64,000 bases of DNA, taken from a virus. The DNA lies in the IMG/VR virus record IMGVR_UViG_3300043607_000045, positions 7,161 to 71,160 of that record, one strand, 5' to 3'. Positions 1-64,000 of the stretch are shown piece by piece. The position numbers were made by a program, and so were the translations under genes. Each line of letters starts with the position of its first letter. Position 1 is the first letter of the stretch. Below the pieces are notes generated by a model. The model saw only the letters and a list, made by a program, of their open reading frames with translations, did not search any database and had not been told where the DNA came from.

Positions 1-1
1 G

Positions 2-373
2 GCGGATAATGCCCTCGCGATCGCGCAGCAACCGAGTGTCGGGCCACCGGTGCCGCCGGTCACCGGTCCTGGGGGCGGGCCGCCGATCGGCCCTCCGCCA
101 GGCGACCCGGGCAGCCAGACCAACCCGATCATCGCGATGTCGGCCGACCCGGCGGCGATCGCGGCGTCGGTGCGGCTGAGTCTGCAGTCCTACGGGATCG
201 GCTTCAACCCGAGCGTCGATCAGTACTGGATCGACCATGCCAGCACGGTCGGCCAGTTCTCCAACGGCAAGTGGTACTTGGGCTGGAACGCCTACTGGCA
301 CGCGCGGGCCAACCCCTCGAACACCGGCAGCGCCGACCCGAACCTGGGTGACGAACCGTCCCCCGCCGGGTAA
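2..373 (+). CDS. Virion-associated protein, C-terminal part (5' truncated)
   Basis: Frame is open from position 2; Pro-rich linker then Trp/Tyr-rich domain; lies in the virion module. Confidence 0.7.
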   Translation, partial: ADNALAIAQQPSVGPPVPPVTGPGGGPPIGPPPGDPGSQTNPIIAMSADPAAIAASVRLSLQSYGIGFNPSVDQYWIDHASTVGQFSNGKWYLGWNAYWHARANPSNTGSADPNLGDEPSPAG

Positions 374-391
374 GTGAGCCCGGTTTCGGGG

Positions 392-397
392 TACACT
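392..397 (+). promoter_or_regulatory. Candidate -10 box (TACACT) for a leaderless transcript
   Basis: TACACT lies 7 nt before ATG 405; no SD in the gap. Confidence 0.4.
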
Positions 398-404
398 CCG
401 GCCC

Positions 405-842
405 ATGTCGCCTATCGGGGAGGCCCCGCCGGCGGTGGTGCTCCCCCTTCGACCGACCTACGCCACCCGCGTCCTCCCGCCCGCCGAGTGGGACCGCCTG
501 CAGGTGCTCCCCTTTGCGGCCAATGGCCTGCCCGACCCGGATAGCACGATCATCTTCGTCGACGAGACTCCTGGAGGTGAGATCGTCGGCATCTGGGGGA
601 TCTTCCTGCAGCCGATGCTGGATGGGCTGTGGGTGCATCCGGACCACCGCTCGACGATTGTCGCCGGCCAGCTGCTCAAGGCGGTGAAGACCTTCATGCT
701 GGAGACCGGGGTGCGCGCCGCCTTCACCCAGATCTCCGAGCCCGGGGTGATGACCCTGGCGCACAAAGCGGGGTTTACCCGCGCGCCCGGCGATCTCTGG
801 TGGCTGCAGGTGCAGCCGGATCCCCCCACCGAGGAGCCCTAA
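405..842 (+). CDS. GNAT-fold acetyltransferase (podovirus gp13-like position)
   Basis: LWVHPDHRS...AGQLL motif A and KAGF motif B; sits just before the ejection proteins. Confidence 0.75.
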   Translation: MSPIGEAPPAVVLPLRPTYATRVLPPAEWDRLQVLPFAANGLPDPDSTIIFVDETPGGEIVGIWGIFLQPMLDGLWVHPDHRSTIVAGQLLKAVKTFMLETGVRAAFTQISEPGVMTLAHKAGFTRAPGDLWWLQVQPDPPTEEP

Positions 843-1468
843 TGCCTGTCGTGCCTCTGGCGATCATGGCCGGCGGGGCGATCATCTCGCACTACGCCAA
901 CAAGAAGGCTACCGCCGACGCGGCCAAGCGCTCGCCTGAAGAGACCGCGGCGCAGGGGGCGGCTAGCACCGGCGCGACCACGCTCCAGGACAAGGGCGCC
1001 GAGTCGATGACCACCGGCGCCGACACCCAGCGGCCGGCGACCAACTACTACGACACCCTGCTGCGGGGGGATCGCGCGTCGGCGGCGCAGGCGACCGCGG
1101 CCCCCGCGGCGCGGATCACCGACATCTACTCGGGCGCCCAGAAGAACCTGGAGCAGCAGGGCGTGCGGGGTGCGCAGAAGGATGTGGCGAGCGCCGACCT
1201 CAATAAGAATCGCGCCTCCTCGCTCGCCGGGCTGGTCACCGGGGTCCAGCCGGCGGCCGCGGCCGCGCTCACCTCGATCGGCCAGACGCAGCAGGCCCAG
1301 GGGATCGGCGCGACCACCTCGGGCAACAGCACCTTCACCAACCTGCTCGGGCAGGGCCAGCAGAACCGCCAGGCGGCGCAACCCGCCGGCACCTCCGCGG
1401 CCGCGAGTGTGGGATCCCTGGCGACCGGCGCGGCGAAGCTCTACACCGACTGGAGCGCGAACCGGTAA
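842..1468 (+). CDS. Internal virion/ejection protein 1
   Basis: TAATG coupling at 840-844; hydrophobic N-terminus MPVVPLAIMAGGAIIS; Ala/Gln/Thr-rich helical body. Confidence 0.7.
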   Translation: MPVVPLAIMAGGAIISHYANKKATADAAKRSPEETAAQGAASTGATTLQDKGAESMTTGADTQRPATNYYDTLLRGDRASAAQATAAPAARITDIYSGAQKNLEQQGVRGAQKDVASADLNKNRASSLAGLVTGVQPAAAAALTSIGQTQQAQGIGATTSGNSTFTNLLGQGQQNRQAAQPAGTSAAASVGSLATGAAKLYTDWSANR

Positions 1469-3594
1469 TGGGCTTCCTGGACGGCTTCCTCGGCGGCGTC
1501 GTGTCTCAGCACCAGCGGATCGAGGATCAGAACCGCGAGGATGCGGCCTCGTCGCAGCAGCGCGAACAGGCGGTCCTCCAGCACCTCCTCAACTCGGACG
1601 ACCCCGAGATCAAGAAGCTCGCCGTCGCGGGGATGCTGCAGTCGACCCAACCCAAGAAGCGTAAAGGTGGCTTCGCCGGCTGGCTTGGCGAGATGCAGAC
1701 CAACCCGCACATGGACAAGATCAGCGCGCTGGTCGCGCAGGATCAGGCGGTCGGGCACACGGTCCCGACCGAGGTCGCCCATGCCGCAGGGCAGCATGTC
1801 GCCGCGGGGGATCCGGGGGCGGGGGTCGCGGCGATCACGACCGGCGTCGCCGATCATGGGCAGGGTCCGACGGGGACGGCAGGGAACCTCGGGACCAGCC
1901 GGACGGGTGCGACGCCGCCCTTCATCGATCCTGCGCAAGCTGCACGGATGCGACCGACGGGCCTCCCGCCGCTCGACATGAGTGGGTACACGGGTCCGCC
2001 GCCGCCGGAAGCCCCGACCACCAGTGCACCCGCGGGATCCCCGGCCGGATCGCCCGTCGCGTCGGGTGAGGCGCCTGGGCCATCGGTCCCGAGTGTGGTC
2101 ACCAGCCCCGAAGCGCCCGCGGCCGCCGGCAGCGCGTCGATGCCTGGGGAGAAGTCGCTCACCGAGGTGGGCAGTGCGCCGCCGGCCCCGACGTCGGCGC
2201 CTGCGCCAGCGGCCGCTCCCCAGACCGCGGTCCCGGCCGCCCTGCTCGGCCAGCCCAAAGCCCCGGCGGATGCCGCGGCCAGTCCGATGGCGCCCCCGAC
2301 CTCGGGGATGGTGGGCTCGACCCCGCCGGCGGCCGTCGCGGCGACGACCAAGCCGGGGATCCCCCCGACCGCGATCCTCGGCCAGGCCCAGCCTGCCGCG
2401 CAGCCGCCCGTCGGCGCCGGCCCTGGATCCCCCCGCGGCGACGTCTTCCGCACGCCCGAGACCCAGGCGCGCCTGACCAAGAAGGCGCAGTCCCAGGGCG
2501 ACGTCGAAGGCGATGTCGCCGGCTATGTGTCCATGGGGATGAGTCAGGAGGAGGCGGTCGCGCAGGTGCGCGCGGAGCGGATCCGCCGCGGCACGGGCAC
2601 CGCCGGCGGCTACCAGGGCGTCGCCGGCGAGATGCCGGATCCGGAGAATCCCGGGAAGACGATCCGGGTCAACGGCGCCTTCGACCGCGCCAAGGGGACC
2701 TACGTCGGGACCGACCCCGACTCGCCCTACTACGGGATCCCGATCCCCGGGTTTGTGAGCCGGCAGACGGGCGCACAGGGGCAGACGCCCGAGCAGATCA
2801 AGCTCAATACCACCGCCCGGCTCCAGGCGACCAACGAGGCCAAGCTCGATGCCCCGATCGGCGTCACGGCCGCGGAGCGCTACGGGGTGCCGGCGAACAC
2901 CACCTTGCGGCAGCTGACCGACAAGATCCCCCTCAGCCAGGCGGACCAGGACAAGATCCATGGGATCTCCACCCTGGAGGGATCCCTGAACACGGTCGAG
3001 AGCCTCCTCCCGAAGGTGTTCCCCGACGTCGGGACCGGCTTCGGCGCCCGGATCAAGACCGCGCTCTCCCTCTTCTCCCAGAGCGCCGGCCGGCAGGTCG
3101 ACATCACCGCGCTCAACGCCGCGATCGCCTCGACGATGGCGGGGATCGTGCGGGCCAACGGGATCACCCAGCGCCTCAACGTGAAGGAACTCGACCTGGC
3201 GCAGCAGCAGATGGTCAATACCTCGGTGCTGCACGGCGACACGCTCGACTCGGCCCAGGAGAAGATGGTGATCCTGCGGGATCTGGTCTCGCGGGTGCAG
3301 GTCGGGCCGCTGGCGCAGTCGGTGCCCGGCGCGACGCCGCCGGTCGGTGCGCCGCCTCCGCCGCCGGGAGCCTCCGCTGCTGTGGCGCCGTCCGGAATGC
3401 CGGCGCCGGTGGCGGGACCTCCCCCGGCGGCGGGGGCGGCTCCAGCGGCCGCGGCGACGCCGGCTCCTCAGAAGGCGGGCGCGGCGCCGGCCAAGGCGCC
3501 TGCGAAGGCGACCCCGGCGAAGGCGGGGACCCCCGCGCCGGCCGGCTACACCATGGTCGGCGGCGTGCTGTACTTCAACGGAAAGCCCTACTAG
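1468..3594 (+). CDS. Internal virion/ejection protein 2 with long Pro/Ala low-complexity tracts
   Basis: MGFLDGFLGG start typical of ejection proteins; TAATG coupling; high GC3. Confidence 0.7.
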   Translation: MGFLDGFLGGVVSQHQRIEDQNREDAASSQQREQAVLQHLLNSDDPEIKKLAVAGMLQSTQPKKRKGGFAGWLGEMQTNPHMDKISALVAQDQAVGHTVPTEVAHAAGQHVAAGDPGAGVAAITTGVADHGQGPTGTAGNLGTSRTGATPPFIDPAQAARMRPTGLPPLDMSGYTGPPPPEAPTTSAPAGSPAGSPVASGEAPGPSVPSVVTSPEAPAAAGSASMPGEKSLTEVGSAPPAPTSAPAPAAAPQTAVPAALLGQPKAPADAAASPMAPPTSGMVGSTPPAAVAATTKPGIPPTAILGQAQPAAQPPVGAGPGSPRGDVFRTPETQARLTKKAQSQGDVEGDVAGYVSMGMSQEEAVAQVRAERIRRGTGTAGGYQGVAGEMPDPENPGKTIRVNGAFDRAKGTYVGTDPDSPYYGIPIPGFVSRQTGAQGQTPEQIKLNTTARLQATNEAKLDAPIGVTAAERYGVPANTTLRQLTDKIPLSQADQDKIHGISTLEGSLNTVESLLPKVFPDVGTGFGARIKTALSLFSQSAGRQVDITALNAAIASTMAGIVRANGITQRLNVKELDLAQQQMVNTSVLHGDTLDSAQEKMVILRDLVSRVQVGPLAQSVPGATPPVGAPPPPPGASAAVAPSGMPAPVAGPPPAAGAAPAAAATPAPQKAGAAPAKAPAKATPAKAGTPAPAGYTMVGGVLYFNGKPY

Positions 3595-6417
3595 ATGGAT
3601 CCCCTGGACGTCGGGGGACCGCCGCCGGCAGCCGACACGCCGACGGCCGCGCCGGCCGCGACGACCCCCACCGCGACTGCCTCGCGCCCCGCCACCCTGC
3701 AGGACATCGCCGAGGCGGAAGCCAAGAAGCAGGGCGTCGACCCGCGCCTGGTGCACGCCGTCATCAATACCGAGTCGAGCTGGAACCCGGCGGCGAAGTC
3801 GCCCAAGGGCGCCATGGGGCTGATGCAGCTGATGCCGGCGACCGCGGCGAAGTGGAAGGTCGACCCGGCCGACCCGGTGCAGAACATCCGCGGCGGGGTG
3901 AGCGAGCTGAAGGCGCTGTCGGTCGAGCACAAGGGCGACGTCACGATGATGCTGCGGCGCTACAACGGATCCCCCAAGGCGACGCCCGAGGCGACTCAGC
4001 CCTATGTCGACAAAGTCCTCGGCCAGCTCAAACCCTCGACACCGCCGACCCCCGGTGAGGACCCCGCGGCGCCGGCCCCGACCGTCGGCACGCCCCCGCC
4101 GGCTGCCCCTGAAGGCTGGGGCGCCTGGGCCCTCCGGCACGGCAAAGATCTGGCCAGCGCCTTCGATCCGCGCACCCCCGCCGGTCGTCAGACGCTGGCC
4201 GGGGCTGCCGGCGCCGCGGGAGCGACGGCCCTGGTCACCGCCACCGCTCCCGTCTCGCTCCCCGTGCTCGGCCTGGGTGCCGCCACGGCGGGCATCCTGG
4301 GCGCCGCCGGTGGTGGCATGTTGGCGGAGACCGGAGAGCAGCTGGCAGGGACCAAACCGCCCAGCGGCGAGGCCGCGCTGACCGCCGGCGCGACCCAGGG
4401 CGCCCAGGAGGCCGTCGGGCACGGGCTGATGTGGCCGGTGCAGGCGGTCGGCCGGCGACTGATCGGCGGACGGGTGGGGCGCTACGCCGCCGAGGCGATC
4501 GGCGCGGCGAAGACGGCGACCCTCAGCCGGCTGCAGACGGCCCTGGATAGCTCGACCGCACTCCTCCGGACCACCAAGGCCACGGCGAAGGAGGCGAACG
4601 CCCAAGCGGCGACCTCAACCAGGGGGATGGTCACCTCGGCCGCGAATAAGGCCCGCCAGGGCGTCCAGGCGGCCTCCGACCTCGGCGAGGGCCGAGTGGG
4701 CGTCGCCAAAGCCAACGCCGCGCAGGGCGTGACTGCAGCGGAGGAATCCGCCGTCTCGGGCGAGGCCGCCGCGCGCGCGCCGTACGAGAAGGTGGTCGGC
4801 GCCCCGCCCCCCTCCGCCGCCTCAGCCGGGCGGGCGGCCAACGAGGTCATCCAGACCGGTGGCGCGGCTCAGGCGCGCGACCTCGCCGGGAAGGCTGTGG
4901 ATGAGGCGGCACGCTCGGGCCCGGACGTCGACATCACCCAGCTCAAGGCGGAGGCGCAGAAGGTGATCGAGGGGCAGATCCGGCCGCCCGAGGCGAGCTT
5001 CCCGCGGAAGGTCGACGCCGGCGCGACTGATGAGGCGGTGACGGCCGCCACCGGGATGTCCCCCGAGGCGATCGCCGAGCTGCGCACCAGCGGCGCGACC
5101 GACCCAGCGGCCGCCAGCCGGCTCAAACAGATCACCGATGCGGTCGGGAGCGCCCAGGGCGAGGCCGGCCAGGAGAACCTCAAGCACCCGGCGATGGGGA
5201 TCCTCAACCGGATCATGAACGCCGGCGACTCGGTCCCCTTCCATGACGCGCACCTCTGGAAGGTCGAACTGGACAACGCGATCCGCAACACGCGCGACCA
5301 GACGGTGAAGTCGCAGGTCTCGGCCCTGACCCAGAAGTTCACCGGATCCCTCCGCTCCGCGCTGCGCGACGCCGGCCACGCCCCCTATGAGGCGGCGACC
5401 GCGGCCTACGCGAAGATCGCTCCGCTCTACACCAAGGGGCACGCCGTCCGGCTGCGCAAGCTGGCGGTCGAGGAGCCCGAGTCGATCGTCCGGCTGCTCA
5501 ACCCGGCGCAACCGACCAAGGCGAAGATGCTGGTCGACCTGCTCACGACCCAGGCGGCCGAGGGGGGCGACGCGGCCGGCGGGAAAGCCGCGCTCGAAGC
5601 GGTGCAGTCCGCCTGGGTTCGCAAGAAGGTGATCGACGGCGGGATCGAGAAGCTCACCGATCGCATCGACAAGATCCCCCCAGAGTTCCGCACTGCCTTC
5701 CTCAACGATCCGAAGGCCAAGGCGGTCCTCGACAACCTGAAGCTGATGTCGACCGCGTACAAGACCGCGGTGCTGACGGGTGAGAAAGGCGTCGAGACAG
5801 CGACCACCACCGGCGCCGGGCGGGTCGGCGCGGTGAAGGAACTCGGCGCGCAGCGGGTCGGCGCCGTCCGGGAAGCGGGCCAGCAGAGCGTCCAGGCGGC
5901 CAGGACCGCGCGCGAGGGGATCCTCAGTCAGACGCGCCAGGCCGGCGCCGCCCAGGTCGAGCAGGCCGCCGGTGGCGTGCAGCCGGCACGCGCGGCGCTC
6001 CGAGCCGGGGTGAAAGACTTCCGCGGCCAGGAGAGCACGCTCGCCCGCTCCTCGCTGGGCCGCTCGATGGTGCCCGGCGCGGCCGCGGCGACCGGCGCCG
6101 ATGTCCTGCGCGCGATGGCGCTCGGGCCGCATTCCATCTGGGGCGGTCTCTCGATCATCCGGATCCTCCACGGGCCCACCGCAAACGACCTGGTGCACTA
6201 CGCGGCCGCGTCGCCGGCTGGCACGCGCGCCTTCGTCAAGGCAATGACCTCCTCCACGCCGGGGCTCGCGCTGGCGGATCTGGTCCGCACCAGTGGGATC
6301 TTGGAGGAAGGGAAGCGAGTCGGGTCGCAGGCGGGATCCGCCGTGAAGTCGCGCGTCACCGGTGCGGCGCCCCCACCTCCAGCGGCTCAAGAGGTGGGAG
6401 CGCCGCCGCCGCGCTAG
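3595..6417 (+). CDS. Internal virion/ejection protein 3 with N-terminal SLT lytic transglycosylase domain
   Basis: INTESSWNPAAKSPKGAMGLMQLMP and YNG SLT motifs; Gly/Ala hydrophobic segment; long helical body. Confidence 0.88.
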   Translation: MDPLDVGGPPPAADTPTAAPAATTPTATASRPATLQDIAEAEAKKQGVDPRLVHAVINTESSWNPAAKSPKGAMGLMQLMPATAAKWKVDPADPVQNIRGGVSELKALSVEHKGDVTMMLRRYNGSPKATPEATQPYVDKVLGQLKPSTPPTPGEDPAAPAPTVGTPPPAAPEGWGAWALRHGKDLASAFDPRTPAGRQTLAGAAGAAGATALVTATAPVSLPVLGLGAATAGILGAAGGGMLAETGEQLAGTKPPSGEAALTAGATQGAQEAVGHGLMWPVQAVGRRLIGGRVGRYAAEAIGAAKTATLSRLQTALDSSTALLRTTKATAKEANAQAATSTRGMVTSAANKARQGVQAASDLGEGRVGVAKANAAQGVTAAEESAVSGEAAARAPYEKVVGAPPPSAASAGRAANEVIQTGGAAQARDLAGKAVDEAARSGPDVDITQLKAEAQKVIEGQIRPPEASFPRKVDAGATDEAVTAATGMSPEAIAELRTSGATDPAAASRLKQITDAVGSAQGEAGQENLKHPAMGILNRIMNAGDSVPFHDAHLWKVELDNAIRNTRDQTVKSQVSALTQKFTGSLRSALRDAGHAPYEAATAAYAKIAPLYTKGHAVRLRKLAVEEPESIVRLLNPAQPTKAKMLVDLLTTQAAEGGDAAGGKAALEAVQSAWVRKKVIDGGIEKLTDRIDKIPPEFRTAFLNDPKAKAVLDNLKLMSTAYKTAVLTGEKGVETATTTGAGRVGAVKELGAQRVGAVREAGQQSVQAARTAREGILSQTRQAGAAQVEQAAGGVQPARAALRAGVKDFRGQESTLARSSLGRSMVPGAAAATGADVLRAMALGPHSIWGGLSIIRILHGPTANDLVHYAAASPAGTRAFVKAMTSSTPGLALADLVRTSGILEEGKRVGSQAGSAVKSRVTGAAPPPPAAQEVGAPPPR

Positions 6418-6914
6418 ACCTGCTCGGTCGGCTGCCCGAAGGTGAAGCCGGCGCCCACCGCCTGGCCACCCGAGATCGTGAAGTCCTCGGCCGCCGTGAT
6501 CGTCACCACGCCGTCGCCCAGGTCCGCATCACCCGCCCAGCGCACCTGCGCCGACCCGGCCGCCACCGCCTTGACCGTGACGCCCAGCTCGTTGGCGGGA
6601 TCCGCCGTCACCGTGACCACGGCCTCGTCCGACGAGGTGAACACCGAGGTGCCCGGCTGGACCGGAGCCGGCTGGCCCTTCTTGTCGATCGGCTGAATGG
6701 TACCCGAGACCTGCTGTGAATCGCTCATGTTCGTCATGTGAGGCACTCCTGTATGTGAGGGAAGATCTTGCTCCTGAATGGGTCCCAGAAGCCAGAGGAT
6801 CAGCGGGAGCCGTCGGGGCGCCCGCTTGTGGTCGACGGTGATCACCGTCTGATGGTCGCGAATCTGGATCGTCGTCGGCCGGCAGCCGGTGTCGATGACA
6901 AGGGGATCACACAT
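6414..6914 (-). CDS. Ig-like (beta-sandwich) protein; second in-frame start at 6737
   Basis: TAATG-coupled ATG at 6914; AGGAG SD ahead of ATG 6737; FTSSDEAVVTV...GSAQV pattern resembles a Big_2-type domain. Confidence 0.65.
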   Translation of the reverse strand: MCDPLVIDTGCRPTTIQIRDHQTVITVDHKRAPRRLPLILWLLGPIQEQDLPSHTGVPHMTNMSDSQQVSGTIQPIDKKGQPAPVQPGTSVFTSSDEAVVTVTADPANELGVTVKAVAAGSAQVRWAGDADLGDGVVTITAAEDFTISGGQAVGAGFTFGQPTEQV

Positions 6915-7249
6915 TAGAACACCGTCAGGGGCCGAGATTGGGTCGTCCGCGCGTCGCACCCTCGGCCATCGTGCGCGGCGATGAAGAGGACGTAGTCGCC
7001 GCGGACGCGGGGCACGGCGAACCCGATCGCACGGACAAACCGCAGCTCGGCGCCGGTGATCTCGCCGACCACCTGGGTCCCGAGCTGGACCTGGATCCGG
7101 GTCACCGGGGCGCCGCTCAGTACCTGCACGTCGACCCGCCCTTGCGCGCCCACTGCGACTGACGCCGTATAGCCGCTCACCACGATCGTCAGCGGATCAC
7201 CTGGAGTCCCGTTGGGGCAGCCGCTGCCTGCCCCGGGTGTGAGAAAGGG
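6914..7249 (-). CDS. Ig-like C-terminal extension reached by a probable -1 ribosomal frameshift from the upstream gene
   Basis: Protein-like frame with no good start of its own; overlaps the upstream gene from the slippery site C_CCT_TTC at 7249-7243. Confidence 0.6.
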   Translation of the reverse strand, partial: PFLTPGAGSGCPNGTPGDPLTIVVSGYTASVAVGAQGRVDVQVLSGAPVTRIQVQLGTQVVGEITGAELRFVRAIGFAVPRVRGDYVLFIAAHDGRGCDARTTQSRPLTVF

Positions 7250-7632
7250 GGGATGGTGTCGAAGGCTTCGGGCGAATTGATCCCAGACCCATTGACCCAG
7301 CGCAGCGAGCCTGTGTAGAGCGTTGGTCCAAAGGGCAATGACGCCAGCGGTCCCGTCCCCGGATCGGTATAGATACATGCCTTCCCTGGCGTGGCCGGAT
7401 CATCGGCCACGATCCGTGTGGGGTTGACGGTCGAGGGCGTGCCGGTGGGCAGCGCCTGGTTGCAGACGAACCCCGCGCCCCCGATTGGGATGGTGGTCTG
7501 CGTCCCGACGGCGACCGGCGGGGTCGTGTTGGTGTAGACCTGGAAGATCCCGCTGGTGATGGTCTGGGCGTCAGCGGCCGCGGCGAAGCTGCCGAGGGTG
7601 AGCGCCAACACCATGATCCGCAAGCTGTGCAT
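7189..7632 (-). CDS. Secreted protein with a Sec signal peptide
   Basis: MHSLRIMVLALTLGSFAAAADA-Q with an AxA cleavage site; Thr/Pro/Gly beta-rich mature part; TACACT box just upstream. Confidence 0.75.
   Translation of the reverse strand: MHSLRIMVLALTLGSFAAAADAQTITSGIFQVYTNTTPPVAVGTQTTIPIGGAGFVCNQALPTGTPSTVNPTRIVADDPATPGKACIYTDPGTGPLASLPFGPTLYTGSLRWVNGSGINSPEAFDTIPPFSHPGQAAAAPTGLQVIR
7214..7249 (-). promoter_or_regulatory. -1 programmed frameshift signal (slippery heptamer plus 3' stem-loop)
   Basis: In-frame X_XXY_YYZ heptamer C_CCT_TTC, then 8 nt, then stem GGGGCAG/CTGCCCC with a 7 nt loop. Confidence 0.65.
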
Positions 7633-7658
7633 GATGCCCGGTAGTGTAGTCGATCTCT

Positions 7659-10600
7659 TCAGACCGCGCGTTGTAAATCGTCGAAGTCTTCCTCGTCCTC
7701 TGGCTCGACCGGCCGCACCGTGTCCTCGACCGCGTTCCAGGCGGTACCGACCAGATCCTCGGTGTCCTGCCAGTTCATGCCGGCTTTCGCGGCGACGCCG
7801 ATCGTCAGATGCGTCCCGAGTCCCCAGGCGGCCGGTAGAGGCTGCTCGATAATCGGCCGCTGCATTTCCAGGCTGACCTTCTCGCACACCCGGTCCCAGC
7901 TGCGGAAGGGGACCTCGAAGAGCAGTGAGTCGTGGATCGGCGCGCGCAGCGGGGTCCGGCCGTAGTAGGCGTCGCCGATGTAGCTCGGGCTGTCGTGGTC
8001 GGCGAGCAGGCGCAGCTCCACCTCTTTGAGGTCGCCGGCGGCGATGCTCTGGGGGAAGAGCGCGATCGCGCGATTGGCGTCCGGGCCGCGCGAGAGACGG
8101 AAGGGGATCCCGGAGATGTAGGTGATCGGCGCCGCCTGCCCGGCGCGCTGGGCCATCGCGAGCAATCGCAGCTCCTGCGCCCGGGTCAGCCGCTTGTAAG
8201 CGTAGATGCTCCAGAACCAGTGCTTGTACTGGAACGGGTGCCCGACCACGCTCCCCGCCACGCCCAGGGTCGGCGCGGTGAAGCTGTAGGGATCCGCGCC
8301 GCCCAGGTAGTGCTGCCTGGCCGCGGTGTCCATCACCACCTGCTGAAAGATTCGCACGCTGGGGAAGTACTGAAACATGAACTCGACCATCTCGGTCGCC
8401 GACTTCTGAGTCGGGTAGAGATGGGGCCAGGTGTACTGCAGGCCGATCGGCGTCTGGCCGTAGAGCACCCCATAGACCGTGTGCTTCATCTGATCGTAGA
8501 GCAGGGTGCCGGCCTTCTTCTTGATCGTCTTGAGGTGCGCGGCGATGTCCTTGTCGGGGGCCTTCAGGTCGGGCGCATCCTTCAGCCGCTGCGAGATCAG
8601 GTAGGAGTGGATCCCCAGGCGCGCGATCCGCATCAGGAAGGGATCCCGCGCGCACCAGCCGGTCTGCGATGCCTCGATCGCCGAGAAGTCGACCTCCAGC
8701 AGGCGGGATCCCCCGACCAGCCCCGGCGCCTGGCCGGCCCAGGCGGGGATCTCCTGATCCGCCACAACGCAGCGCCGAAACCCGGCCGCCAGTCCTTCAG
8801 GGCCACCCTTGTCGGCGACGACGTTGGTGATGTTGGGATCCACATACGAGAGCCTCATCATGGAGGGTCGGAAGGTGGGGACCGGGTGGAGCCGATCCTC
8901 GCTATCCAGCCGGCGCGCGGTCCCCTCGACGTAGGTCCCCTTTACTTTGACGACGGCTCGGTAGTCGAGGAGGTGTCGGTAGAAGGGATCCTCGGTGGTG
9001 CGACTGAGTCGGATGAGGGTTTCGCGGTCGGTGCTCTCCCCGCCTTTACTCTTTTTGGATCTCCCGGGCTTGTGCTTGCGGGCTTTGATGTAGGCGAGCA
9101 CTTGCTGCCAGGAGTCCGGGTTGAACGGCTCTTGCCAGAACCAGCGTGTAACTGAGGCAACGCCCAGTACAAGCTGTGAATCGCGTCGGCCAGGGCGATC
9201 TGCCCCGCCTGCACCTGGATCATCGCCTGGGAGATCTTCGCAACGATGGCGTCGAGGGACGTCAACGGCGCTGCAGGTGGTGCAGCTCCAGACTTCCTTG
9301 AGGGTGATGCGTTCGAGGAGGCGCGCCTTGGCATACAGCTCCTGCTTGATCTCGGCGACGGGACGACCGGCGCGCGGCTTCCCTTTACGGGTGAAGGCAG
9401 TCGCTTTCACATGGAGGACGTTGTCGAGCGGCCGTTTGACCAGCCCACCCTTGGGCGTCAGCGGACAGATCGCCTCGGGCACACAGAGCTGGATCGCCTG
9501 CATCGAGGCGCGCGCCTTCTCAGCGAGCTGCTGCTTGAAGATCTCCAGGCGCTGGCGATCTATTTTGACTCCGACTAGCTGCGCCGGGCGGAGCACCTCG
9601 CTGTGCAGCCGGTGGGTGTGGCGCTCGGCGATCGCGTATTGCCCGGTCGCGATCAGATCCCGGATCAGGCCGAAGCCGATCCGGTGGTTCTGCATCCCGT
9701 CGGCGGCGCCATAGAGCCCGGGATCACTCTGGGCTTTGTGCTTCCAGGGACCGTAGGTGGAGTAGAACGGGGCCCAGAAGCCGAGGCCCAGCGGGATGTC
9801 GGACTGGAGCACCTTGGCGTACCACATCAGATCGACGACCTTCGACGACTCGCTCTCTAGGAGCCCGCCGCCTCTCACCTGGCGAATGAAGTCGTACTCC
9901 CGGTTCCACATCCAGATGTCGCCGGGACTCGCGTAGAGCCGGCGCAGCTGCTCGCGGTAGCCCTCACCCTCGGGCACCGTGATACCTTCATCCGGATGAC
10001 ACGCCACGTTCTGCCGAATGATCTGGAAACTCCGGTCCTCCGTCGTCAGTTCCCCTTCACTCTTGCCACCAGCCTTGTCTGGAGTCTCGACGTCGCTGGA
10101 GATGGGGTACGCCTGGGGATCCTGCTGGCGCGCTGCGACGACCTGGTCGACCCACGCCGTGAACCAGTCCAGCGGGGGATCAATGATCAGCGTCCCCGGG
10201 TCCACCGGCTTCCCGCTATCGCGCGCGATCTCGGCCTGACGTAGATCCCAGAGCACCGTCCCAATGAGGTTGGTCGCGCCGCGCTGCAGGAATGACGGGT
10301 GATAGGTCGGCACCACCCAGAAGCGATCCCCCGGCTCGCGCAGGATCGCGCCGTGGAAGTCCTGGATCCGGATGTGCTTGTGCGACTCCAGGTGCATCAC
10401 CCGCTTGAGCGCCGTCCCGCCCATCGTGACCACGACCTGGGATCCCGCGGCCAGGGTCTCCTTCTCGGAGTAGCAGCAATGCGCTAGGGCGCCGTAGTAC
10501 CAGGGCGCGCGCTCGTCGAACCAGTCATTCGGCGGCTGGCAGCGGATGCAGTTGTCGATGCGGAACGCCTCGCGCTTCCAGCCGAGGAGAGTGAGCAGGC

Positions 10601-10781
10601 GCGTGAACATCCCGCCGGCGTCGCCGACTAAGGGCCGACCGGTCAGGCTCTCGACGATGCCGGCGGCCTCGGCGACAAAGGCGATAGGGGATCCGGGCGC
10701 GCCTTCGCCGGGGACGTAGCCGTTGCCCCGCTCGTGCAGCGGGCAGCCCTCACACGCCGCTGGCTTCGAGAGCTTGGGCAT
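7659..10781 (-). CDS. polA: Family A DNA polymerase with N-terminal family-4-like uracil-DNA glycosylase domain and 3'-5' exonuclease
   Basis: UDG: CEGCPL, AEAAG..E...GRPLVG, NCIRCQPP, PTYHPS; ExoI DVET; Pol motif A DFSAIE, motif B KHTVYGVLYG, motif C IHDS. Confidence 0.93.
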   Translation of the reverse strand: MPKLSKPAACEGCPLHERGNGYVPGEGAPGSPIAFVAEAAGIVESLTGRPLVGDAGGMFTRLLTLLGWKREAFRIDNCIRCQPPNDWFDERAPWYYGALAHCCYSEKETLAAGSQVVVTMGGTALKRVMHLESHKHIRIQDFHGAILREPGDRFWVVPTYHPSFLQRGATNLIGTVLWDLRQAEIARDSGKPVDPGTLIIDPPLDWFTAWVDQVVAARQQDPQAYPISSDVETPDKAGGKSEGELTTEDRSFQIIRQNVACHPDEGITVPEGEGYREQLRRLYASPGDIWMWNREYDFIRQVRGGGLLESESSKVVDLMWYAKVLQSDIPLGLGFWAPFYSTYGPWKHKAQSDPGLYGAADGMQNHRIGFGLIRDLIATGQYAIAERHTHRLHSEVLRPAQLVGVKIDRQRLEIFKQQLAEKARASMQAIQLCVPEAICPLTPKGGLVKRPLDNVLHVKATAFTRKGKPRAGRPVAEIKQELYAKARLLERITLKEVWSCTTCSAVDVPRRHRCEDLPGDDPGAGGADRPGRRDSQLVLGVASVTRWFWQEPFNPDSWQQVLAYIKARKHKPGRSKKSKGGESTDRETLIRLSRTTEDPFYRHLLDYRAVVKVKGTYVEGTARRLDSEDRLHPVPTFRPSMMRLSYVDPNITNVVADKGGPEGLAAGFRRCVVADQEIPAWAGQAPGLVGGSRLLEVDFSAIEASQTGWCARDPFLMRIARLGIHSYLISQRLKDAPDLKAPDKDIAAHLKTIKKKAGTLLYDQMKHTVYGVLYGQTPIGLQYTWPHLYPTQKSATEMVEFMFQYFPSVRIFQQVVMDTAARQHYLGGADPYSFTAPTLGVAGSVVGHPFQYKHWFWSIYAYKRLTRAQELRLLAMAQRAGQAAPITYISGIPFRLSRGPDANRAIALFPQSIAAGDLKEVELRLLADHDSPSYIGDAYYGRTPLRAPIHDSLLFEVPFRSWDRVCEKVSLEMQRPIIEQPLPAAWGLGTHLTIGVAAKAGMNWQDTEDLVGTAWNAVEDTVRPVEPEDEEDFDDLQRAV
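8942..9334 (-). CDS. Candidate overprinted ORF in the +1 frame inside the polymerase
   Basis: AGGAG 4 nt before ATG; codon bias switches to this frame over about 9150-9270; amphipathic helix LDAIVAKISQAMIQVQAGQIALADAIHSLYWAL. Confidence 0.45.
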   Translation of the reverse strand: MPRRASSNASPSRKSGAAPPAAPLTSLDAIVAKISQAMIQVQAGQIALADAIHSLYWALPQLHAGSGKSRSTRTPGSKCSPTSKPASTSPGDPKRVKAGRAPTAKPSSDSVAPPRIPSTDTSSTTEPSSK

Positions 10782-11231
10782 CTACCGCTGGAGCGCCAGG
10801 GCCAGGGTCGCCGCGGCGTAGGCGGCCGCCTCGGGATGGGTGCGGAGCCGATGCCCAGCGACGTTGAGGATCCGGATCTCGAAGGTAGCGAGCCAGCTCC
10901 GGAGGGTCTGCGACAGCGGGTTGACCAGGACCGCCTTACCGTAGTCCTCGACCGCGCGCAACGTGCAGTCTCGCCCGGGGCTCTTGTGCTCGCCGAACCA
11001 TACGGTCCCGTCTGCGATCCGCACGTTGTGCCGGGTGCGCAGCCGGTAGCCGGCGAAGGTGCACGCGGTCAGCCCGAAGTGATCCCGCAGCAGCTCGGGG
11101 TTGGGGCCGGCGTCGGTGTGGTAGCCGAGCGGCGCCATGCCGCCCGTTTTGTAGCCCAGCTCGAAGGCGACCCGCAGCGCGACCTGATCCACCCCCGTCT
11201 GGCCGCCCGAGATCACCTGCTCCAGGATCAT
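10782..11231 (-). CDS. SLOG-superfamily protein (circularly permuted YpsA / MoCo-carrier-like)
   Basis: VISGGQTGVDQVAL, RTRHNVRIADGT, ILNVAGHR motifs; ATGA coupling. Confidence 0.85.
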   Translation of the reverse strand: MILEQVISGGQTGVDQVALRVAFELGYKTGGMAPLGYHTDAGPNPELLRDHFGLTACTFAGYRLRTRHNVRIADGTVWFGEHKSPGRDCTLRAVEDYGKAVLVNPLSQTLRSWLATFEIRILNVAGHRLRTHPEAAAYAAATLALALQR

Positions 11232-11740
11232 ACGCCGGTGTCCAGATCCTGATCCGTGACGCGCGTCCGAAGGCGATCGTAGCGCTCCTGCAGCGTCTCG
11301 CCCGTGTTCGTGATCACCGCCTGGACCTTGTCGTCCCAGCACTCGATCATCTGCCAGTCCTTGGTCGCCGTGATCGGGAGGATCTCCCCGAGGTGTTCGA
11401 GGCACCACGCGGCGATCAGCTGGCGCTGGCCGGCGGCGAAGGCTTTGTCGTCGCGCGCCTGACTACTGAGCCGGTTGTTGCAGCCGACCCGCGCGGTGAA
11501 GATCCGCACGTCCTTGCCCTCCGCCAGCCAGCCCTTCACCCGCGCGACCATCGCGGGGATCGGCTTACCCGCGACCCAGACCTGTTGCGGACCCCCGTCC
11601 GGATCCCACTCCGCCAGGGTCCCGTCGAAGTCGACCGCGATCCACCGCTCGGGATGCGGGAGTACGCGATGCTGCTCGCACTGGTGATCCGCCCCACGGT
11701 CACAGCCGCAGGGTTGCGTGCTCCGGTCGTTTCTCACCAC
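11228..11740 (-). CDS. HAD-superfamily phosphatase
   Basis: IAVDFDGTL motif I, FTAR motif II, K...WDD motif IV. Confidence 0.85.
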   Translation of the reverse strand: MVRNDRSTQPCGCDRGADHQCEQHRVLPHPERWIAVDFDGTLAEWDPDGGPQQVWVAGKPIPAMVARVKGWLAEGKDVRIFTARVGCNNRLSSQARDDKAFAAGQRQLIAAWCLEHLGEILPITATKDWQMIECWDDKVQAVITNTGETLQERYDRLRTRVTDQDLDTGV

Positions 11741-12021
11741 CGCCTCCCTCCAAATCCTTCCCCTCGCCGGCTCGCCCGATTGGTGCGTGCCGCCTCGATG
11801 TTGCCCACCGCCGCCTTCTGCGCCGGGCTCACGCTATGGGTGCGCTCGACCGTGCTCTGGATCTCGCGCAGTGTGTCCTCGGCCCAGCGATACTGCTCGC
11901 TCTGGAGCAGCTCCTCGATCTCCACGCTGAACTTGTACCAGTCCTGATCCCGGGGATCAGAAGGTTTCGGACTCTGAATCGGCTGGTCGTTCAGGTGCAG
12001 TTCCTCGGGCGTCTTCCCCAT
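11734..12021 (-). CDS. Hypothetical protein
   Basis: GGAGGA SD; codon bias; overlaps both neighbours. Confidence 0.65.
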   Translation of the reverse strand: MGKTPEELHLNDQPIQSPKPSDPRDQDWYKFSVEIEELLQSEQYRWAEDTLREIQSTVERTHSVSPAQKAAVGNIEAARTNRASRRGEGFGGRRW

Positions 12022-12991
12022 CGAGTTCCTCCGTCACTTGTGCATAGCGCTTGAAGAGATCGGGCCCCAGTGCCTCGGCGATCGTCTGAGGCTGCTTGAC
12101 CTCGGTGAGGTTCATCATGCGCTGGTTCAGCTCCTCGATCGACGGGGCCGTCTCCTGGGCTTTACTCCATGCCTGCAGCGCCGGGGTCGTCGCCGACCCG
12201 TCATCTTTGGCGTCGGGCTCGCTGAACCCCCCACCGAACGGGATCACAAACCGCTCCTGGTTGACCGGCCCGCCCCACTTCTTCGCATAATACGCGCGGC
12301 TCTGGTGCTCGATCGCGCCCCGGATCCGCTCGGCCTCGGGCGCCGGCAGCAGCTTGAGGGTCTGACTCGCCAGATGCAAGTAGGGCAGGTTCACCGAGAA
12401 GATCCGGGATCCTTCCTTGGCGAGCAGCAGCCGGCGGTGGTAGTCCAGATCCTCACAGAACGCCGGGATGAAGTGCTCGTCGAACTGAAAGCGGTGATGG
12501 CAGTCGCGCGAGATTAGGAAGCAGGAGAAGTCGGGGCCCCCGCGCGCGTGGCTGAACGCCATCCACTCGGCCGTCCCCAGGGTGGTGTAGTCGCGCGTGG
12601 GATCGAACTCGGCCTCGCGCACGCCGACCGCGGTGACAAAGAGCGCGTTCTGCTGGTTGAGGACGGTGTGGAGGATCTGCACCGTGCGCGGGTGCAGTCG
12701 AACATCGTTGTTGACCACCAGCGCGACGTCGCCGCCCGAGTGCCACACCGTCTCCAGGGCGAGATTCCAGCTCGCGCTCAGACTCGGGAGTGGGGGCTGG
12801 TGGTGCCACACAAAGATCCGGGAGTCCTGCTCGGCGAGGCGCTCCAGTCGATCGCGGAAGGCGTCATCCACCCCCTGGTTGATCACCAGGATCCGGGTCG
12901 GGACCGACTGCGCTAGGAGATCAGAGATCGCGGCCTCGGTCATCGCGGGGCCGGCCAGGACGGGCATCACACACCAGATCGGATCAGTCAT
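11957..12991 (-). CDS. Glycosyltransferase, GT2/GT-A fold
   Basis: VMPV, SWNLA, VVNNDV (DxD region), FSCFLI, FDEHF...EDLDY. Confidence 0.88.
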   Translation of the reverse strand: MTDPIWCVMPVLAGPAMTEAAISDLLAQSVPTRILVINQGVDDAFRDRLERLAEQDSRIFVWHHQPPLPSLSASWNLALETVWHSGGDVALVVNNDVRLHPRTVQILHTVLNQQNALFVTAVGVREAEFDPTRDYTTLGTAEWMAFSHARGGPDFSCFLISRDCHHRFQFDEHFIPAFCEDLDYHRRLLLAKEGSRIFSVNLPYLHLASQTLKLLPAPEAERIRGAIEHQSRAYYAKKWGGPVNQERFVIPFGGGFSEPDAKDDGSATTPALQAWSKAQETAPSIEELNQRMMNLTEVKQPQTIAEALGPDLFKRYAQVTEELDGEDARGTAPERPADSESETF

Positions 12992-13040
12992 CGGTCGAGA
13001 CTCCTAGAGAAGGTGACGCGCGGAAGGAGCCGACACTCTA

Positions 13041-13349
13041 TCACGGATTCCGCTTGCCGACGACCGCGCGCAGTCCAAGAAATAATAGATCCCAGGCGCC
13101 CCGCGCGACGTTGTCGAAGTCGGGGATCTGCCCTGGCTCACTATCCACCAGGAGTGCGGCATCGTCGGTGAGCGCGAGCCGGCCTTTCTTCCAGGGCTGA
13201 TCGGTTGTGCCCGGCAGGGTCTTCGAGAAGATCGCCTCGTAGAGCGTACCGACGGATGACCCGCCGGCGTTGGCGATCCAGCCGACGCCGAGCAGGCGAT
13301 CGTGCGCGGGGCCGCGGGCGCTGACCATCTCCAAGGTGACGCGGATCAT
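13041..13349 (-). CDS. Hypothetical protein
   Basis: ATGA coupling; codon bias. Confidence 0.65.
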   Translation of the reverse strand: MIRVTLEMVSARGPAHDRLLGVGWIANAGGSSVGTLYEAIFSKTLPGTTDQPWKKGRLALTDDAALLVDSEPGQIPDFDNVARGAWDLLFLGLRAVVGKRNP

Positions 13350-13792
13350 ATAGTTACCACCGTAAATCGGTCATCCAGGATCTCCGCCAAGATCGGCTTG
13401 ACCTCGTGCCACTTCCGCTGGCCGTTGCCGCAGCCGGGTCTGGGCAGTAGCACGGATCCCCACTCCATCTTATCGGTCAGCACCACCAGCTCGATCGCGC
13501 TCTGCTTGATCAGTGCCAGATCCGCGCGCATATTCCAGTCGTGCTTCACTGGGAAGGTCACCAGCCAGGGATCCGCCCCGCTCGGCCCTCTATCCCTCAA
13601 GATCGCGACGTGGTTGCCTTCGCGCTGGAGGATCTTCCCGAGGTTGACCTGCAGGAAAGGATACTTCTCACACGCCTGCTTGGCGCAGCCGCGCCCCATC
13701 ACCGCCCGGCCGTTGCTCTTGACGGATCCGTTGGTGGTGATGCAGCGCGCGTCGGCGAGGGTCTCCCAGAGGTCGAGGAGATCTTCACGCAT
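13346..13792 (-). CDS. Macrodomain protein (ADP-ribose processing, DarG/TARG1-like)
   Basis: ITTNG...VMGRGCA, FPVKHDW, LPRPGCGNG.. W motifs. Confidence 0.85.
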   Translation of the reverse strand: MREDLLDLWETLADARCITTNGSVKSNGRAVMGRGCAKQACEKYPFLQVNLGKILQREGNHVAILRDRGPSGADPWLVTFPVKHDWNMRADLALIKQSAIELVVLTDKMEWGSVLLPRPGCGNGQRKWHEVKPILAEILDDRFTVVTI

Positions 13793-14375
13793 GGGGGATC
13801 TCCTCTCGCCAGTACCAGAACTCGTAGCCGGGGGTAACCTCCGGCCCGTAGATCAGCACACAGCAGTCCTTCGGGTAGAGCGGCGGCTGCGTATAGCAGG
13901 CCGGCGTCTTCCCGTCCTTCAGGGTCGCCGGGTCGATCGTGGTCGCCCAATCAGGGATGAAGCAGAGCCGCCCGTTGAGCAGCCAGACCTGCGCCTTGCC
14001 GTGGACCCAGTCGCCCCACCAGTCGCTCCCGACGCCGGCCGGCACCAGCAGCGCGCTCCGGGTCCCGAGCTGCGCCTCCGCCCACGCCTTCTCCACCCAG
14101 GGCTCGATCTTCTCAAACGGCATGTTGCACCAGACCACCCCGCCGATCGGCACCTCCCACTGGGGATCCAGCGGATTCCAGGGCGTCAGCAGACCGTTCT
14201 CCTCCACCGTGTAGTAGAGGTCGGCGACCGCGTTGGTGGGGTCGGCGGCCGCGTCGAGGCTGAACCCCGGGATCTGGAGCTTGTGCTTCACCGCCACCAG
14301 CAGGCGCGCCTCGGTCTGGTAGTCCTGCTTCGAGGATCCCGGCTTCTGCGCCGGCATCTTGCGACGGGGGCTCAT
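13785..14375 (-). CDS. Phage N6-adenine DNA methyltransferase (phage Dam-like family)
   Basis: FSLDAAA, NGLLTPW, VWCNMPF (NPPY/F variant), WVEKA, LLVPA, GRLCF. Confidence 0.85.
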   Translation of the reverse strand: MSPRRKMPAQKPGSSKQDYQTEARLLVAVKHKLQIPGFSLDAAADPTNAVADLYYTVEENGLLTPWNPLDPQWEVPIGGVVWCNMPFEKIEPWVEKAWAEAQLGTRSALLVPAGVGSDWWGDWVHGKAQVWLLNGRLCFIPDWATTIDPATLKDGKTPACYTQPPLYPKDCCVLIYGPEVTPGYEFWYWREEIPHA

Positions 14376-14461
14376 CGCCGAGTCACCTGGGCATAGACAC
14401 CGGCGAGGAGGAAGCACACCCCCGCCCCCACCAGCCGCGCCGCCGGCGGATCTTCACTCAC
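14372..14461 (-). CDS. Small hydrophobic peptide
   Basis: GTG start; MSEDPPARLVGAGVCFLLAGVYAQVTRR; ATGA-coupled to the MTase. Confidence 0.4.
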   Translation of the reverse strand: MSEDPPAARLVGAGVCFLLAGVYAQVTRR

Positions 14462-14630
14462 GCTCCAGATCAGGATCAGGCCGCCCAGGAGGGTCAGGCT
14501 GAGGATCACGACGTTCCGGCCCATAGGGAGTTACCTTTGAACAGACTTCGCAGTACAACCCCCCGGGCTCCCACTTGAGCAGGGAGGGATCTTTGTTCGT
14601 GCAGTGCTCACACCGGATCGGGTCGGCCAT
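14454..14630 (-). CDS. Small zinc-ribbon protein
   Basis: CEHC...CEVC. Confidence 0.55.
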   Translation of the reverse strand: MADPIRCEHCTNKDPSLLKWEPGGLYCEVCSKVTPYGPERRDPQPDPPGRPDPDLERE

Positions 14631-15861
14631 GGCTGACGATGTCGACCTCGGGCAAGGGGAAGAGGATCCGCCCACCCTGGTCCAGGTACTCGGTCTCGCG
14701 TGTGAGGAGCGCCTCGCGGAACTGCCAGATCCCCGCCAGCAGCAGGGAGGGGGGATTCTCGCGCCCCCGGATCTCGCTCACGATCGGGATCCCATTGGCC
14801 GTCCGGCCATACTTCTCGGGGTTGCGCTCCCACGCCTGGCGGATCTGGGCCGGCCCCAGCCCGCACACCTGCAGCAGCGTCAAGCCCTTGGTGCTGGCGC
14901 CGTAGAGGTCGATGCCATACGTCTGCAGGCCGTCGATCAGGCTCGCGATCTGCTTGCGCACCTCGTCCACCCGCCAGGCGAAGCTCCCGAGCGCCTGCCA
15001 GCCGATGGAGCCCAGCTCCGCCACCCGCAGCTCGTCGACGCTGCTCTGGATCGGGAAGGTGCGCCGGCGGACCACGATGCGGAGGGATCCGCCGTTGATG
15101 GCGCGCCGCTCGACGTGCGTCACCTGCAGGTCGACGCTGCAGCTCTCCAGGAACCACAGGAAGGCGCTCAGGCTCCAGTAGGTCAGGTGCTCGTGGCAGA
15201 TGTTGTCGAAGGCGGTGGTCTCGATCATCTGGGCGAGATCCTGCAGTTGGAGGATCCACACCCCGTCCGGATGGAGCACCTGATCCACCGCCCGGACGAA
15301 CTGGGTCGGGTCGTCGAGCCCGTAGAACATCGCGATCGAGGTCAGGATCTTCACCCGGCCGGCGATGTGCTGCAGCTGGGATCCGTCCCGGGGCGGGAAG
15401 TAGTCGGGGATCAGCACCTCGCAGTGGGCGGCGCAGGCGTCCTTGAGGTTCTGCGCCGGCTCGATCGCGATGCGGCCGGCCTGCCAGTGGGCCCGCTGCT
15501 TGGGGTACTGGCTGAGCAGGTAGCCGTCATTGGCGCCGACGTCGATCACGATGTCCTGGGGGTAGACGCTCACTTCCAGCAGCGCCGCGCCGACAATCGA
15601 GGTCAGCTCCTGGCGCATCGCCTCATTGATCGAGGAGCGGTACCAGTACTGCCGGTAGAGGAGATCCGGGGCGACCGTGTGGGCCAGCTGTACCAGGCTG
15701 CAGGTGTCGCAGACCCGGAGATCCAACGGCGCGCGCGGCGAGGGCGGATCCCCCGGGAGTGGGAAGCGGGGCAGGTCGAGGATCCCCAGATCCAGGACCG
15801 GCGAGAGGGGCCCGCGGCAGGTGCGGCAGAGCCGATCGGTGGCGACGATGGGGACGACCAT
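14608..15861 (-). CDS. NDP-sugar C-methyltransferase (TylCIII/EryBIII/NovU-like)
   Basis: CRTC...CDTCSLVQL Zn site, DVGANDGYLL SAM motif, FDNICHEH, NGGSLR, YGASTKG, NPEKYG. Confidence 0.92.
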   Translation of the reverse strand: MVVPIVATDRLCRTCRGPLSPVLDLGILDLPRFPLPGDPPSPRAPLDLRVCDTCSLVQLAHTVAPDLLYRQYWYRSSINEAMRQELTSIVGAALLEVSVYPQDIVIDVGANDGYLLSQYPKQRAHWQAGRIAIEPAQNLKDACAAHCEVLIPDYFPPRDGSQLQHIAGRVKILTSIAMFYGLDDPTQFVRAVDQVLHPDGVWILQLQDLAQMIETTAFDNICHEHLTYWSLSAFLWFLESCSVDLQVTHVERRAINGGSLRIVVRRRTFPIQSSVDELRVAELGSIGWQALGSFAWRVDEVRKQIASLIDGLQTYGIDLYGASTKGLTLLQVCGLGPAQIRQAWERNPEKYGRTANGIPIVSEIRGRENPPSLLLAGIWQFREALLTRETEYLDQGGRILFPLPEVDIVSHGRPDPV

Positions 15862-15865
15862 GGGG

Positions 15866-16507
15866 CTAGCTCCGTTTCTGGAGACAGAGGGAGGCGAAGG
15901 TGTAGTCGTAGACGTGTGGGCCGTGGTAGGTCCAGTCGGTGCGACCGAGCACGGCGAAGTTATGGCGGATCATCGACACCGCGAGGTCGGTCCAGGTGCG
16001 CTCGGTGAAGATCCGCTTGCGCATCCAGTGGAAGTGAAAGGGATCTGCATTCGAGAGCGGATGGGCGCCGGCCATGTCGCCGTAGTCCATGGTCAGGAAG
16101 AGCAGTCCGCCTGGCGCGACCAGACAGCTCAGATGGTAGAGGAACTGGTCGAGATCGTCGACGTGCTCCAGCACGCTCAGACAGAAGACCGCCGCCCCCA
16201 ACCGCGGGCCGCCCGTCAGAAAGTCGGCGAGCGTATCGCCGTGCAGCTCCTTGGGGTCGATGATCCGCACCTGGTAGGGATCTAGCATGTAGTAGAACGG
16301 GCTGCCGGATCCGCCGACGTCGTAGATCGGCTCCCCGACGCGCGAGGTCTCCGCCCAGAGGTTGTGGGCACGGAGGGCCAGCGCGTACTCCCACCGGCGC
16401 ATCGGGTGCTGCGTAGAGGCGCGCGCGAAGGACTCGTCGACCACCGCTAGCTCGGAGGTGAGCAGGAGGAGGTCGGCCGGGTCGAGCGTCTTGGTCAGGG
16501 GGATCAT
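15866..16507 (-). CDS. Class I SAM-dependent methyltransferase
   Basis: RRWEY, YDVGGSGS, FCLSVLEHV, VAPGGLLFLT. Confidence 0.85.
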   Translation of the reverse strand: MIPLTKTLDPADLLLLTSELAVVDESFARASTQHPMRRWEYALALRAHNLWAETSRVGEPIYDVGGSGSPFYYMLDPYQVRIIDPKELHGDTLADFLTGGPRLGAAVFCLSVLEHVDDLDQFLYHLSCLVAPGGLLFLTMDYGDMAGAHPLSNADPFHFHWMRKRIFTERTWTDLAVSMIRHNFAVLGRTDWTYHGPHVYDYTFASLCLQKRS

Positions 16508-17187
16508 AGCGGCCTCGCGACGTAGTCCCAGATGTCCTCGCGGATCCGGGTCACGTTGTAGCCCTCAGCGCTGAAGAAGCGGAGGTAGTCGTCCCAGTCG
16601 TCGCCCTGCCAGCTGCTCGCCGCCTCCTCGAACTCGAAGAGGATCAGTGGGCGATCCCGGCGGATGGTCTGGCGCAGGCCCCGCAGGGCGCGCAGATCAC
16701 AGCCTTGCGCGTCGACCTTGATCAGCGAGATGGGGCGAGTCCCCACCACCGAGTCGAGCACCACGCTCTCTAGGGCGGTCGGCTCGAAGCACCGGACATA
16801 GGCGAGCGAGGCGACATTCGGGCAGCTGTCCAAGTTCCCCGCTGGCCAGCCGAGCAGCGCATCCGGGGCCACCGTGAACCAGGCCGGCGCCCGGTCGTAG
16901 GCCACCCCCCAGATCACCTCGACGTCGCTGCCCTGCATGTTGGCCTGCAGCACGCCGGCGGTCACCGGGTGCGCCTCGACCGCGATCACCCCCACGTACT
17001 TGGACCGGAGGTAGCGGCTCAGGAAGCCGATGTTCGCGCCGACGTCGATCGCCCAGCCGGTGGGATCCCCCTCGTCCAGGAAGGGCTTGAGCTGGGCGTC
17101 CCAGAAGGCGCCCGACTCCAGCACCTGCCCGAGGTGGTCGCCCTCCCAGACGAGGAACTCGCCGAGGACGGTGGTGATCTGTCTCAT
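16504..17187 (-). CDS. FkbM-family methyltransferase 1
   Basis: IDVGANIG, AVEAHP, LIKVDAQGCD, RPLILFE. Confidence 0.9.
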   Translation of the reverse strand: MRQITTVLGEFLVWEGDHLGQVLESGAFWDAQLKPFLDEGDPTGWAIDVGANIGFLSRYLRSKYVGVIAVEAHPVTAGVLQANMQGSDVEVIWGVAYDRAPAWFTVAPDALLGWPAGNLDSCPNVASLAYVRCFEPTALESVVLDSVVGTRPISLIKVDAQGCDLRALRGLRQTIRRDRPLILFEFEEAASSWQGDDWDDYLRFFSAEGYNVTRIREDIWDYVARPL

Positions 17188-18143
17188 CGGGCCAGCTTGC
17201 GCCAGAGGGTGGCATAGCGCTGGCCGAGGGCGACCCAGCTGTCCTGCTCGGCCAGGGCGACCGTCGCCGGATGCACCCGCCCCAGGTGCAGCAGCGCGAG
17301 CTGGTTGGCGACCTCGTAGAAGCTCTCACACCAGTAGATGGCGCTGTATCCGAGGGGATCCTCGTGGAGCGCGCGCATCTGCCGGCAGCTGGAGAAGGCG
17401 ATGACCGGCTTGCGCGCCGCGATCCCCTGCAGGATGGCGCCGCTCTGCCCGGTGTTCGCACAGGTGTAACAGAAGGCGGTGGCGTCGCACCCACCGAGCC
17501 AGGCGACCACCTGCGATCGTGGCGTGAAGGCGCGCTCGACCAGCAGGCGAGGATTGATCGCCTCCCACCGCATGATGTCGCCGGCGGTCGCCCCGGGCGC
17601 GAGCAGGAGCAGCGCCCAGCCGGCCTCTCGCGTCACCCGGGCTAGCTCGTCGTAGTTCTTCCAGGGGAAGGGGAAGCCGACCGTCCCGAGGATCGGCCGG
17701 CCGTTGCTCCACGCTTGGGGATCCTGGTCGAACTCGAAGGCGCCGGTCCACGCGGGGATACCCATCCGCCAGTAGTGCACCCGCAGCCCGTCGAGGTCGT
17801 CGAACGGCTCGTGCACCACCGCCGCGTCGGCCTGATTGGTGATCCGCTTGCACTGATCCGAGTTAGGGACCCCCGTATCGTGGTAGGTCACCCCGACGGG
17901 GATGTCCACGTCTTGCCAGGCGGCGATCGCCTCGGGCGTCCACTGCGAGTGCAGCGCCGCCTGGTAGTTGAGCCAAATGAGATCGACCGGGCGGGCTAAG
18001 CGGTGCACGCCCTGGGGGTGGAGATCCATCACCACCTCGATCGCGATGGAGGGATCCGCCTGCTCGACCGCCGCCTTGAGATAGGCGGAGTGCTCGGCGA
18101 TGCCGCAGGCGGTCCCCCAGGTGCTCACGAGCGCGACTCTCAC
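17184..18143 (-). CDS. Glycosyltransferase, GT-B (GT4-like)
   Basis: GTGA-coupled start VRVALVSTWGTACGIAEHS; GF..WKN; QSGAILQGIAARKPVI. Confidence 0.82.
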   Translation of the reverse strand: MRVALVSTWGTACGIAEHSAYLKAAVEQADPSIAIEVVMDLHPQGVHRLARPVDLIWLNYQAALHSQWTPEAIAAWQDVDIPVGVTYHDTGVPNSDQCKRITNQADAAVVHEPFDDLDGLRVHYWRMGIPAWTGAFEFDQDPQAWSNGRPILGTVGFPFPWKNYDELARVTREAGWALLLLAPGATAGDIMRWEAINPRLLVERAFTPRSQVVAWLGGCDATAFCYTCANTGQSGAILQGIAARKPVIAFSSCRQMRALHEDPLGYSAIYWCESFYEVANQLALLHLGRVHPATVALAEQDSWVALGQRYATLWRKLAR

Positions 18144-18532
18144 GCCGGCACCACCGCCACGACGCGCGAGGGCTTGAACAGGCGGCGGGCGGCTCGACGC
18201 GCCCCCTGCCGGCTGGCGTAGCTGACGCTCCAATCGTTCTTGGCCGCGTCGATCGGCTGGAACCGCACCCGCCCGGTCGTGGTCCGGCCGTAGCGGATCT
18301 TCTGGACCGCCTTCACGAGGCGCTTCGCCCCGCCCGGCCGGCGGTCGAGCGCCTTCTTCACCGCCCGGGTGATCCGCGCGACCTTCGCCTTCGCCCGCCG
18401 CTGGGTCCGACTCGGCGGCCGCCGACGCTTGTGCTGCCGGGCCGGCGGTCGGGATCCCCGCTGCTGTGCCGAGGTCCGCAGCCCGCGGCCGCTCAGCGCC
18501 TTCTTCTTCTTCGCCTTGACCTTCTTCGCCAT
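18140..18532 (-). CDS. Very basic Lys/Arg-rich histone/protamine-like protein
   Basis: MAKKVKAKKKKALS...; only two acidic residues in 130 aa; coupled on both sides. Confidence 0.7.
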   Translation of the reverse strand: MAKKVKAKKKKALSGRGLRTSAQQRGSRPPARQHKRRRPPSRTQRRAKAKVARITRAVKKALDRRPGGAKRLVKAVQKIRYGRTTTGRVRFQPIDAAKNDWSVSYASRQGARRAARRLFKPSRVVAVVPA

Positions 18533-18918
18533 CAGCCCTTCTCCTTGGAGTCGCCGTCGCCGGCGTCCTTGTTGATCTGCTGCACGAGCCCCGCCCGCCG
18601 ATCGTTGAGTGCCTGCAGCCGGAAGGCGAGGATCCGGATCGCCTCCAGGTCGGGCATTGTATACACATGATCCGGGGATCTCCAAGCCCGGAGATCATCC
18701 TCGGCGTGCCAGATCAGGGCGTTGATCGCTCCCAGCTCCAGGATCGCGTCGAACCAGGCGCCGTTAAGGGTCCGGCTGTGGATCTTCTGGAGGAGGGCGG
18801 CACGCTCGGCCTCGAAGTGGGCGACGTCGGATCCGCGCTCGGATCCCACGGTGATCTTCAGCGCCAGGATGGTCAGCCGGTCGGAGATCTCGCCGGCGCC
18901 GAGGTTGACGAGCTTCAC
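18532..18918 (-). CDS. DUF6165-like helical protein
   Basis: GEISDRLTILALK...INALIWHAEDDLR...LNDRRA..IN pattern, recalled for this family, which often lies near glycosyltransferases. Confidence 0.7.
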   Translation of the reverse strand: MKLVNLGAGEISDRLTILALKITVGSERGSDVAHFEAERAALLQKIHSRTLNGAWFDAILELGAINALIWHAEDDLRAWRSPDHVYTMPDLEAIRILAFRLQALNDRRAGLVQQINKDAGDGDSKEKG

Positions 18919-19649
18919 CGTCGCCCCACGTAGGGGGTCGGTGCCGGTAGGGCGAGGTAGTTATTCGGTTGCGACGGCCAGGGCCAGATGGTGTAGCCCA
19001 GTTCTTTCAGGAACTGGTGCAGCTCGTCGAGCGAGGGATAATGATGGCGGGCGAGATCCGCCTCCCACTCGAAGACGATCGCCGGCTGATGCTTGCGCAG
19101 CGTGTTCTGGAGCCCGAGCAGCGCCGCGCCGTCGCAGCCCTGGGCGTCGACCTTGATCAGACTAACCTGATCCCCGTAGAGGTAGCCATAGTGATCGAGG
19201 GGCTCGCCGGGGAGGGGCTGATCCGGCTGGAAGCCGCTGGGCGGCCGCTCCAACGCTGTCGCCCCCATGTTGTGGAGATCATACGTCGGGGCGTAGAGCT
19301 GTGCCGTCGTATGGTAGGCGGCGACCTCCAGGGGGATCACCACGTCGGCGCAGGTCCGCTGGTTCAGGTCGAGATTCGCCTTCAGCCGCTGCATCGTCTG
19401 GGGCACGGGCTCGACCGCGATCACCCGCCAGGCGCCCTGGCTCGCGCAGTAGATGGAGAAGGATCCAATGTTGGCGCCGACGTCGATGATCGTGGTCCCG
19501 TGGGTACTGAAGCGGGCGAACTCCTTCGCGATCACCTGCAGGAAGCCGGGGCCATCCCAGAGCGTGCCGGCCTTGAGCGTGGTCCCGACACAGTCGTGCG
19601 GGTCGACCAGGAACTTGCCGAAGCGGGTCTCGACGACTTCATCGGGCAC
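18915..19649 (-). CDS. FkbM-family methyltransferase 2
   Basis: IDVGANIG, AVEPVP, NMGAT, LIKVDAQGCD, QPAIVFE. Confidence 0.9.
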   Translation of the reverse strand: MPDEVVETRFGKFLVDPHDCVGTTLKAGTLWDGPGFLQVIAKEFARFSTHGTTIIDVGANIGSFSIYCASQGAWRVIAVEPVPQTMQRLKANLDLNQRTCADVVIPLEVAAYHTTAQLYAPTYDLHNMGATALERPPSGFQPDQPLPGEPLDHYGYLYGDQVSLIKVDAQGCDGAALLGLQNTLRKHQPAIVFEWEADLARHHYPSLDELHQFLKELGYTIWPWPSQPNNYLALPAPTPYVGRR

Positions 19650-20442
19650 AGATCACCTCTTTGAGGGTCGCCGCCGTATGCCGCGCGTCGAAGGTCGGCT
19701 GCCCGTCCAGCCCGAGGACCATCGTCACCTGGGGCCCGTGCATCCCGACCGGGTAGAAGATCGGATTGTGCCGCGCCTCCATCGGCTCCATGATCACCAC
19801 CGGAGTCCCTATAGCGACCGCGAGCACATGCAGCGAGGAGCAGTCGGCGAGCATCAGGGTGGCGTCGGCGATCGCCTCGGCCGCCTGCAGCCAGGAGGAT
19901 CCCGCGAAGCCGGCCTCGGTCACCCAGCGCGATCCATGCGGGGTGAGGATGTGCCCCTTGGGGATCCCGGGGATCTCGACCTGGTTGAGGCAGCAGACGA
20001 GCCCGTATTTCAGCTCAAACCACGCCTCGGTGAAGCCGACGACCAGCGGATCCCCGGTGCCCGGCGCGCTCGGGACGGTGATCCAAGGCGTCTTCAGGTC
20101 TAGGGGCTCGATCACATGCCCGAGCTGCTTGACGGCTTGCAAGTAGGGCTCCTCGGGCAGCACGCGCTCGGGCCAGCGCTGGTACCCCAGATGAAGTACC
20201 TTCTCATAAGGCGAGATCACATCGTCCTCGATCGGGGGCTGCCAGCCCTGGCTCATGCCCCAGCGCGGATCCGCATACACCCGCCCGAGGTAGGGCTGGC
20301 GTTCGAGCAGCTCGACCAGCCCGCTGAACTCGCCGGCGATCCGGAGGTCGACCGGCCCGAAGCCCGAGTCGTGCAGGGCGCGGAGGGTGGGGAGGGCCCA
20401 GAGCAGATCCCCGTGCCGCCCTGGGAAGGTGCAATGGATCAT
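19639..20442 (-). CDS. Glycosyltransferase, GT9 (heptosyltransferase-like)
   Basis: RHGDLLWALPTLRAL at N-terminus; DCSSLHVLAVAIGTPVV at C-terminus. Confidence 0.82.
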   Translation of the reverse strand: MIHCTFPGRHGDLLWALPTLRALHDSGFGPVDLRIAGEFSGLVELLERQPYLGRVYADPRWGMSQGWQPPIEDDVISPYEKVLHLGYQRWPERVLPEEPYLQAVKQLGHVIEPLDLKTPWITVPSAPGTGDPLVVGFTEAWFELKYGLVCCLNQVEIPGIPKGHILTPHGSRWVTEAGFAGSSWLQAAEAIADATLMLADCSSLHVLAVAIGTPVVIMEPMEARHNPIFYPVGMHGPQVTMVLGLDGQPTFDARHTAATLKEVICAR

Positions 20443-20603
20443 CGGAAGATCTCCTCGCCCTCGGGCAGGGTGGCCACGATCGTGATCGTGAGGATCGATC
20501 GGGGGATCTCCCCCACCGACTCGGTCAGCTTCTCGTACGCCTGATCCTCGGTCTCCGCCTCGACGTAGATCTTGTCGCCCTGGGCCGCGAACTCGAAGAT
20601 CAC
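20439..20603 (-). CDS. Small acidic hypothetical protein
   Basis: Read by hand: MIFEFAAQGDKIYVEAETEDQAYEKL...; GTGA and ATGA coupling. Confidence 0.65.
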   Translation of the reverse strand: MIFEFAAQGDKIYVEAETEDQAYEKLTESVGEIPRSILTITIVATLPEGEEIFR

Positions 20604-20866
20604 GCCGACACCGCTGGATCCTTGGGGGATCCGAAGATCAGCACCACCTGGATCTTCTCCTTGACCAGGTCCATCCAGGCGACATTCGGGGCGACCGCGC
20701 CGACGTCGGTCAGGGGCATCGGTGCCGCGTCGATCGCCATCTCGACCCGGTCGACGTCGAGCAGCTCGGTGCTGCTATGGCCGCGCGAGTCATAGCGCCG
20801 CAGCTTGACCACCCCCTCGACCGGGAACCGCTGCAGCTGCTTGATCAGATCCCCGTTGGTGATCAT
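20600..20866 (-). CDS. Hypothetical protein
   Basis: GGAGG SD; MITNGDLIKQLQRFP start. Confidence 0.65.
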   Translation of the reverse strand: MITNGDLIKQLQRFPVEGVVKLRRYDSRGHSSTELLDVDRVEMAIDAAPMPLTDVGAVAPNVAWMDLVKEKIQVVLIFGSPKDPAVSA

Positions 20867-21069
20867 GGTTGGTCCTCCGCCGGCGGGGTCTTCCCGCGGC
20901 CGCCGTGGCTCGCCGCGCCGCCCTTCCGGCCGGCCTCGCGCGCCTCCTCGGCGGTCCACTCGTGTGCGGTCCCCTTCTTGTGGGCGGCCAGCCCGCCCTT
21001 GCTGGCGATCTCGCGTTGCCGGCTCGCGCTCATCACCGCGAAGCCCCGGGGTGTCTGTGACTTAGCCAT
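20863..21069 (-). CDS. KGG-repeat general stress protein (YciG/GsiB-like)
   Basis: RGFAVM...REIASKGG...EEAREAGRKGG; GGAGGAGG SD. Confidence 0.88.
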   Translation of the reverse strand: MAKSQTPRGFAVMSASRQREIASKGGLAAHKKGTAHEWTAEEAREAGRKGGAASHGGRGKTPPAEDQP

Positions 21070-21193
21070 CAGTCTGCCTCCTCCGCGTTTACGCCGACGA
21101 CAGTCGGCGCAGTAGATATGGGTGACCCGGCGACCGCGACAGCCGGGGCAGCGGCCGCGTGCCTTGAGCCGTTCGCGATAGCGGCGATCCTTG

Positions 21194-21517
21194 CTACGCG
21201 CGACGATAGATCCCACGCTGGGTACCGCACCTCGACCGCCCACCCGATGATCCCCGTCCGCCCCTTGATCTTCGGGATCGCGGTCGCTTGATGCCGTAGG
21301 CGCCCACGGTGACGCTGATCTTGCGCCCGGTGGCTGAGAGCCGTTCCAGCCAGACCTTGTATTGCCAGCTCCCGGGTGACGGGTGCTTCCCGAGATAGAA
21401 GACCGGATCATCCGCTTCGCCGCGCTCCCATTCCGCCGGCTTCTTGCGGTAGTTCAAGACGAGCACGACGTCGCCGTCTCGCGCGATCGGATCGGGGATC
21501 GTCATGGCGTCATCCAT
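21194..21517 (-). CDS. Hypothetical protein
   Basis: Codon bias; fills the operon; start could be 21505. Confidence 0.5.
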   Translation of the reverse strand: MDDAMTIPDPIARDGDVVLVLNYRKKPAEWERGEADDPVFYLGKHPSPGSWQYKVWLERLSATGRKISVTVGAYGIKRPRSRRSRGGRGSSGGRSRCGTQRGIYRRA

Positions 21518-21551
21518 CGCCGCACCCGCGCGGCTTCGGAGGGCATCAGGG

Positions 21552-21752
21552 TCACGCGAAGAGCTGCTCGCCCGGTTCTCCGGGGAGATCCCCGACCGGC
21601 GTCGACGGCGCGACCTTCTCGCAGTCCGCCATCCGAAATTCCCGCCGTCTGCCGGCGCCGATCCGTCCCTGAATCTGGACGACGTCACCGTCGGGGGTCC
21701 GGACCTTGTCGCCGACCTTGACTACCCGACCGTTCATGTCTCGTAGGGCCAT
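21552..21752 (-). CDS. Small SH3/KOW-like protein
   Basis: DMNGRVVKVGDKV motif; AGGAGG SD; resembles 54797 and 54985. Confidence 0.65.
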   Translation of the reverse strand: MALRDMNGRVVKVGDKVRTPDGDVVQIQGRIGAGRRREFRMADCEKVAPSTPVGDLPGEPGEQLFA

Positions 21753-21761
21753 CTGATCCTC

Positions 21762-22085
21762 CTATTTCGGTTTCCTCGGTGTCCGTCCCGCCCGTTTCCG
21801 GCTCGCGATCAATCCCAGGATCTGCCGGCGCCAGCGCTTCCAGTGGGAGAGCTGCTCGGCGTCCTTCAGGGGGATCACCGTGCCCCATCGTGGCCCCATC
21901 ACGTAGCCCAGTTGGAAGAGCACGATCTCCTTGCAGGCCCCGACGTGGTTACTCGCTGCGCTCTTGACAAAGCCCTCTTTATGCCCCCCGCGCAGCCACT
22001 CAGCCCCACAGTAGGGGCACCAGAAATAGGTGATCCCCTGTTGGAGCCCGAGGTTTCGGATTACCCGCTCCACGCGGAGGATCAT
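21762..22085 (-). CDS. Hypothetical protein with CPYC...H...C
   Basis: ATGA-coupled to the helicase stop. Confidence 0.6.
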   Translation of the reverse strand: MILRVERVIRNLGLQQGITYFWCPYCGAEWLRGGHKEGFVKSAASNHVGACKEIVLFQLGYVMGPRWGTVIPLKDAEQLSHWKRWRRQILGLIASRKRAGRTPRKPK

Positions 22086-23917
22086 AGCCACGCTTTCAAC
22101 CGCGGATCCGCCACGCACCGCTCCAGCACCGCCGCCTCTGACCCGACCAGCCGCAGCCCCTTCCCACTCCGCGCCCGGCTCAGCGCGACGTACATCATCC
22201 CCGGCGACTTGAAGAAGGCGTCCCTAATATTGACCTGCACCGCATCGAGCGAGAGCCCTTGGCTCTTATGGACGGTGCTGGCATACCCCACCCGCAGAGG
22301 CATGTACTCGATCCACCCGGTGATCTCGAACTTGCCGTTCTCCGAGATCAGGTGATCCTTGTGCAGGTCTCGTAGTTCCTTCCGGCGCGCGGCGTCGCAC
22401 GGGATGGTGACCTCTCTCCTGCAGTAGGCCACCTGCACCACCTCCGCGTTGCGCTTCAGCTGCACCCAGCAGGAGAACTCGTCGGCTTCCACGATGGTCC
22501 CGAGGTCGCCATTCACGTACTCGAAGGCTTGCGGCGGGGGGCCCTCAAACCGTTTATTCGCCAGGATCATCACCAGGGCGCCGATCTTCACATGCAGCCG
22601 GAGGGGGATCCCCCAGGTCACGGGTTCCTTCTTCGGGTTGCCCCACTCGGAGCGCTGCTCGCCCTCTCTTCGACTCTCGAAGTAGAGATCCCGCCCGATC
22701 AACCGCCCCAGCCGGATCCAGTTATACCGGTCGACCGGCTGATTCTTCGCGAAGAGGGTCGGCCCGTCGAACTGGTCGTCGGTCTCGCTATGGATCCCGC
22801 CATGACTCCGGAAGTAGGCCAGCACCGTCTTCCCGTCCCCCACCCGCGCCGCCCGCAGCATCTGGATGAAGGGCTGCTCGCTCTGCCTTCTGATCTCGGT
22901 CAGCGTGATGGTGTGCCCCGGCTCCGCAAACCGCCCCCACTCCGGGCTCTCCCACGCAAACGTCCCATTCACCGGCGGCAGCTGGGCGAAGTCGCCGACC
23001 AAGGTGATCCCCATCGCCGGCGGCTCCGCATCATCGTCATCCGTCCATTTCCCGATCACATAGCCGCGGCCGTTGACCTCTTCGATCCCCTTGACGATGT
23101 AGGTCAGCGCGTCGCCCTCCAGCATCGAGACCTCGTCGAGCACCAAGCGCTTGATCCCCGCCCGCCACAGCCGGCCCAGGCGCGCGCTCAAGAATCCGTT
23201 GGTGTAGCTCTCCTGCAGGCTCTTGGTGTCGAAGTAGCCGAGGGTCGCATTGATCGTGGTCCCACCCAGGTTCAGCGCGGCAATCCCGGTGGTCGCCAGC
23301 AGCAGCAGCCCCTTCTCGCGCCGTTGCCAGTCCTGCACCGCGAAGGTCTTGCCACACCCCGCCGGCCCCGCCAGGTAGGTAAAGGGTGGGGTCTGATCCC
23401 CCCAGAGCGGCTCGCTGACGATCAGACGCGCAGCAGGATCAGCAACAGGATCTTCATCAACAAGACCCCCACCGCTAGGCACAGCGCCGCCCACATCGCC
23501 GCCGCCAGGGACCAGTCCAGCCGCTCCGGCTGCTTCATGGGATCCTTCTCTGGGCTGCCCGAGGTAGTCGGGCCGCCAGGTGATGGGGGTATCCACCCCG
23601 ATGCTCGCCGGGATCCCCTGGATCGGCAGCGGCTCGAAGGGGAGGGGCGTATCGACCCACGCCTGCACAATGGATCCCCCGCACCCGCCATGCCGCATCC
23701 CGACGAAGTCGCGCTCGAAGCCATTCCCACACTTCGCGCACACCCCTGGGAGGGCCGAGTCGCTAGCGTTCAGCAAGTCGATCTTCGACGCCAGCACCTG
23801 CTCGGGGACGGGATACTCTGCACCCCGAGGTACTGTACGTACACCCTCGTCTGTACGGGCGCCCAGTTTGGGCAAGCCGTCGTCGACGTCCATCCGGGTC
23901 CGCGGGGTCTGGATCAT
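22082..23917 (-). CDS. SF1B Pif1/RecD-like DNA helicase with N-terminal Zn-ribbon extension
   Basis: GPAGCGKT, ATTGIAA, LDEVSM, GDFAQLPPV, RQ, TVHKSQG, YVALSR. Confidence 0.93.
   Translation of the reverse strand: MIQTPRTRMDVDDGLPKLGARTDEGVRTVPRGAEYPVPEQVLASKIDLLNASDSALPGVCAKCGNGFERDFVGMRHGGCGGSIVQAWVDTPLPFEPLPIQGIPASIGVDTPITWRPDYLGQPREGSHEAAGAAGLVPGGGDVGGAVPSGGGLVDEDPVADPAARLIVSEPLWGDQTPPFTYLAGPAGCGKTFAVQDWQRREKGLLLLATTGIAALNLGGTTINATLGYFDTKSLQESYTNGFLSARLGRLWRAGIKRLVLDEVSMLEGDALTYIVKGIEEVNGRGYVIGKWTDDDDAEPPAMGITLVGDFAQLPPVNGTFAWESPEWGRFAEPGHTITLTEIRRQSEQPFIQMLRAARVGDGKTVLAYFRSHGGIHSETDDQFDGPTLFAKNQPVDRYNWIRLGRLIGRDLYFESRREGEQRSEWGNPKKEPVTWGIPLRLHVKIGALVMILANKRFEGPPPQAFEYVNGDLGTIVEADEFSCWVQLKRNAEVVQVAYCRREVTIPCDAARRKELRDLHKDHLISENGKFEITGWIEYMPLRVGYASTVHKSQGLSLDAVQVNIRDAFFKSPGMMYVALSRARSGKGLRLVGSEAAVLERCVADPRLKAWL
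23422..23538 (-). CDS. Candidate overprinted single-TM peptide inside the helicase (+1 frame)
   Basis: MKQPERLDWSLAAAMWAALCLAVGVLLMKILLLILLRV; AAGGA SD; all but one sense codon end in G/C. Confidence 0.55.
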   Translation of the reverse strand: MKQPERLDWSLAAAMWAALCLAVGVLLMKILLLILLRV

Positions 23918-24159
23918 GTGGACTGCACCGCCTCCAGGACGCGCCGGAAGTCCGCCTCGTCGTCCTCCTCGCTCGCGATTGCGACCAGCCAGGCGGCGAG
24001 CAACAGGGCATCCCCCCGCGTGATCTTCTGCGGGAGTGGCTTCAGGAAGACGAGATGCGCGCCGTTGCTCCCGACCAGGAACTTATTGCTGGTGTCGAGG
24101 TCCAGGTCCGGTGCCTTCTTTGTAGATCCGCCGGTCTCAGTCGTAGCGTCCGTGCTCAT
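23914..24159 (-). CDS. Hypothetical protein
   Basis: Coupled overlap; codon bias. Confidence 0.65.
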   Translation of the reverse strand: MSTDATTETGGSTKKAPDLDLDTSNKFLVGSNGAHLVFLKPLPQKITRGDALLLAAWLVAIASEEDDEADFRRVLEAVQST

Positions 24160-24418
24160 AGTCGGTCCCTTTCAGTTTGCGGAAGCCTTGCTCGTAGAGC
24201 CAGACCTCGGGATCGTCGTTGTCGGGTACGAAGTAGGGCAGGCGCTCGGTGGGGATCACCTCGAAGCTAATCACCCGTCTCGGTTCAGGCGGCGGCACCA
24301 CGATCGGCGCGTCCTCCCGTTCCCGTCGCCGCGCCATCTGACGCTGGGCTCTGGTTTTTCTCACACAGACCTCGCCGACCTGCAGCAGCAGGTCTATTAG
24401 GGTACCGACGGTGATCAC
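24137..24418 (-). CDS. Hypothetical protein
   Basis: GTGA coupling. Confidence 0.55.
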   Translation of the reverse strand: MITVGTLIDLLLQVGEVCVRKTRAQRQMARRREREDAPIVVPPPEPRRVISFEVIPTERLPYFVPDNDDPEVWLYEQGFRKLKGTDYEHGRYD

Positions 24419-25293
24419 ACTCTGAGCGGGAGCACGTCCCGAAACGCCTCGTAGCCGACCGCGTGGGCCTTCTCCCAGAATCCCTGATCCCCTTTGTCGG
24501 TCTGCTGCTTGGCCCAGTCCTGATAGCCCGGATCCCCCACCGCTGTCCGGCCGCCGTGGTGCTGGCTGCGCAGCGGGAGGTACCAGGTCTCCCAGCCATG
24601 GCGGGCCGCGATCGCGCCTAACAGCGAGTCGTAGAGGTGGTGCACGATCCCCAGCTCGGCGAGATACTCCCAGACCGGCCGCGCGACCGCCCGCTCCGCT
24701 TGGGTGGTGTGGTGACTCGCCCGCTCCGCCGCGATCTTGGCCGGCGACCAGACCCCCTTCCAGAAGTCGCGCCGGCCGACCTGCGAGAAGCCGTCCAGGC
24801 AGGCCACCTGCTCGCGCAGCAGGCTCCGCACGCCATGGACCTCGGCGTCCACCAGGTTGCTCCGGAAGCCCACCCGGGCGAGGCTCATGGGGTCGTAGGG
24901 CCGCTGGTACATGTCGTGCGCCCCGAGCCCGATCGCGCCACCAAAGCCGGCGAGCCCGAGGTTGGGCTGCTGGGCGAAGCAGCGCCGGACCAGCTGATCC
25001 CAGCCCGGCTCCAGGATCTCGTAGTCGTCATGGAGGCAGGCGATGATGTCGAAGGGGCCCGATAGCGCGGCCGCCACGCCCCGTTCAAACGCTCGCACGC
25101 TCCCGAGGTAGTCGGGCATCGACACCCAGGCGACCTGGGTCCCCTCGACGGTGACCCCGGTAATCCGCTCCCCGCCATTGTGGATGAGGAAGATCGGCGG
25201 GGGATCCTGTGCCATGGCGATCCAGCTCAGAAGGCAGGGCATCGCGCGCTCGACGTTGCTGGTGGCGGTGACGATCGCAAGGCTCAGGCTCAT
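24415..25293 (-). CDS. Glycosyltransferase, GT-A (GT2-like)
   Basis: IIACLHDD, GLAGFGG, VACLDG, HHLYD, HHGG motifs; ATGA start. Confidence 0.82.
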   Translation of the reverse strand: MSLSLAIVTATSNVERAMPCLLSWIAMAQDPPPIFLIHNGGERITGVTVEGTQVAWVSMPDYLGSVRAFERGVAAALSGPFDIIACLHDDYEILEPGWDQLVRRCFAQQPNLGLAGFGGAIGLGAHDMYQRPYDPMSLARVGFRSNLVDAEVHGVRSLLREQVACLDGFSQVGRRDFWKGVWSPAKIAAERASHHTTQAERAVARPVWEYLAELGIVHHLYDSLLGAIAARHGWETWYLPLRSQHHGGRTAVGDPGYQDWAKQQTDKGDQGFWEKAHAVGYEAFRDVLPLRV

Positions 25294-25523
25294 GTCGGAT
25301 CCTTCTTGTCGAGTTTGTCCTGCCACGCGGCGATCGGCGACTTCATGGTCGGCTCCGCCATCTGCTGCGCGTGGCGGGTGTAGGTCTGCCAGTACTCCGG
25401 CCAGGCGGCTTTGATCCGCGCCTGGTTGACGCCGTCGGCCAGCTGCCACAGCTCGCCGAGCTTGGCGACAAAGCTCCCGCCCCGGTGGCGCATCGCCCGG
25501 GCGACGTCGTCATCGTTGATCAC
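25290..25523 (-). CDS. Hypothetical protein
   Basis: GGSFVAKL...AD..N..RIKAAWPEYW, a pattern common in phage ORFs. Confidence 0.7.
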   Translation of the reverse strand: MINDDDVARAMRHRGGSFVAKLGELWQLADGVNQARIKAAWPEYWQTYTRHAQQMAEPTMKSPIAAWQDKLDKKDPT

Positions 25524-25840
25524 GCCTCGCCCTCCGGCTTGGGTGGCAGCACCGCGAAGGGTGTCGGGCCGGCCTCCTCCGCGGTCCTGACCCGGATGAA
25601 CTCGGGATTGACCGCCCCGCGCCGCGCCGCAAAGGGGATCATCGCGCCGATCTGCACCAGCAGCAGGTCCGCCGGCGCGCCCGGATCCAGACTCGGCTCG
25701 ATGCTGGCGATGCGGAAGAAAATCGGCCCGGTCACGGCTAGGATGATCTCGTCGCCCTCGTGCAGGATCCGCCCACGGCAGTCCTTCGTCCCTGTGTTTA
25801 ACTCCATCCCGGCCTCCCTCAGCTTGGATTCTCTCCCCAT
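25520..25840 (-). CDS. Hypothetical protein
   Basis: KDCRGRILHEGDEI motif; adjacent coupling. Confidence 0.65.
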   Translation of the reverse strand: MGRESKLREAGMELNTGTKDCRGRILHEGDEIILAVTGPIFFRIASIEPSLDPGAPADLLLVQIGAMIPFAARRGAVNPEFIRVRTAEEAGPTPFAVLPPKPEGEA

Positions 25841-26104
25841 TTAATTCCTCGACGGATCCTTCGGGCGTGTCGTGCGCAGCTCGTACGAGTCGATCTTCTC
25901 CGGCTCCGGACTGGTCAGCTCGGGGTGCAGGTCGATCGCCTCGATCACGATGTCGCGGATCGCCTTGAGGTGATGTCCCGCCAGCTCGATCACGGCGATC
26001 CCACAGAAGGGGCAGTCGATCTTGATCTCGACCACCATATACGCGGGACCGTGCTGCGGCTCGATCTTGAAGATCCGCCCGACCATCCTGGCTTCCTTCG
26101 CCAT
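25841..26104 (-). CDS. Hypothetical protein with CPFC
   Basis: Codon bias. Confidence 0.65.
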   Translation of the reverse strand: MAKEARMVGRIFKIEPQHGPAYMVVEIKIDCPFCGIAVIELAGHHLKAIRDIVIEAIDLHPELTSPEPEKIDSYELRTTRPKDPSRN

Positions 26105-26111
26105 AGGCCGC

Positions 26112-26324
26112 TCATTTCCCCCCGCGCGCGATCGCGATCACCGTCGACGAGCAGGGGATCGCGACCATCGCGAAGCTGTTCGCGCCCAACCCACCGTAGC
26201 GCGTCGCGAAGCAGAGATCGGTGCGCGCGTCGTAGAGGTACTGGATGTCGTTGACCACCTGCGACGGGGGATCCTGGCAGCCCATGGTCCCCAGACAGCC
26301 GAGGAGGAGCAGCACCCTGCGCAT
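26112..26324 (-). CDS. Small predicted lipoprotein
   Basis: MRRVLLLLGCLGTMGC lipobox-like signal; TGATG coupling. Confidence 0.65.
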   Translation of the reverse strand: MRRVLLLLGCLGTMGCQDPPSQVVNDIQYLYDARTDLCFATRYGGLGANSFAMVAIPCSSTVIAIARGGK

Positions 26325-27478
26325 CACAGCCCTTGTCGGATCCACCCCTGCCACCGCGGCCAGAGGCTCGTCCACTCCAGATGGGCGACCGCCCCGCGGC
26401 AGTAGCCCTGCACCGTCGCCGACCCGACCGCCTCTTCCCACTCCAGCACGCGCTCGATCGCGTTGGCGACGTCCTCGGCCCGGAACAGCGGCCGCTGGAG
26501 CGCATAGGTGCCCTCCAGGCGCAGCTCCCGCACCGGGAAGCGCCACTCGCGCCGGGGGATCAGTTCACGGCCGCCGGCGTAGTCGCCATGCACGACCGGC
26601 ACCCCCGCCGCCAAACTCTCCACGATCGGATACCCAAAGCCCTCGCCCAGGCCCGGCGCGATCGTGACCGCGCACTGCTGATAGAGGGCTTGGAGCTGGG
26701 GATCCGAATAGTTCTCGGTGCTGACGGTGACCCGCTTCGCCAGCCCGCAGTCCATCACCAACTGCTGGACGCTCCACGCCTTGACCAGGATGTCGGTGTG
26801 CAGCCAGCCATACACCGGGATCCCTCGGGCCTGTAGCTCCGCCAGGGTCTGGAAGTAGAGCCCGAGATCCTTCCGGGGCTGGTTGGTCGCGACACAGCCG
26901 ATGAGTAGATCCCGCTGCTTGAAGTGGGGCCCGAGCTGTTGGCGCGCCCACTCGGCCGAATATTCGGATCCCAGCAGTCCCGTCGCGCTGAGCCCGTGAG
27001 GCAGGTAGGGCACAGGGTCTCGCAGGGTGTGGATGATCTCGCTCCCCCAGCGGCCATACGCAATCACCCGATCGGCCAACTGCAGCGCCTGCCCGCCTGG
27101 CCCGCCGATCGTCCCGTTGCGGTTCTGGGCGTCGATCGCCGCATAGCTCCACAGCTGCACCAGCCCGCCGAGGATCCCGTGATAGTAGGCCAGCCGGCTG
27201 GGATCCCAGATCACCCAGATCACCCCGGGCCGGTCGCCAAAGTAGCTGCGGTAGATCTGCTCGACGTAGCTGGCCCCCCAATCCTCGCCGCGGTGCAGCC
27301 GTTCGTCCAGGGGGAAGTGGGGCCACTCCGTCCAGACTGGTGGCACAGGCCCCCCGACGGAGATCAGCTCCACCGGCAGATCGCTCGTGACGATCCGCCG
27401 GCCGAGATCTCGGAGGATCCGCCCAAGTCCCGTCGGCTCGGTCGGCCCGTCGCCCACCAGCAGGAGGGGCGTCTTCAT
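26324..27478 (-). CDS. Glycosyltransferase, GT4
   Basis: PTGLGR, LPHG, NQPRKD, GEGFGYPIVESLAAGVPVV (EX7E). Confidence 0.92.
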   Translation of the reverse strand: MKTPLLLVGDGPTEPTGLGRILRDLGRRIVTSDLPVELISVGGPVPPVWTEWPHFPLDERLHRGEDWGASYVEQIYRSYFGDRPGVIWVIWDPSRLAYYHGILGGLVQLWSYAAIDAQNRNGTIGGPGGQALQLADRVIAYGRWGSEIIHTLRDPVPYLPHGLSATGLLGSEYSAEWARQQLGPHFKQRDLLIGCVATNQPRKDLGLYFQTLAELQARGIPVYGWLHTDILVKAWSVQQLVMDCGLAKRVTVSTENYSDPQLQALYQQCAVTIAPGLGEGFGYPIVESLAAGVPVVHGDYAGGRELIPRREWRFPVRELRLEGTYALQRPLFRAEDVANAIERVLEWEEAVGSATVQGYCRGAVAHLEWTSLWPRWQGWIRQGL

Positions 27479-27481
27479 GGG

Positions 27482-27751
27482 CTATCCCTGCGGCGCGGCG
27501 GGCGTGTCAGCGCCGACGGGCGGGGCGCCGGCGGGCGGTGCCTGAGTGGTCCCGGCCGCGCGTCTTGGCGCTCTCGCCTGGGCCGGCTGGCCCGCCGCCG
27601 GTTCCTTCGCCGGCTTGTCCGGCTTGGCCTTGGGCTCCCGCTGCCGGATCGCCCGTCCCGCCAGCTGCAGCGCCAGCTTCGCCGCCTCCAGGGGGGCCTT
27701 CTCGAAGTAGTCGAGCACCGCGATCACGGTCGGTTCCTGTTTCCTCGGCAT
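27482..27751 (-). CDS. Hypothetical protein with Pro/Ala tail
   Basis: AGGAG SD; codon bias. Confidence 0.65.
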   Translation of the reverse strand: MPRKQEPTVIAVLDYFEKAPLEAAKLALQLAGRAIRQREPKAKPDKPAKEPAAGQPAQARAPRRAAGTTQAPPAGAPPVGADTPAAPQG

Positions 27752-27899
27752 TCTGATCTCCTTCTGCTCTCAGCGCGATCCCGTGCATGTCGATGACGTC
27801 GCGATCGAAGGCGTGGTCGTAGTTCGCGTTGCGAAGCAGCCGGGCGATCTCCGCGAAGGTCGCCCGGCTGACGTCGAGGATCGCGTAGGTGTGCGGCAC
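27507..27899 (-). CDS. Hypothetical protein; C-terminal part overlaps the next gene
   Basis: HTYAILDVS...IDMHGIAL looks coding; the overlapping tail is low quality. Confidence 0.55.
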   Translation of the reverse strand: MPHTYAILDVSRATFAEIARLLRNANYDHAFDRDVIDMHGIALRAEGDQNAEETGTDRDRGARLLREGPPGGGEAGAAAGGTGDPAAGAQGQAGQAGEGTGGGPAGPGESAKTRGRDHSGTARRRPARRR

Positions 27900-27916
27900 C
27901 CTGATCCCCCTGATCC

Positions 27917-28582
27917 CTACGCCCGAATGTTATCGAGGTTGGCGAAGCACCGCAGCATCGCGCCGCAGGTGCACTGGATCTGGGTCGGCACGTTGCCGGT
28001 CGCATCCTTCCCGCCGCCCGGGAGATCCTCCTGATAGAAGGACGTCCCACAGCCCTTTTTCCCCTCGACCTCCTGCACGTTGCCGGCGGCATCCTTGACC
28101 CGGATATTCCGGTCGGCGCTGCATTTCCAGGAGAAGCGGATGTCGGCGCCGAAGTCCTTCTTCGCCTGCAGCTTCATCACGTCGATGTACGCCTTGTTGT
28201 TGGCGGGCTTCTGCTGCACCTTGAGCGCGCGCAACAGGTAGTCCATATCGCTGGCGATGATGCTCTTGTCCTTCCCGCGGGAGCGCTCCTCGTTGCTCAT
28301 CCGCACCTCGAAGGGCTCGTTGTTGCTCTTGCCCCCCGGGCTCTGCACGATCACCAGCGGGTGATCCTTGTCGAAGATCGCCCGGATCCGCTGGGGCGGG
28401 GTCTTGGTCGGCGTGTCGTAGACGTCCCAGATCGCGCTGAGATCATCGGGCAGCTTGAACCGGTAGGATCCCGGCTGCGGGGGTTCCCGGAAGCTCCCGA
28501 AGTCCGGGAGGTCGGCCAGCGCCTGGCCTGCGGTTGGCAGCGCCTCGTCTTTCAGTCCCAGATCCTGCAAACTCTTTCCCAT
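27917..28582 (-). CDS. Probable single-stranded DNA-binding protein (OB-like) with C-terminal Cys cluster
   Basis: GAGGAG SD; follows the nuclease and AAA_24 genes; PQPGSYRF N-terminal motif. Confidence 0.55.
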   Translation of the reverse strand: MGKSLQDLGLKDEALPTAGQALADLPDFGSFREPPQPGSYRFKLPDDLSAIWDVYDTPTKTPPQRIRAIFDKDHPLVIVQSPGGKSNNEPFEVRMSNEERSRGKDKSIIASDMDYLLRALKVQQKPANNKAYIDVMKLQAKKDFGADIRFSWKCSADRNIRVKDAAGNVQEVEGKKGCGTSFYQEDLPGGGKDATGNVPTQIQCTCGAMLRCFANLDNIRA

Positions 28583-28754
28583 AAACTCGACTCCTCTACT
28601 GGACGAATGAACGAATGAACGACTCTACGAAAGCGATCCCCCTACGCGGTCACGGTCCACGCCTACGCATCGAGCGTCACCATGCGTCCTGCAGGGGGCA
28701 GCCAGGGGCTGGTCCGGTCCTGCGTCTGGTCCGGCTATTGGCCCCCGCTGATCC
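28583..28754 (-). other. Non-coding, possibly structured leader/ncRNA
   Basis: 172 nt gap in an otherwise coupled operon; ACGCAT/ATGCGT and CCCCCT/AGGGGG complementary pairs; CCGGACCAG twice. Confidence 0.35.
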
Positions 28755-30347
28755 CTACGCGGATCCGGGCACCTTCATCGGCGGCCGCATCCCCGGCGGT
28801 GGTGGGCTCGTGGTGCCGGTGGGGACCGCCGCAGCCGGGACCGGAGCAGCCGGCGACGCCGTCACGGGTGCGGCAGCCACGGGGGCGGGCGCAGCGGCGA
28901 CAGGGGGCACAGCTGGTGGTGCGGACGCTGCGGCGGTCTCCACCGGCGCCATGGTCGCCGGCATCAGCACCGGCGCGCCTTTCCGGGCGCGTGGCCGCGC
29001 GACCATCAGCCCGGGCGCGCCAGCGGCCGCGGGGACGTTGGGCGCGGCGATGGGTGCGGAGGTCGACGGCGCCCCTCCAACTGGCATGGCAGGACCAGCG
29101 GCCGGGACGGGACCTGCAGCCGTGACTGCTGCAGGCAGGGGCGCCGCCGAGCCGTTGGCGGCCGGCTCTACGGTGAACGGCTCGCCATACTCCATGATCT
29201 GGTTGGGGATCCCGGGTGCGCCGGGCAGCTCTTCGAGCAGGCTCCGCCGGAGATCCTCGTCGAGCATCTTGAAGACGGATCCCAGGTTCACCACCGTATA
29301 CGGTTGGTTGGCCTCTTGACTCGGGTCGACCAGCTTGTCGGGGACGCCGGTGGGGCTCGCGCTCGTCTTCAGCAGGTGCCTCCGCCCTTGGGGATCCACG
29401 AACGGCCGCAGATAGAGCGCGAAACACGGTCGGCCCTGATCGTCGTTGATCTTCCCCGTCTCGGCTACATTGCCAAACCACGCGCTGGCCTCGTCGGTCG
29501 CCGCGCGCCCGGGCAGCTTCGCGCCCACGATCGGCAGGCCACCCTCGTCGGTCGCCTCCATCGCCAGCGCGGTGAAGACGGGACCTTCCACCAGGTAGGG
29601 AATGCTCAGGCTGTTGTTGACGAACTGGTGCGCGCGGGTCTGCCCGAAGCCGACGTCGGCGCGGTTGTTGCCGCCGAACTTATGCTGGCCCGAGGTGACC
29701 ACGCCACCGAAGGCGCTCTTCTCGCCGCCGATCAACCCCTCGCCGCGTTGGATGTCCATGTGATCGAGCACGACGTCGCCCATGGAGGTTAAGCCGTCGA
29801 AGCCGACGCCGCCCACGGCCTCAAACCCTTTGGTGCGCGCCGACTCCTCGCGCACTCGTAGCTCGTTCTGCTGCACAAAGGCGCCGCAGGGTGTGCAGAA
29901 CATCGGCGTAATCAGACTGACCGCCGGTACCACACACAGCCCGTGTCCCTTGCTGCAGGTGACGTGATACTTCACGGTGACCGGCGGCACCAGCTGCACC
30001 GCGGGCGAGGTCTCGCCGGTCTCGGCGTTGATCTTGGCCGGCCAGTAGCCGCGGCTCGCCAGATACATGGTCTCCAGCCCGAGCCCGGGGCCCGATCGCG
30101 TGCGGGCGCGCCAGTAGCGGATCAGCCCCTGCTTCATCCGCTTCTGCACGTCGGTGGGGATCGCGCCACCGTCCCAGCTATAGAGTAGCAGCACCTTCTT
30201 GTGCGTCTCCCAGAGGTACTCGGAGAAGCCCTTGAACAGGGTGGTCTTGCCGGATCCCGGGACCCCGATCACCAGGGTCGCGGTAAAGATCCGGTTCATC
30301 ACACGGGCGATCTCGGTCTGGGGATCCGTTGTCGCGGGCTCAGTCAT
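28755..30347 (-). CDS. AAA_24 / Sak4-like P-loop ATPase (recombinase) with Zn-ribbon insert and Pro/Ala tail
   Basis: GVPGSGKTT Walker A; VGFDGLT Walker B; CSKGH...CTPC insert. Confidence 0.8.
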   Translation of the reverse strand: MTEPATTDPQTEIARVMNRIFTATLVIGVPGSGKTTLFKGFSEYLWETHKKVLLLYSWDGGAIPTDVQKRMKQGLIRYWRARTRSGPGLGLETMYLASRGYWPAKINAETGETSPAVQLVPPVTVKYHVTCSKGHGLCVVPAVSLITPMFCTPCGAFVQQNELRVREESARTKGFEAVGGVGFDGLTSMGDVVLDHMDIQRGEGLIGGEKSAFGGVVTSGQHKFGGNNRADVGFGQTRAHQFVNNSLSIPYLVEGPVFTALAMEATDEGGLPIVGAKLPGRAATDEASAWFGNVAETGKINDDQGRPCFALYLRPFVDPQGRRHLLKTSASPTGVPDKLVDPSQEANQPYTVVNLGSVFKMLDEDLRRSLLEELPGAPGIPNQIMEYGEPFTVEPAANGSAAPLPAAVTAAGPVPAAGPAMPVGGAPSTSAPIAAPNVPAAAGAPGLMVARPRARKGAPVLMPATMAPVETAAASAPPAVPPVAAAPAPVAAAPVTASPAAPVPAAAVPTGTTSPPPPGMRPPMKVPGSA

Positions 30348-30531
30348 CGGTGTCCTTCTGCTTCTGGGCGTCCCACACGGCGGAGGGAGGCGCAGTATGT
30401 CTGGTGATGAGGATCTCTGTCAAGTCTTTTGGGGGATCCGCACGGGGATCTTTAATCCGGCGCATCCAGTGGATCTCGATGGTCTCGTCGGTGGAGGCGT
30501 CGACCACGCGGATCCGGCTGGGATCAGTCAC
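30340..30531 (-). CDS. Hypothetical protein
   Basis: GTGA coupling. Confidence 0.5.
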   Translation of the reverse strand: MTDPSRIRVVDASTDETIEIHWMRRIKDPRADPPKDLTEILITRHTAPPSAVWDAQKQKDTDD

Positions 30532-31175
30532 AGCTGCGCCTGCAGTCGGGCGATCAGCTCGTCGACTTCGCTCGCCGAGCACCACTCGCCCGAGGTGATC
30601 TCCTCCGGCCCCTGGCTGAGGATCTGATCCTTGAAGATCTCCAGCGCGGCGATGATGGTCCGCTGCGCCTTGGTGTGCGGGGCCAGCGTCTCGACGGGCG
30701 CCGGCGTCTGCTCGGCCTCCAGGTCGGCCGCGCGCTTGCTCAGGCGCAGCGCGAAGTCGTAGCCTGCGAGGAAGGCGCCCGCCGGATCGGTGAGGTGGTG
30801 CTGCTCGGCCCAGGCGCAGGCGATCGCATAGGCCGGGTGTAGTTCTGCGGGGGTGCCGATGCCGGCCGCCGGTGGGGGATCCCACTGGATCGCGCCGTTG
30901 TCATCCAGCGGCCGCCCGTGCAGCCGGCCACTCCCCGGCCGGCGCTCGACCTCGGGCGGGGGCGGCTGGCCGATATGGCGCCCCGGCTTGCCACTCCCGC
31001 AATGCACACAGCCCAGCGGGATCGGCCCCTCGTTCTGCACCCCGCACGCGGGACACTTCCAGGGCGCGTGCTCGTGCGCTTCCGGCCCGTCGTACTTCCC
31101 TGTGCTAATCTCGCCGCCGGTCGCGCCCATCAACGGCTCGCCGCCGTAGAAGGACCGGGATCCCACTTCAGCCAT
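30528..31175 (-). CDS. RanBP2-type zinc-finger protein
   Basis: WKCPACGVQN...CVHCG. Confidence 0.7.
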   Translation of the reverse strand: MAEVGSRSFYGGEPLMGATGGEISTGKYDGPEAHEHAPWKCPACGVQNEGPIPLGCVHCGSGKPGRHIGQPPPPEVERRPGSGRLHGRPLDDNGAIQWDPPPAAGIGTPAELHPAYAIACAWAEQHHLTDPAGAFLAGYDFALRLSKRAADLEAEQTPAPVETLAPHTKAQRTIIAALEIFKDQILSQGPEEITSGEWCSASEVDELIARLQAQL

Positions 31176-31685
31176 CTAGTCCTCCACCTCGGGCTCCAGC
31201 CCAGCGGCCTGCTCCGCCGTGGCGACCTGCTTCTCGATCTCGCTGGTGGAGTACTCGTGCGTCTCGATGAACTTCGCCACGGCGTCCGAGGCGACATGCT
31301 TGGCCTTCAGTAGCTTGGCGTACTCCGTGTGCTCGGCTGAACTCAGCCGCTTGAAGAGCTTGTCGCTGTACTCGACCGTGTCGGCCTTCTTGTCGGTGAC
31401 GCGCCGGTACAGCACTACCCGATTGCGCGCATGGATCCCGGTGATCAGCACGTCGATCGTCTGTCCGTCGCCCTCTTGGTTCCACTTCCGGCTCTTGACC
31501 ACGGTCGCCAGCAGCGCCAGCTTCACGGTTTTCTTGCGCTGACTCCGCGCGATCTTCTGTTTTAGCTTCTCCAGGGTATCGGCCTTGATCCGCTCCCCGT
31601 CGATCGTCGTGGAGAAGTCGCCCGAGGTCTCCTGCAGCTCGATGGGGTACTTGACGCCGTCGTGCTCGTAGGTGCTGATCCTCAT
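31176..31685 (-). CDS. Hypothetical protein
   Basis: ATGA-coupled start MRISTYEHDG; strong codon bias. Confidence 0.75.
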   Translation of the reverse strand: MRISTYEHDGVKYPIELQETSGDFSTTIDGERIKADTLEKLKQKIARSQRKKTVKLALLATVVKSRKWNQEGDGQTIDVLITGIHARNRVVLYRRVTDKKADTVEYSDKLFKRLSSAEHTEYAKLLKAKHVASDAVAKFIETHEYSTSEIEKQVATAEQAAGLEPEVED

Positions 31686-33094
31686 TCGACTTCTCCCTCT
31701 GACTCCGCGGCCTCTTCCGTGAGCAGCCCTCGCGCCACCGCCTGATCCAGCTCGGTGGTGTGGTGCGGCCGCCTCGGCACGTACTGCCCGGATCCCAGGG
31801 GATCCTGCCAGCCCTCCTCTTTGTGGCAGATCCCATACATCTCGCACTGATGGTCTCTGCCAAACGGCCGGCAATTCCAGCTCTGGGGGATCAGCGTATC
31901 CAGGATGGTCTGAAACTCGGGGCTCTCCCATTTGTGCTGCTGCTGCGCCTCGTAGAGCGTCCAGAGCGTCTGCTGCCAGCGATCCTCTTCGCCGATCATG
32001 CTGGTCCGCACGCTGGCGATCTGGTGATCCTGCCGGTTCATCGGCCCGAGCAAAAAGCAGACCTTCTCGATCACGCTGGTCGGCAGCATCCGGACCCAGA
32101 ACTCCTCGGGCGTGAGCTGGGGATCCTGCTGGTGGTAGGCGGTCCAGGTGGTGAAGTCGCCGTCGCCGATCTCCCAAACGCCCGCCCGCTTGTGCGCCCG
32201 GCTCGCCCGCTTCAGCTCGCCGTTGTCGTCGATCCACTCGTAGGCCGGCAGCCAGTCGTCCCCGATCAGGGGCGGATTCCCCGGCCGCTTGTAGCCGTAG
32301 CACAACGCGCTCAGCTGCTTGCGCCGCCCCTCCGGGTCGTTCTTGTCCCGGCGCCGCGCCCCCTTCTGCAGCCCGATGATGTACAGCTCGGTGACCTCGG
32401 CCCCCCACTGCTTGACCGCATCCAGGGTGCCGAGCCCCAGCTGGGGATCGCTCTCCCACTGGTCGGTCCAGGCGTCGCTCTCCCATCCCGTCGTCTTCAC
32501 CTCGAAGTACGCGCAGGTGGTCGCGCCCCTGCGCTGGGCCACGATGTCGTTGCGCAGCATGAGGAACTTCCCGTAGCACCCCCGCGCCATGTGCTCGACG
32601 GCCGGCAGCGGCCCCGCCCCACAAGTGCAGGTCAGCAGATGGAGGCGTTCCAGCTCGCAGCTCAGGAGTCGATAGCTCGTGTGTAGCCAGGGGAGGAACT
32701 TCAGCCGCAGCGCCCACAGCAGCCCGCTGATGAGCGCCTTCTGCTCGATGATGGTCTCGGCGGTGTGCTCACCGCCCAGGATGCCCAAAAACCCCTTGGC
32801 CTCGACGCGCGCCACGTAGCTGGCGCAGGTCTCGGCGACGATCGCCCGGGTCTCCTCCAGGGTGGGCAGGCGGTCGTGCAGCCGCAGGATCTCCCCGAAC
32901 AGGAAGACCCCCTCGTGCACGTAGATCCCGGTCGCTAGGGGGAGCGAGTCGTTGCGGTTGGTGATGCCGTAGCCGGTGGGGCCCCAGTGATAGCCGAGGT
33001 AGCGCTGCCGGCCGCAGCGTCCCGTGCCGAGCTTGTAGCGCGATCGGTCGAGCAGCCAGAGCGTGGTCGGGGTCGGGGTCGCCGACGTGGTCAT
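31682..33094 (-). CDS. PD-(D/E)XK exonuclease (Cas4/RecB-like, Fe-S Cys pattern)
   Basis: C..RYL, GIYVH, RND...FEVKT, Q, C-terminal C...C...C. Confidence 0.82.
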   Translation of the reverse strand: MTTSATPTPTTLWLLDRSRYKLGTGRCGRQRYLGYHWGPTGYGITNRNDSLPLATGIYVHEGVFLFGEILRLHDRLPTLEETRAIVAETCASYVARVEAKGFLGILGGEHTAETIIEQKALISGLLWALRLKFLPWLHTSYRLLSCELERLHLLTCTCGAGPLPAVEHMARGCYGKFLMLRNDIVAQRRGATTCAYFEVKTTGWESDAWTDQWESDPQLGLGTLDAVKQWGAEVTELYIIGLQKGARRRDKNDPEGRRKQLSALCYGYKRPGNPPLIGDDWLPAYEWIDDNGELKRASRAHKRAGVWEIGDGDFTTWTAYHQQDPQLTPEEFWVRMLPTSVIEKVCFLLGPMNRQDHQIASVRTSMIGEEDRWQQTLWTLYEAQQQHKWESPEFQTILDTLIPQSWNCRPFGRDHQCEMYGICHKEEGWQDPLGSGQYVPRRPHHTTELDQAVARGLLTEEAAESEGEVE

Positions 33095-33161
33095 CTGGGG
33101 CCTCTCTGGGTGTCTGGGTGCGTCTGGAGCTTCTCTGTCTGCCGGCGCCATTGGGCGCTGC

Positions 33162-33449
33162 CTACGGTGGCCCGAGCGCCTCCAGGGCCGTCTGCAGCTC
33201 GCGGGGGCCGATTCTGGCGGCCGCCTCGAAAAATGCGCGCATGGCCTCGCGCAGCGCGATCGCCTCCGCCATCGTCTGGCAGTCCACCGTCCAGCTCACC
33301 CCGGCCCACATGCGGTGCTGACCGAGGGTCCGGCGGAAGATGCTCGGTTGCACGCGGATCCGGATGGTCTCCCCCGCCTTGCGCTCGGTGTCCGCGTCCT
33401 GCAGGGGCTCGTCAATGTGGTCGACGTCGGCGCTATAGCTCATCTGCAT
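33162..33449 (-). CDS. Hypothetical protein, first gene of the leftward arm
   Basis: Lies just behind a TTGACA promoter. Confidence 0.6.
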   Translation of the reverse strand: MQMSYSADVDHIDEPLQDADTERKAGETIRIRVQPSIFRRTLGQHRMWAGVSWTVDCQTMAEAIALREAMRAFFEAAARIGPRELQTALEALGPP

Positions 33450-33461
33450 GATCGGCCCATA

Positions 33462-33490
33462 CTTCTATCACACGGTGTTAATGATGTCAA
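33462..33490 (-). promoter_or_regulatory. Sigma70-type promoter for the leftward replication arm
   Basis: TTGACA-17 nt-TAGAAG. Confidence 0.65.
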
Positions 33491-33580
33491 GCTAGGAAGG
33501 CTCGGCTGTAGTGTTCCACATGGAACATTCGAGGCGCACGTCATCCGCTGGAAGCGCAGTAGAACGCTACAGGGTGGGGC

Positions 33581-33610
33581 TTGCGTGGGGAGGAGCGGGG
33601 GGTATATAAC
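33581..33610 (+). promoter_or_regulatory. Possible promoter for the RepA-like gene
   Basis: TTGCGT followed by TATATA/TATAAC at 16-18 nt. Confidence 0.35.
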
Positions 33611-33697
33611 CGGTCTTTCGCAGGAAGCGTGGGACGGTGCCACCCGGCCAGAGTGCACCGCCCCTAGACCCGTCACAGGTGAAGCAGGAGCTACTTC

Positions 33698-34651
33698 ATG
33701 CCCGACAGTCTCACCGAAGCCCCGCCCTCCTGTCAAGTCCCCTACGCCGACCCCCTCCCCGGCATCCTGGCCGTGGGCGCGATCGCGCTGCTGGCCGGCG
33801 CGCCCAACGTCGGCAAAACCGCACTGCTCGCCGGCCTGCTCCGCGACTTGCGCGACGGCCGGCCCATCTACGGCCGCCAGCCCAACCCGGTCGCCGCCAT
33901 CGGGTACATCAACGCCGATCGGGGCTGGGTGAAGGGCTCGGGCATCTGGTTCGAGCGCGTCGGCTACTCCGACATTCGCCAGTACACCATGAGCGACGAT
34001 GACGCCTTCAACCCCAAACGCCTCCGCAAAAAGCACGAGCGCACCGACATCCTGGCCGGCTTCATCGACAGCCTGCAGCTCCCGCCCTACTCGCTCATCT
34101 GCGTCGACCCGATCGCCCTCTTCCTCGGGGGGAACCTCCTCAGCTATGACGATTGCGCCGTCGCCTGCCACGAGATCCGCGCCTACCTCCGCCTGAAGCA
34201 ATACACGATGCTCTGCACCGCCCACTCGGCCAAGATCAAGGCCGACAAAAAGGAACGGTACCTCCGCCTGCAGGATCAGGTGCTCGGGTCGACGGCGATC
34301 TCGGGCTTCTCCGACACGATGATGTACCTGGCCTCCCCGCAAGAAACCGGGAAACCCTATTTCACGTTCCTCTGGCATCCCCACTCGGCCCCCGCGGAGG
34401 AGTTCTCCCTCGAACAAGACAATCAGGGCCTGTTCCAACCCTACTCCGGGAACGACTCGGCCAACCAATCCCGCGTGCTCGTCCTCCTGCCCACCGACGG
34501 GATGCCGATCGCCTTCGGGGTGATCGTCGAGCTGGCGCAGCAGTACCCCCTCAGCCGGGCCACGGTCGCCCGCATCTTGGACGGCTTGGTCGAGGAGGAG
34601 CGCGTCGAGAAGGTCGAGCGTGGCGTGTACAAGCTCGTACAGGTACACTGA
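33698..34651 (+). CDS. RepA-like (AAA_25, SF4-type) helicase with C-terminal winged HTH
   Basis: GAPNVGKT, ICVDP, AHSAK, LGSTAISG; SRATVARIL...VEKVERGVY wHTH; AGGAG SD. Confidence 0.85.
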   Translation: MPDSLTEAPPSCQVPYADPLPGILAVGAIALLAGAPNVGKTALLAGLLRDLRDGRPIYGRQPNPVAAIGYINADRGWVKGSGIWFERVGYSDIRQYTMSDDDAFNPKRLRKKHERTDILAGFIDSLQLPPYSLICVDPIALFLGGNLLSYDDCAVACHEIRAYLRLKQYTMLCTAHSAKIKADKKERYLRLQDQVLGSTAISGFSDTMMYLASPQETGKPYFTFLWHPHSAPAEEFSLEQDNQGLFQPYSGNDSANQSRVLVLLPTDGMPIAFGVIVELAQQYPLSRATVARILDGLVEEERVEKVERGVYKLVQVH

Positions 34652-34680
34652 ACCCGCTGAGCTAGACCCCGCCGGCCCCC

Positions 34681-34873
34681 TTCTATATATACAAAGGATC
34701 TGTGAGACGATGGGGCACTTTTCCCTGCAGTTTCTAGCACTTACAATCGTCTCACGCCTTTTTCGGGCCTGATACGATGAGACGTGATCCGCCCCTACTG
34801 TGTGAGATGTGAGACTCGCACTGAGACGACTTATCATCCTTGCTCTCAGTCGATTAGGTGCCATCGTCTCACA
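34681..34873. repeat. Candidate replication origin with TGAGAC iterons and a 13 bp inverted repeat
   Basis: TGTGAGACGATGG 34701-34713 and CCATCGTCTCACA 34861-34873; further copies at 34746, 34778, 34808 and 34822; AT-rich TTCTATATATACAAA at 34681. Confidence 0.7.
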
Positions 34874-34893
34874 AATACGCGCGCACGCGAGGG

Positions 34894-35514
34894 TCATTCT
34901 TCTTCTCCCCCTCTACCTGGCTTTTCCTGCTGAGCTTTGATCAGTGCCTTGTTCTCCGCGGTGAGCCGGGCGATCTCCGCCTCTAAGGTCAGCCGCTCGG
35001 GACCGGCCGGCAGCTGCTCCTCCGACCCATGGACGGGACACCGCGCGTTGATCCGCCCGCCCTCACAGGTACACTCCCCCTCGACCAGGATGTTGACCGA
35101 GTCGCTGCCACTCAGGGGCTTGTCGACCATGTAGGCGATCGTGCTGGTCTGGCGCAGCGCGAGCAGCTGGGGCCAGGTCGGCTGGGTGTCGTACGGCTGT
35201 CTGGCCTGCGTTCGCTCCCCCACCGGGTACAGGAGCAACCCGACGCCCCAGCGCCGCTTGCACCGCGGGCACGTCAAGCGCTGGGTGAGGGGGTTGTACA
35301 TCGCGACCGCCGTCTTGCGGTTCGCTGGCTGGCGGCCGCTCCGCCGCGGGTGGGCCTTGACGCTCTTGGCCTCGGCCCGGCGGACCTGCCCGACCGGGGT
35401 CATCCCGAAGTACGCCCGCAGCAGCTCGCCGCAGCGCGGACACTCGCAGTGGAAGCGATCGACCCGTCCGAAGATCCGGAGCGCGCCGTCGGGCAGATGG
35501 GGCAGGCGGGGCAT
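34894..35514 (-). CDS. Cys-rich zinc-binding protein with C-terminal coiled coil
   Basis: CPRC twice, CTC...CPVH; TGATG coupling. Confidence 0.7.
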   Translation of the reverse strand: MPRLPHLPDGALRIFGRVDRFHCECPRCGELLRAYFGMTPVGQVRRAEAKSVKAHPRRSGRQPANRKTAVAMYNPLTQRLTCPRCKRRWGVGLLLYPVGERTQARQPYDTQPTWPQLLALRQTSTIAYMVDKPLSGSDSVNILVEGECTCEGGRINARCPVHGSEEQLPAGPERLTLEAEIARLTAENKALIKAQQEKPGRGGEEE

Positions 35515-35747
35515 CAGGCGCCGACACACAGCAGCAGGTCGTGGTACGGCCCGCGGATCTGGGTGAAGTGCACCAGGTGCGCCCCCTTGATCAGCGCGAC
35601 CTGTGCCTCGGTGAGCTGGTACACGCCGCCCGGGTGCGTCGATCGCTTGAGGGACCAGTACCCTTGCGGCCGCCCATAGCCCGCGTCGGTGAGGATCTCC
35701 AGGGCGGACGATCGCGCCCGGTGTGAGGTGAAGCGGATGTAGGGCAC
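35514..35747 (-). CDS. Hypothetical early protein
   Basis: TAGTG coupling. Confidence 0.6.
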   Translation of the reverse strand: MPYIRFTSHRARSSALEILTDAGYGRPQGYWSLKRSTHPGGVYQLTEAQVALIKGAHLVHFTQIRGPYHDLLLCVGA

Positions 35748-35920
35748 TAGGATCCCACCTTCTGCTTGAGCGCCGCGATCGCGCAGATCAGCCCGCAGCA
35801 CTCGATCGGCTTGGTGAAGGTCGGCAGCTGGATCGTGATGGTGTACCAGCCAGCCGGCGGTAGGCCGAACTCGTTCAGCTCGGCGACCTCTTTGCAGGTG
35901 TCACACCGTACCACCCTCAT
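35747..35920 (-). CDS. Small zinc-finger protein
   Basis: CDTC...CCGLIC; ATGA coupling. Confidence 0.65.
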   Translation of the reverse strand: MRVVRCDTCKEVAELNEFGLPPAGWYTITIQLPTFTKPIECCGLICAIAALKQKVGS

Positions 35921-36186
35921 CGCGGATCCCCCACGATGTAATCCGCCCGGCTGATGACACTGTTGATCACCCGTCGGTGGATCACCCAGACAAAGCCTTC
36001 CTCCCGGGATCCCGTGCTGTACCGATCCTGGTACGGTCTGGGCGTGTAGTAGTTCGCATGGGTCACGTCGGTCAGCAGCGCACCCGTCCCCGCGGCCGTC
36101 TCGGTGTAGTCGCGCCAGAGCGCCGCCCACTTCGCCCGGATCCCATCCCCCCAGGCGTCCGGCTTGCCGTTGATCGTGGTGTGCAT
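35917..36186 (-). CDS. Hypothetical early protein
   Basis: TAATG coupling. Confidence 0.6.
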   Translation of the reverse strand: MHTTINGKPDAWGDGIRAKWAALWRDYTETAAGTGALLTDVTHANYYTPRPYQDRYSTGSREEGFVWVIHRRVINSVISRADYIVGDPR

Positions 36187-36356
36187 TACGCTTGATCCCC
36201 CTTCCGTGCGGGTACGACCTTCCCCGTCATGGCCGACAGCGCGACCCCCGCGCCATCCGGCAGCCCGTCGCGCTTGAGCCGGCGCTCGACGATCTCGACC
36301 GCCTCGTGCAGCGTGTCGGTCGATAGCTGCAGGGTAACCGTTAGCTCGAAGGTCAC
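36186..36356 (-). CDS. Hypothetical early protein
   Basis: GTGA coupling. Confidence 0.5.
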   Translation of the reverse strand: MTFELTVTLQLSTDTLHEAVEIVERRLKRDGLPDGAGVALSAMTGKVVPARKGDQA

Positions 36357-37135
36357 GACAACGGCCCGTCTAGCGCCTTGACGACGTCGGCCCACCGCTG
36401 ATCGATCGGATCGGGCTCCTGCACCACAGGCACCGACTTGTGCAGCGCCTCCAGGATCTTGAGCGCCGCCGGGAGATCCACCGTGAACGGCTCGAACCGT
36501 ACCGAGGTGTCCGAGTCGACGCGCACGGTATAGCCATGGCTCCGCGCGCTCAGGTAGATCACGCTATCGCCGCTGTTGGGGCTCAGCCGGGATCCCGGCT
36601 CCGCTGCCAGGATCGCGCGCACCGTCGCCTGCTGCGCCTGCTGCGCTTTGTCGGCCAGGTCGATCAACCTTGTTGCCTCCGCGTGCAGCCGCTCGCCATC
36701 CTTGAGCACCAGCCGGCGCATGATGTCGGCCGCAATCACCGCCGCCGGCTTGCTCGCGTCAACCGTGATCTCGGTGACCGGATCCTTCTCGCCGTAGGGC
36801 GCCCGGATCACTCTGGGGCTGTGCTTCGCATCGGTCGGCCAGACCAGCCCGATCGCGATCCGCGGCCCGTTGCGCTTGTCGGCCTTGCGCCACGCCTCCG
36901 GCCAATCGAGCGACAGCCGCAGATCATCGGGGAACTGGCGCCGCAGTCGCCAGCAGTGCCACTCCTCCGGGGATCCGCTCGCATCCTCCAGGACCCACCG
37001 CCCACCGCCCACCGCCGGCAGCTCCACCAGCTTCTGTGCCTCGCTCGCCGTCCAGGGTCCCGCGTTCAGTGCCGCGCAGATCTGGCGCGCCTGCAGCTCG
37101 ATCGCCGGCCAGCTCTCCCGATTATGGCTGCTCAT
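36353..37135 (-). CDS. Hypothetical early protein
   Basis: GGAGG SD; 260 aa with codon bias. Confidence 0.75.
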   Translation of the reverse strand: MSSHNRESWPAIELQARQICAALNAGPWTASEAQKLVELPAVGGGRWVLEDASGSPEEWHCWRLRRQFPDDLRLSLDWPEAWRKADKRNGPRIAIGLVWPTDAKHSPRVIRAPYGEKDPVTEITVDASKPAAVIAADIMRRLVLKDGERLHAEATRLIDLADKAQQAQQATVRAILAAEPGSRLSPNSGDSVIYLSARSHGYTVRVDSDTSVRFEPFTVDLPAALKILEALHKSVPVVQEPDPIDQRWADVVKALDGPLS

Positions 37136-37413
37136 ACTGATCCCCTCCGTGTTAGTAGTCTCGCCTCGTCGATCAAATCCGCGATCGCCTGAAACCCGGG
37201 ATCGTAGCCCGTGCCGGCCAGCTTCTCGACCAGGGCGATCGCGGGTCCGCTCTGCCGGATCTGCTGCAGCGCGGCCGCCTTCTCCTCCTCGCTGACCGCC
37301 ATCACCGCGCCTCGCTTCTGGGCATACCCGGCCCAGGCTACCCGGCGCAGTGGGCGATCGCCATGCGGATCCCCTTCGATACAGATCTCCATCCCGTCGA
37401 TCGTTAGCTGCAT
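37132..37413 (-). CDS. Hypothetical early protein
   Basis: GAGGGG SD ahead of MQLTIDG. Confidence 0.6.
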   Translation of the reverse strand: MQLTIDGMEICIEGDPHGDRPLRRVAWAGYAQKRGAVMAVSEEEKAAALQQIRQSGPAIALVEKLAGTGYDPGFQAIADLIDEARLLTRRGSV

Positions 37414-37577
37414 GATCCCCTCTTGCGCGCCGCTCTGGGCGACTGGCGATCGCTCGCCGGCCGATCGCCCCGTCCGCCGCAGCCTTGACAGTTGTTGATC
37501 TTCCACACCTTGACGCCGTTGCGCTGGGCTCGCCATCCGCCCCGATACCCCATCCCTAAGCAGCTCTCGCACCGCAC
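37404..37577 (-). CDS. Small DnaJ-type CxxCxGxG zinc-finger protein
   Basis: CESCLGMG...CQGCGGRG; start could be 37646. Confidence 0.55.
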   Translation of the reverse strand: MRCESCLGMGYRGGWRAQRNGVKVWKINNCQGCGGRGDRPASDRQSPRAARKRGSCS

Positions 37578-37706
37578 CCGATCCCCCTCGCCGCGCGCCT
37601 CGCTCCGCATCCGCTCAGCGCTTCGCAGCCCTAGTCCTAACTTCACCTGATCCCCCTCTGCACCTAGCGGTACTGGTACGTACTCCCCTCGCGATCGCGC
37701 GCCGGC

Positions 37707-37988
37707 TTAGACTCCGCCTCTGGTTCTGTGTTCCGGTCGGCCAATCCCCGCGGCTCGCTTCGCTGCCTCCGGCGTCGGCCCCTCGCCGTACTTCACCGCC
37801 CAGTCATTCATCAGCTCGACGCGCCGGCTCGCCTCCCAGACGATCGCCCCTTTCGCCGTGCTGACTCGCTCATTGATCCGGTAGCTCGTACCGTGGTGAT
37901 CGAAGCCCAGGCCGTTAGGGTGCAGCCGCGCGCCCGGGATCCCTGTGGCAGCCGCTTTGATCAGCGATCGGAGTGTAGGAGTATCCAT
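37707..37988 (-). CDS. Hypothetical early protein
   Basis: GAGG SD. Confidence 0.6.
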   Translation of the reverse strand: MDTPTLRSLIKAAATGIPGARLHPNGLGFDHHGTSYRINERVSTAKGAIVWEASRRVELMNDWAVKYGEGPTPEAAKRAAGIGRPEHRTRGGV

Positions 37989-37991
37989 GGT

Positions 37992-38513
37992 TTACCTCAG
38001 CTCGCAGAAGTGATCGATCCGCTTCCCGCCGTACCGCTTCGCGTGATCTGAGTAGCGATGCGGCCCGGGGGTTGGATGTGTCGCGAGGTAGACGCAGCGG
38101 TAGAAGTAGAGCGGATCCTGATTCCAGCCCTTCCGGCTGTGGCGGATGTCATTGTCGGCGCACCAGTCGCGCGCGCGATCGACCAACCCCAGGGCCAGCG
38201 CTGGCGCCTCCGCGTAGGGGATCACATGGTAGCCGTCTGGGGCATCCTCGATCCAGCTGCCCGACTCCGAGTTAATGGTTGCGTGCAGGGCGACCCACCG
38301 ATCGGCGATCGTCGCGTAGTCGAAGCACCAAAAGTCCTCACCGCCGATCGCGAACTCCAGCGATCCGTACGGGCTCGTGAGGTCTCGATACTCGTCGCCC
38401 TTGCGCGGATCCCCGGGATCCTCCTGATTGAGTATATGACCCCACTGATCGACCGGCCAGCCCGTGATCGGATGCAGGTCGACCGCTCTCCGGTAGTGAT
38501 AGTCTTGACTCAT
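37992..38513 (-). CDS. Hypothetical early protein
   Basis: ATGA coupling; globular, aromatic-rich. Confidence 0.7.
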   Translation of the reverse strand: MSQDYHYRRAVDLHPITGWPVDQWGHILNQEDPGDPRKGDEYRDLTSPYGSLEFAIGGEDFWCFDYATIADRWVALHATINSESGSWIEDAPDGYHVIPYAEAPALALGLVDRARDWCADNDIRHSRKGWNQDPLYFYRCVYLATHPTPGPHRYSDHAKRYGGKRIDHFCELR

Positions 38514-38716
38514 CGCGGATCCCTCTCACAGCTGCAGGGCTTCAGGATCACCCGACGGTACGCCCGGATGCACTCCCCGCAGACCCGATACCGTAGCCCG
38601 TTAACCCAAAAGGTGATCGTCGTGGTCGGCTTCCAGTCTCGCCCGCAGTCCTGGCAGCGCCGGCCGATCCTGTACTGGCGCCGCTTGACGGTGGTGTGCT
38701 GCGAGGTCTCAGGCAT
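38510..38716 (-). CDS. Small zinc-finger protein
   Basis: CQDC...CGEC; TGATG coupling. Confidence 0.6.
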   Translation of the reverse strand: MPETSQHTTVKRRQYRIGRRCQDCGRDWKPTTTITFWVNGLRYRVCGECIRAYRRVILKPCSCERDPR

Positions 38717-39039
38717 CAGACGTACTCCGCCGCATGGCGTCGCGCGTGCAGCCGGGATCCGTCCTTCACAAAGTGAAAGGCATGTTTGCGCAGCCACTCC
38801 TGATCCGTGGTGGCGATCGCCCCTTTGCTAATGTGGTACTTGTGCCACTGCGCGCGCGTCCAGACGTGCGGCCCGTCGGGCAGCGCCTGCCCAGTCACGT
38901 ACGGCCAGCTGCGAATATTGGCGCAGTTCATACACGCGACCCCGTGCCGCCTCGCATTCTCGATCGTGTCTCGATGCACAAAGGCGGCGAGTACCTGCTC
39001 TCGCTGCCGGCTCGTGAGGTCGGATCCCTTGATCAGCAT
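38716..39039 (-). CDS. Hypothetical early protein
   Basis: GAGGAG SD; TAG-ATG junction. Confidence 0.7.
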   Translation of the reverse strand: MLIKGSDLTSRQREQVLAAFVHRDTIENARRHGVACMNCANIRSWPYVTGQALPDGPHVWTRAQWHKYHISKGAIATTDQEWLRKHAFHFVKDGSRLHARRHAAEYV

Positions 39040-39255
39040 CTAGTACTCCTCGCCCAGGACATCGATCGCGCGCGCCGCGGCCCCTCTGACGTCGTGCTTT
39101 TTGTGCATGTTCCAGAGTTTCGGCTCAATCGCTCCAGGCAGCCCGTGCTGACGGAGGATCTTCGCACCGGCCTTCAGATCCTTGGCGCAGCGCTCCAGGC
39201 ATTGCGCGGCCTCGATCATCCGATCGGCCGCATCCGCCGTTTCGCGTGGTGTCAT
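39040..39255 (-). CDS. Hypothetical early protein
   Basis: ATGA coupling. Confidence 0.65.
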   Translation of the reverse strand: MTPRETADAADRMIEAAQCLERCAKDLKAGAKILRQHGLPGAIEPKLWNMHKKHDVRGAAARAIDVLGEEY

Positions 39256-39572
39256 TCGGATCCCCCGATCGGCCCAATGCTGACCTTCTCCCAGAACCCT
39301 CCGCCGTACCAGGTGGGCAGCGCCGGATCGAACGTGTGATCCTTCCGCTGTACGTATTCGCTTTTCAGCTCGTGCAGATCCGGATCCGCCAGGCCGGCCC
39401 GCCTGAAGGCGATCGAACAGCTCTCCGCCCGATCACCGGTTACCCAGGCGCGCGATCGCTGGCCCGGGCGATCGATCCGCGTGAGGATCATGCACCGCCC
39501 CTCCCGGATCTTGTGTGGCCCGTCGGGGCAGTCGCTCCCATGGTGGGAGATCACCCGCCTACAATGCTTCAT
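39252..39572 (-). CDS. Hypothetical early protein
   Basis: ATGA coupling. Confidence 0.6.
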   Translation of the reverse strand: MKHCRRVISHHGSDCPDGPHKIREGRCMILTRIDRPGQRSRAWVTGDRAESCSIAFRRAGLADPDLHELKSEYVQRKDHTFDPALPTWYGGGFWEKVSIGPIGGSE

Positions 39573-39796
39573 AGCCGGATCCCCCGTGCGACCGTCCGCC
39601 GCTCGCTCTCCTGCCTGTTGGCCTGCTGCAGCGCGTACCGCCGGCCGGTCTCCTCGGGCGTACTCCCGTGGGCCGGATGCCAGGCCATCCGCGGGCAGGT
39701 ACTCCAGGTGCCCGCGCAGTACTGGCACTGGCATAACGGGCAGATCACGTACAGGTGCTTGTACCCGTGCGCCTTGCAACCCAGAACCTTGACCAT
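39569..39796 (-). CDS. Cys-rich small protein, probably leaderless
   Basis: CPLCQCQYC...CP; ATG 6 nt after the -10 box. Confidence 0.65.
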   Translation of the reverse strand: MVKVLGCKAHGYKHLYVICPLCQCQYCAGTWSTCPRMAWHPAHGSTPEETGRRYALQQANRQESERRTVARGIRL

Positions 39797-39802
39797 AGCG
39801 AG

Positions 39803-39831
39803 ATCCTAGCACAAGATCTGCACCATGTCAA
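39803..39831 (-). promoter_or_regulatory. Strong sigma70-type early promoter (leftward)
   Basis: TTGACA-17 nt-TAGGAT with TGn extended -10. Confidence 0.85.
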
Positions 39832-39860
39832 CCATGCAAAACACTCAGAGATCTAGGCCC

Positions 39861-39889
39861 TTGACATCCTGCCTAGCTTCTGCTACTCT
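39861..39889 (+). promoter_or_regulatory. Strong sigma70-type early promoter (rightward)
   Basis: TTGACA-17 nt-TACTCT with TGn extended -10. Confidence 0.85.
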
Positions 39890-39952
39890 TCTGCCCGTCC
39901 ACAGTCGGCCGCATTCCGCTGCCACGGTCGGACACTTCAGGGAGCTTCTACA

Positions 39953-41038
39953 ATGGAACTCTTCGCCGCTAACGCTCAATGGTCGACCCGCCCGAAGGAT
40001 CAGCGCTTTACCTCGCTCGACGATCTGCACTCCGCCTGCAAAGGCTACGCGGACACCGCCCGGGAGCGGAATCAGGTCCCGGTCGACTCCCTGCGGGTCG
40101 AAAACGTCGACGGTGACGTACAGTTGATGGGACGGGGCGGTGTCCCGGCGCGCTTGACCCATTGGAGCTTTGGCCAGCTCTCCGCCCGGATTGGCGCGCC
40201 GGCCTCCTACCTCCGGACCTTGCCCGCCACACTGGCGGCTCAGAACCTGAACCACGGTCTGGCAAAGCGCGCCGCGGACTCCGAAGGCGGAACGGTGAAC
40301 CTACTCTTTCACCAAAACGGCTCCCTCCTCCTCCGCGCATTGACCAGCGACAAGTACGCCCGGGTCTGGAACCATGAGATCACCGATCGCTTACTGGACC
40401 TGCAGGGCAAGGGCTGGGAGCCCGCCCGGGCGGACATCCGGATCAAGGCGGAGGACGATCTCCCCCTCTACGCCTCCGATCACGATATGTTCGCCTTTCT
40501 CCGCCACTCCGATCGCATGGTCAAAGAGGGGTCCTCGGGGCAGTCCCTGCACAAAGGGATCATCGTCAGCAACAGCGAAGTCGGGGCGTCGAAACTCCGC
40601 CTGCTCAAATTCCTGTACCGCGAAATGTGTGGGAATCACATCATCTGGGGAGCCGAAGACGTGATCGAGCTGTCGCTCCGCCATGTCGGTACCATCCGGG
40701 AACAGCTGCAGTCGTGGGGGGCGGAGATCACCAAGTACATGGACTCGTCGGTCAGTGACCAGGAAGCGCAGATCGAGTACGCCCGGACCAAAACGATCGC
40801 GGCGACCAAGGATCAGCTGTTGGACGTGCTCTTCGGGAAAAAGGCGATCGGTCTCTCGCGCAAGACCCTGCAGGCCGGCTACGATGCGACCCTCCCGGAC
40901 CAGGACGGGGACCCGCGTACCGTGTGGGGATTGGTCCAGGGACTGACTCGCTACAGCCAGACCATCCCGTACGCGGATGAGCGGACGATCGTCGACCGCG
41001 CCGCGGGCAAGGTGCTGGATCTGGCGAGCACGTTCTAG
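39953..41038 (+). CDS. DUF932/DUF945-like protein
   Basis: THWSFGQL, LRALTSDKY, NSEVG, R..CGN.I, RHVG, TVWGLVQGLT motifs. Confidence 0.8.
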   Translation: MELFAANAQWSTRPKDQRFTSLDDLHSACKGYADTARERNQVPVDSLRVENVDGDVQLMGRGGVPARLTHWSFGQLSARIGAPASYLRTLPATLAAQNLNHGLAKRAADSEGGTVNLLFHQNGSLLLRALTSDKYARVWNHEITDRLLDLQGKGWEPARADIRIKAEDDLPLYASDHDMFAFLRHSDRMVKEGSSGQSLHKGIIVSNSEVGASKLRLLKFLYREMCGNHIIWGAEDVIELSLRHVGTIREQLQSWGAEITKYMDSSVSDQEAQIEYARTKTIAATKDQLLDVLFGKKAIGLSRKTLQAGYDATLPDQDGDPRTVWGLVQGLTRYSQTIPYADERTIVDRAAGKVLDLASTF

Positions 41039-41062
41039 GCGCCTCCCGGGGTGTACACAGTT

Positions 41063-41097
41063 CAGGCCGGCTAGCCTTGCGAGGGTTAGCCGGCCTG
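41063..41097. terminator. Strong hairpin between convergent genes
   Basis: CAGGCCGGCTA...TAGCCGGCCTG stem extended by G-U pairs; no U-tract. Confidence 0.55.
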
Positions 41098-41183
41098 CTC
41101 GCTGTACCGCCCCTGCTGACCCGCCCCTTCTGCCTCCAGCCGGCGGCCTGCCGATCGTAGCAGGTCCGCCCGTCCCTCCGCCC

Positions 41184-41417
41184 CTAGTCCCTCGGGTCAA
41201 TACCTCCCCCGCGCCGATAGACCAGGTACTCCAGGTTCCGCCGATCGTCAGGTTCCATATCGAGCACGCAATCCGCGATCGCCTCCAGGTCCAGTGCAGC
41301 TAGGTCCGTCGCCAGTTGATCCGCCGTCCGCCGTTTGCCGGCGGCCTGCAGGTCGACCAGTCGCAAGCGCTTCTGTTCAAGTCTGGTGCTGAGATCACGA
41401 AACTGTGCATCGCTCAT
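41184..41417 (-). CDS. Hypothetical helical protein
   Basis: GAGG SD and TAGAAT box upstream. Confidence 0.55.
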   Translation of the reverse strand: MSDAQFRDLSTRLEQKRLRLVDLQAAGKRRTADQLATDLAALDLEAIADCVLDMEPDDRRNLEYLVYRRGGGIDPRD

Positions 41418-41687
41418 GTGCTAACCCTCTGATTCTAAAGACTTGCCGATATTGGCACACTGCACATACTGCCAATCTCATGCCTGCCTGCCTACCAGGG
41501 CGGACCAGGGACCAGGAGCAGGCCGGCTACCAGGGAGCAGGGCAGTAGAAGGGCGGACCAGGGCAGGCCGGGCCATTGTCCGCGGGGGCCACCGGGGGGG
41601 AGAGGCTCAGCTCGTGCTCGTGCTCGGCGATATTTTCGGTGGAAAATTTCGGGGATCCTGTGCTAGAGGGGAGTAGACTCCTGAGCA

Positions 41688-41806
41688 TGGTGTCCACCTG
41701 CACACGGATCGTCTGGGCCGGCCTCCTCCTCGCCGGGATCCTCCTCGGCACCGCCGCGATCACCGGGGTGATCCTCACCCGCACCCTCGGCGGCGTCTGG
41801 CCCTGA
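41688..41806 (+). CDS. Single-TM peptide, probably leaderless
   Basis: TAGACT 7 nt before ATG; IVWAGLLLAGILLGTAAITGVIL. Confidence 0.6.
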
Positions 41807-42189
41807 TGTCCAAACTGACGCGCTGGTTCAGCAGCCCGTTCCTCCTGCGCGCGATCGTCCGAGAACTTGGGGGGATCCGGGTGCAGCTGCAGCGGCAAGG
41901 GGATCTGCTGGAGCGCTTCGCCGCCCATGCTGGGATGGTGAGCCCCGCGGTGGTCGCCGAACATGCCGCACCCGAGGATCTCGCCGACTCCGGGGTCAGC
42001 TTCCTGGACGGGATCGAGCGCGGGATGGTTGAGGACTACGTCGCCAAGACGCAGAAGGACACCGGCCGCGTCCCGAGCGATGAAGAGGTGCTGAGCTACC
42101 TCGCCGACGAGCGGACGCAGGCGCTCCATGCGCGGTTGACCGAGCGCGCGGCCGCACTCGATCTCGACCGCCTCGGGAGGAAAGGGTGA
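41806..42189 (+). CDS. Hypothetical protein
   Basis: TGATG coupling; codon bias. Confidence 0.7.
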   Translation: MSKLTRWFSSPFLLRAIVRELGGIRVQLQRQGDLLERFAAHAGMVSPAVVAEHAAPEDLADSGVSFLDGIERGMVEDYVAKTQKDTGRVPSDEEVLSYLADERTQALHARLTERAAALDLDRLGRKG

Positions 42190-42458
42190 GCCAGGGGATG
42201 AAGCGGCGCGGCGGGGCGACGCTGCGACACCAGCACCGACTGGCATGGCTGGGCGCGCGGCCCGATCGGTGCACCGGCGTCCCCGGGATCCACTCCGACG
42301 TCTCTGATGAGGGTCGGACGCGACTGCGCGAGCTGCACCTCGACATGCTGCGGGCCCACCTGTTTGGCGCCGGACCCGGCGCGGAGCAGCGCGACACCAT
42401 CCGCCGGCTGATCTCCGAGCTGCGCGGCGAGACCTCGGCCACCGGGGGGAAGTGGTGA
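42186..42458 (+). CDS. Hypothetical protein
   Basis: GGAGG SD; GTGA coupling. Confidence 0.6.
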   Translation: MSQGMKRRGGATLRHQHRLAWLGARPDRCTGVPGIHSDVSDEGRTRLRELHLDMLRAHLFGAGPGAEQRDTIRRLISELRGETSATGGKW

Positions 42459-42730
42459 GCGGATCCGTCAAGGGCCGCGCACTGTTCCACGCCTCCGCTC
42501 GGGAGAAACACCAGCAGGTCGTCAGTCGCGAGGGGATCTGCGCCTGGTGTGGACTCACCGTGTTTGGGCTGCCCGCGGGGATCACCCGCTGCACACGCTG
42601 CGACTCCGACGAGATCGACTGGATCGCCCCGCCCGCCCCGCCCAAAGGGCACTACACCCGCGACGCCAGCTACTCCCCGGGGTCGATCGCGTATAGTGTC
42701 CTCGGAGGGACCGTCTTCGGACGGCGCTGA
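42452..42730 (+). CDS. Zinc-ribbon protein
   Basis: CAWC...CTRC. Confidence 0.6.
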   Translation: MVSGSVKGRALFHASAREKHQQVVSREGICAWCGLTVFGLPAGITRCTRCDSDEIDWIAPPAPPKGHYTRDASYSPGSIAYSVLGGTVFGRR

Positions 42731-42731
42731 T

Positions 42732-43508
42732 ATGCCCCGAGACCACGGTAAATCCGGGATCCGCTACGACCAGGCCCAAGGGGTGATGCCACGGCCCGGC
42801 CAGGGCGCGCGCCAGACGTCGATCCTCACCAAAGAGGAAGCCGCGGCGTCGGAGGCCGCACTCGATGCGCTGGTCCACGTCCTGGGCGGCAAGGTGCAGC
42901 TGCTCGACACCCTCGCCGTGGCGTGCGATGTGCCCGAGGTCGAGGCCCTACTGAAGCTATTCCTGGATCCCCACCACGAGAAGATCTCCCTGCGGATGCT
43001 GTGCTCGATGGCGGGGCTGACGGTGGTCGACCTCTTCAGCGCCTACAAGAAGGCGATGGTGGTCAAAGCGCAGCTGGTCGCCTACCAGGCGATCACCGAC
43101 GCGATCCTCCCCGTGGTGCAGGACGTGATGAAGCGCGCGGCGCCCTATACGATCCCCTGCTACGACTGCGCAGGATCCGGCAGCGTGAAGGATCCGGAGG
43201 CCAAAGAGGGCGACCCGGTCCAGGTGACCTGCCCGACCTGTGCGGGCCGGAAGGAACTGCTCCAGCTCCCGGATCTGGATCGCCAGAAGGTCGCGCTCGA
43301 ACTGGCGCAGCTGGTGCAGAAGGGCACCTTCGGGATCAACCTGCAGCAAAACAACATGACGGTCCCCCCACCGCTGCCGGATGCGACCGAGGGCACTGGG
43401 AACCTGATCTCGCTGCAGCACGCCGTCCGCGAACTCCTCAGCGGACCCCGGCACCCCTTGCCGACGGTCGACGCCGAGGTGATCCCCCAGCCCGAGGCCG
43501 CCTCATGA
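42732..43508 (+). CDS. Probable terminase small subunit with DnaJ-like Zn finger insert
   Basis: Helical body with HTH-like segment; CYDCAGSG...CPTCAG; C-terminal INLQQNN strand; upstream of TerL. Confidence 0.55.
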   Translation: MPRDHGKSGIRYDQAQGVMPRPGQGARQTSILTKEEAAASEAALDALVHVLGGKVQLLDTLAVACDVPEVEALLKLFLDPHHEKISLRMLCSMAGLTVVDLFSAYKKAMVVKAQLVAYQAITDAILPVVQDVMKRAAPYTIPCYDCAGSGSVKDPEAKEGDPVQVTCPTCAGRKELLQLPDLDRQKVALELAQLVQKGTFGINLQQNNMTVPPPLPDATEGTGNLISLQHAVRELLSGPRHPLPTVDAEVIPQPEAAS

Positions 43509-43921
43509 TCGATCCTGCTGTGGTTCCGGCGGTCGTTGCGCCGCTCTCCGCCTGGACGCCGGCGACCATCGGCGTGGCGCTGACGGGGCTGGCGGGCCTG
43601 GTGGGCGCGATTGGCACCGCCTCCGGATTGATCATCAAGGAGATCCGGGCCAAGGCGGCGATCGGTGCGGCCGCCGGCGATGAACGCGACCGAGCGTTGA
43701 ACCGGATCGAGCTGCTGGTCGACGGCCGCTATGGCAAGGTGCTGGAGGAACTCGCCGCGATGAAGAACCTCCTGGCCAATGCGACCGGCGACCCCCAGGA
43801 CCGCGCCCGGGCGACCCTGGCACAAGGCGACTCCGATGCCCAGGCGGAGCGGGTCACCTTGGTCAACGCCACCGCCCCGCCGCCCAGTGGCGCGATCCCG
43901 ACGAGGAAGAAGCAACCATGA
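43505..43921 (+). CDS. Single-TM membrane protein (holin-like)
   Basis: IGVALTGLAGLVGAIGTASGLII followed by a charged helix; ATGA coupling. Confidence 0.55.
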   Translation: MIDPAVVPAVVAPLSAWTPATIGVALTGLAGLVGAIGTASGLIIKEIRAKAAIGAAAGDERDRALNRIELLVDGRYGKVLEELAAMKNLLANATGDPQDRARATLAQGDSDAQAERVTLVNATAPPPSGAIPTRKKQP

Positions 43922-44532
43922 CCCCCATCCAGTACCCGATCACCGGCACCGCCAGCTATGACCCGGACACCCAGGAGGGCCTGGTGAGCTTTCGTCCCGA
44001 CACCACCCCGCCGCCCCCGGATCCCCCACCGCACGACGGGACCGACATGATCGACCTGAGCCAGGTGGTGATCACCCGCGACAGTCCGGATGTGCGGAGC
44101 TGGCCGATCGGGGCGAAGTTCCTCCGGATCGACCTGAGCCCCAGCGCCAACGCGGGGATCGAGTTCAGCAAACGCAATGGGCCCGAGGCGTGGCCCTTCG
44201 TGCGCGGGCCTGAAGGGGGCGAGATCCAGTACACCCTGTGGGTCGTCTGCAAGATTGGCGGGATCTGGTACACCTGCGGGAGCATCCTCTGCATCTCGCG
44301 GGCCCCGAATGACAACTATGTCCCCACCGGCCCGACCCTGGAGATCGGCCAGCTGCCCAATAACTGGTACTACTTCTGTGGGGATCCGCTGCAGGAGTAC
44401 CAGCCCCAACCCGGCGAGCAGGTCGGCTGGTTCCTCACCTCTGGCGTGCAGCGCCGCAACGATATCCACACGGTGGCGGAACGGACCCAGGTCGTGCTGG
44501 CGTCCTTCTCGCCCGGGAGTTACCCCTTCTAA
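43918..44532 (+). CDS. Hypothetical beta-rich, Trp/Tyr-rich protein
   Basis: Pro linker then globular domain; strong codon bias. Confidence 0.75.
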   Translation: MTPIQYPITGTASYDPDTQEGLVSFRPDTTPPPPDPPPHDGTDMIDLSQVVITRDSPDVRSWPIGAKFLRIDLSPSANAGIEFSKRNGPEAWPFVRGPEGGEIQYTLWVVCKIGGIWYTCGSILCISRAPNDNYVPTGPTLEIGQLPNNWYYFCGDPLQEYQPQPGEQVGWFLTSGVQRRNDIHTVAERTQVVLASFSPGSYPF

Positions 44533-45896
44533 TGGCCCGCTATCGACGCCGGCGATCGCCGCTGCTCCTCCTCCTGCTGCTCCTAACCTTGAGTGTCGGG
44601 GTCAAGAGCCAGGACATCTTCAAGGCCCGCACCCTCGCCCAGCAGATCCTCGACGCCCTGGAGCCGACGCCGGTCGTGGTGGTGATCCCCACCCCGGCGG
44701 CCTTCAACGTCGCCTACGCGGCCGCGCCGGCTGGGAGCACCCTCACGCTGAGCCGATCGCTCATCTACACCGACCCGCTGGTCCTCAACAAGGCGATCAC
44801 GCTCCAGCCCGAGGGCGCCCTCCCACTCACCCCGATCGACGCCGCGACGCCGCTCCCCTCCTTCAGAGATGGGATCACCATCAGCGGCGACGCGGTGACC
44901 CTGATCGGGGTCGAGGTCAAGAAAGTCGACCCCCAGACCGACATCGTGGTGGTGAGTGGCGCCGGGGTCACACTCGACCGGATCCGCGTGCTCGGGGATC
45001 CGGTGCGCGGCGCGAAACGCGGGATCCGAGCCAATAGCAACGGCAACCTCCGGATCCTGCGCTACTACATCGACTACACCTTCCAGATCCTCAATAGCGC
45101 GGACTCGCAGGCGATCTGCGGCTGGGACATGGGACCCGGGCTGCTGATCGAGGATGGCTACGCGAGTGGGGGATCCGAGTCGATCATGATCGGCGGGGCT
45201 GATGCCTCCTCGGCAGCCCGGATGCCGGCCGAGGTCACCATCCGCGGGAACCGGATCACCAAGCGGCCCGAGTGGCAGGCGGCCGCGGTCGGGGTCAAAA
45301 ATATCCTGGAGATCAAGGCCGGCCGCAATATCCTCATCGAAAACAACGACATCGAGTACTCCTGGGGCGGCCATGGCCAGGACGGCTACGCCTTCTTGAT
45401 CACCGTGCGCAACCAAGATGGGAGAGCCCCCTGGAGCACCGTGCAGAACGTCGTGTTCCGAGGGAATCGGATCACCCATGCCGCGGCCGCGATCAACATC
45501 CTCGGGCTGGACAACATCCGGGAAGACACCGCCGGCCGGCCGACCCCGGTGGGATCCGTCCGCCCCTCGATCCGCGCCTCGACCATCAGCATCACCGGGA
45601 ACACCGCCACCGACCTCGACCCGACCAAGTGGACCGGATCCAACCGGATGATCCTGATCGGCGGCTCGCCGATCGACGTGACGATCGACATGAACACCTT
45701 CGTCGGGCAGCACCTCGGGAGCGTGGTCTATCTCTATGGCAGCCTACCGACGTCGCAGATCCCCGGACTGATGATCACGAACAATACCTGGCCGCCGTCG
45801 ACGTACGGCGTGAAGGGCGACGGGCTCGCCAGCGGCGCCGCCACCTGGGCCGCCTACGTGCTGAGTGGCCGGCTCGAAGGGAATGTCGTACAGTAG
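44532..45896 (+). CDS. Right-handed beta-helix (pectate-lyase-like) protein with signal peptide
   Basis: MARYRRRRSPLLLLLLLLTLSVG signal; repeated xxIxxN strands (VTIRGN, ILIENN, VVFRGN, ISITGN, LMITNN). Confidence 0.85.
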   Translation: MARYRRRRSPLLLLLLLLTLSVGVKSQDIFKARTLAQQILDALEPTPVVVVIPTPAAFNVAYAAAPAGSTLTLSRSLIYTDPLVLNKAITLQPEGALPLTPIDAATPLPSFRDGITISGDAVTLIGVEVKKVDPQTDIVVVSGAGVTLDRIRVLGDPVRGAKRGIRANSNGNLRILRYYIDYTFQILNSADSQAICGWDMGPGLLIEDGYASGGSESIMIGGADASSAARMPAEVTIRGNRITKRPEWQAAAVGVKNILEIKAGRNILIENNDIEYSWGGHGQDGYAFLITVRNQDGRAPWSTVQNVVFRGNRITHAAAAINILGLDNIREDTAGRPTPVGSVRPSIRASTISITGNTATDLDPTKWTGSNRMILIGGSPIDVTIDMNTFVGQHLGSVVYLYGSLPTSQIPGLMITNNTWPPSTYGVKGDGLASGAATWAAYVLSGRLEGNVVQ

Positions 45897-46000
45897 GGCC
45901 GGCGGCGGGGCCTCGTACCAGCTCGCTGGGAACCACCCGAACGTCCCCGAACGGGTGTTGTGAGCAATAAGGCCCCGTCGCTAGGTTTAGGGAGGATCCG

Positions 46001-46195
46001 ATGCAGTACATCTGGCGCACCCTGATCGCCGCGGTGGTCTTCGCCGTCTTCGTCCTCCTGGTGATCCCGGCGCTCCTGTCGCTGATCAACATGCCGTCGA
46101 GCAGCGCCCTCGACGCCATCATCAAAGGGTGCTCGATTCTGATCGCCCTAGGCTACATCCTCTGGGGCAAGCCGGTCGTCCCCGGCCCGGCCTAG
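46001..46195 (+). CDS. Small two-TM membrane protein (holin candidate)
   Basis: GGAGG SD; two hydrophobic helices. Confidence 0.7.
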   Translation: MQYIWRTLIAAVVFAVFVLLVIPALLSLINMPSSSALDAIIKGCSILIALGYILWGKPVVPGPA

Positions 46196-48490
46196 ATGTA
46201 CCACCCCGACTGCATCGGCGCGCGCGAGGACCAGATCCTCCGCCATCCGACCTGGAAGAAGCTCTTCCCCCAGGGGATCCCCACCTATTCGATCGAGGAG
46301 AGCGAGGCGCACACGCGCGCGCTGGTCGCCGCCCGGAAGGAGGACGGATCCTTCACCCGGTCGCTCACCCAGGAGGAGAGCGTCTTCCTCGCGGCGACCC
46401 CGCTGCGCTGTGCGATCGACTACCCCTACTTTGTGACCCGCTTCGGAGTCGTGGATGACCAGGGGCATGGGATCCGCAAGCTCTCGACCCTCTCCGAGTC
46501 GCAGCAATTCGTCCTGAACAAGGTCGCCCAGCTCGAAAAAGCGCGCTGGGGATCCCACCCGGATGGCCTCCTCTTCAACGTCCTGAAGGCCCGCCAGCTG
46601 TTCGTCAGCACCCTGGCCGAGACGATGCTCGCGCACCGCGTGCTCTTCCAGCCACACACCCGCGCGCTGGCCGGCGCCGACGTCGAGGAGCAGGCCGGCT
46701 ACCTGTTTCGGATGGTGGTGCGCCTCTACGATGCCCTGCCGTGGTTCCTGCAGCCGGCGCCAAGATTCCCCTTTGTGAAGAATCGCGAGTTTGGGCTCGG
46801 CAACCAGAGCTTTGTGAAGACCGCCTGGGGCAAGAGCACACGCGGCGCGCTCCAGTCGGTGACGGGCCAGGAGGGATCCAAGGGCGCGATGGGCCGCGGC
46901 CAGACCTACGGCGTGGTGCACCTCTCGGAGCTGCCGACCTGGGACAACCCGGATCAGATCGACTCGGCGCTCCTGCCGGCGATCCCGATCCACCCCGACA
47001 CCCTAGTCCTGTTCGAGGCGACCGCGGAGTACGCCGGCGACTGGTGGCACCTCCACTGGCTGGCCTCGGGGGAGAAGGTCGGCCGCTTCACCAACATCTT
47101 TGTCCCGGTCTACGCCGAGCCGACCAAATACAGTCTGCCGGCGCCGCTTGACTGGACCCCCTCGTCGACCACGCTCGCCTGGGCCGCCAAATGCGAGCGC
47201 ACCTCGACCCAGTGGTACGATCACACCGTCCACCTCACGCGCAACCAGATCTACTGGTACGAGACCACCCGAGCCTTCTATGAGAAAAAGAACGATCTGG
47301 GCTCCTTCCTCAAGGAGTACTGCGCCGACGACCTCGAATGCTTCCAGTACGCGGGCAAGTCGATCTTCAGCTTCAACCAGCTCGATGCGATCGACCAGGC
47401 GGGATCCCGTCGTCCGCTACTCGACGTGTGGCGTGTCGAGCCGGCGCGCGACATCGCCGCCCTTCGTCGCACTGCTCAAGAGGATCGCCCAGGCGCTCCT
47501 GTCCCCCCGCCCACCCGCCGCCCGGATCCGCCTCTCTCCCTTCGTGTGGGGCCCGGCGCGGGATCCAGCGTGGCGGGCTACGCCTTCCCGGTCCCGGCCG
47601 GCTATGGCTTCCAGCGGCTCACGGCGCAGGAGCTGAAGGATCTCCCCTCCCTGCGCAGCTCGGTGCTCGCCATCTGGGAGTACCCGCGGCCGCGGGGCAA
47701 GCGTCGCTACGTGATGGCGGTCGATGTGAGTGAGGGCTTGGGGCTCGACTACTCGGTGGTCGACATCATCCGGCTCCCCACGATCGAGGAGCCGGCCGAG
47801 CAGGTCGCCCAGTACATCTCGAACGTGATCGACACCAAAGAGCTGGCCTTTGTCTGCGATGCGATCGGCCACCTCTACCCGGACGAGGACGCGATCGAGG
47901 CGCTGGCGGCGATCGAGACCAACTCGGTGGGACTGGCGACCCAGGACTCGATGCAGCTGCACCTGGGCTACACCGCCTTCTACGTCTGGGAGTACGCCGA
48001 CTCCGCCTCGCCCGACCGGCGCTACTCGACCAAGATCGGATGGGTCACCACCACCCGTACACGCCCGATCCTGCTGACGTCGTTCCGCGACGCAGTGACC
48101 ACGATCGACCCGATCACCAGCCAACCCGACTACATCCTGAACTCCCCGGTCACCCGCGGCGAGCTGCGCCACTTCATCACACCCGACGTCCTGGCCAACG
48201 CCCAGGCCGCGCGCGGGCAGCACGACGATTGTGTGATGAGCGCGGCGATCGGCTACTATGTGGCCTGGAGACTGGCCGGCGGCGAACTCGAACCGATCGC
48301 CGAGAAGCGCCGTCGTCGGGCCGCCCTCCAGGAGCAGCAGGCCCTCACGCCCCAGACCCGTCGCGACTTTCGGAACAGCGCCCTGACCACCGACGAGGTC
48401 GAGGCCCACGCGGAGGAGGATGATGAGTTCCAAGACGACCTCGCCGCCGGTGCCGGACTCCACTTCGACGCCCGCAACCGCGTCGACTAA
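46196..48490 (+). CDS. terL: Terminase large subunit
   Basis: LKARQLFVST Walker A, VHLSE Walker B, EAT motif III, AVDVSEG..DYS, IETN, HDDCVMS nuclease motifs. Confidence 0.93.
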   Translation: MYHPDCIGAREDQILRHPTWKKLFPQGIPTYSIEESEAHTRALVAARKEDGSFTRSLTQEESVFLAATPLRCAIDYPYFVTRFGVVDDQGHGIRKLSTLSESQQFVLNKVAQLEKARWGSHPDGLLFNVLKARQLFVSTLAETMLAHRVLFQPHTRALAGADVEEQAGYLFRMVVRLYDALPWFLQPAPRFPFVKNREFGLGNQSFVKTAWGKSTRGALQSVTGQEGSKGAMGRGQTYGVVHLSELPTWDNPDQIDSALLPAIPIHPDTLVLFEATAEYAGDWWHLHWLASGEKVGRFTNIFVPVYAEPTKYSLPAPLDWTPSSTTLAWAAKCERTSTQWYDHTVHLTRNQIYWYETTRAFYEKKNDLGSFLKEYCADDLECFQYAGKSIFSFNQLDAIDQAGSRRPLLDVWRVEPARDIAALRRTAQEDRPGAPVPPPTRRPDPPLSLRVGPGAGSSVAGYAFPVPAGYGFQRLTAQELKDLPSLRSSVLAIWEYPRPRGKRRYVMAVDVSEGLGLDYSVVDIIRLPTIEEPAEQVAQYISNVIDTKELAFVCDAIGHLYPDEDAIEALAAIETNSVGLATQDSMQLHLGYTAFYVWEYADSASPDRRYSTKIGWVTTTRTRPILLTSFRDAVTTIDPITSQPDYILNSPVTRGELRHFITPDVLANAQAARGQHDDCVMSAAIGYYVAWRLAGGELEPIAEKRRRRAALQEQQALTPQTRRDFRNSALTTDEVEAHAEEDDEFQDDLAAGAGLHFDARNRVD

Positions 48491-48986
48491 GGAGCCTGCG
48501 GCGCCGCTGGTCCCGCTCAGCGTCGCGCGCCTCGACAAGGTGCCGCTGCGTCGCAAAGGGGCGACCCTCCAGGCGGTACGGGTCACCCATGATCACTCGG
48601 TGACCATGCCCGATGAGACGGTCGTGATCGCGCGCGTGGGCGACTGGGTCATCCTCTCGGGCTCGATCATCATCGCCTACCTCAAGGACCGCGACTTCCC
48701 AGGCCCCTACGAGATCGTGGCCGAGGGCACCCTCACCCTCAGCCTCCAGGATCGCGAGCTGCTCGAACGGACCACCGGCCTGGGCACCACGCGCACGCCG
48801 ATGGAGCTGGTCGCCGCCATCCAACGCCTCGCGCGCATCGGGATTGGCGACGTCCAGATCCCCTTCACGCCGGGCCAGCTCGAAGAGATCGCCTATCGCG
48901 CGACCAAGCGGGGGATCACCCTACAGCGGGCGGTCCAGGACGTGATCGATCGGATCTCGGGTGAGCTGTTTCACCGTCCGAGCTAA
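48420..48986 (+). CDS. Hypothetical protein, possible C-terminal ribbon-helix-helix
   Basis: GGAGGAGG SD; VQIPFTPGQLEEIAYRATKRGITLQRAV. Confidence 0.7.
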   Translation: MMSSKTTSPPVPDSTSTPATASTKEPAAPLVPLSVARLDKVPLRRKGATLQAVRVTHDHSVTMPDETVVIARVGDWVILSGSIIIAYLKDRDFPGPYEIVAEGTLTLSLQDRELLERTTGLGTTRTPMELVAAIQRLARIGIGDVQIPFTPGQLEEIAYRATKRGITLQRAVQDVIDRISGELFHRPS

Positions 48987-48988
48987 CC

Positions 48989-49156
48989 GTGGAGGATCAG
49001 CGCGCGGTGTTTCGCGTCGACCCGACGCCCACGCTCGGATCCCCTGTGCTCTCGCTCGCCTATCGATCGTTCCCCCAACCGCAGTCACGCTGGCGTCGCT
49101 GGAGGGCCTGGATCGTCCGGGCCTTCTGGTGGGGCTGGGCGATTCTGCCCCACTAG
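48989..49156 (+). CDS. Small Trp/Arg-rich peptide
   Basis: Read by hand: ...RWRRWRAWIVRAFWWGWAILPH; fills the gap exactly and ends TAG-ATG. Confidence 0.45.
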   Translation: MEDQRAVFRVDPTPTLGSPVLSLAYRSFPQPQSRWRRWRAWIVRAFWWGWAILPH

Positions 49157-50467
49157 ATGTGCGACGACGGCTTCGCCATCACCGGCGGTGGGGGCGGGGG
49201 CGGTGGGGTCGGCCCAGCCGGGCCGGCGGGGCCTGCGGGTCCGCCCGGCGCGACCGGATCCCCCGGATCCCCAGGCGCGGGCGGCTTGCCTGGGCTGGAT
49301 GGGATCGATGCTGAGCCCGACTTTCCCATCCCCGGCCTCCCTGGTGTGGCTGGGACCCCTGGTAGCGCAGGCGTCGCCGGCCCTCCTGGTGCTCCAGGTA
49401 GTCCCGGGATCGACGGCGTCGACGGCGATCCGGATTTCCCGATCCCTGGGCCGCCTGGGGCAACCGGGGCTGCGGGCGCTCCAGGTGCGCAGGGGGATCC
49501 GGGGACACCCGGGGCGACCGGACCCACAGGCCCAACGGGCGCGATGGGGCTCGATGGCGCCGATGCGGAGCCGGATTTCCCGATTCCAGGCCCACCCGGC
49601 ACGCCAGGGGTAGCCGGATCCGCAGGCGCGCCAGGCGCCGTGGGTGCGATGGGCGCGCCAGGGCTCGATGGCCTCGACGGCGACCCCGACTTCCCGATCC
49701 CCGGCCCGACGGGTCCTCAAGGCCCCGCCGGATCTGCGGGTGCCACGGGACCCGTCGGGCTCGCCGGCGCGCCAGGTCTGGACGGGATCGATGGGGATCC
49801 TGACTTTCCCATCCCTGGACCGCAAGGCCCCACCGGCGCGCAGGGCTCCATCGGCCCCACTGGCGCGATCGGCTCGACGATCTGGATCCCCGGGATCATC
49901 GACGACTCGGCCGGCGATGCGCTGCTTGACTTCTCGGGGCCGCCCACGGTCTCGCTCCCGCAGCGGATCTACAACGTCTCGGTCGCCTCCCAGGCCCCCG
50001 CGGCCGCCACCCGGACCTATCTGACCGGATCCGCGCTCAAGGTCCCGTCGGGGAAGCTCGCCATCGGGAATATGTTCCTCTGGCGCTTCAACATGACCAA
50101 GACGGGCGCCGGCACCGCGCTGTCGACCTTCGACATCGCCTTCGGCACCGCCGGATCCACCGCCGACACCGCGCGCGTGTCCTTCGTCAAGCCGGCCGGA
50201 ACCGGGGTGATCGACGAGGCGTGGGTCGAGATCATGGCGACGATCCGCGGGCCGATCACCTCGCTCTGTATCGTGAGCGGGCTCTTCCACCTCTCGCACA
50301 ATCTCGCCGCGACGGGGCACGCGATCATCCCGAACGTCGTCGTCAATACCCAGTCGGCCGGCTTCGACGTCACCGGCGCCAACATCATCGCCGGGATCTG
50401 CCTGACCTCTGGCGCGCTCGACGCGATCACGATCCAACTGATGCAAGCCGAAGCGTTCAACCTCTAG
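49157..50467 (+). CDS. Collagen-like virion fibre protein with C-terminal beta domain
   Basis: GXY triplets interrupted five times by G[LI]DGxD[AG][ED]PDFPIPG. Confidence 0.88.
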   Translation: MCDDGFAITGGGGGGGGVGPAGPAGPAGPPGATGSPGSPGAGGLPGLDGIDAEPDFPIPGLPGVAGTPGSAGVAGPPGAPGSPGIDGVDGDPDFPIPGPPGATGAAGAPGAQGDPGTPGATGPTGPTGAMGLDGADAEPDFPIPGPPGTPGVAGSAGAPGAVGAMGAPGLDGLDGDPDFPIPGPTGPQGPAGSAGATGPVGLAGAPGLDGIDGDPDFPIPGPQGPTGAQGSIGPTGAIGSTIWIPGIIDDSAGDALLDFSGPPTVSLPQRIYNVSVASQAPAAATRTYLTGSALKVPSGKLAIGNMFLWRFNMTKTGAGTALSTFDIAFGTAGSTADTARVSFVKPAGTGVIDEAWVEIMATIRGPITSLCIVSGLFHLSHNLAATGHAIIPNVVVNTQSAGFDVTGANIIAGICLTSGALDAITIQLMQAEAFNL

Positions 50468-50478
50468 AAAGGGATCCT

Positions 50479-50856
50479 ATGGCCGCCAACAAAGTCTTCA
50501 ACTTCGGACCTGTCGCACTGACGACGACCCTGACCACCAACATCCTCAACCCGAATATCACCTCGGTGGCGGGCCCGGTCGGCTTCACCATGTCGCAGCC
50601 GTACATCGTGCTGCGGCACATCCGGTTCGTGAACAAGACCGCCGGCGCGGTCACCATCTCGCTCTGGAAAGGCGCCACCGGCGGCAACGTCGCCGGCACC
50701 GAGGTCGTTGGCCAGGGGCTCGTCATCGCCGCCAACAGCGTGTACGACTGGTACGGGCTGATGCGGCTGGACGCGGCCGACTTCCTGGTCGGCGGCTGCA
50801 ACACCGCCACCGCGGTCAGCATCCAGGGTGAGGGCGAGATCGGGGTCAGCGGCTAG
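50479..50856 (+). CDS. Virion structural protein (beta-sandwich)
   Basis: MAANKVFNFGP start; Thr/Val/Gly-rich. Confidence 0.75.
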   Translation: MAANKVFNFGPVALTTTLTTNILNPNITSVAGPVGFTMSQPYIVLRHIRFVNKTAGAVTISLWKGATGGNVAGTEVVGQGLVIAANSVYDWYGLMRLDAADFLVGGCNTATAVSIQGEGEIGVSG

Positions 50857-50857
50857 G

Positions 50858-51196
50858 ATGGCTGCCCAATTCGTCGCCTTTGGGCCGATCCTGGTGCCGG
50901 TGGCCGGCCAGCCCTACCAGGTCCCGGTCCCCGCCGAGATGAACCCGCCGAGCTGTCACGCGGTGATCATCGAAGCGCTGCCTGGGAACACCGGCAAGAT
51001 CTACATCGGCCTGCAGGGGCTGAATCGCGCCTCGCTCGCCCAGGTGCTGGCGATTCTACCCCTGCCGACAGCCAATCTGCTGCCGACCTTCTCGATCGCA
51101 CTGACGGTGGCGGGGAACGCGATCAACGTGGGGGCGTTCTGGATCGACGCCGACATCTCCGGCGAAGGCGTGCTACTCTCAGCGTTGGTCGCCTAA
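50858..51196 (+). CDS. Virion structural protein (beta-sandwich)
   Basis: ALPGNTGKIYIG motif common in phage small virion proteins. Confidence 0.72.
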   Translation: MAAQFVAFGPILVPVAGQPYQVPVPAEMNPPSCHAVIIEALPGNTGKIYIGLQGLNRASLAQVLAILPLPTANLLPTFSIALTVAGNAINVGAFWIDADISGEGVLLSALVA

Positions 51197-51197
51197 C

Positions 51198-51287
51198 ATG
51201 CACACCTGGCTCGGCTTCCTCGGCGGCGTGCTGCTGATGTTCGTGGTCGGCTGGGTGATCCTCCTGCGATCAGGCCCGAGGTTCTAG
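51198..51287 (+). CDS. Single-TM micropeptide
   Basis: MHTWLGFLGGVLLMFVVGWVILLRSGPRF; TAGTG coupling. Confidence 0.6.
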   Translation: MHTWLGFLGGVLLMFVVGWVILLRSGPRF

Positions 51288-51781
51288 TGCCCGTCCATGA
51301 TTACTACTGCGCGCGGTGCGGGCAGGTGCTCGTGGACATCCTGGTCCCGATTGCGATCGGCCAGGCCGCCGGCGCCCCCATCCACTGCGACCAGCCCACC
51401 GTCCCGATCCCAGGGATCGGCTCGATGGACTACGGGGCGGTCAAGGGGGCGGGGTTCAAGGGCTTCACCACCACCGACGCCCGAGGGAACCCGGTCGAGA
51501 TCAATTCCCTCCATGATCTGCGCCGGGTCGAGCGCGAGAGTGAGGTCGCGCACCGCAACGGCGAAGGCCAGCCGATGGTCTGGCGGCGCTGGGCGCAGAA
51601 CAACAGCAACGCGGATCAGCCGACCCTCTCCAAGAGCTACTATGGCGGCGACGCCCCCACGCCCCAGGCGAAGCATCGCTTTGGCTCGACGCTGAAGCGC
51701 TCCGCCGACGAACCGGCAGGATCCTTTGGGCCGGGGGTCGACGAGTCCAATACCTCCGCGCTCGCCATGGAGGGCAAATGA
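51287..51781 (+). CDS. FmdB-like zinc-ribbon protein
   Basis: MPVHDYYCARCG...HC; usual position near the portal. Confidence 0.78.
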   Translation: MPVHDYYCARCGQVLVDILVPIAIGQAAGAPIHCDQPTVPIPGIGSMDYGAVKGAGFKGFTTTDARGNPVEINSLHDLRRVERESEVAHRNGEGQPMVWRRWAQNNSNADQPTLSKSYYGGDAPTPQAKHRFGSTLKRSADEPAGSFGPGVDESNTSALAMEGK

Positions 51782-52062
51782 TCGCCGTTGACCAGTTCCC
51801 ACCCGACGACGGCGTCCAGGCGGTCACCTTCGCGCGCGATCAGCCGGAGTACGATCCCCTCCCCGCCCTGCTCTACCCGGACGGGACCGTCCTCACCGAG
51901 TGGGCCTTCACCGACGAGGAGCGCGCCTTGATCGCGCGCGGGGAGAATCTCCGGCTCTGGATCATCAAGGGACTCTTCACCCGCTGCAGCCACTGCAATC
52001 AAGCCAACCCAACCTACCTCCAGCCGGTGAAGCTCGAACTGACCCACGAGCAGGTCGCCTGA
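51778..52062 (+). CDS. Hypothetical protein
   Basis: DQPEY.PLPA...W.FTDEER motif; coupled. Confidence 0.72.
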   Translation: MIAVDQFPPDDGVQAVTFARDQPEYDPLPALLYPDGTVLTEWAFTDEERALIARGENLRLWIIKGLFTRCSHCNQANPTYLQPVKLELTHEQVA

Positions 52063-52337
52063 TGCCGACCTCCCTCAAGAGCCAGCTCGATGACGTCGTC
52101 GGCGGGCTCGTGAACGCCGAGCCGGCGACCCAGATCACGCGCGGGATCGCCAAGGTTGGCGAGGCCGCCGAGCCCTATCTGAACAAAGCCAGCGACGCCT
52201 ACGACTCAGCGAAGACCTGGGTGCAGAAGAAGCTCACCCCGACCCCGCCACCGATCACCACCGACATCAATCTCCCGGTCTCGGGCAAGCGGAAGGTCAC
52301 CAAACCCGTCCCCACGCGGTCCCTGAGTAAGCGCTAA
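52062..52337 (+). CDS. Hypothetical protein
   Basis: TGATG and TAATG coupling. Confidence 0.65.
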   Translation: MPTSLKSQLDDVVGGLVNAEPATQITRGIAKVGEAAEPYLNKASDAYDSAKTWVQKKLTPTPPPITTDINLPVSGKRKVTKPVPTRSLSKR

Positions 52338-54520
52338 TGGCCGACTTCAGTCCCTCCGGCGTGCTCGATCTGCCGCAGACCACTGCCGATAGCCTGAGCA
52401 AAGGCGACACCCGTGTGCTCGGCTGGCTCAAAGAGTGGCTGGTGGAGGGGGATCTGATCAACCGATCGGATCCCTCCTACGAGGGGATCGAGAAGGCGTT
52501 TGAGTATGTGGTCGGCGAGCAGCGCTCCCCCGAGACGCGCAAGCTGAAGTACCTCCCCCAGGTCGTCATCAATGAGACGCGGAAAGCGATGCAGGCACAC
52601 GTCAGCGCGATCACCGACTTCGAGCCGGTGGTCGGCTGGAAGGGCCCACCCGAGGCGCAGCTCCAGGCGGATCTGCTCAACAAGTATCTCCTGGCCGAGT
52701 GGATCACCCTGATGCTCGACCTCGACCTAGGCGACTGCGTCAAGTACTCGCTCGCCGGCGGGACCGGGGATCTGATCGTCGACTGGGATCCGCATATCCC
52801 GCTGGGCGGGGGGCATCAGCTCTCCGCACGGGATCCCAGGGATACTCTCCCGCTGCGCCCCAGCTACGGCCGCTCCGTCCAGTCCTGGGAGGGGGTGTGC
52901 TTCCGCGAGGAGCACTCGGTGAACGTCCTCAAGGGGATGTACCCCACACGCGCGCACCTCTTCAAAGCCGCCTCGGATACCTCCCTGGGACGAATCGCCG
53001 GCCGCTTCCGGATGGGCCTCTCGCGCCTCCTCAGCCCGGCCGACCCGCTCGACTCGATCGCTGGTGGGGGATCCGCCGCCTCCGCCCGTCGCCTGCGCCG
53101 CGGCTCGGTCGCCCTCTACCGCGGCTACTTCCACGACCGCACCCGCAACCTCACCACCACCCCGATCCCGATGGGCACCCCGGGCGCGAACTGGGCCTAT
53201 GTCGTCAAGCCGGGCGAGCCCCTCTACCCCCGCGGCCGCCTGCTGGTCGCCACCGACGATGCCGTGATCTATGACGGCCCGAACACCTACTTTCATGGGC
53301 TGTTCCCCTTCTGCCGGCTGAAGCTCTGGTCGGTCCCGTGGCAATTCCTCGGGGTCCCACTCTTTAACGACCTGATGCCGATCCAGGACGCGATCAACGA
53401 CACGGTGGGGGACATCCGGCTAGGGATCCAGCAGTGGATCAACCCCGACGTGACCTACAACCGCAACGCCGTGTCCGAGGCGACCATGAAGATCATGGAT
53501 CCCCGGCGGCCTGGGAAGCGGGTCAAGGTCACCCCGGGGTTTGGGGATCCCTGGAAGAAGGAGAACGGGCCCAATCCGCAGATCCTCTCGATGGCGATCG
53601 AGATGTGGGAGAAGCTCACCACCAAATTCGAGAGCCTGAGCGGGACGGCGAACCTGCAGGCCCTCCTGCAGCTGCGCCAGATGCCCAGCGCCGACACCAT
53701 CGAGAAGTACTACAACGCCCTGACCCCGGAGATCCGCAGCGAGGCACGCACGGTGGAAGCCTTCCTGCGCGACCTCTCCGAGATGATCAAGGTCAACTAC
53801 TTCCAGTTCCTCAGCAAGGCGAAGCGGATCCAGATCCTGGGCTCGGCGGGCGAGTCGATGGTCGACTTCGACTTCGACCCCAACACCCTGGTCCCCGGGC
53901 TGAAGAAGGGGGATCCGAAGTACACCCCCGAGCTGGACGTCGACGATACCACCCGGGATCAGCGCGCGATCTTCATTGCCGGCCAGCTCCAGTTCGTCGT
54001 AGCGCCCAACTCGGTGCTCGCGATCGACGCCACCGAGCAGAAGATGATGCGACTGCAGCTCGCCCGGATGGGCTACTACGACTTCTGGTCGCTGCACGAG
54101 ACACTGCACACCCCGAATGTCGGCGCCCCGCCCGCGGTCCCGCTGCCGCCGATCGAGCCCCCGCCGCCTGGGCTCCTCGAAGCCATGGTCGCCCAGGTCG
54201 TCGCCCCCGGCGGGATGCCGGCGCCGCCAGGAGCCCTGCAGGCCACCATCCAGGGCGTGATCGCCGGCGCGATCCCGCCGCCCAAGTACACCGATCCGGA
54301 GAGCGGCCGCACCTTCACGCTCGACCCGACCTCGGGCTCGGTCCTAGAACTGCGCATCCCGAACACCATCACCGAGCGCCTCCAGGCCCAGCAGCTCCTG
54401 GGCATCGGCCAGACCGAAAACCCAGCCGGGCGGAAGGCGTCCGGGCAGGCGCCTCCGAAGCAGGAGACCAAGAACGACCAGCCCGGTGGGCGGCCCACCA
54501 TCACCGAATCGAAGAAATAG
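52337..54520 (+). CDS. Portal protein (P22/podovirus-like)
   Basis: 727 aa between TerL and scaffold; YPRGR, FPF, DLMPIQDAIN motifs; Pro-rich tail. Confidence 0.85.
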   Translation: MADFSPSGVLDLPQTTADSLSKGDTRVLGWLKEWLVEGDLINRSDPSYEGIEKAFEYVVGEQRSPETRKLKYLPQVVINETRKAMQAHVSAITDFEPVVGWKGPPEAQLQADLLNKYLLAEWITLMLDLDLGDCVKYSLAGGTGDLIVDWDPHIPLGGGHQLSARDPRDTLPLRPSYGRSVQSWEGVCFREEHSVNVLKGMYPTRAHLFKAASDTSLGRIAGRFRMGLSRLLSPADPLDSIAGGGSAASARRLRRGSVALYRGYFHDRTRNLTTTPIPMGTPGANWAYVVKPGEPLYPRGRLLVATDDAVIYDGPNTYFHGLFPFCRLKLWSVPWQFLGVPLFNDLMPIQDAINDTVGDIRLGIQQWINPDVTYNRNAVSEATMKIMDPRRPGKRVKVTPGFGDPWKKENGPNPQILSMAIEMWEKLTTKFESLSGTANLQALLQLRQMPSADTIEKYYNALTPEIRSEARTVEAFLRDLSEMIKVNYFQFLSKAKRIQILGSAGESMVDFDFDPNTLVPGLKKGDPKYTPELDVDDTTRDQRAIFIAGQLQFVVAPNSVLAIDATEQKMMRLQLARMGYYDFWSLHETLHTPNVGAPPAVPLPPIEPPPPGLLEAMVAQVVAPGGMPAPPGALQATIQGVIAGAIPPPKYTDPESGRTFTLDPTSGSVLELRIPNTITERLQAQQLLGIGQTENPAGRKASGQAPPKQETKNDQPGGRPTITESKK

Positions 54521-54551
54521 CCACCCCGGCCGGGCTCCCCCGATTCGGTCC

Positions 54552-54586
54552 CTCACTTGCAAGTGAGCCGCGTCTCCCTCCACACT
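54552..54586 (+). promoter_or_regulatory. 16 bp palindrome over a candidate promoter
   Basis: CTCACTTGCAAGTGAG 54552-54567 is perfectly palindromic; TTGCAA-18 nt-CACACT-7 nt-ATG. Confidence 0.55.
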
Positions 54587-54593
54587 CGTTCCC

Positions 54594-54800
54594 ATGTGCA
54601 TGGGCGCCTCCCCGAGCAAAGGTCCAGACCCCTGGCAGGCCGAGGACGATCATCGGACCCTCACACGCGCCGCGGAAGTCCAGGCGGACCCCGCCCGGAT
54701 GAAGGGCGTCGTCAAACACCATTCCAAAATGAAGAAAGCGCTCAGCAACGTGAATCGCACGATCGGGGCGAGTAAACGGATGGGCGGAGGATCCCGATGA
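54594..54800 (+). CDS. Small basic head-region protein
   Basis: WQAEDDHRTLTRAAEVQADPARM motif seen in podovirus head regions. Confidence 0.72.
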   Translation: MCMGASPSKGPDPWQAEDDHRTLTRAAEVQADPARMKGVVKHHSKMKKALSNVNRTIGASKRMGGGSR

Positions 54801-54985
54801 CCGACAAGCACGGCAAGGCGATCACCCCCGGCTGCACGGTCAAGCTCCCCGATGGGACCAAGGCCCACGTCAGCGGCACGCTCTCCACGCGCGCGACGCT
54901 GGCGAAGGCGAGCGAGGTCGAGGTCATCGATCACCAGGGCGGCGCGAAGGCGGCGGACGGGGACTCGATTATCTGGGGATCCTAA
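54797..54985 (+). CDS. Small SH3/KOW-like protein, paralog A
   Basis: GGAGG SD; aligns along its length with the next ORF. Confidence 0.75.
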   Translation: MTDKHGKAITPGCTVKLPDGTKAHVSGTLSTRATLAKASEVEVIDHQGGAKAADGDSIIWGS

Positions 54986-55176
54986 TGACGGACAGAAATG
55001 GGAAGCCGATCACTGTGGGCTGCCGGGTCAAGAATCCGGACGGCTCGACCGGCCGGATCACCGGTGTCGTGACCACCAAGGCGCGGGTCCACCTAGCGAG
55101 CGAGGTCGAGGTGATCCCCGAGCACACCCATGGCGACAAGGCTGGCGACGGCGATACGATCGTCTGGGGCACCTAG
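54985..55176 (+). CDS. Small SH3/KOW-like protein, paralog B
   Basis: TAATG coupling; shares ASEVEVI and DGD[ST]I[IV]WG[ST] with paralog A. Confidence 0.75.
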   Translation: MTDRNGKPITVGCRVKNPDGSTGRITGVVTTKARVHLASEVEVIPEHTHGDKAGDGDTIVWGT

Positions 55177-55364
55177 TGCCGCCGTTCACCCCCTACGCCT
55201 CCGACGCGCAGCGGCGCTTTTTCCACACCGACACCGCGGCGGCCAAGGGGATCAGCGCTGAGGACGTCGAGGGCAAGGACCAGGTGAGCAAGGGGCGGAA
55301 GCTCCCGAAGAAACTCGGCAAGGTCGCTCCAGTGCAGCGCGCGCTGATGAGTGGAGGACGGTGA
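55176..55364 (+). CDS. Small basic protein
   Basis: PYASDAQRRFF...KGRKLP motif common in phage head regions. Confidence 0.7.
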   Translation: MPPFTPYASDAQRRFFHTDTAAAKGISAEDVEGKDQVSKGRKLPKKLGKVAPVQRALMSGGR

Positions 55365-55365
55365 G

Positions 55366-55455
55366 ATGGCAAAACCCTTCGGTGGCAAAGGCGCAGCGCC
55401 CTTCGGCAAGAAAGTCTCGGGCGGCAAGGGCATGAGCAAGGGCGGGCGGAAGTAG
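55366..55455 (+). CDS. Lys/Gly-rich micropeptide
   Basis: MAKPFGGKGAAPFGKKVSGGKGMSKGGRK; GGAGG upstream; fills the gap. Confidence 0.65.
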   Translation: MAKPFGGKGAAPFGKKVSGGKGMSKGGRK

Positions 55456-55755
55456 ATGGCCGACGAGTACCCCTCGGGGTACCCCACTCCACCGACGTCG
55501 CCTGCCAAGGATCTGCCTGAGCCGGCGAAGCCGAAGTCGCTCCACGCCAACGCCGTCCGCAACATCAACAGCGAGGGCTTCAGCGTCAAAGACCTCTCGA
55601 CCGACACCACCGGCCCGATCGGTAACCAGGCCACGGTGCACCAGGCGATCAACAGGCAGGTCGAGCAGCGCAACGCGACCTCGAAGAAGATGCAGGCCGC
55701 CGACGAGAAGCAGCGCTCACGTCCCTATATCACCGGCCGGAGCCTGAGCAAGTAG
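55456..55755 (+). CDS. Hypothetical protein
   Basis: TAG-ATG junctions on both sides. Confidence 0.68.
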   Translation: MADEYPSGYPTPPTSPAKDLPEPAKPKSLHANAVRNINSEGFSVKDLSTDTTGPIGNQATVHQAINRQVEQRNATSKKMQAADEKQRSRPYITGRSLSK

Positions 55756-56157
55756 ATGCCTGGATCCTTCTCGGCCCCCGCGGCGTCGGTCGCCTCCGAC
55801 ACCCCGCTCGACGGCCCGCCGCCCTCGCCGACCGCGATGAGTAGCGCGCCCCCGGGAGGCGGATCCTTCGGCATGAAGGGGCTCGCCGGCCCGCAGCCTG
55901 TGGCCGCCGGCCAGATGCCCCCCGAGGTCTTGACCGGGATCACCCAGGCGGCCTCGACCATTTCGCAGACCCTGGACAGCTTCGCGCAGGTCACCCCCGA
56001 CAAGGCGACGCAGATCGCCCTGATCAAGGAACTCCTGCAGCAGTATCTCTCGGAGATCATGGTGGCCGGCGGCGGCCCTGTGTCTCCAACCGCCCCCGGT
56101 GCCGCGCCGCCGATGGGGGGGATCGACAAGGGCATCGCGGGACCTGGCGCGGTGTAG
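55756..56157 (+). CDS. Pro-rich protein with a central helical hairpin
   Basis: Typical pre-scaffold protein architecture. Confidence 0.7.
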   Translation: MPGSFSAPAASVASDTPLDGPPPSPTAMSSAPPGGGSFGMKGLAGPQPVAAGQMPPEVLTGITQAASTISQTLDSFAQVTPDKATQIALIKELLQQYLSEIMVAGGGPVSPTAPGAAPPMGGIDKGIAGPGAV

Positions 56158-56161
56158 TGGC

Positions 56162-56202
56162 AGAGGCGCTGGCCTCGGGATCCCCCCGAGAGGCGCTGGC
56201 CT
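56162..56202 (+). repeat. 14 bp direct repeat flanking a small hairpin
   Basis: AGAGGCGCTGGCCT at 56162 and 56189; CTCGGG-ATCCC-CCCGAG overlapping both. Confidence 0.6.
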
Positions 56203-56223
56203 GAACACACACGGAGAGACTCC

Positions 56224-57132
56224 ATGATGACACGATGGTTGCGGTGGTGGACCCAGTCGCCCGACGGCCTCCTCTGGGGGGCGTTCGAGGACGGGCAAGC
56301 CTTTATCGCTGGCGTGCTGGCGAAGCTCCCCGAGGGGCAACGCGCACAGGCGAAGGCGATCTTCGATGCAGCGGAGGCGAAGGACGCGGTCACCCTGATC
56401 GGGGACGGCGCGCTGGCTCGCTCCGACTACAGCAAGCACATGGATACGATCAAGACGCAGGATCAGGAGCTGAAGGACAAGCTCGCGGCGGCGACACAGC
56501 TCTACGAGAAGAACGATGCCTGGTACAAAGCCAACGCCACTGCGCTCCAGGAGTACCCCACCCTCAAGTCCGAGGTGGAGCGCCTGAAGGCCGGCGGCGG
56601 GGGTGGCGATGACGACGACGACAAGGAGAAGAAGGTGACGCTCGACAAGAAGAGTATCGAGGACACCATCAAGTCCCTGCTCGGCGCCGAGCTGGATCTC
56701 CAGCTCTCCGACCGCGAGCGGGGCTACGTCGACGTCGTGGCGTTCATGCAAGACACCGGGGGATCCCACCTCAAGATGTTTGGGGAGCTGCCCTCGATGC
56801 GCGAGCTGACCGCCAACCCGAAGCTCGGGAAGCCGATCCTCGGCCAGCCCGGGCGGGTGTTCTCGCTCCAGGATGCCTACAACGAGAAGTACGGCACCCA
56901 GGTCCAGGCCAAGGCGAAGGAAGCCCACGACAAAGAGATCGAGGCGGAGGTCCAGAAGCGGCTGGGCGAGGAGCGCTCCAAAAATGGAGGTCAGCCCTTC
57001 CCCCTGCGCGGACAGGCCCCATCCGTCCTCGACGTCCTCGACACCAAAGAGGGCGCGGCCGCCCACACCCTCGACACCGCCGTGGCGGCGTACGAGAGTC
57101 TGCAATCCGGCCGCGGTCTCGGCGCCACATAG
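56224..57132 (+). CDS. Scaffolding protein
   Basis: Charged coiled coil directly before the MCP; DGALARSDYSK motif; GGAG SD. Confidence 0.78.
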   Translation: MMTRWLRWWTQSPDGLLWGAFEDGQAFIAGVLAKLPEGQRAQAKAIFDAAEAKDAVTLIGDGALARSDYSKHMDTIKTQDQELKDKLAAATQLYEKNDAWYKANATALQEYPTLKSEVERLKAGGGGGDDDDDKEKKVTLDKKSIEDTIKSLLGAELDLQLSDRERGYVDVVAFMQDTGGSHLKMFGELPSMRELTANPKLGKPILGQPGRVFSLQDAYNEKYGTQVQAKAKEAHDKEIEAEVQKRLGEERSKNGGQPFPLRGQAPSVLDVLDTKEGAAAHTLDTAVAAYESLQSGRGLGAT

Positions 57133-57144
57133 AAGGAGTCCCCG

Positions 57145-58323
57145 ATGCGTAGCGTACTCACGGGAATCGGAGCAGGCTGTCGCTGGCTCGGGGCCCACCC
57201 CCTAGTGACCGCGCTCCTCTTCCTCGTCGTTGCCCACTTCGTCCACCCAGGGGCACTGACCCTGGTCCCCATCGCGCTGGCGATCCAGCTCGATGACGTG
57301 AACACCGTCACGACCAAGGAGATCATGCCGGGGGTCGTCGACGGCTACTTCAAGGGCGGGCCCTGCATTGCGATGTGCAAAGCGCGGTTCACCCGGAAGT
57401 GGATCGGCCCGCAGATCCAAGAGAACTTCATGTTCAAGCCAATGAAGGGTGGCGCCTACAAGAAGGGCGCGACCTTCAATACGGATCGCCGGCAGACCCG
57501 TACCGGCCTGCTGTTCACCCCGCGCTACTACGAGGTGAACGTCACCGAGTTCCTCGAAGATCTCGAAGTCGAGATGGCCGGCCCGCGCGCGGCCTTCAGC
57601 GTGATCCGCACCGACATGCAGCAGGCGGCCCTGACGATGTCGGCGATCCTGGAGATCGCCTTCTACCGGCATGGCCAGGCGCTCCCGGGTGACGATCGCT
57701 CCGCCGAGATCAACGGGATCGAGGAGGGGTACAACGACGGCATCAACGCCTCCTGGGCTGGGAACGTCTTCCCGAGCTACGGCGGTCAGACCCGCGTCGA
57801 CGTGACCCCCGCGCTCAACCCCCCGGTCGGCCTGATCCAGCCGCTCAACACGACGATGTCGTATCGCGTGCTGCGGCATTCCTACTTCTCCTGCGTCATC
57901 GGCAACGAGGCGCCGGGGGTGGGGATCACCACCAACCGCCTGATGGGGTTCATCGCCGAGAACTTCCTCCCGCACCAGATCATCGACACCACCCAGCCCG
58001 AGATCAACTGGCCTGGCCTGAAGTTCGACAAGGCCACGATCATGATGAGCCAGTACGCCCCGGGGCAGGACGGCGTCAATGATCCCGACCTCGGGAACTA
58101 CCTCGCGACCGGCGAGACGTTCGCGTGGCTGAACTTCGGTCCCCAGGGCGATGACGCCTACATCCGTCTCTACATCGCGCAGTCGAGCAAGTTCGCCTTT
58201 GGCTTCACCGGGTTCAAGGGCGCGCGTGAAGACAACCAGGTCGCCGGCCAGCTGCTCTTTGGCGGCAACCTCACCCTGAAGGCGCTCCGCCTCTCGCGGA
58301 TCCTCCACGGGTTCACGGCGTAG
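57145..58323 (+). CDS. Major capsid protein with N-terminal hydrophobic leader
   Basis: AAGGAG SD; very strong codon bias; INGI...YGGQTR motif; sits between scaffold and decoration genes. Confidence 0.87.
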   Translation: MRSVLTGIGAGCRWLGAHPLVTALLFLVVAHFVHPGALTLVPIALAIQLDDVNTVTTKEIMPGVVDGYFKGGPCIAMCKARFTRKWIGPQIQENFMFKPMKGGAYKKGATFNTDRRQTRTGLLFTPRYYEVNVTEFLEDLEVEMAGPRAAFSVIRTDMQQAALTMSAILEIAFYRHGQALPGDDRSAEINGIEEGYNDGINASWAGNVFPSYGGQTRVDVTPALNPPVGLIQPLNTTMSYRVLRHSYFSCVIGNEAPGVGITTNRLMGFIAENFLPHQIIDTTQPEINWPGLKFDKATIMMSQYAPGQDGVNDPDLGNYLATGETFAWLNFGPQGDDAYIRLYIAQSSKFAFGFTGFKGAREDNQVAGQLLFGGNLTLKALRLSRILHGFTA

Positions 58324-58350
58324 GCCGGGAAGGGAAGAAGGACACAGCCC

Positions 58351-58935
58351 ATGAGCCCATCCCGCTACGAACAGCCCGCCTTCTATCTGCAGTCGGGGGA
58401 TCCGGAGAACGAGAACGTCCCAGCCCTCGCCTATCCCGGTCAGCTCGGGATCCGCTTCACGATCGTCAGCCCGCTGCGCGGCGCGCCCGGCACCGCGTCG
58501 GGCACCGCCGGCCGCTCCAAGCGGTACCAGATCGTGAAGACCGACTCCACCATGACGGTCGCTCCCTACCCGGGTGCGGTCGCCTTCTGGGGCGACAAGT
58601 CGCAGTACGTCGTCACCACCACCAACCCGACCAGCGCGTACGGGCGCAACCGCGTCGCCGGCAAGTTCAGCAACGCGATCACGCCAGGGAACATCGGCTG
58701 CGTCCAGTTCGAGGGCCCCGGCGCCGTGAAGCTGGCCGACAACGTGACCCAGGCCAACGTGCTGGCGGGCGCCTACGTGATCGCGGATCCCGGCGGCGTC
58801 AACGGCAAGGCCAACGTCACGGCGACCGGCACCGCGCCGGTGACCACGCCGCTCGGGACGGTCTCCTCGCCACTGGCGTTCAACACCGCCGACCTGACGG
58901 TGATCGTCGACCTGAACGTCCCGGAAACCACGTAG
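58351..58935 (+). CDS. Capsid decoration/cement protein
   Basis: Follows the MCP; GQLG, KRYQIVK, TPGNIGCVQ..G pattern. Confidence 0.7.
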   Translation: MSPSRYEQPAFYLQSGDPENENVPALAYPGQLGIRFTIVSPLRGAPGTASGTAGRSKRYQIVKTDSTMTVAPYPGAVAFWGDKSQYVVTTTNPTSAYGRNRVAGKFSNAITPGNIGCVQFEGPGAVKLADNVTQANVLAGAYVIADPGGVNGKANVTATGTAPVTTPLGTVSSPLAFNTADLTVIVDLNVPETT

Positions 58936-58947
58936 AGGGAGGACCCG

Positions 58948-59256
58948 ATGCCGCTCGACCGTTCGATCGGGAACTACTTCGACAACACCCATGCGCATCT
59001 GGTGCGGGTGATGCGGTGGACGGGGCCCGCCAGCTACGTCGCCGGCGGCGAGGACGTCTCGCCGTCGGTCTTCGGGCTGGGCAAGGTGATCTCGGTTCAG
59101 CACGGCAACGCGACCGACGGGACCAACCTGCGCACCATGGCGTACAACCCGGCGACCGGCAAACTGCAATGGTTTGTCGGCACCACCGGGGTCGAGGTCG
59201 CCGGTGGGCAGAACCTCTCGACCTACCTCGGCTCCCTCGTAGTCTTCGGGAACTAA
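58948..59256 (+). CDS. Virion structural protein
   Basis: GPASYVAGG...YNPATGKL...EVAGG.NLS; GGAGG SD. Confidence 0.75.
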   Translation: MPLDRSIGNYFDNTHAHLVRVMRWTGPASYVAGGEDVSPSVFGLGKVISVQHGNATDGTNLRTMAYNPATGKLQWFVGTTGVEVAGGQNLSTYLGSLVVFGN

Positions 59257-59268
59257 CCCTGGGGTCAT

Positions 59269-60222
59269 GTGGCCGCACAGACCTTTGGTGACTGCTGGCG
59301 GCGGGTACGCCTCTATGTGCCCGCCGCCCCGACCTTCCTCTGCCGCGAGTGGGTGAACGTCTCCTACAAGCGGATGGCGAAGGCCCGCCATTGGAGCTTC
59401 CTCCGGGGCGAGCTGCGCCTCACCATCAACGCCGCGCGCGCCATCCCGGTCTGCACAGTCACGCGCGGATCCCCCACCGTCACCAGCGCCGGCTTGTTCC
59501 TCGCGGGCGACGCCGGCCGCCAGTTCCGCGTGGGATCCGCCCCGCTCTACACCGTTCAGACGTTCACCGACGTCAATACCCTGCAGCTCGACATCCCCTA
59601 CGGCGAAGCCAGCAGCGCGATCGCGGTGGCGTCGATCTTCGACGGCTATGTGACGATGCCGCAAGACTTCGAGAGCTTCCGGCTGATCGCCGACCCCTCC
59701 AGCCAGCGCCGACTGGCCTGGTGGATCACCGAGGACCAGGTCAATGTGCTCGATCCGACCTGGTCGGTGAGCGATTCTGGAGCCAGATGCCTGGTCGCGC
59801 GCGGGGGCGGGTCGACCTACACCCCGACCCTCGGGATGGTGCAGTACCAGTTCTGGCCCCGGCCGACCGCCGCGCGCAGCTACCCGGCGATCTACAATAA
59901 GCAGGCGGCGCTGCTCGACGACACCTCGATCCTGCGAGGGGTGCTCTCCGACCAGATCGAGGTGCTGGTGGATGGGGCGCTGGCGGAAGCGGCGCTGTGG
60001 CCGGGGACGCAGGATCTCCCGAATCGCTACTTCAACCCGGTCGTCGCCAAAGAGAAGAAGCTCGCGTTCCTCGACGGCGTGCAGCACCTCAGCCTCCGCG
60101 ACGACGACCAGGCGCCCGACGACCTCGCCACGGTAGACTGGTCGCACTGGCCCCTGGCCGATCTCGCGTTCAACGATGTCAGCCTCCGCTCGACCGACGC
60201 GACGGTGGGGGATTATTTCTAG
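59269..60222 (+). CDS. Head-tail adaptor protein with inserted beta domain
   Basis: WVN..Y..M....WSFL, MPQDF, FWPRP, LVDGAL adaptor pattern. Confidence 0.75.
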   Translation: MAAQTFGDCWRRVRLYVPAAPTFLCREWVNVSYKRMAKARHWSFLRGELRLTINAARAIPVCTVTRGSPTVTSAGLFLAGDAGRQFRVGSAPLYTVQTFTDVNTLQLDIPYGEASSAIAVASIFDGYVTMPQDFESFRLIADPSSQRRLAWWITEDQVNVLDPTWSVSDSGARCLVARGGGSTYTPTLGMVQYQFWPRPTAARSYPAIYNKQAALLDDTSILRGVLSDQIEVLVDGALAEAALWPGTQDLPNRYFNPVVAKEKKLAFLDGVQHLSLRDDDQAPDDLATVDWSHWPLADLAFNDVSLRSTDATVGDYF

Positions 60223-60225
60223 GGA

Positions 60226-60537
60226 GTGAGCACAATGGGTGATCTGAAAACGCCGTGGAACAATCCCGTCTACCCCGACACCTCCGACCTGGGCGGCGCC
60301 GGCGTGGTCTCGCGCGGGTCCGACCCCAACGCGGACGGCGACAACGGCGCAGGGATGGGGATCGATCCCCTGTGGCCGGCCGACAAGCGGGCGACCACCA
60401 ACGATAGTCAGGCGGAGAGCAGCAACAGCGTCTCCGGGCTGCCCTCGCTGCCGAACCGCTTCGAGCCGACGGAGAAGAACATCGAGAACGTCCCGGATCT
60501 GACGCGCCGCTCGCCGGGCACGATCGACCAGAAGTAG
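60226..60537 (+). CDS. Acidic disordered protein
   Basis: Codon bias; start could be 60235. Confidence 0.65.
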   Translation: MSTMGDLKTPWNNPVYPDTSDLGGAGVVSRGSDPNADGDNGAGMGIDPLWPADKRATTNDSQAESSNSVSGLPSLPNRFEPTEKNIENVPDLTRRSPGTIDQK

Positions 60538-60547
60538 GAGGGATCCG

Positions 60548-60865
60548 ATGGTGCGATCCTTCACGCTCACCGCCGCTCAGGTCGCCGCGGGCCCGATGCG
60601 GCTCTCGGCCGTCTACGGCGACGGGCCGACCACCGTCAACGCCGCGCACGACATCCCCTATCGCCAGCTGATCCTGCAGGGGGAGGGCGCGACGCTGATC
60701 AGTGGGGATCCCAACGTCGACCCGATCTCGGCGAGCCTCTATGGCACCTCGCTCCTCGCCGCCGGCGTCCTCGTCCTGGGCCCGTTTCCGGACGGGCCGC
60801 TCAAGCTCTCAGGGATCTGGGCCTCGGGCACCGGACCCCTGCACATTCTCGCGGTTCCGTACTGA
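60548..60865 (+). CDS. Virion structural protein
   Basis: AGGAGG SD. Confidence 0.7.
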   Translation: MVRSFTLTAAQVAAGPMRLSAVYGDGPTTVNAAHDIPYRQLILQGEGATLISGDPNVDPISASLYGTSLLAAGVLVLGPFPDGPLKLSGIWASGTGPLHILAVPY

Positions 60866-60874
60866 GGGCACACC

Positions 60875-61321
60875 ATGAACCTTGTAGGCATCTTTCGACG
60901 CACCGCCTCGACGACCCTCAGCGTCGGCAACATCACCGCCGACGCGACTCGGCCGCGGCGGATCGAGTGGTACGACGTCACGGTGGGATCCGAGGCGGCG
61001 GCCGCCGACAATCCCTTCCTCTGGGTGTTCCAGCGCTGCACCACGGCGGGGACCGCGACCGCCCTCACCCTGAACCCAACCGACCCGGCCGACGCCGCGA
61101 CCGAGCAGGACGCGGGCGTCAACCATACGGTCGACCCGACCTATACCGCGAACCTGATCATGCTGGACATCCCGCTCAACCAGCGCTCGACCTTCCGCTG
61201 GATCGCGACCGAGGGTGGGCGGATCATCACGCCGGCGACCGCGTCCAATGGCCTGGGGATCTCGACCCCCACCTCCTCTGCGTTGGCGGTGACGGCGACG
61301 ATCCATGTCAACGAGCGGTAA
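60875..61321 (+). CDS. Virion structural protein (Thr-rich beta-sandwich)
   Basis: GAGG SD; composition. Confidence 0.72.
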   Translation: MNLVGIFRRTASTTLSVGNITADATRPRRIEWYDVTVGSEAAAADNPFLWVFQRCTTAGTATALTLNPTDPADAATEQDAGVNHTVDPTYTANLIMLDIPLNQRSTFRWIATEGGRIITPATASNGLGISTPTSSALAVTATIHVNER

Positions 61322-61616
61322 ACCGATCACCGGGTACGCGCAGACCTTCACCCCGGAGAAGGTCATCGAGCGCGACACGACGACCTGCGGCCATTGCCAG
61401 CGGGTGGTGTTCGTCAAGCCGGGCACCGCCTGCACGGTCTACCTGATCTTCGATCGGGCGAGCTGGTCCTGGAAGGAAGAGGCGGGGGCCTTCTGCCGGC
61501 AGTGTATGCGCCCGGTCTGCCTCGCGCACCGCTGCCTGGATCACTGCCTAGTGTGGGAGAAGCAGCTCGAAGCCAGCGAGGCGCGCGACCGACTGCGCCG
61601 TGCGGTGACGGGCTAG
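61305..61616 (+). CDS. Cys-rich zinc-binding protein
   Basis: CGHC...CRQCMRPVC...C...C. Confidence 0.68.
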   Translation: MSTSGKPITGYAQTFTPEKVIERDTTTCGHCQRVVFVKPGTACTVYLIFDRASWSWKEEAGAFCRQCMRPVCLAHRCLDHCLVWEKQLEASEARDRLRRAVTG

Positions 61617-62716
61617 TGGCTGTCGGCTGGGCCGGCAACCAGGTGATGGACATTGCCACCGGGCACTCGGTCAATTTCCCGCCGGCCGACTACAAAGCCT
61701 CCTGCAAGTTCACCAACACCGCCGGCGTCGACCTGATCATCACCACCCTCTATGCGGTCTGGTTCTACCCAGTCGGGACCCAGGGCGGGATGCACCAGAA
61801 GGGGATCGTCTACTCCGACAACGCGGGCGTACCCGACGCCCTCCTCCACGTCACCGACGAGATCACCTTTATCAACAATAGCGCGGTCGCCATGCCCTTC
61901 TCGACGCCGTGGACATGGACAGCCGGGACCACGCTCTGGCTCGGCGTGATCGCCGACAGCGGCGCGGCGTCGACGCAATTCATCTGCCCGAGCCTCACCG
62001 GGGGGATCCTCTACAACTCGAACAGCTACGCGAGCGGGCCAAGCAACCCGTACGGCACCCCCAGCGTCGCCGACTTCGTCTATGTGATCTGGGCCGAGGG
62101 GTACGATGGATCCAACAAGCTCGGACGCATCTCGATCGGTGGCTTCACTGGAGGAAACTATCTCAAGCTCGACGCGCATTATGAACGGTTCCAGCTCGGA
62201 GGCGTTCCCTCCGCGCCGATGGGCGTGGCAGCGAGCGTCTCGGTCAGCCAGATCCAGGTGTACATCACCGCGACGCTCGGGGGTGTCAATTCGCATTGTG
62301 CGATCTACGCCGACGACGGCGGCGGCAGCGGAACGCCCGGCACCGCGACGCTGCTCGGGGTGTCCAATGCGCTGAGCGCCTTTGTCGCGAACACCTGGCA
62401 CGTCTACACCTTCTCCTCGCCGATCGTCCTAGCGGCAGGGCACTACTGGCTCGCGTTCATCACGGATCTCAGCGGGGGCACGACCAACGTCACCAACTGG
62501 AATGGTGAGCTGTCCTCGGCCGCGGCCGCGCAGACCGACGCGAGCTTCTACACTTGGCGCAACCCGATCACCATCACAGACCCCTTCCTCTCCGATCAGC
62601 GGCCCTTCGGGATCAGCATCTATGCTGACTACACCCTGACGGTCGGACCCGATCAGTTCGTCTTCCCGCAGATCCCGATGATGCCGCGCAGCCGGCGCTC
62701 GGTGGTGCCCTACTAA
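61616..62716 (+). CDS. Tail/receptor-binding-like protein with two tandem beta-sandwich domains
   Basis: TAGTG start; repeated [IV]Y[SA]D..G...LL and W[LT]AG..WL[GA] motifs. Confidence 0.72.
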   Translation: MAVGWAGNQVMDIATGHSVNFPPADYKASCKFTNTAGVDLIITTLYAVWFYPVGTQGGMHQKGIVYSDNAGVPDALLHVTDEITFINNSAVAMPFSTPWTWTAGTTLWLGVIADSGAASTQFICPSLTGGILYNSNSYASGPSNPYGTPSVADFVYVIWAEGYDGSNKLGRISIGGFTGGNYLKLDAHYERFQLGGVPSAPMGVAASVSVSQIQVYITATLGGVNSHCAIYADDGGGSGTPGTATLLGVSNALSAFVANTWHVYTFSSPIVLAAGHYWLAFITDLSGGTTNVTNWNGELSSAAAAQTDASFYTWRNPITITDPFLSDQRPFGISIYADYTLTVGPDQFVFPQIPMMPRSRRSVVPY

Positions 62717-63288
62717 TGGCTCTGGACTGGATCCCCACCTTCCCAAGTCAGGTCCCCCATCGGCGCTTCAAGCAGCCGGGGCTGGTGGTCGGGCCGTTTA
62801 CCGTGTCGGTGATCCCGGTCCCAGTCGTCCCCGGGCTGCTGGCGTTCCAGGCGACCTACCCGAACCAGGTCCCGCACCGCCATAGCCAGGTCGCGCGCAC
62901 CGAGCGGGTGACGCCGACGATGTTCACGGGGGCGATCGCGCCGGTGAGCTGGGCGCCGACCTTCCCCAACCAGGTGCCCCACCGCCACCTCGCGACGGCC
63001 GCGCGCACCACGATCGCCGAGCCGCCGCCCAGCGCCAACGTCGTGATCGGGCAGCAGCTCGCCTGGCAGGCGCGCTACCCGTCGATCGTGCCGCACCGGA
63101 TCCCCCTCCAGCCCGGCGGCGAGACCGCCCCGCCCAATCTCCTCCCGGGGGTGGAGGCGCTGGGCTGCCTGGAGCTGGTCGACGTCACGCTCACGAGCCC
63201 GGCGCTGCTGGAGGAGACCCTGACGGCGCCCACCTTCCTGCACGAGACGCTCGGATCGCCGGCCCTGCTGGATGAGGATCTCTGCTGA
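62716..63288 (+). CDS. Pro-rich repeat protein
   Basis: Four [WF]xx[TR][FY]PxxVPHR repeats and C-terminal 10 aa repeats. Confidence 0.72.
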   Translation: MALDWIPTFPSQVPHRRFKQPGLVVGPFTVSVIPVPVVPGLLAFQATYPNQVPHRHSQVARTERVTPTMFTGAIAPVSWAPTFPNQVPHRHLATAARTTIAEPPPSANVVIGQQLAWQARYPSIVPHRIPLQPGGETAPPNLLPGVEALGCLELVDVTLTSPALLEETLTAPTFLHETLGSPALLDEDLC

Positions 63289-63656
63289 TGACTGAGCTGC
63301 CCCCGATCGACGAGCAGGAGACGGGTCGCTATACCGCCGTCATCGTCGGCAACGACGGGGTGACCCCGCTCCCGGGCGCCGTGCTCTCGACCCTGGTCCT
63401 CACGCTCTATGCGATCAAGGCCGACGGCACCGACCAGGTCATCAACGGCCGCAACAAGCAGGACGTGCTCAACGCCCACGATGTGACGGTGAGCGCCGGC
63501 GGGGTGGTCGTGTGGACGGTGCAGACTCTGGACACCACGCTGGTCGAGGCGATCCCCTTCGAGCGGCACATTGCGCTCTTCGAGTGGACCTGGCCCAGCG
63601 GCGTGGGCAAACATGAAGTGGTGATCGTGGTGCGCAACCTGCGCCGAGTCCCCTAA
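63288..63656 (+). CDS. Virion structural protein (BppU-like beta fold)
   Basis: TGATG coupling; beta-strand pattern. Confidence 0.65.
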   Translation: MTELPPIDEQETGRYTAVIVGNDGVTPLPGAVLSTLVLTLYAIKADGTDQVINGRNKQDVLNAHDVTVSAGGVVVWTVQTLDTTLVEAIPFERHIALFEWTWPSGVGKHEVVIVVRNLRRVP

Positions 63657-64000
63657 TGGCCCTGAAGTTCATCGACTCCTTTGATCACTACCAGACCGCC
63701 GAGCTGTCGGCGAAGTGGACGAACCTCGTGATCGCGCAGGGGATCCGCCCCGGCGTCGGCCGCTGCGGATCGCAGGCCATGGAGATGGGCGGCCCCCCGA
63801 TCGGCGGCGTCGAGAAGGGGATCGCCTTCAACAACATCACGGGGATCCTCGGGTTTGCCATCTACGTAGTAACACAAACCTTCAACCAGACGGTGATCTG
63901 CCACTTCGGATCCGCGCTCGGGTCCAGCGTCCAGGTCTACCTCACGCGCCAGACCGATGGCAGCTTGGCGGCCTGGCGCGCGGATCCCGGCAGCGTGCTC
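63656..64000 (+). CDS. Virion/tail protein, 3' truncated
   Basis: TAATG start MALKFIDSFDHY; frame open to the window end. Confidence 0.72.
   Translation, partial: MALKFIDSFDHYQTAELSAKWTNLVIAQGIRPGVGRCGSQAMEMGGPPIGGVEKGIAFNNITGILGFAIYVVTQTFNQTVICHFGSALGSSVQVYLTRQTDGSLAAWRADPGSVL

What the first reader, a model, noticed from the sequence alone, without database searches (positions are those of the whole stretch)
1..64000. Very strong genome-wide excess of GATC, especially GGATCC
Hand counts: 15 GATC in 20401-20700, 11 in 30361-30660, 9-10 in 1-600, and 9 in the 954 bp repA gene. A 70% GC random model gives about 1 per 360 bp. Synonymous choices seem bent to make the site: Gly-Ser is often GGA TCC, Gly-Ile GGG ATC and Asp-Pro GAT CCN, although GGC and GAC dominate elsewhere. 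Phages usually avoid palindromes, so this resembles HIP1-type iteration. The phage carries its own adenine MTase next to the glycan island. Inference: GATC may be a marked and selected site, for example a methylation handle for repair/recombination, packaging or further modification.
Basis: partly seen in the sequence, partly recalled or inferred. Interest (0 to 1): 0.8.

Follow-up and report, generated by a model that had tools for sequence, protein, structure and literature searches.

The report
GATC-saturated genome of a soil phage
A soil phage carries the short palindrome GATC about once every 60 bases, three to five times more than its composition, its proteins or its close relatives predict, an unexplained reversal of the usual avoidance of such sites by phages.

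Summary
The window has 1058 GATC (193 expected from base composition), 190 GGATCC (22 expected) and 154 CGATCG, and all four hand counts hold.

The excess survives shuffles that keep amino acids and codon usage: 981 observed against 563±14, z=30. Non-coding DNA is equally dense. All three codon phases are affected, and even isoleucine content is bent. Spacing is Poisson-like.

The genome is a complete 71-kb uncultivated soil phage. Across 55 relatives, GATC observed/expected runs from 0.9 to 6.5. A close relative, G001, sits at 1.4 with slight avoidance. The trait is therefore lineage-specific and labile.

The phage's Dam-family methyltransferase is real but has an unusual catalytic motif, NMPF. 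It is co-inherited within the GATC/GGATCC-rich sub-lineage. Across phages it is neither necessary nor sufficient.

The host is unknown. The only candidate phylum shows no such bias.

The same unexplained GATC/GGATCC excess is published for B3 mycobacteriophages (PMC4841201). I also found it in five further unrelated viral contigs.

Best guess: methylation-linked pressure on the site itself, at moderate confidence.

The parts
1..64000 (.). Genome-wide excess of GATC (1058 sites, about 1 per 60 bp), with symmetric flanks GGATCC (190) and CGATCG (154) preferred
   Evidence: Even density; Poisson-like spacing (coefficient of variation 0.997 against 0.991±0.031 for random placement).
13785..14417 (-). 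Dam-family (PF05869 / phrog_111) DNA N6-adenine methyltransferase homologue. The catalytic motif IV reads NMPF instead of NPPF/Y. The public gene call is 190 aa, which corresponds to 13785-14357.
20401..20700 (.). One of the densest stretches: 15 GATC in 300 bp
   Evidence: The maximum for any 300-bp window is 15.
30361..30660 (.). Dense stretch: 11 GATC in 300 bp
33698..34651 (+). AAA_25 'repA'-type gene with 9 GATC in 954 bp
44980..45057 (+). Four GGATCC within 78 bp. This is the only place in the window with three GGATCC no more than 30 bp apart (2 overlapping matches; 0.02 expected).
4497..4965 (.). Longest GATC-free stretch (468 bp), no longer than random placement predicts (464±80)
   Evidence: genome coordinates 11657-12125, minus 7160.

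Best explanation
SHOWN. A genome-wide pressure acting site by site favours the double-stranded palindrome GATC, preferably as GGATCC or CGATCG, in this phage lineage.
- It works against codon preference, codon-pair neutrality and even amino-acid choice.
- It acts equally in non-coding DNA.
- It is balanced by protein constraint.
- Individual sites turn over in position while density is kept.
- It is a property of the phage lineage, not of G+C content or of the phage family as a whole.

INFERRED (my commitment). GATC is the target of N6-adenine methylation of the phage DNA. In this sub-lineage the methylation is supplied by the phage's own variant Dam-family enzyme. A high density of methylated sites is kept by selection because it marks or protects the DNA in proportion to density, for example against host nucleases or DNA-binding defence proteins. 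Relatives that meet GATC- or GGATCC-cutting hosts lose the sites again.

The benefit itself is not identified.
For: Site-level pressure:
- Synonymous shuffles give 563±14 against 981 observed. The same test on 81 genes gives 575 against 1001.
- All three phases are raised: 632, 252 and 97 observed against 401, 147 and 15.
- Non-coding DNA has 18.1 sites per kb against 16.2 per kb in coding DNA.
- Recoding G000's proteins with relatives' codon usage gives only 386-418 sites.
- Ile stands where G001 has Val/Leu/Met 239 times against 126 the other way, p=3.5e-9.
- At G000's GATC sites, G001 has GACC 59, CATC 54, GATT 30, GCTC 26, CCTC 23 and CGTC 21. No single mutation type explains this.
- Palindromic flanks are favoured: GGATCC 190 against 141 and CGATCG 154 against 97 under flank independence. 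Mixed flanks are depleted: CGATCC 69 against 118 and GGATCG 68 against 115.
- Density falls with conservation: core genes 14.4 per kb, accessory 17.2, orphan 19.6.
- More than 170 TerL alignment columns hold GATC in at least one of 25 family members, against 32 in G000 itself.

Lineage specificity:
- 55 relatives span 0.9-6.5.
- G001 is sister to G000+L001 on the TerL tree and has 1.43, with a shuffle ratio of 0.82.

Link to the methyltransferase:
- The syntenic relative L303 keeps the enzyme (55% identity) and has GATC 5.83 and GGATCC 7.81.
- G001 lacks it.
- Among the 10 genomes at least 99% complete, the 4 with a phrog_111 or phrog_799 methyltransferase (5.5, 3.8, 3.79, 2.99) outrank all 6 without (2.68 to 1.43).
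Against: - Methylation itself is untested.
- The enzyme's motif IV is non-canonical (NMPF), and its specificity cannot be read from 27-36% identity to named phage enzymes.
- Homologous enzymes are common in phages that are not enriched. 30 viral loci range 0.67-4.77, with medians of 1.2-3.1 by motif type. 36 of 37 metagenome loci of 4 kb or more range 0.59-3.74.
- Enrichment occurs where no such enzyme was found. G009 has 3.86 (75% complete). G119 is complete with 3.38, and none of the three families searched was found. In Pipefish a motif scan and a PF05869 search found none.
- Relatives free of methyltransferases still show shuffle ratios of 1.16-1.42.
- G003 carries a phrog_799 enzyme yet barely exceeds its enzyme-free near relatives (2.99 against 2.68-2.89).
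- The rank test ignores phylogeny. Only about two independent contrasts exist.
- Protection of sites explains tolerance of them, not an excess. No benefit that scales with density is demonstrated.
- No Vsr, MutH/Sau3AI or DpnII homologue was found in the phage. The BamHI-family search is uninformative, because its control matched nothing anywhere.
Confidence: 0.4

Rival explanations
1. Host-inherited bias. The phage has drifted towards the oligonucleotide usage or repair spectrum of a host whose own genome is rich in GATC/GGATCC. The phage enzyme is incidental, or was acquired because so many sites need protection.
For: - The trait is labile and graded across the family, as expected from host switches.
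- Enrichment occurs where no phage methyltransferase was found (G009, G119, Pipefish).
- Orphan genes, presumably young, are the densest.
- 6-mer-specific purges inside GATC-rich genomes point to host restriction shaping the same words: GGATCC 0 of 24 expected in G004; AGATCT 0 in G119; CGATCG 0 in G121; TGATCA 0 in G118.
Against: - The only host clue is one 3.3-kb contig in one Gemmatimonadota MAG. That is 1 of 401 genomes of the phylum searched.
- The MAG has GATC observed/expected of 2.3 with no GATC-specific codon context. Asp GAT before C is 0.45 against 0.25 elsewhere, matched by His, Asn and Tyr. G before ATC is 0.41 against 0.36-0.43.
- 61 of 61 genomes of that phylum have 0.09-0.72 GGATCC per kb against 2.97 in G000.
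- In the published B3 case the laboratory host lacks Dam, and other B subclusters on that host are not enriched (PMC4841201, passages read).
- The host itself is unidentified, so this rival is not excluded.
Confidence: 0.25
2. Non-adaptive drive. A methylation-coupled short-patch mismatch repair or biased gene conversion turns near-cognate words into GATC/GGATCC. Elhai proposes this for HIP1, and Vsr is known to do it for CCWGG in E. coli. Density is then set by conversion against constraint and has no function.
For: - Poisson spacing, positional turnover, equal action in non-coding DNA, and highest density where constraint is weakest.
- Mildly costly amino-acid changes are tolerated.
- The favoured words are symmetric.
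- Words that differ at the outer positions are depleted: AATC/GATT 0.59, TATC/GATA 0.53, CATC/GATG 0.82 of shuffle expectation.
Against: - No Vsr or MutH family gene in the phage, so host enzymes would be needed.
- Gains involve transitions, transversions and multi-base codon changes, unlike a single mismatch-type repair.
- Inner-position neighbours are not depleted: GGTC/GACC 0.95, GCTC/GAGC 1.04.
Confidence: 0.15
3. GATC is the recognition word of a protein other than a methyltransferase, such as a primase, nickase, or a DNA-condensing or packaging factor of phage or host. Selection is for binding-site density.
For: - Palindromic 6-mer preference suggests a dimeric reader.
- The trait recurs in unrelated phages without a shared methyltransferase.
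Against: - G001 keeps the same polymerase (69% identity), helicase (69%), terminase (67%) and portal/capsid genes (76-85%), yet has lost the sites.
- No gene is shared by all GATC-rich relatives and absent from all GATC-poor ones.
- 0 of 81 G000 proteins match Pipefish, and only three weak or unrelated hits match the five other rich contigs.
- There is no regular spacing.
Confidence: 0.1
4. Statistical or annotation artefact of high G+C, codon usage or my crude gene calls.
For: - The second-order Markov ratio is only 1.15.
- High-GC genomes in general show observed/expected of 2.3-2.5: the MAG and Gordonia phage Samman98.
Against: - Relatives at the same G+C have 4.3-4.5 sites per kb against 16.6.
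- Non-coding DNA, which does not depend on gene calls, is 4-5 times denser than in those relatives.
- Context tests with internal controls are decisive.
- The same syndrome occurs at 51% G+C (G119).
Confidence: 0.02

Closest known systems
Subcluster B3 mycobacteriophages, e.g. Pipefish (Siranosian et al. 2015, PMC4841201; passages of section 13 and the Discussion read)
   Same: Genome-wide, uniform over-representation of both GATC and GGATCC in a ~69-kb phage genome of ~67% G+C, left unexplained by the authors. I reproduced it on Pipefish: GATC 826 (observed/expected 3.96), GGATCC 107 (4.52), and the same codon-context bending (Asp GAT 0.34 before C against 0.10 elsewhere; G before ATC 0.64).
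   Different: - No homology: 0 of 81 G000 proteins hit Pipefish at E<=1e-3.
- G000 is more extreme (5.5 and 8.7).
- G000 encodes a Dam-family enzyme. None was found in Pipefish by motif scan or PF05869 search, and its DPPF-bearing gp57 is a primase-polymerase/helicase.
- G000's family offers graded states from avoidance to excess.
HIP1 (GCGATCGC) of cyanobacteria and Elhai's methylation-dependent repair model (PMC4390886, abstract and outline read; PMC5861425, abstract in listing)
   Same: A GATC-containing, G+C-flanked palindrome that is hyper-abundant genome-wide, including inside genes. It is associated with orphan methyltransferases, and the favoured word is replaced along lineages.
   Different: - The core here is a 4- to 6-mer, not an 8-mer. 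GCGATCGC occurs 28 times in G000, fewer than GGGATCCC (34), and no 8-mer dominates.
- The excess is 2- to 9-fold, not 15- to 300-fold.
- Spacing is Poisson, not quasi-periodic.
- This is a phage genome, not a cellular one.
CCWGG over-representation through Dcm/Vsr very-short-patch repair in E. coli (recalled from general knowledge; no call)
   Same: A methyltransferase target word raised above expectation, with one-off neighbours depleted.
   Different: - No Vsr homologue in the phage.
- Gains are not limited to one transition.
- Adenine methylation creates no deamination mismatch.
Palindrome and restriction-site avoidance in phages, including counter-selection of GATC in enterobacterial phages (cited within PMC4841201 and PMC4687349; the GATC case is recalled)
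   Same: The same word class is under strong, host-dependent selection. Family members G001, G002, G005, L030 and L038 show the classical low or avoided state, and G004, L022, L033 and L035 have zero GGATCC.
   Different: In G000 the sign is reversed: enrichment instead of avoidance.
Phage Dam family PF05869 / TIGR01712 (Stx-phage and Gordonia-phage 'DNA methylase' genes as annotated)
   Same: Pfam and PHROG membership of the window's 210-aa protein. Small orphan enzyme in the early region.
   Different: - Only 27-36% identity to named members.
- Below the equivalog cut-off.
- It belongs to a subclade whose motif IV is NPEF (37), NMEF (4) or NMPF (2) among the 120 closest database proteins, against NPPF/Y in 75.

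Membership tests
B3-type GATC/GGATCC over-representation (phenomenon described by Siranosian 2015) | GATC about fourfold or more above expectation | tested here: met
   5.5-fold in the window and in the whole genome. Pipefish measured the same way gives 3.96.
B3-type GATC/GGATCC over-representation (phenomenon described by Siranosian 2015) | GGATCC more than fourfold above expectation | tested here: met
   8.7-fold: 190 against 21.9 in the window and 211 against 24.3 in the genome.
B3-type GATC/GGATCC over-representation (phenomenon described by Siranosian 2015) | Excess is genome-wide, not regional | tested here: met
   17-50 sites in each of 32 bins of 2 kb. Every called gene has at least 6.5 per kb.
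B3 mycobacteriophages (Pipefishvirus) as a phylogenetic group | Shared genes or nucleotide similarity with cluster B phages | tested here: not met
   No megablast or tblastn hit of the tested window parts in 50,697 phage records. 0 of 81 proteins hit Pipefish.
HIP1-type highly iterated palindrome | One dominant octamer palindrome, 15- to 300-fold over-represented | tested here: not met
   The top palindromic 8-mers are GGGATCCC 34, GCGATCGC 28 and CGGATCCG 23. The most frequent 8-mers overall are GGATCCCC (84, 14-fold) and CGGATCCC (70).
HIP1-type highly iterated palindrome | Quasi-periodic spacing | tested here: not met
   Coefficient of variation of gaps is 0.997 against 0.991±0.031 for random placement. 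The largest gap is 468 against 464±80.
HIP1-type highly iterated palindrome | Co-occurrence with a methyltransferase for the core word | tested here: inconclusive
   A Dam-family gene is present, but its specificity is unknown. The association holds inside the family and fails outside it.
Pfam PF05869 Dam (the gene at 13785-14417) | Score above the curated cut-off | tested here: met
   60.2 bits against 28.1. phrog_111 'DNA methyltransferase', E=2e-27.
NCBIfam TIGR01712 phage N-6-adenine-methyltransferase (equivalog) | Score above the equivalog cut-off | tested here: not met
   52.7 bits against 97.05.
N6-adenine DNA methyltransferases | Catalytic motif IV (D/N/S)PP(Y/F/W) | tested here: not met
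   It reads NMPF where six aligned homologues have NPPY/NPPF. Among the 120 closest proteins: NPPF 65, NPEF 37, NPPY 10, NMEF 4, NMPF 2. Whether N-x-P-F is active is not testable here. N(I/L)PY in Erm/KsgA rRNA adenine methylases is recalled as a working precedent.
N6-adenine DNA methyltransferases | GATC target specificity and actual methylation of the phage DNA | not testable with these tools
   It needs enzyme assays or a methylome.
Vsr/MutH-type GATC- or methyl-directed repair encoded by the phage | Presence of a Vsr, MutH/Sau3AI, DpnII or BamHI family gene | tested here: not met
   0 matches at E<=0.1 for PF03852, PF02976 and PF04556 in G000. The PF02923 search is uninformative because its control matched nothing.

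The most novel reading that the evidence does not exclude
GATC/GGATCC saturation is a recurrent phage strategy, or a selfish process, that arose independently in several unrelated lineages: this soil family, B3 mycobacteriophages, and contigs at 43-63% G+C. It would be driven by an undescribed mechanism coupled to DNA modification. In the G000 sub-lineage the agent would be the variant-motif (NMPF/NPEF) branch of the phage Dam family, acting either with a new specificity (S-GATC-S) or with chemistry other than plain N6-methylation. Site density would then be the readout of a new kind of DNA self-marking or biased repair.
Probability: 0.15. Interest if true: 0.85.

Novelty: new member of a known kind. 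Interest (0 to 1): 0.6.

Why it matters
Phage genomics treats short palindromes as liabilities that are purged by restriction. Here the opposite is seen at extreme strength. The effect is strong enough to override codon preference and shift amino-acid content.

The phage family holds every state from avoidance (observed/expected 0.9-1.5, GGATCC 0) to saturation (5.5-6.4, GGATCC 8.7). That makes the long-unexplained B3 observation testable by comparison. Closely related genomes that differ fourfold in GATC density, and in the presence of a variant Dam-family enzyme, are a natural experiment. They allow the three candidate forces to be separated: selection, biased repair and host inheritance.

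If methylation density is the selected trait, it would point to a defence or counter-defence principle that depends on dose rather than on single sites.

Tried and rejected
Identity with B3 mycobacteriophages. This was my first guess from recall. It is rejected: there are no DNA or protein hits to the phage collection beyond distant terminase and UDG/polymerase matches.

Haloarchaeal virus. Rejected: D+E is 10.9% and the median pI is 6.0.

Host identification.
- No tRNA genes.
- One capsid-gene hit in a 3.3-kb contig of a Gemmatimonadota MAG. The capsid gene was found in only 1 of 401 genomes of that phylum.
- The protein atlas for the sugar C-methyltransferase returned mainly viral clusters.
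- The host stays unknown.

A gene shared by all GATC-rich relatives and absent from all GATC-poor ones: none found.

A gene shared between G000 and the other GATC/GGATCC-rich phages: none convincing. The hits were a cpYpsA-like hit at 29%, a 39-aa hit, and the sugar C-methyltransferase in G117.

Polymorphism test on public runs. The runs that hold the sequence are soil and sediment metagenomes. The laid contigs were short, mixed relatives, and the variant table was cut, with 1006 rows not shown. No gain/loss analysis was possible, and no conclusion is drawn from it.

Structure of the methyltransferase. The tool was off, and there is no solved homologue.

Print searches. GATC/GGATCC over-representation in phages returned only PMC4841201 as a description of such an excess. 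PMC10711547 (passages read) reports GATC as the commonest 6mA motif of gut phages but says nothing on site density. PMC4687349 (passages read) treats over-representation only as a minor class. Supplementary files were not consulted, as they are closed. Per-genome tables of PMC4841201 might bear on how B3 compares.

Full report
WHAT THE WINDOW IS

The window is bases 7161-71160 of a single 71,160-bp virus record, rated 100% complete. G+C is 67.4%.

A GC3-based ORF filter of my own gives about 80 genes covering 87% of the record. Recognisable genes are:
- a UDG-PolA fusion polymerase, an SF1 helicase and an AAA_25 'repA';
- a large terminase and an SU10-type adaptor;
- an island of sugar-modifying genes: C-methyltransferase, two FkbM methyltransferases, GT2 and GT4;
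- beside that island, a PF05869 Dam-family methyltransferase at 13785-14417(-).

The phage has no close relative among 50,697 deposited phage records. The terminase finds 55 related contigs in IMG/VR, several of them complete at 68-72 kb. Public runs that hold the sequence are soil and sediment metagenomes.

THE OBSERVATION

The window has 1058 GATC. Expectations are 193 from base composition, 457 from first-order Markov and 923 from second-order Markov. GATC ranks first of 256 tetramers by observed/single-base expectation. 45% of all AT dinucleotides sit in GATC. GGATCC (190) and CGATCG (154) are each about 7-9 times their single-base expectation of 22.

Given a GATC, symmetric flanks are favoured: 190 against 141 and 154 against 97. 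The mixed pair CGATCC/GGATCG is depleted: 69 against 118 and 68 against 115. The commonest 8-mers of the whole genome are GGATCCCC (84) and CGGATCCC (70). No single long palindrome dominates.

IS IT MORE THAN CODING BIAS?

Yes. The evidence:
- Permuting synonymous codons within each gene keeps proteins and codon usage. It gives 563±14 GATC against 981 observed (z=30), and 51±6 GGATCC against 183. With the second gene set it gives 575 against 1001.
- All three phases are raised.
- Non-coding DNA is as dense as coding DNA: 18.1 against 16.2 per kb.
- Internal controls show the bending is specific to GATC. Asp uses GAT in 58% of cases before C and 19% elsewhere, while His, Asn, Tyr and Phe barely change. 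GGA is used for 70% of Gly before TCN and 5% elsewhere.
- The shuffle null is itself inflated. Recoding G000's proteins with the codon usage of GATC-poor relatives gives only 386-418 sites. Those relatives' own genes give 262-281.
- Protein composition is bent as well. Ile replaces Val/Leu/Met 239 times against 126 the other way in comparison with G001 (p=3.5e-9), while the control exchanges are symmetric.
- Sites are spread like a Poisson process, with no clusters or periodicity.
- Every gene is enriched. Density rises as conservation falls: 14.4 per kb in core genes, 17.2 in accessory genes and 19.6 in orphan genes.

RELATIVES

In the 55 terminase loci, GATC observed/expected runs from 0.9 to 6.5. 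I fetched 16 long records whole. Values are GATC observed/expected, with the ratio to synonymous shuffles in brackets.

- G006: 6.36 (1.64)
- G000: 5.5 (1.74)
- G010: 4.26 (1.62)
- G009: 3.86 (1.68)
- G007: 3.8 (1.59)
- G008: 3.79 (1.49)
- G003: 2.99 (1.30)
- G019, G046, G028: 2.9 (1.38-1.42)
- G049: 2.68 (1.29)
- G004: 2.46 (1.21)
- G056: 1.95 (1.20)
- G036: 1.77 (1.16)
- G005: 1.51 (0.98)
- G002: 1.45 (0.94)
- G001: 1.43 (0.82, z=-4.3)

GGATCC is enriched only in G000 and G006 (8.7 and about 8.6). It is entirely absent from G004 (0 against 24 expected).

I built a terminase tree of 45 rows: 44 loci with a full-length gene plus G000. L046 was dropped for stop codons, and 10 partial or odd-length loci were left out. 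On this tree G000 and L001 (which lies in G006) are sisters. G001 (L002) is next, nested inside a 13-row clade that is otherwise at 3.4-6.2.

In orthologue alignments, only 51 of 535 GATC sites of G000 are GATC in G001. G001 instead has a wide mix of words.

In the terminase gene, G001 lacks 13 sites that are shared by G000 and/or L001 with at least 30% of outgroups, and keeps 9. More than 170 alignment columns hold a GATC in some family member.

So density is maintained while positions turn over. The low state of G001 looks derived, and the trait moves in both directions.

THE METHYLTRANSFERASE

The 210-aa ORF (190 aa in the public gene call) is a PF05869/phrog_111 member. It falls below the equivalog cut-off. 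Its motif IV is NMPF where homologues have NPPY/F. Among its 120 closest database relatives, 43 carry NPEF, NMEF or NMPF. It therefore belongs to a conserved branch with a non-canonical catalytic loop.

Inside the family:
- phrog_111 enzymes occur in G000, G008 and G010.
- A different small enzyme, phrog_799, occurs in G003 and G007.
- G004 has an MT-A70 enzyme. G001 has a PF01555 and a cytosine-5 enzyme.
- G002, G005, G036 and G049 have none of these.

Among the ten genomes at least 99% complete, the four with phrog_111 or phrog_799 are the four richest in GATC. By my arithmetic, that ordering has a chance of 1 in 210 if the genomes were independent, which they are not.

A metagenome contig syntenic with G000 (L303) keeps the enzyme at 55% identity, with polymerase at 82% and neighbouring genes at 49-69%. 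It has GATC 5.83 and GGATCC 7.81.

Outside the family the link fails:
- 30 viral loci with homologues range 0.67-4.77.
- 36 of the 37 metagenome loci of at least 4 kb range 0.59-3.74. 37 of the 80 loci were long enough to analyse.
- Gordonia phage Samman98, the closest cultured homologue, has 2.5.

HOST

The host is unknown. The capsid gene hits one 3.3-kb contig of one Gemmatimonadota MAG. That is 1 of 401 genomes of the phylum searched.

A 264-kb sample of that MAG has GATC observed/expected of 2.3 and no GATC-specific codon context. All 61 genomes of the phylum that were scanned have 0.09-0.72 GGATCC per kb, against 2.97 per kb in G000. One of the 61 is an unpublished genome, and the statement holds without it.

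This speaks against host inheritance but does not exclude it.

OTHER PHAGES

The same pair of words is reported as over-represented, genome-wide and unexplained, in B3 mycobacteriophages (PMC4841201). I confirmed it on Pipefish (3.96 and 4.52), which shares no protein with G000. In Pipefish neither a motif scan nor a PF05869 search found a methyltransferase.

Among the 80 loci returned, 5 have at least 1.5 GGATCC per kb and GATC observed/expected of at least 3, at 46-63% G+C.

Fetched at greater length, G119 is a complete 85-kb record at 51% G+C. It has GATC as its top tetramer (3.38), evenly spread, and GGATCC at 5.9-fold. G120 and G121 are similar. In G117 the excess is partly regional.

None of the five has phrog_111 or PF02086, and one has PF01555.

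Several of these genomes lack one particular GATC-containing hexamer altogether: AGATCT in G119, CGATCG in G121 and TGATCA in G118. Restriction pressure and GATC enrichment therefore act side by side.

MECHANISM

What is shown is a directional pressure on the duplex word itself. It is symmetric, independent of position, opposed by protein constraint, and specific to the lineage.

A single mutational bias is excluded by the variety of changes needed. A site-specific function such as an origin or a pac site is not suggested. Conserved replication and packaging proteins do not require the sites, because G001 keeps those proteins and has lost the sites.

I commit, at 0.4, to adenine methylation of GATC as the property that makes density matter. 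In this sub-lineage the methylation would come from the phage's own variant enzyme. The grounds are the co-inheritance within the sub-lineage and the rank association inside the family.

The main rivals are:
- host-inherited bias (0.25);
- a non-adaptive, methylation-coupled repair drive of the kind Elhai proposed for HIP1 (0.15; PMC4390886, abstract read);
- another GATC-reading protein (0.1).

COMPARISON AND NOVELTY

As a phenomenon this is a new and more extreme member of the kind first described in B3 mycobacteriophages. It is not a relative of those phages.

It resembles HIP1 only in being a GATC-cored palindrome tied to methyltransferases. It fails the octamer and periodicity criteria.

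What is new here:
- the demonstration with codon-preserving and context controls;
- the graded family series, including reversal to avoidance;
- the variant-motif enzyme branch;
- the evidence that the syndrome recurs in unrelated phages down to about 50% G+C.

LIMITS

- Gene calls are my own crude GC3 filter.
- Observed/expected for the short loci rests on 4-22 kb.
- The methyltransferase screens cover seven profile families plus motif scans and can miss novel enzymes.
- The association tests are not corrected for phylogeny.
- Methylation, enzyme activity and host were not testable.

Noticed in passing
window 13346-13792 (-): A 148-aa macrodomain protein directly downstream of the methyltransferase. 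It resembles the DarG antitoxin, a DNA ADP-ribosyl glycohydrolase (NF048014, E=2e-12, far below cut-off; phrog_335). It is a possible counter-defence against DarT-type DNA ADP-ribosylation. It is also present in G002, G008 and L303.
   Followed up: partly
window 10782-11408 (-): A 208-aa circularly permuted YpsA SLOG-family protein (PF12694, E=2e-24) next to the polymerase gene. Among the ten relatives it is shared only with G008.
   Followed up: no
window 7659-10781 (-): A 1040-aa fusion of a family-4-like uracil-DNA glycosylase domain (residues 24-170) with a family A DNA polymerase (residues 550-825). It is conserved at 56-69% identity across the family.
   Followed up: no
window 11957-20442 (-) and 26324-27478 (-): Sugar-modification island: GT2, NDP-hexose C-methyltransferase (zinc ribbon + Methyltransf_14), two FkbM methyltransferases and GT4. 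It occurs in both GATC-rich and GATC-poor relatives (G001, G002, G008, G010), so it does not track the GATC trait.
   Followed up: partly
proteins P0001-P0120 (homologues of window 13785-14417): A large branch of the PF05869 phage Dam family has NPEF (37 of 120), NMEF (4) or NMPF (2) in place of the canonical NPPF/Y catalytic motif. It is conserved at 50-67% identity. Its activity and product are unknown.
   Followed up: partly
G004 (L035 record), L022, L033; G119, G121, G118: Total absence of single GATC-containing hexamers in otherwise GATC-normal or GATC-rich phage genomes: GGATCC 0 against 24 expected in G004; AGATCT 0 in G119; CGATCG 0 in G121; TGATCA 0 in G118. These look like footprints of specific restriction systems.
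   Followed up: no
whole window; Gemmatimonadota genomes: CTAG is strongly depleted in the window (54 against 193 expected). CCTAGG, the reversed control pattern, is 10-100 times rarer than GGATCC in all 61 Gemmatimonadota genomes.
   Followed up: no
L037:5556-8639: The terminase match of this relative spans 3084 nt for the same 763 residues that take about 2290 nt elsewhere. This suggests an insertion, possibly an intein or a mobile element, in the large terminase gene.
   Followed up: no
window 405-842 (+): A GNAT acetyltransferase (PF00583, E=3e-6) sits among the late/tail-side genes.
   Followed up: no

Follow-up and report, generated by a model that had tools for sequence, protein, structure and literature searches.

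The head module of this soil phage, whose complete genome comprises 71,160 bp with 67% GC, lies on the plus strand of the window, i.e. the stretch of 64,000 nucleotides analysed here (positions 7,161 to 71,160 of the record IMGVR_UViG_3300043607_000045). A 727-aa portal-size gene is followed by small ORFs, the gene for a 302-aa helical protein and the capsid gene:

52337..54520, plus strand: portal-size gene (727 aa), which heads the head module; called "portal" by position and size
56224..57132, plus strand: scaffold-like gene (302 aa), product helical and charged, with only a weak coiled-coil match in Pfam; its stop (TAG, 57130-57132) abuts the capsid Shine-Dalgarno sequence
57133..57138, plus strand: Shine-Dalgarno (SD) sequence AAGGAG, right after the upstream TAG, with a 6-nt spacer to the ATG at 57145
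57145..58323, plus strand: major capsid gene, an ORF of 392 aa
57283..58323 (stop included), plus strand: HK97-fold shell domain (residues 47-392), corresponding to the whole protein of leaderless relatives

The same order is found in Tunturi_1, in which the portal gp3 (729 aa) and the major head protein are annotated. The portal-size protein has no match in Pfam or PHROGs, so it was labelled by position and size; its gene is 51-76% conserved in 10/10 related genomes. The scaffold-like protein also has homologues in 10/10 related genomes, both those with the N-terminal leader described below and those without it. The alignment starts at residue 16-22, so the gene probably begins some 17-22 codons after position 56224. 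Downstream of the capsid gene there is a match to the SU10-adaptor family of Pfam that falls below the family cut-off (24 vs 27 bits).

According to its structural model, the 392-aa protein is an HK97-fold major capsid protein, as the preliminary description of this DNA had proposed. Pfam and PHROGs gave no family for it or for the scaffold-like protein, so the fold was identified by structure: the AF2 model (pLDDT 85.8, pTM 0.78) has 302 matches at E<=0.001 in a Foldseek search of the PDB, and those listed are phage capsids and encapsulins, including Pa223 (1.1e-9) and SU10 (4e-7). HK97-fold coat proteins are textbook soluble cytoplasmic proteins, and the known N-terminal extensions in this group consist of charged domains with a scaffolding or propeptide role, which a phage protease removes. 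In this protein, residues 1-46 read MRSVLTGIGAGCRWLGAHPLVTALLFLVVAHFVHPGALTLVPIALA, and IQLDDVNTVTTKEIMPG follows from I47 (57283-57285). The hydrophobic N-terminal leader, put at about 45 aa in the preliminary description, is therefore real, with 46 residues and the sequence given there. Such a hydrophobic, membrane-like leader, in a phage with no recognisable protease, is unusual for tailed-phage capsids.

Translation of the leader, starting at an SD-backed ATG of its own, is in our view very likely. At 67% GC, an open frame upstream of the junction is by itself no evidence of translation, and in some relatives the frame is open for 100-207 codons upstream of it; what lifts the leader above chance is the position of the SD, the lack of a start at the junction and the conserved leader profile taken together. 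Between the upstream stop and I47 there are only two in-frame starts, the ATG of codon 1 and a GTG (V21, 57205-57207), of which the ATG alone is preceded by an SD, the AAGGAG already reported; codon -2 of the junction is CTG. Across the 17 leader-type loci, an SD-like core is located 4-12 nt before the leader start in every case (17/17), and an SD-backed start at codons -3 to -1 of the junction in none (0/17), which bears out the earlier statement that no such start lies nearby. An ATG, GTG or TTG at these codons is absent from 16 of the 17 loci, and the exception (L071) has no SD there. On the other hand, 56/56 leaderless viral loci have an SD-backed ATG or GTG at codons -1 to -4 and an in-frame stop 3-18 codons upstream of the junction, and their N-terminus at the junction reads M-A-I-Q-L-D-D or similar; the leaderless homologues (348-356 aa) begin with MAIQLDD. 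The part downstream of the leader is thus a normal capsid N-terminus, as claimed. The frame is open in all 16 leader sequences analysed, whose alignment was threaded codon by codon and whose pooled GC content at the three codon positions is 0.73, 0.49 and 0.82. Since the SD moves with the leader start and leaderless relatives start at the junction, the leader has the properties of a segment inserted in frame, with the ancestral Met1 before it and Ala2 after it. A second AAGGAG, encoding K-E, occurs inside the capsid gene (57316-57321), 3 nt ahead of the ATG of M61 (57325-57327). M61 was rejected as a conserved start, as this spacing is too short and many homologues have Q, A, E, V, S or I at this position.

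The earlier observation that no prohead protease is visible holds as far as it can be tested: a six-frame search of the complete 71,160-bp genome gave no match at E<=1 to PF04586, PF03420, PF01343 or PF00574 (the S78, S77, S49 and ClpP families), and no peptidase match was found in Pfam among the 15 proteins scanned. A divergent protease could be missed by such searches, since the portal-size and terminase-size proteins also escape Pfam. Among 11 genomes, 3 of them incomplete, no gene of this phage's genome occurs in every leader-type genome while missing from every leaderless one, and none tracks the leaderless state in the reverse comparison. The leaderless genome G007 has the same gene set as the leader-type genomes over the part that its contig covers, and genome lengths are alike (68.7-72.0 kb for leader-type, 69.7-70.5 kb for leaderless).

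The leader can be divided into a positive amphipathic helix, a hydrophobic helix of 14-15 residues between His-Pro breaks, and a short hydrophobic segment that contains Pro:

57145..57201, plus strand: segment A (residues 1-19), an amphipathic helix with Arg residues that ends in W-L-x-x-H-P (W14, H18, P19)
57202..57252, plus strand: segment B (residues 20-36), hydrophobic helix LVTALLFLVVAHFV, with the second His-Pro break at its end
57253..57282, plus strand: segment C (residues 37-46), ALTLVPIALA, hydrophobic and Pro-containing, with a small-residue junction at its end

In the AF2 model the three segments contain helices at residues 2-17, 19-33 and 38-45, with pLDDT <50 at residues 40-45. 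The conserved pattern is W-L-x-x-H-P-R-L, a hydrophobic stretch, H/R-P-D/E and phi-phi-G-A; in the alignment of 21 leaders, P19 is at least 90% conserved and Pro occupies the second, central break in 15. Leaders are 42-53 aa long, with a hydrophobic c-region of 10-13 residues. Their N-region has a mean net charge of +2.3 (at least +1 in 36/38), and the first 15 shell residues have a mean charge of -1.7. Leu, Ala and Val make up 45% of leader residues, Arg 7.2% and Lys 0.3%.

Hydropathy was assessed on the Kyte-Doolittle scale and by simple sums on the Hessa scale. Residues 20-33 have a mean Kyte-Doolittle value of 2.66, and the KD19 maximum is 1.98 for the whole capsid protein vs at most 1.36 in any shell domain; KD19 is at least 1.6 in 31/46 leaders and below 1.6 in 15/46. 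The simple Hessa sum is positive (+0.5 to +10) in 44/46 leaders, so that spontaneous membrane insertion is not predicted. The description of the leader as transmembrane-like is only partly supported: the core of 14-15 residues, broken by His-Pro and mostly above zero on the Hessa scale, is not a clear-cut membrane span. In some leaders of the Tunturi-like branch, Q-R or K-R interrupts the hydrophobic stretch midway, a feature more in keeping with an amphipathic helix than with a buried one. At the junction, position -2 is G in 38/46 leaders and L in 8/46, and position -1 is A in 28/46 and V, I, L, P, E or D in 15/46. The AxA-like cut site of the preliminary description survives in a looser form: the (-3,-1) small-residue rule is satisfied at one of two adjacent sites in 45/46 leaders, but a strict A-x-A occurs in only 3/46.

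Two other signals were considered and rejected: a lipobox at G-A-G-C (residues 9-12), where the -3 position holds G and the Cys varies, and a twin-arginine signal, as R-R is found in some leaders and is absent from that of the window. A search of the ESM Atlas with residues 1-48 gave no usable match. Complex prediction with four leader copies scored 0.01 (mark 0.42), which speaks neither for nor against self-association.

The leader is found in 46 of the 119 database relatives with a matching junction motif, and in 16/72 viral loci that have an N-terminus. Leaders on divergent capsid genes are homologous to one another: their profile scores 1e-15 to 1e-20 in the capsid frame only, and recovers L014, which the profile had not seen before, at 2.9e-15. 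In the loci analysed and the whole genome the motif occurs at capsid N-termini only, one stop-interrupted chance match aside. A small stand-alone gene was rejected as the origin of the leader, as 0 of 3325 candidate proteins of 23-93 aa match the profile, and its 14 longer matches are all this capsid protein or its fragments. No leader remnants were detected upstream of 49 of the 56 leaderless loci (best E 1.2); the remaining 7, with an unmatched motif or <400 nt of upstream sequence, were left out of this search.

Shell domains up to 88% identical occur with and without the leader, which indicates that it is dispensable for the shell. A tree of 146 rows requires 14 changes of leader state, at least 5 of them forced by well-supported branches; with DNA-verified rows only, 4 changes are required (bootstrap range 3-6), and 0/200 bootstrap trees need just one. 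On these trees the leader has been gained or lost several times; the outgroups and the most distant representatives are leaderless. At the protein level the leader is estimated to evolve about ten times faster than the shell domain (pN 0.41-0.65 vs 0.03-0.14); in the 40 printed pairs dN/dS is 0.26-1.5 vs 0.07-0.25, with leader dS near saturation. The high pN combined with persistent richness in Leu, Ala and Val, together with the occurrence of unrelated-looking hydrophobic leaders at the same site (L071, L018, L112, P0112, P0126 and P0208/P0254), suggests selection on hydrophobic character rather than on sequence. No shell-domain column was found to co-vary with the leader, in a comparison of low power with only 5 supported pairs, which says nothing about mechanism.

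The closest cultured relatives are Tunturi_1 and Tunturi_2 of Tunturiibacter (Acidobacteriota), whose gp8 has 25% identity over 64% of the protein and begins, without a leader, with MANPLFSEI; both phages have the order portal, small genes, scaffold-size gene and capsid. P0208 and P0254 are uncultured Tunturi-like capsid proteins, with a 24-residue hydrophobic leader at the point where gp8 starts. The sole match in the genome collection is a 3.3-kb contig in a Gemmatimonadota MAG. The Tunturi phages are podoviruses; their heads measure about 64-73 nm and their genomes 63 kb (PMC11924767).

We tentatively favour, at somewhat less than even chances, the interpretation of the leader as a facultative pro-sequence. 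It would keep coat subunits that have not yet assembled on the cytoplasmic side of the membrane, probably as a re-entrant anchor, and would probably be clipped between Gly and Ala. Of its parts, some association of the leader with membrane or lipid seems to us slightly short of an even bet, and its removal from the mature virion evenly balanced. The phage would make a pre-protein with a 46-residue hydrophobic leader in front of an otherwise ordinary HK97-fold coat protein. The positive charges at the front, the hydrophobic helix of 14-15 residues, the conserved His-Pro break and the second short arm point to a re-entrant (monotopic) or interfacial membrane anchor, which would hold new coat subunits at the inner membrane, on its cytoplasmic side, and leave the shell domain in the cytoplasm, with scaffold, portal and DNA. 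In known HK97-fold procapsids the N-arm points inward, so the leader would have to quit the membrane when its subunit joins the shell. For the same reason a closed procapsid cannot be tethered by its N-termini, and the earlier suggestion of membrane-tethered procapsids could apply only to free subunits or open shells. The leader would then probably be clipped within phi-phi-G-A-I-Q-L-D-D, between G and A, which would regenerate the N-terminus that leaderless relatives obtain by Met removal. The hints of cleavage are the start of leaderless proteins at the junction, the G at -2, the (-3,-1) rule and the low pLDDT of residues 40-45. A host protease is invoked for this step because no phage protease is detectable; however, we can name no host protease with a cytoplasm-facing site, which counts against clipping. 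The conserved G-A may serve just as a flexible linker, its conservation partly due to shared ancestry, and an uncleaved leader is sterically possible, as by our own estimate the extra mass inside the shell is small.

According to published guidelines, positive residues ahead of a hydrophobic domain and helix breakers inside it bias it towards a re-entrant topology, if the biology fits (PMC6133551), and the leader, with its short hydrophobic domain, shows both features. The leader resembles the re-entrant helix of monotopic phosphoglycosyl transferases (PglC) in its initial positive charges, hydrophobic helix-break-helix layout, X-Pro break and arms of about 10-15 residues, and such a topology would leave the attached domain cytoplasmic (PMC6133551). 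The two nonetheless have no sequence homology, the break is His-Pro rather than Ser-Pro, and the passenger is a capsid protein instead of an enzyme; moreover, the putative anchor would need release or cutting. The pattern of positive charges before and acidic residues after is that of secretory signal peptides and is not specific to a re-entrant anchor. A precedent for head assembly that starts at the inner face of the cytoplasmic membrane is the T4 prohead (portal gp20, gp40, YidC), whose membrane-associated initiation proceeds through the portal (PMC9958956). In T4, however, it is the portal and not the coat that associates with the membrane, via a chaperone, and the T4 coat is not known to have a hydrophobic anchor.

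Among the alternatives, the one that survives best, though we regard it as rather unlikely, dispenses with the membrane: the leader would stay uncleaved as a small counterpart of the HK97 delta domain and point into the procapsid, where its helices would cluster under capsomers and aid capsomer or shell formation beside the scaffold, while its first helix, which carries Arg, may contact scaffold or DNA. The leader is indeed located where the HK97 delta domain and the T4 gp23 and T5 pb8 propeptides are found, N-terminal to the inward-facing N-arm and outside the mature lattice. The failure to find any protease family, a hydrophobic helix too short for a clear membrane span, the use of Arg almost without Lys, the small added mass that we estimate inside the shell and the similar genome lengths with and without the leader agree with this possibility. 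However, relatives build the shell without the N-terminal extension, some with an 88% identical shell domain, and the scaffold gene occurs in both kinds of genome. The known extensions comprise 65-160 residues, are charged or coiled-coil, act as the scaffold or together with it, and are removed by a phage prohead protease; the leader has 46 residues, is membrane-like, rich in Leu, Ala and Val and flanked by aromatic residues and His-Pro, and is accompanied by a separate scaffold-like gene, with no protease of the four families detected. Neither a phage prohead protease nor an N-terminal region serving as scaffold, which characterize the propeptide systems, was found here. The interchange of very different hydrophobic leaders argues against a specific protein-protein fit. 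The lack of a co-varying shell-domain column also counts, at low power, against this alternative.

It is a good deal less probable that the leader is an accessory driven by conflict with the host, which would hide or relocate the coat protein from capsid-sensing defences, or delay assembly, its patchy distribution reflecting an arms race. Repeated gain and loss, fast protein evolution, several unrelated leader types at one site and the lack of a fixed partner gene are all in line with this idea, but the rapid change could as well come from relaxed constraint on a purely physicochemical signal, and leader dS is near saturation. Defence evasion and membrane anchoring do not exclude each other. 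A combined scenario, which we regard as unlikely, is that soil podophages use a plug-in monotopic anchor to stockpile coat protein on the inner membrane face until a host membrane protease releases it between G and A of phi-phi-G-A, with the cassette exchanged in frame after Met1 and before Ala2, perhaps in response to host defences that sense capsids.

We regard as still more improbable a true Sec-type signal peptide cut by the host signal peptidase I, in which case a fraction of the coat protein would be exported, or intermediates would hang in the membrane until cut. The leader resembles Sec signal peptides in its n-h-c layout, with a positive n-region, an h-region of 14-15 residues and a Pro/Gly opening of the c-region, as well as in its small junction residues, which nearly always obey the (-3,-1) rule at one of two adjacent sites, and in an acidic early mature region. 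Unlike them, it is about twice the usual length, has a hydrophobic c-region, rarely shows AxA (3/46) and has V, I, L, P, E or D at -1 in 15/46, and its passenger must work in the cytoplasm. As signal peptidase I cleaves on the outer face of the membrane, the release by this enzyme put forward in the preliminary description would need a periplasmic shell domain of 346 aa, away from scaffold, portal, terminase and DNA; this would be incompatible with cytoplasmic assembly and DNA packaging, and since no internal start exists, every capsid copy bears the leader. Export followed by signal-peptidase release is thus topologically unlikely. Least probable of all, and largely refuted by the comparison of loci, is an annotation artefact, with the leader a 5' region open by chance and translation beginning at the junction or close to it: high GC favours chance-open frames and database gene callers give long and short forms alike, but starts are lacking at the junction, the SD always moves with the leader start, and the peptide motif, hydrophobic pattern and capsid-frame profile persist despite a pN of 0.4-0.65.

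In the open full-text literature, no description of a hydrophobic or signal-like leader on an HK97-type coat protein was found, which is weak evidence of absence. On the practical side, annotation pipelines truncate such genes or flag the capsid proteins as secreted or membrane proteins, which calls for caution. Relatives that differ in the leader but have shell domains up to 88% identical form natural pairs and hence ready-made controls, and the distant kinship to culturable phages of Acidobacteriota offers a possible experimental route. If the anchor interpretation is true, a phage without its own protease would borrow a host enzyme for capsid maturation. More generally, if the leader anchors subunits or is cut by a host enzyme, it would represent a new control of where and when the capsid of a tailed phage assembles.

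The IMG/VR virus record, 71,160 bp long, 100% complete according to CheckV and with a GC content of 67%, of which the window covers bases 7161-71160, encodes a 392-aa protein without matches in Pfam or PHROGs. Its AlphaFold2 model, built from a 40-sequence alignment (pLDDT 85.8, pTM 0.78), gives 302 Foldseek matches to solved structures at E<=0.001, and those listed are phage capsid and encapsulin shells, e.g. Pa223 (1.1e-9) and SU10 (4e-7); judged by this model, the protein is an HK97-fold major capsid protein. Its gene is arranged as follows.

57130-57132, + strand: stop codon TAG of the scaffold-like gene (302 aa, helical, charged), immediately 5' of the capsid gene
57133-57138, + strand: Shine-Dalgarno (SD) sequence AAGGAG, 6-nt spacer to the ATG of the capsid gene
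57145-58323, + strand: capsid gene, ORF of 392 aa
57316-57321, + strand: perfect internal AAGGAG inside the capsid gene, only 3 nt upstream of the ATG of M61 (to 57327)

For the scaffold-like ORF (56224-57132, + strand), the first ATG probably lies too far 5'; homologues in ten related genomes align from residue 16-22 only. The AAGGAG and ATG of the capsid gene were confirmed on the DNA, and our reading of residues 1-46 (the leader) and of the following IQLDDVNTV is identical to that of the preliminary description.

In some relatives the upstream frame is open for 100-207 codons. Chance-open frames are common at such a GC content, so an open frame alone is no proof of translation and a comparative test is needed. 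The 521 relatives found by protein search fall into two lengths, approximately 385-399 aa with the leader and approximately 348-356 aa with a start M-A-I-Q-L-D-D exactly at the junction, as expected if a normal capsid N-terminus follows the leader. Start sites were compared on the DNA of 73 related viral loci and the window. All 16 leader-type loci, as well as the window, carry an SD-like core 4-12 nt 5' of an in-frame ATG or GTG at codons -29 to -53 (counted back from the junction), and none of these 17 shows a start with an SD between codons -3 and -1, in agreement with the earlier claim; codon -2 is CTG, CTC or GGN in 16 of them. In each of the 56 leaderless loci, on the other hand, a stop interrupts the frame 3-18 codons upstream, and an ATG or GTG at codons -1 to -4 is backed by an SD (the N-terminus of the remaining locus, L050, is absent). 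Thus, the ribosome-binding site shifts together with the leader. In the window, the second in-frame candidate, a GTG at V21, lacks an SD, while the internal AAGGAG encodes K58-E59 and M61, not conserved in homologues, is probably not a start; this arrangement could mislead gene callers. The leader also has a coding signature (pooled GC1/2/3 of 0.73/0.49/0.82). The presence of the leader is a solid observation, and the analysis shows that the capsid gene makes a pre-protein whose leader, a hydrophobic module, is facultative, exchangeable and dispensable for the shell.

According to a 21-sequence alignment, leaders share a plan: an Arg-bearing amphipathic helix followed by W-L-x-x-H/N-P (P19 at least 90% conserved), a hydrophobic helix of 13-15 residues, aromatics, then H/R-P-D/E (Pro in 15/21), and a short hydrophobic stretch with a further Pro, ending in phi-phi-G/L-A. 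The 46 database leaders contain 45% Leu+Ala+Val, 7.2% Arg, 0.3% Lys and 3.3% Asp+Glu; the n-region has a mean net charge of +2.3 (at least +1 in 36/38), and the first 15 shell residues average -1.7. The Kyte-Doolittle 19-residue maximum reaches at least 1.6 in 31 of the 46 leaders (median 1.77) and stays at or below 1.36 in every shell domain; the plain sum of a Hessa-type scale is positive in 44/46. By these sequence measures, the segment is membrane-like without being a strong single span.

The plan of the leader is conserved in leader-type relatives, but the leader is missing from the shorter ones. Its rate of change is roughly ten times that of the shell domain (pN 0.41-0.65 vs 0.03-0.14), with dN/dS of roughly 0.3-1.5, where leader dS is near saturation, vs 0.07-0.25; despite this, it retains its motifs and its hydrophobic character. 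With a leader profile, the unseen locus L014 is picked up at 2.9e-15; the leaders of L018 and L071 belong to other types and go undetected. Two more divergent capsid proteins, P0219 and P0232, carry the type-1 leader as well, and different-looking hydrophobic leaders occupy the same site in other loci (L) and database proteins (P).

L071: 27-29 aa
L112: 21 aa, SD-backed GTG
P0112: 24 aa
P0126: 56 aa
P0208 and P0254: 24 aa each, on Tunturi-branch capsid proteins

L071 (genome G010), L112 and P0112 have in common a shorter acidic-then-hydrophobic pattern, x-L-x-I/V-D-...-L-S-L-L/V-L-G, at the capsid N-terminus; L071 has an additional ATG at codon -2, without an SD.

The shell-domain tree of 146 rows, with leaderless outgroups, needs 14 changes of leader state, at least five of them forced by well-supported branches. 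A second tree, limited to rows with DNA-verified state (16 with and 33 without the leader), needs four (bootstrap range 3-6), and a single change is possible in none of 200 bootstrap trees. The SD context is the same in both kinds of genes, and in those with a leader an in-frame block separates the start codon from the Ala codon; the leader therefore acts like a cassette placed between Met1 and Ala2. A profile search found no leader relics upstream of 49 leaderless loci. In leaderless L024-L029, L038 and L070 the spacer from the scaffold stop to the capsid SD is unusually long (60-140 nt, about leader-sized) and has no detectable similarity to the leader profile.

In the related loci examined and the whole genome, the leader motif is confined to capsid N-termini, except for one stop-interrupted chance match in L061. 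The profile found no small stand-alone leader protein among 3325 candidates, and all 14 longer proteins it retrieved belong to this capsid family or its fragments. When the window's genome was compared with ten related genomes, of which five are leader-type, four are leaderless and one has another leader type (three are incomplete), no gene tracked the leader in either direction, and a low-power test found no co-varying shell-domain residues. A block at ~11957-20442 and 26324-27478 (- strand), including a GT4-type glycosyltransferase (Pfam 1.7e-10), is common to leader-type genomes and leaderless G007 and missing from G006, G008 and G009; it is lineage-specific content without link to the leader. 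Other genes were noticed on the + strand.

44532-45896, + strand: 454-aa protein with what looks like a classic signal peptide (MARYRRRRSPLLLLLLLLTLSVGVKSQ); weak beta-helix match in Pfam
46001-46195, + strand: 64-aa ORF, next after the former, the most hydrophobic of the genome (KD19 3.17)
49157-50467, + strand: 436-aa ORF between the terminase-size and portal-size genes, with a long collagen-like Gly-X-Y region interrupted by repeated D-G-x-D-G/A-D/E-P-D-F-P-I-P-G units, then a non-repetitive C-terminal domain
54797-54985 and 54985-55176, + strand: tandem paralogous ORFs of 62 and 63 aa between the portal-size and scaffold-like genes, both beginning MTD-K/R-x-GK-x-IT-x-GC

The first two, without matches in the ten related genomes, may form a depolymerase or lysis cassette; the third is possibly a fibre of the head or tail; the paralogues have no tblastn match in these genomes.

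Among cultured phages, Tunturi_1 and Tunturi_2 of Tunturiibacter (Acidobacteriota) come closest, with 25% identity over 64% of the capsid protein. These podoviruses, with heads of ~64-73 nm (PMC11924767), have the same head-module order, but their capsid protein has no leader and begins MANPLFSEI. Among 185,579 species genomes, a 3.3-kb contig that was binned with a Gemmatimonadota MAG is the sole match.

As for function, we infer that the shell domain must remain cytoplasmic. The leader begins with positive charges, continues with a short hydrophobic helix up to an X-Pro break that is conserved, and ends in another short arm. This layout agrees with indicators published for monotopic, re-entrant anchors, whose entry into and exit from the membrane lie on the same face (PMC6133551), and therefore an anchor on the cytoplasmic face is favoured. 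T4 provides a precedent for membrane-associated head initiation, although its route goes through the portal (PMC9958956). The proposed anchor would concentrate free coat subunits at the membrane surface. Since the N-arm of HK97-type procapsids is directed inward, the anchor would have to release as subunits join the shell. The leaderless proteins that begin exactly at the junction, the conserved small residues there, and the dip in model confidence (pLDDT <50 at residues 40-45, directly before the shell domain) suggest that the leader is clipped near G|A. The leader helices of the model span residues 2-17, 19-33 and 38-45. Position -2 is G in 38/46 leaders and L in 8/46, and position -1 is A in 28/46; the AxA-like cut site claimed earlier is supported in part, since small residues follow the (-3,-1) rule at either of two neighbouring positions in 45/46, but strict A-x-A occurs in only 3/46. 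Six-frame searches of the complete genome gave no match to Peptidase_S78, S77, S49 or ClpP at E<=1, and Pfam revealed no peptidase among 15 scanned proteins, which agrees with the earlier remark that no prohead protease is visible, within the limited Pfam sensitivity for a phage so divergent that its portal-size and terminase-size proteins also escape. Clipping would then need a host enzyme.

As the main rival to the cytoplasmic-face anchor, the leader may stay uncleaved, face inward and work as a miniature delta domain, whose bulk inside the head would be negligible by our estimate. A speculative conflict-driven role, with the coat protein hidden from capsid-sensing defences, is compatible with the patchy, fast-evolving pattern of the leader. 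Release of tethered procapsids by a host peptidase, proposed in the preliminary description, if read as a full N-in/C-out insertion with a signal-peptidase cut, would place the shell domain on the side of the membrane where it cannot serve.

HK97-fold coat proteins with N-terminal pro-regions are already known, but a hydrophobic, signal-like leader was not found in the full-text literature searched (freely accessible papers, judged by titles and abstract openings). Without counterpart within that scope is the combination described here: a hydrophobic leader, a separate scaffold, no recognisable protease, and a recurring on/off module across the capsid family.
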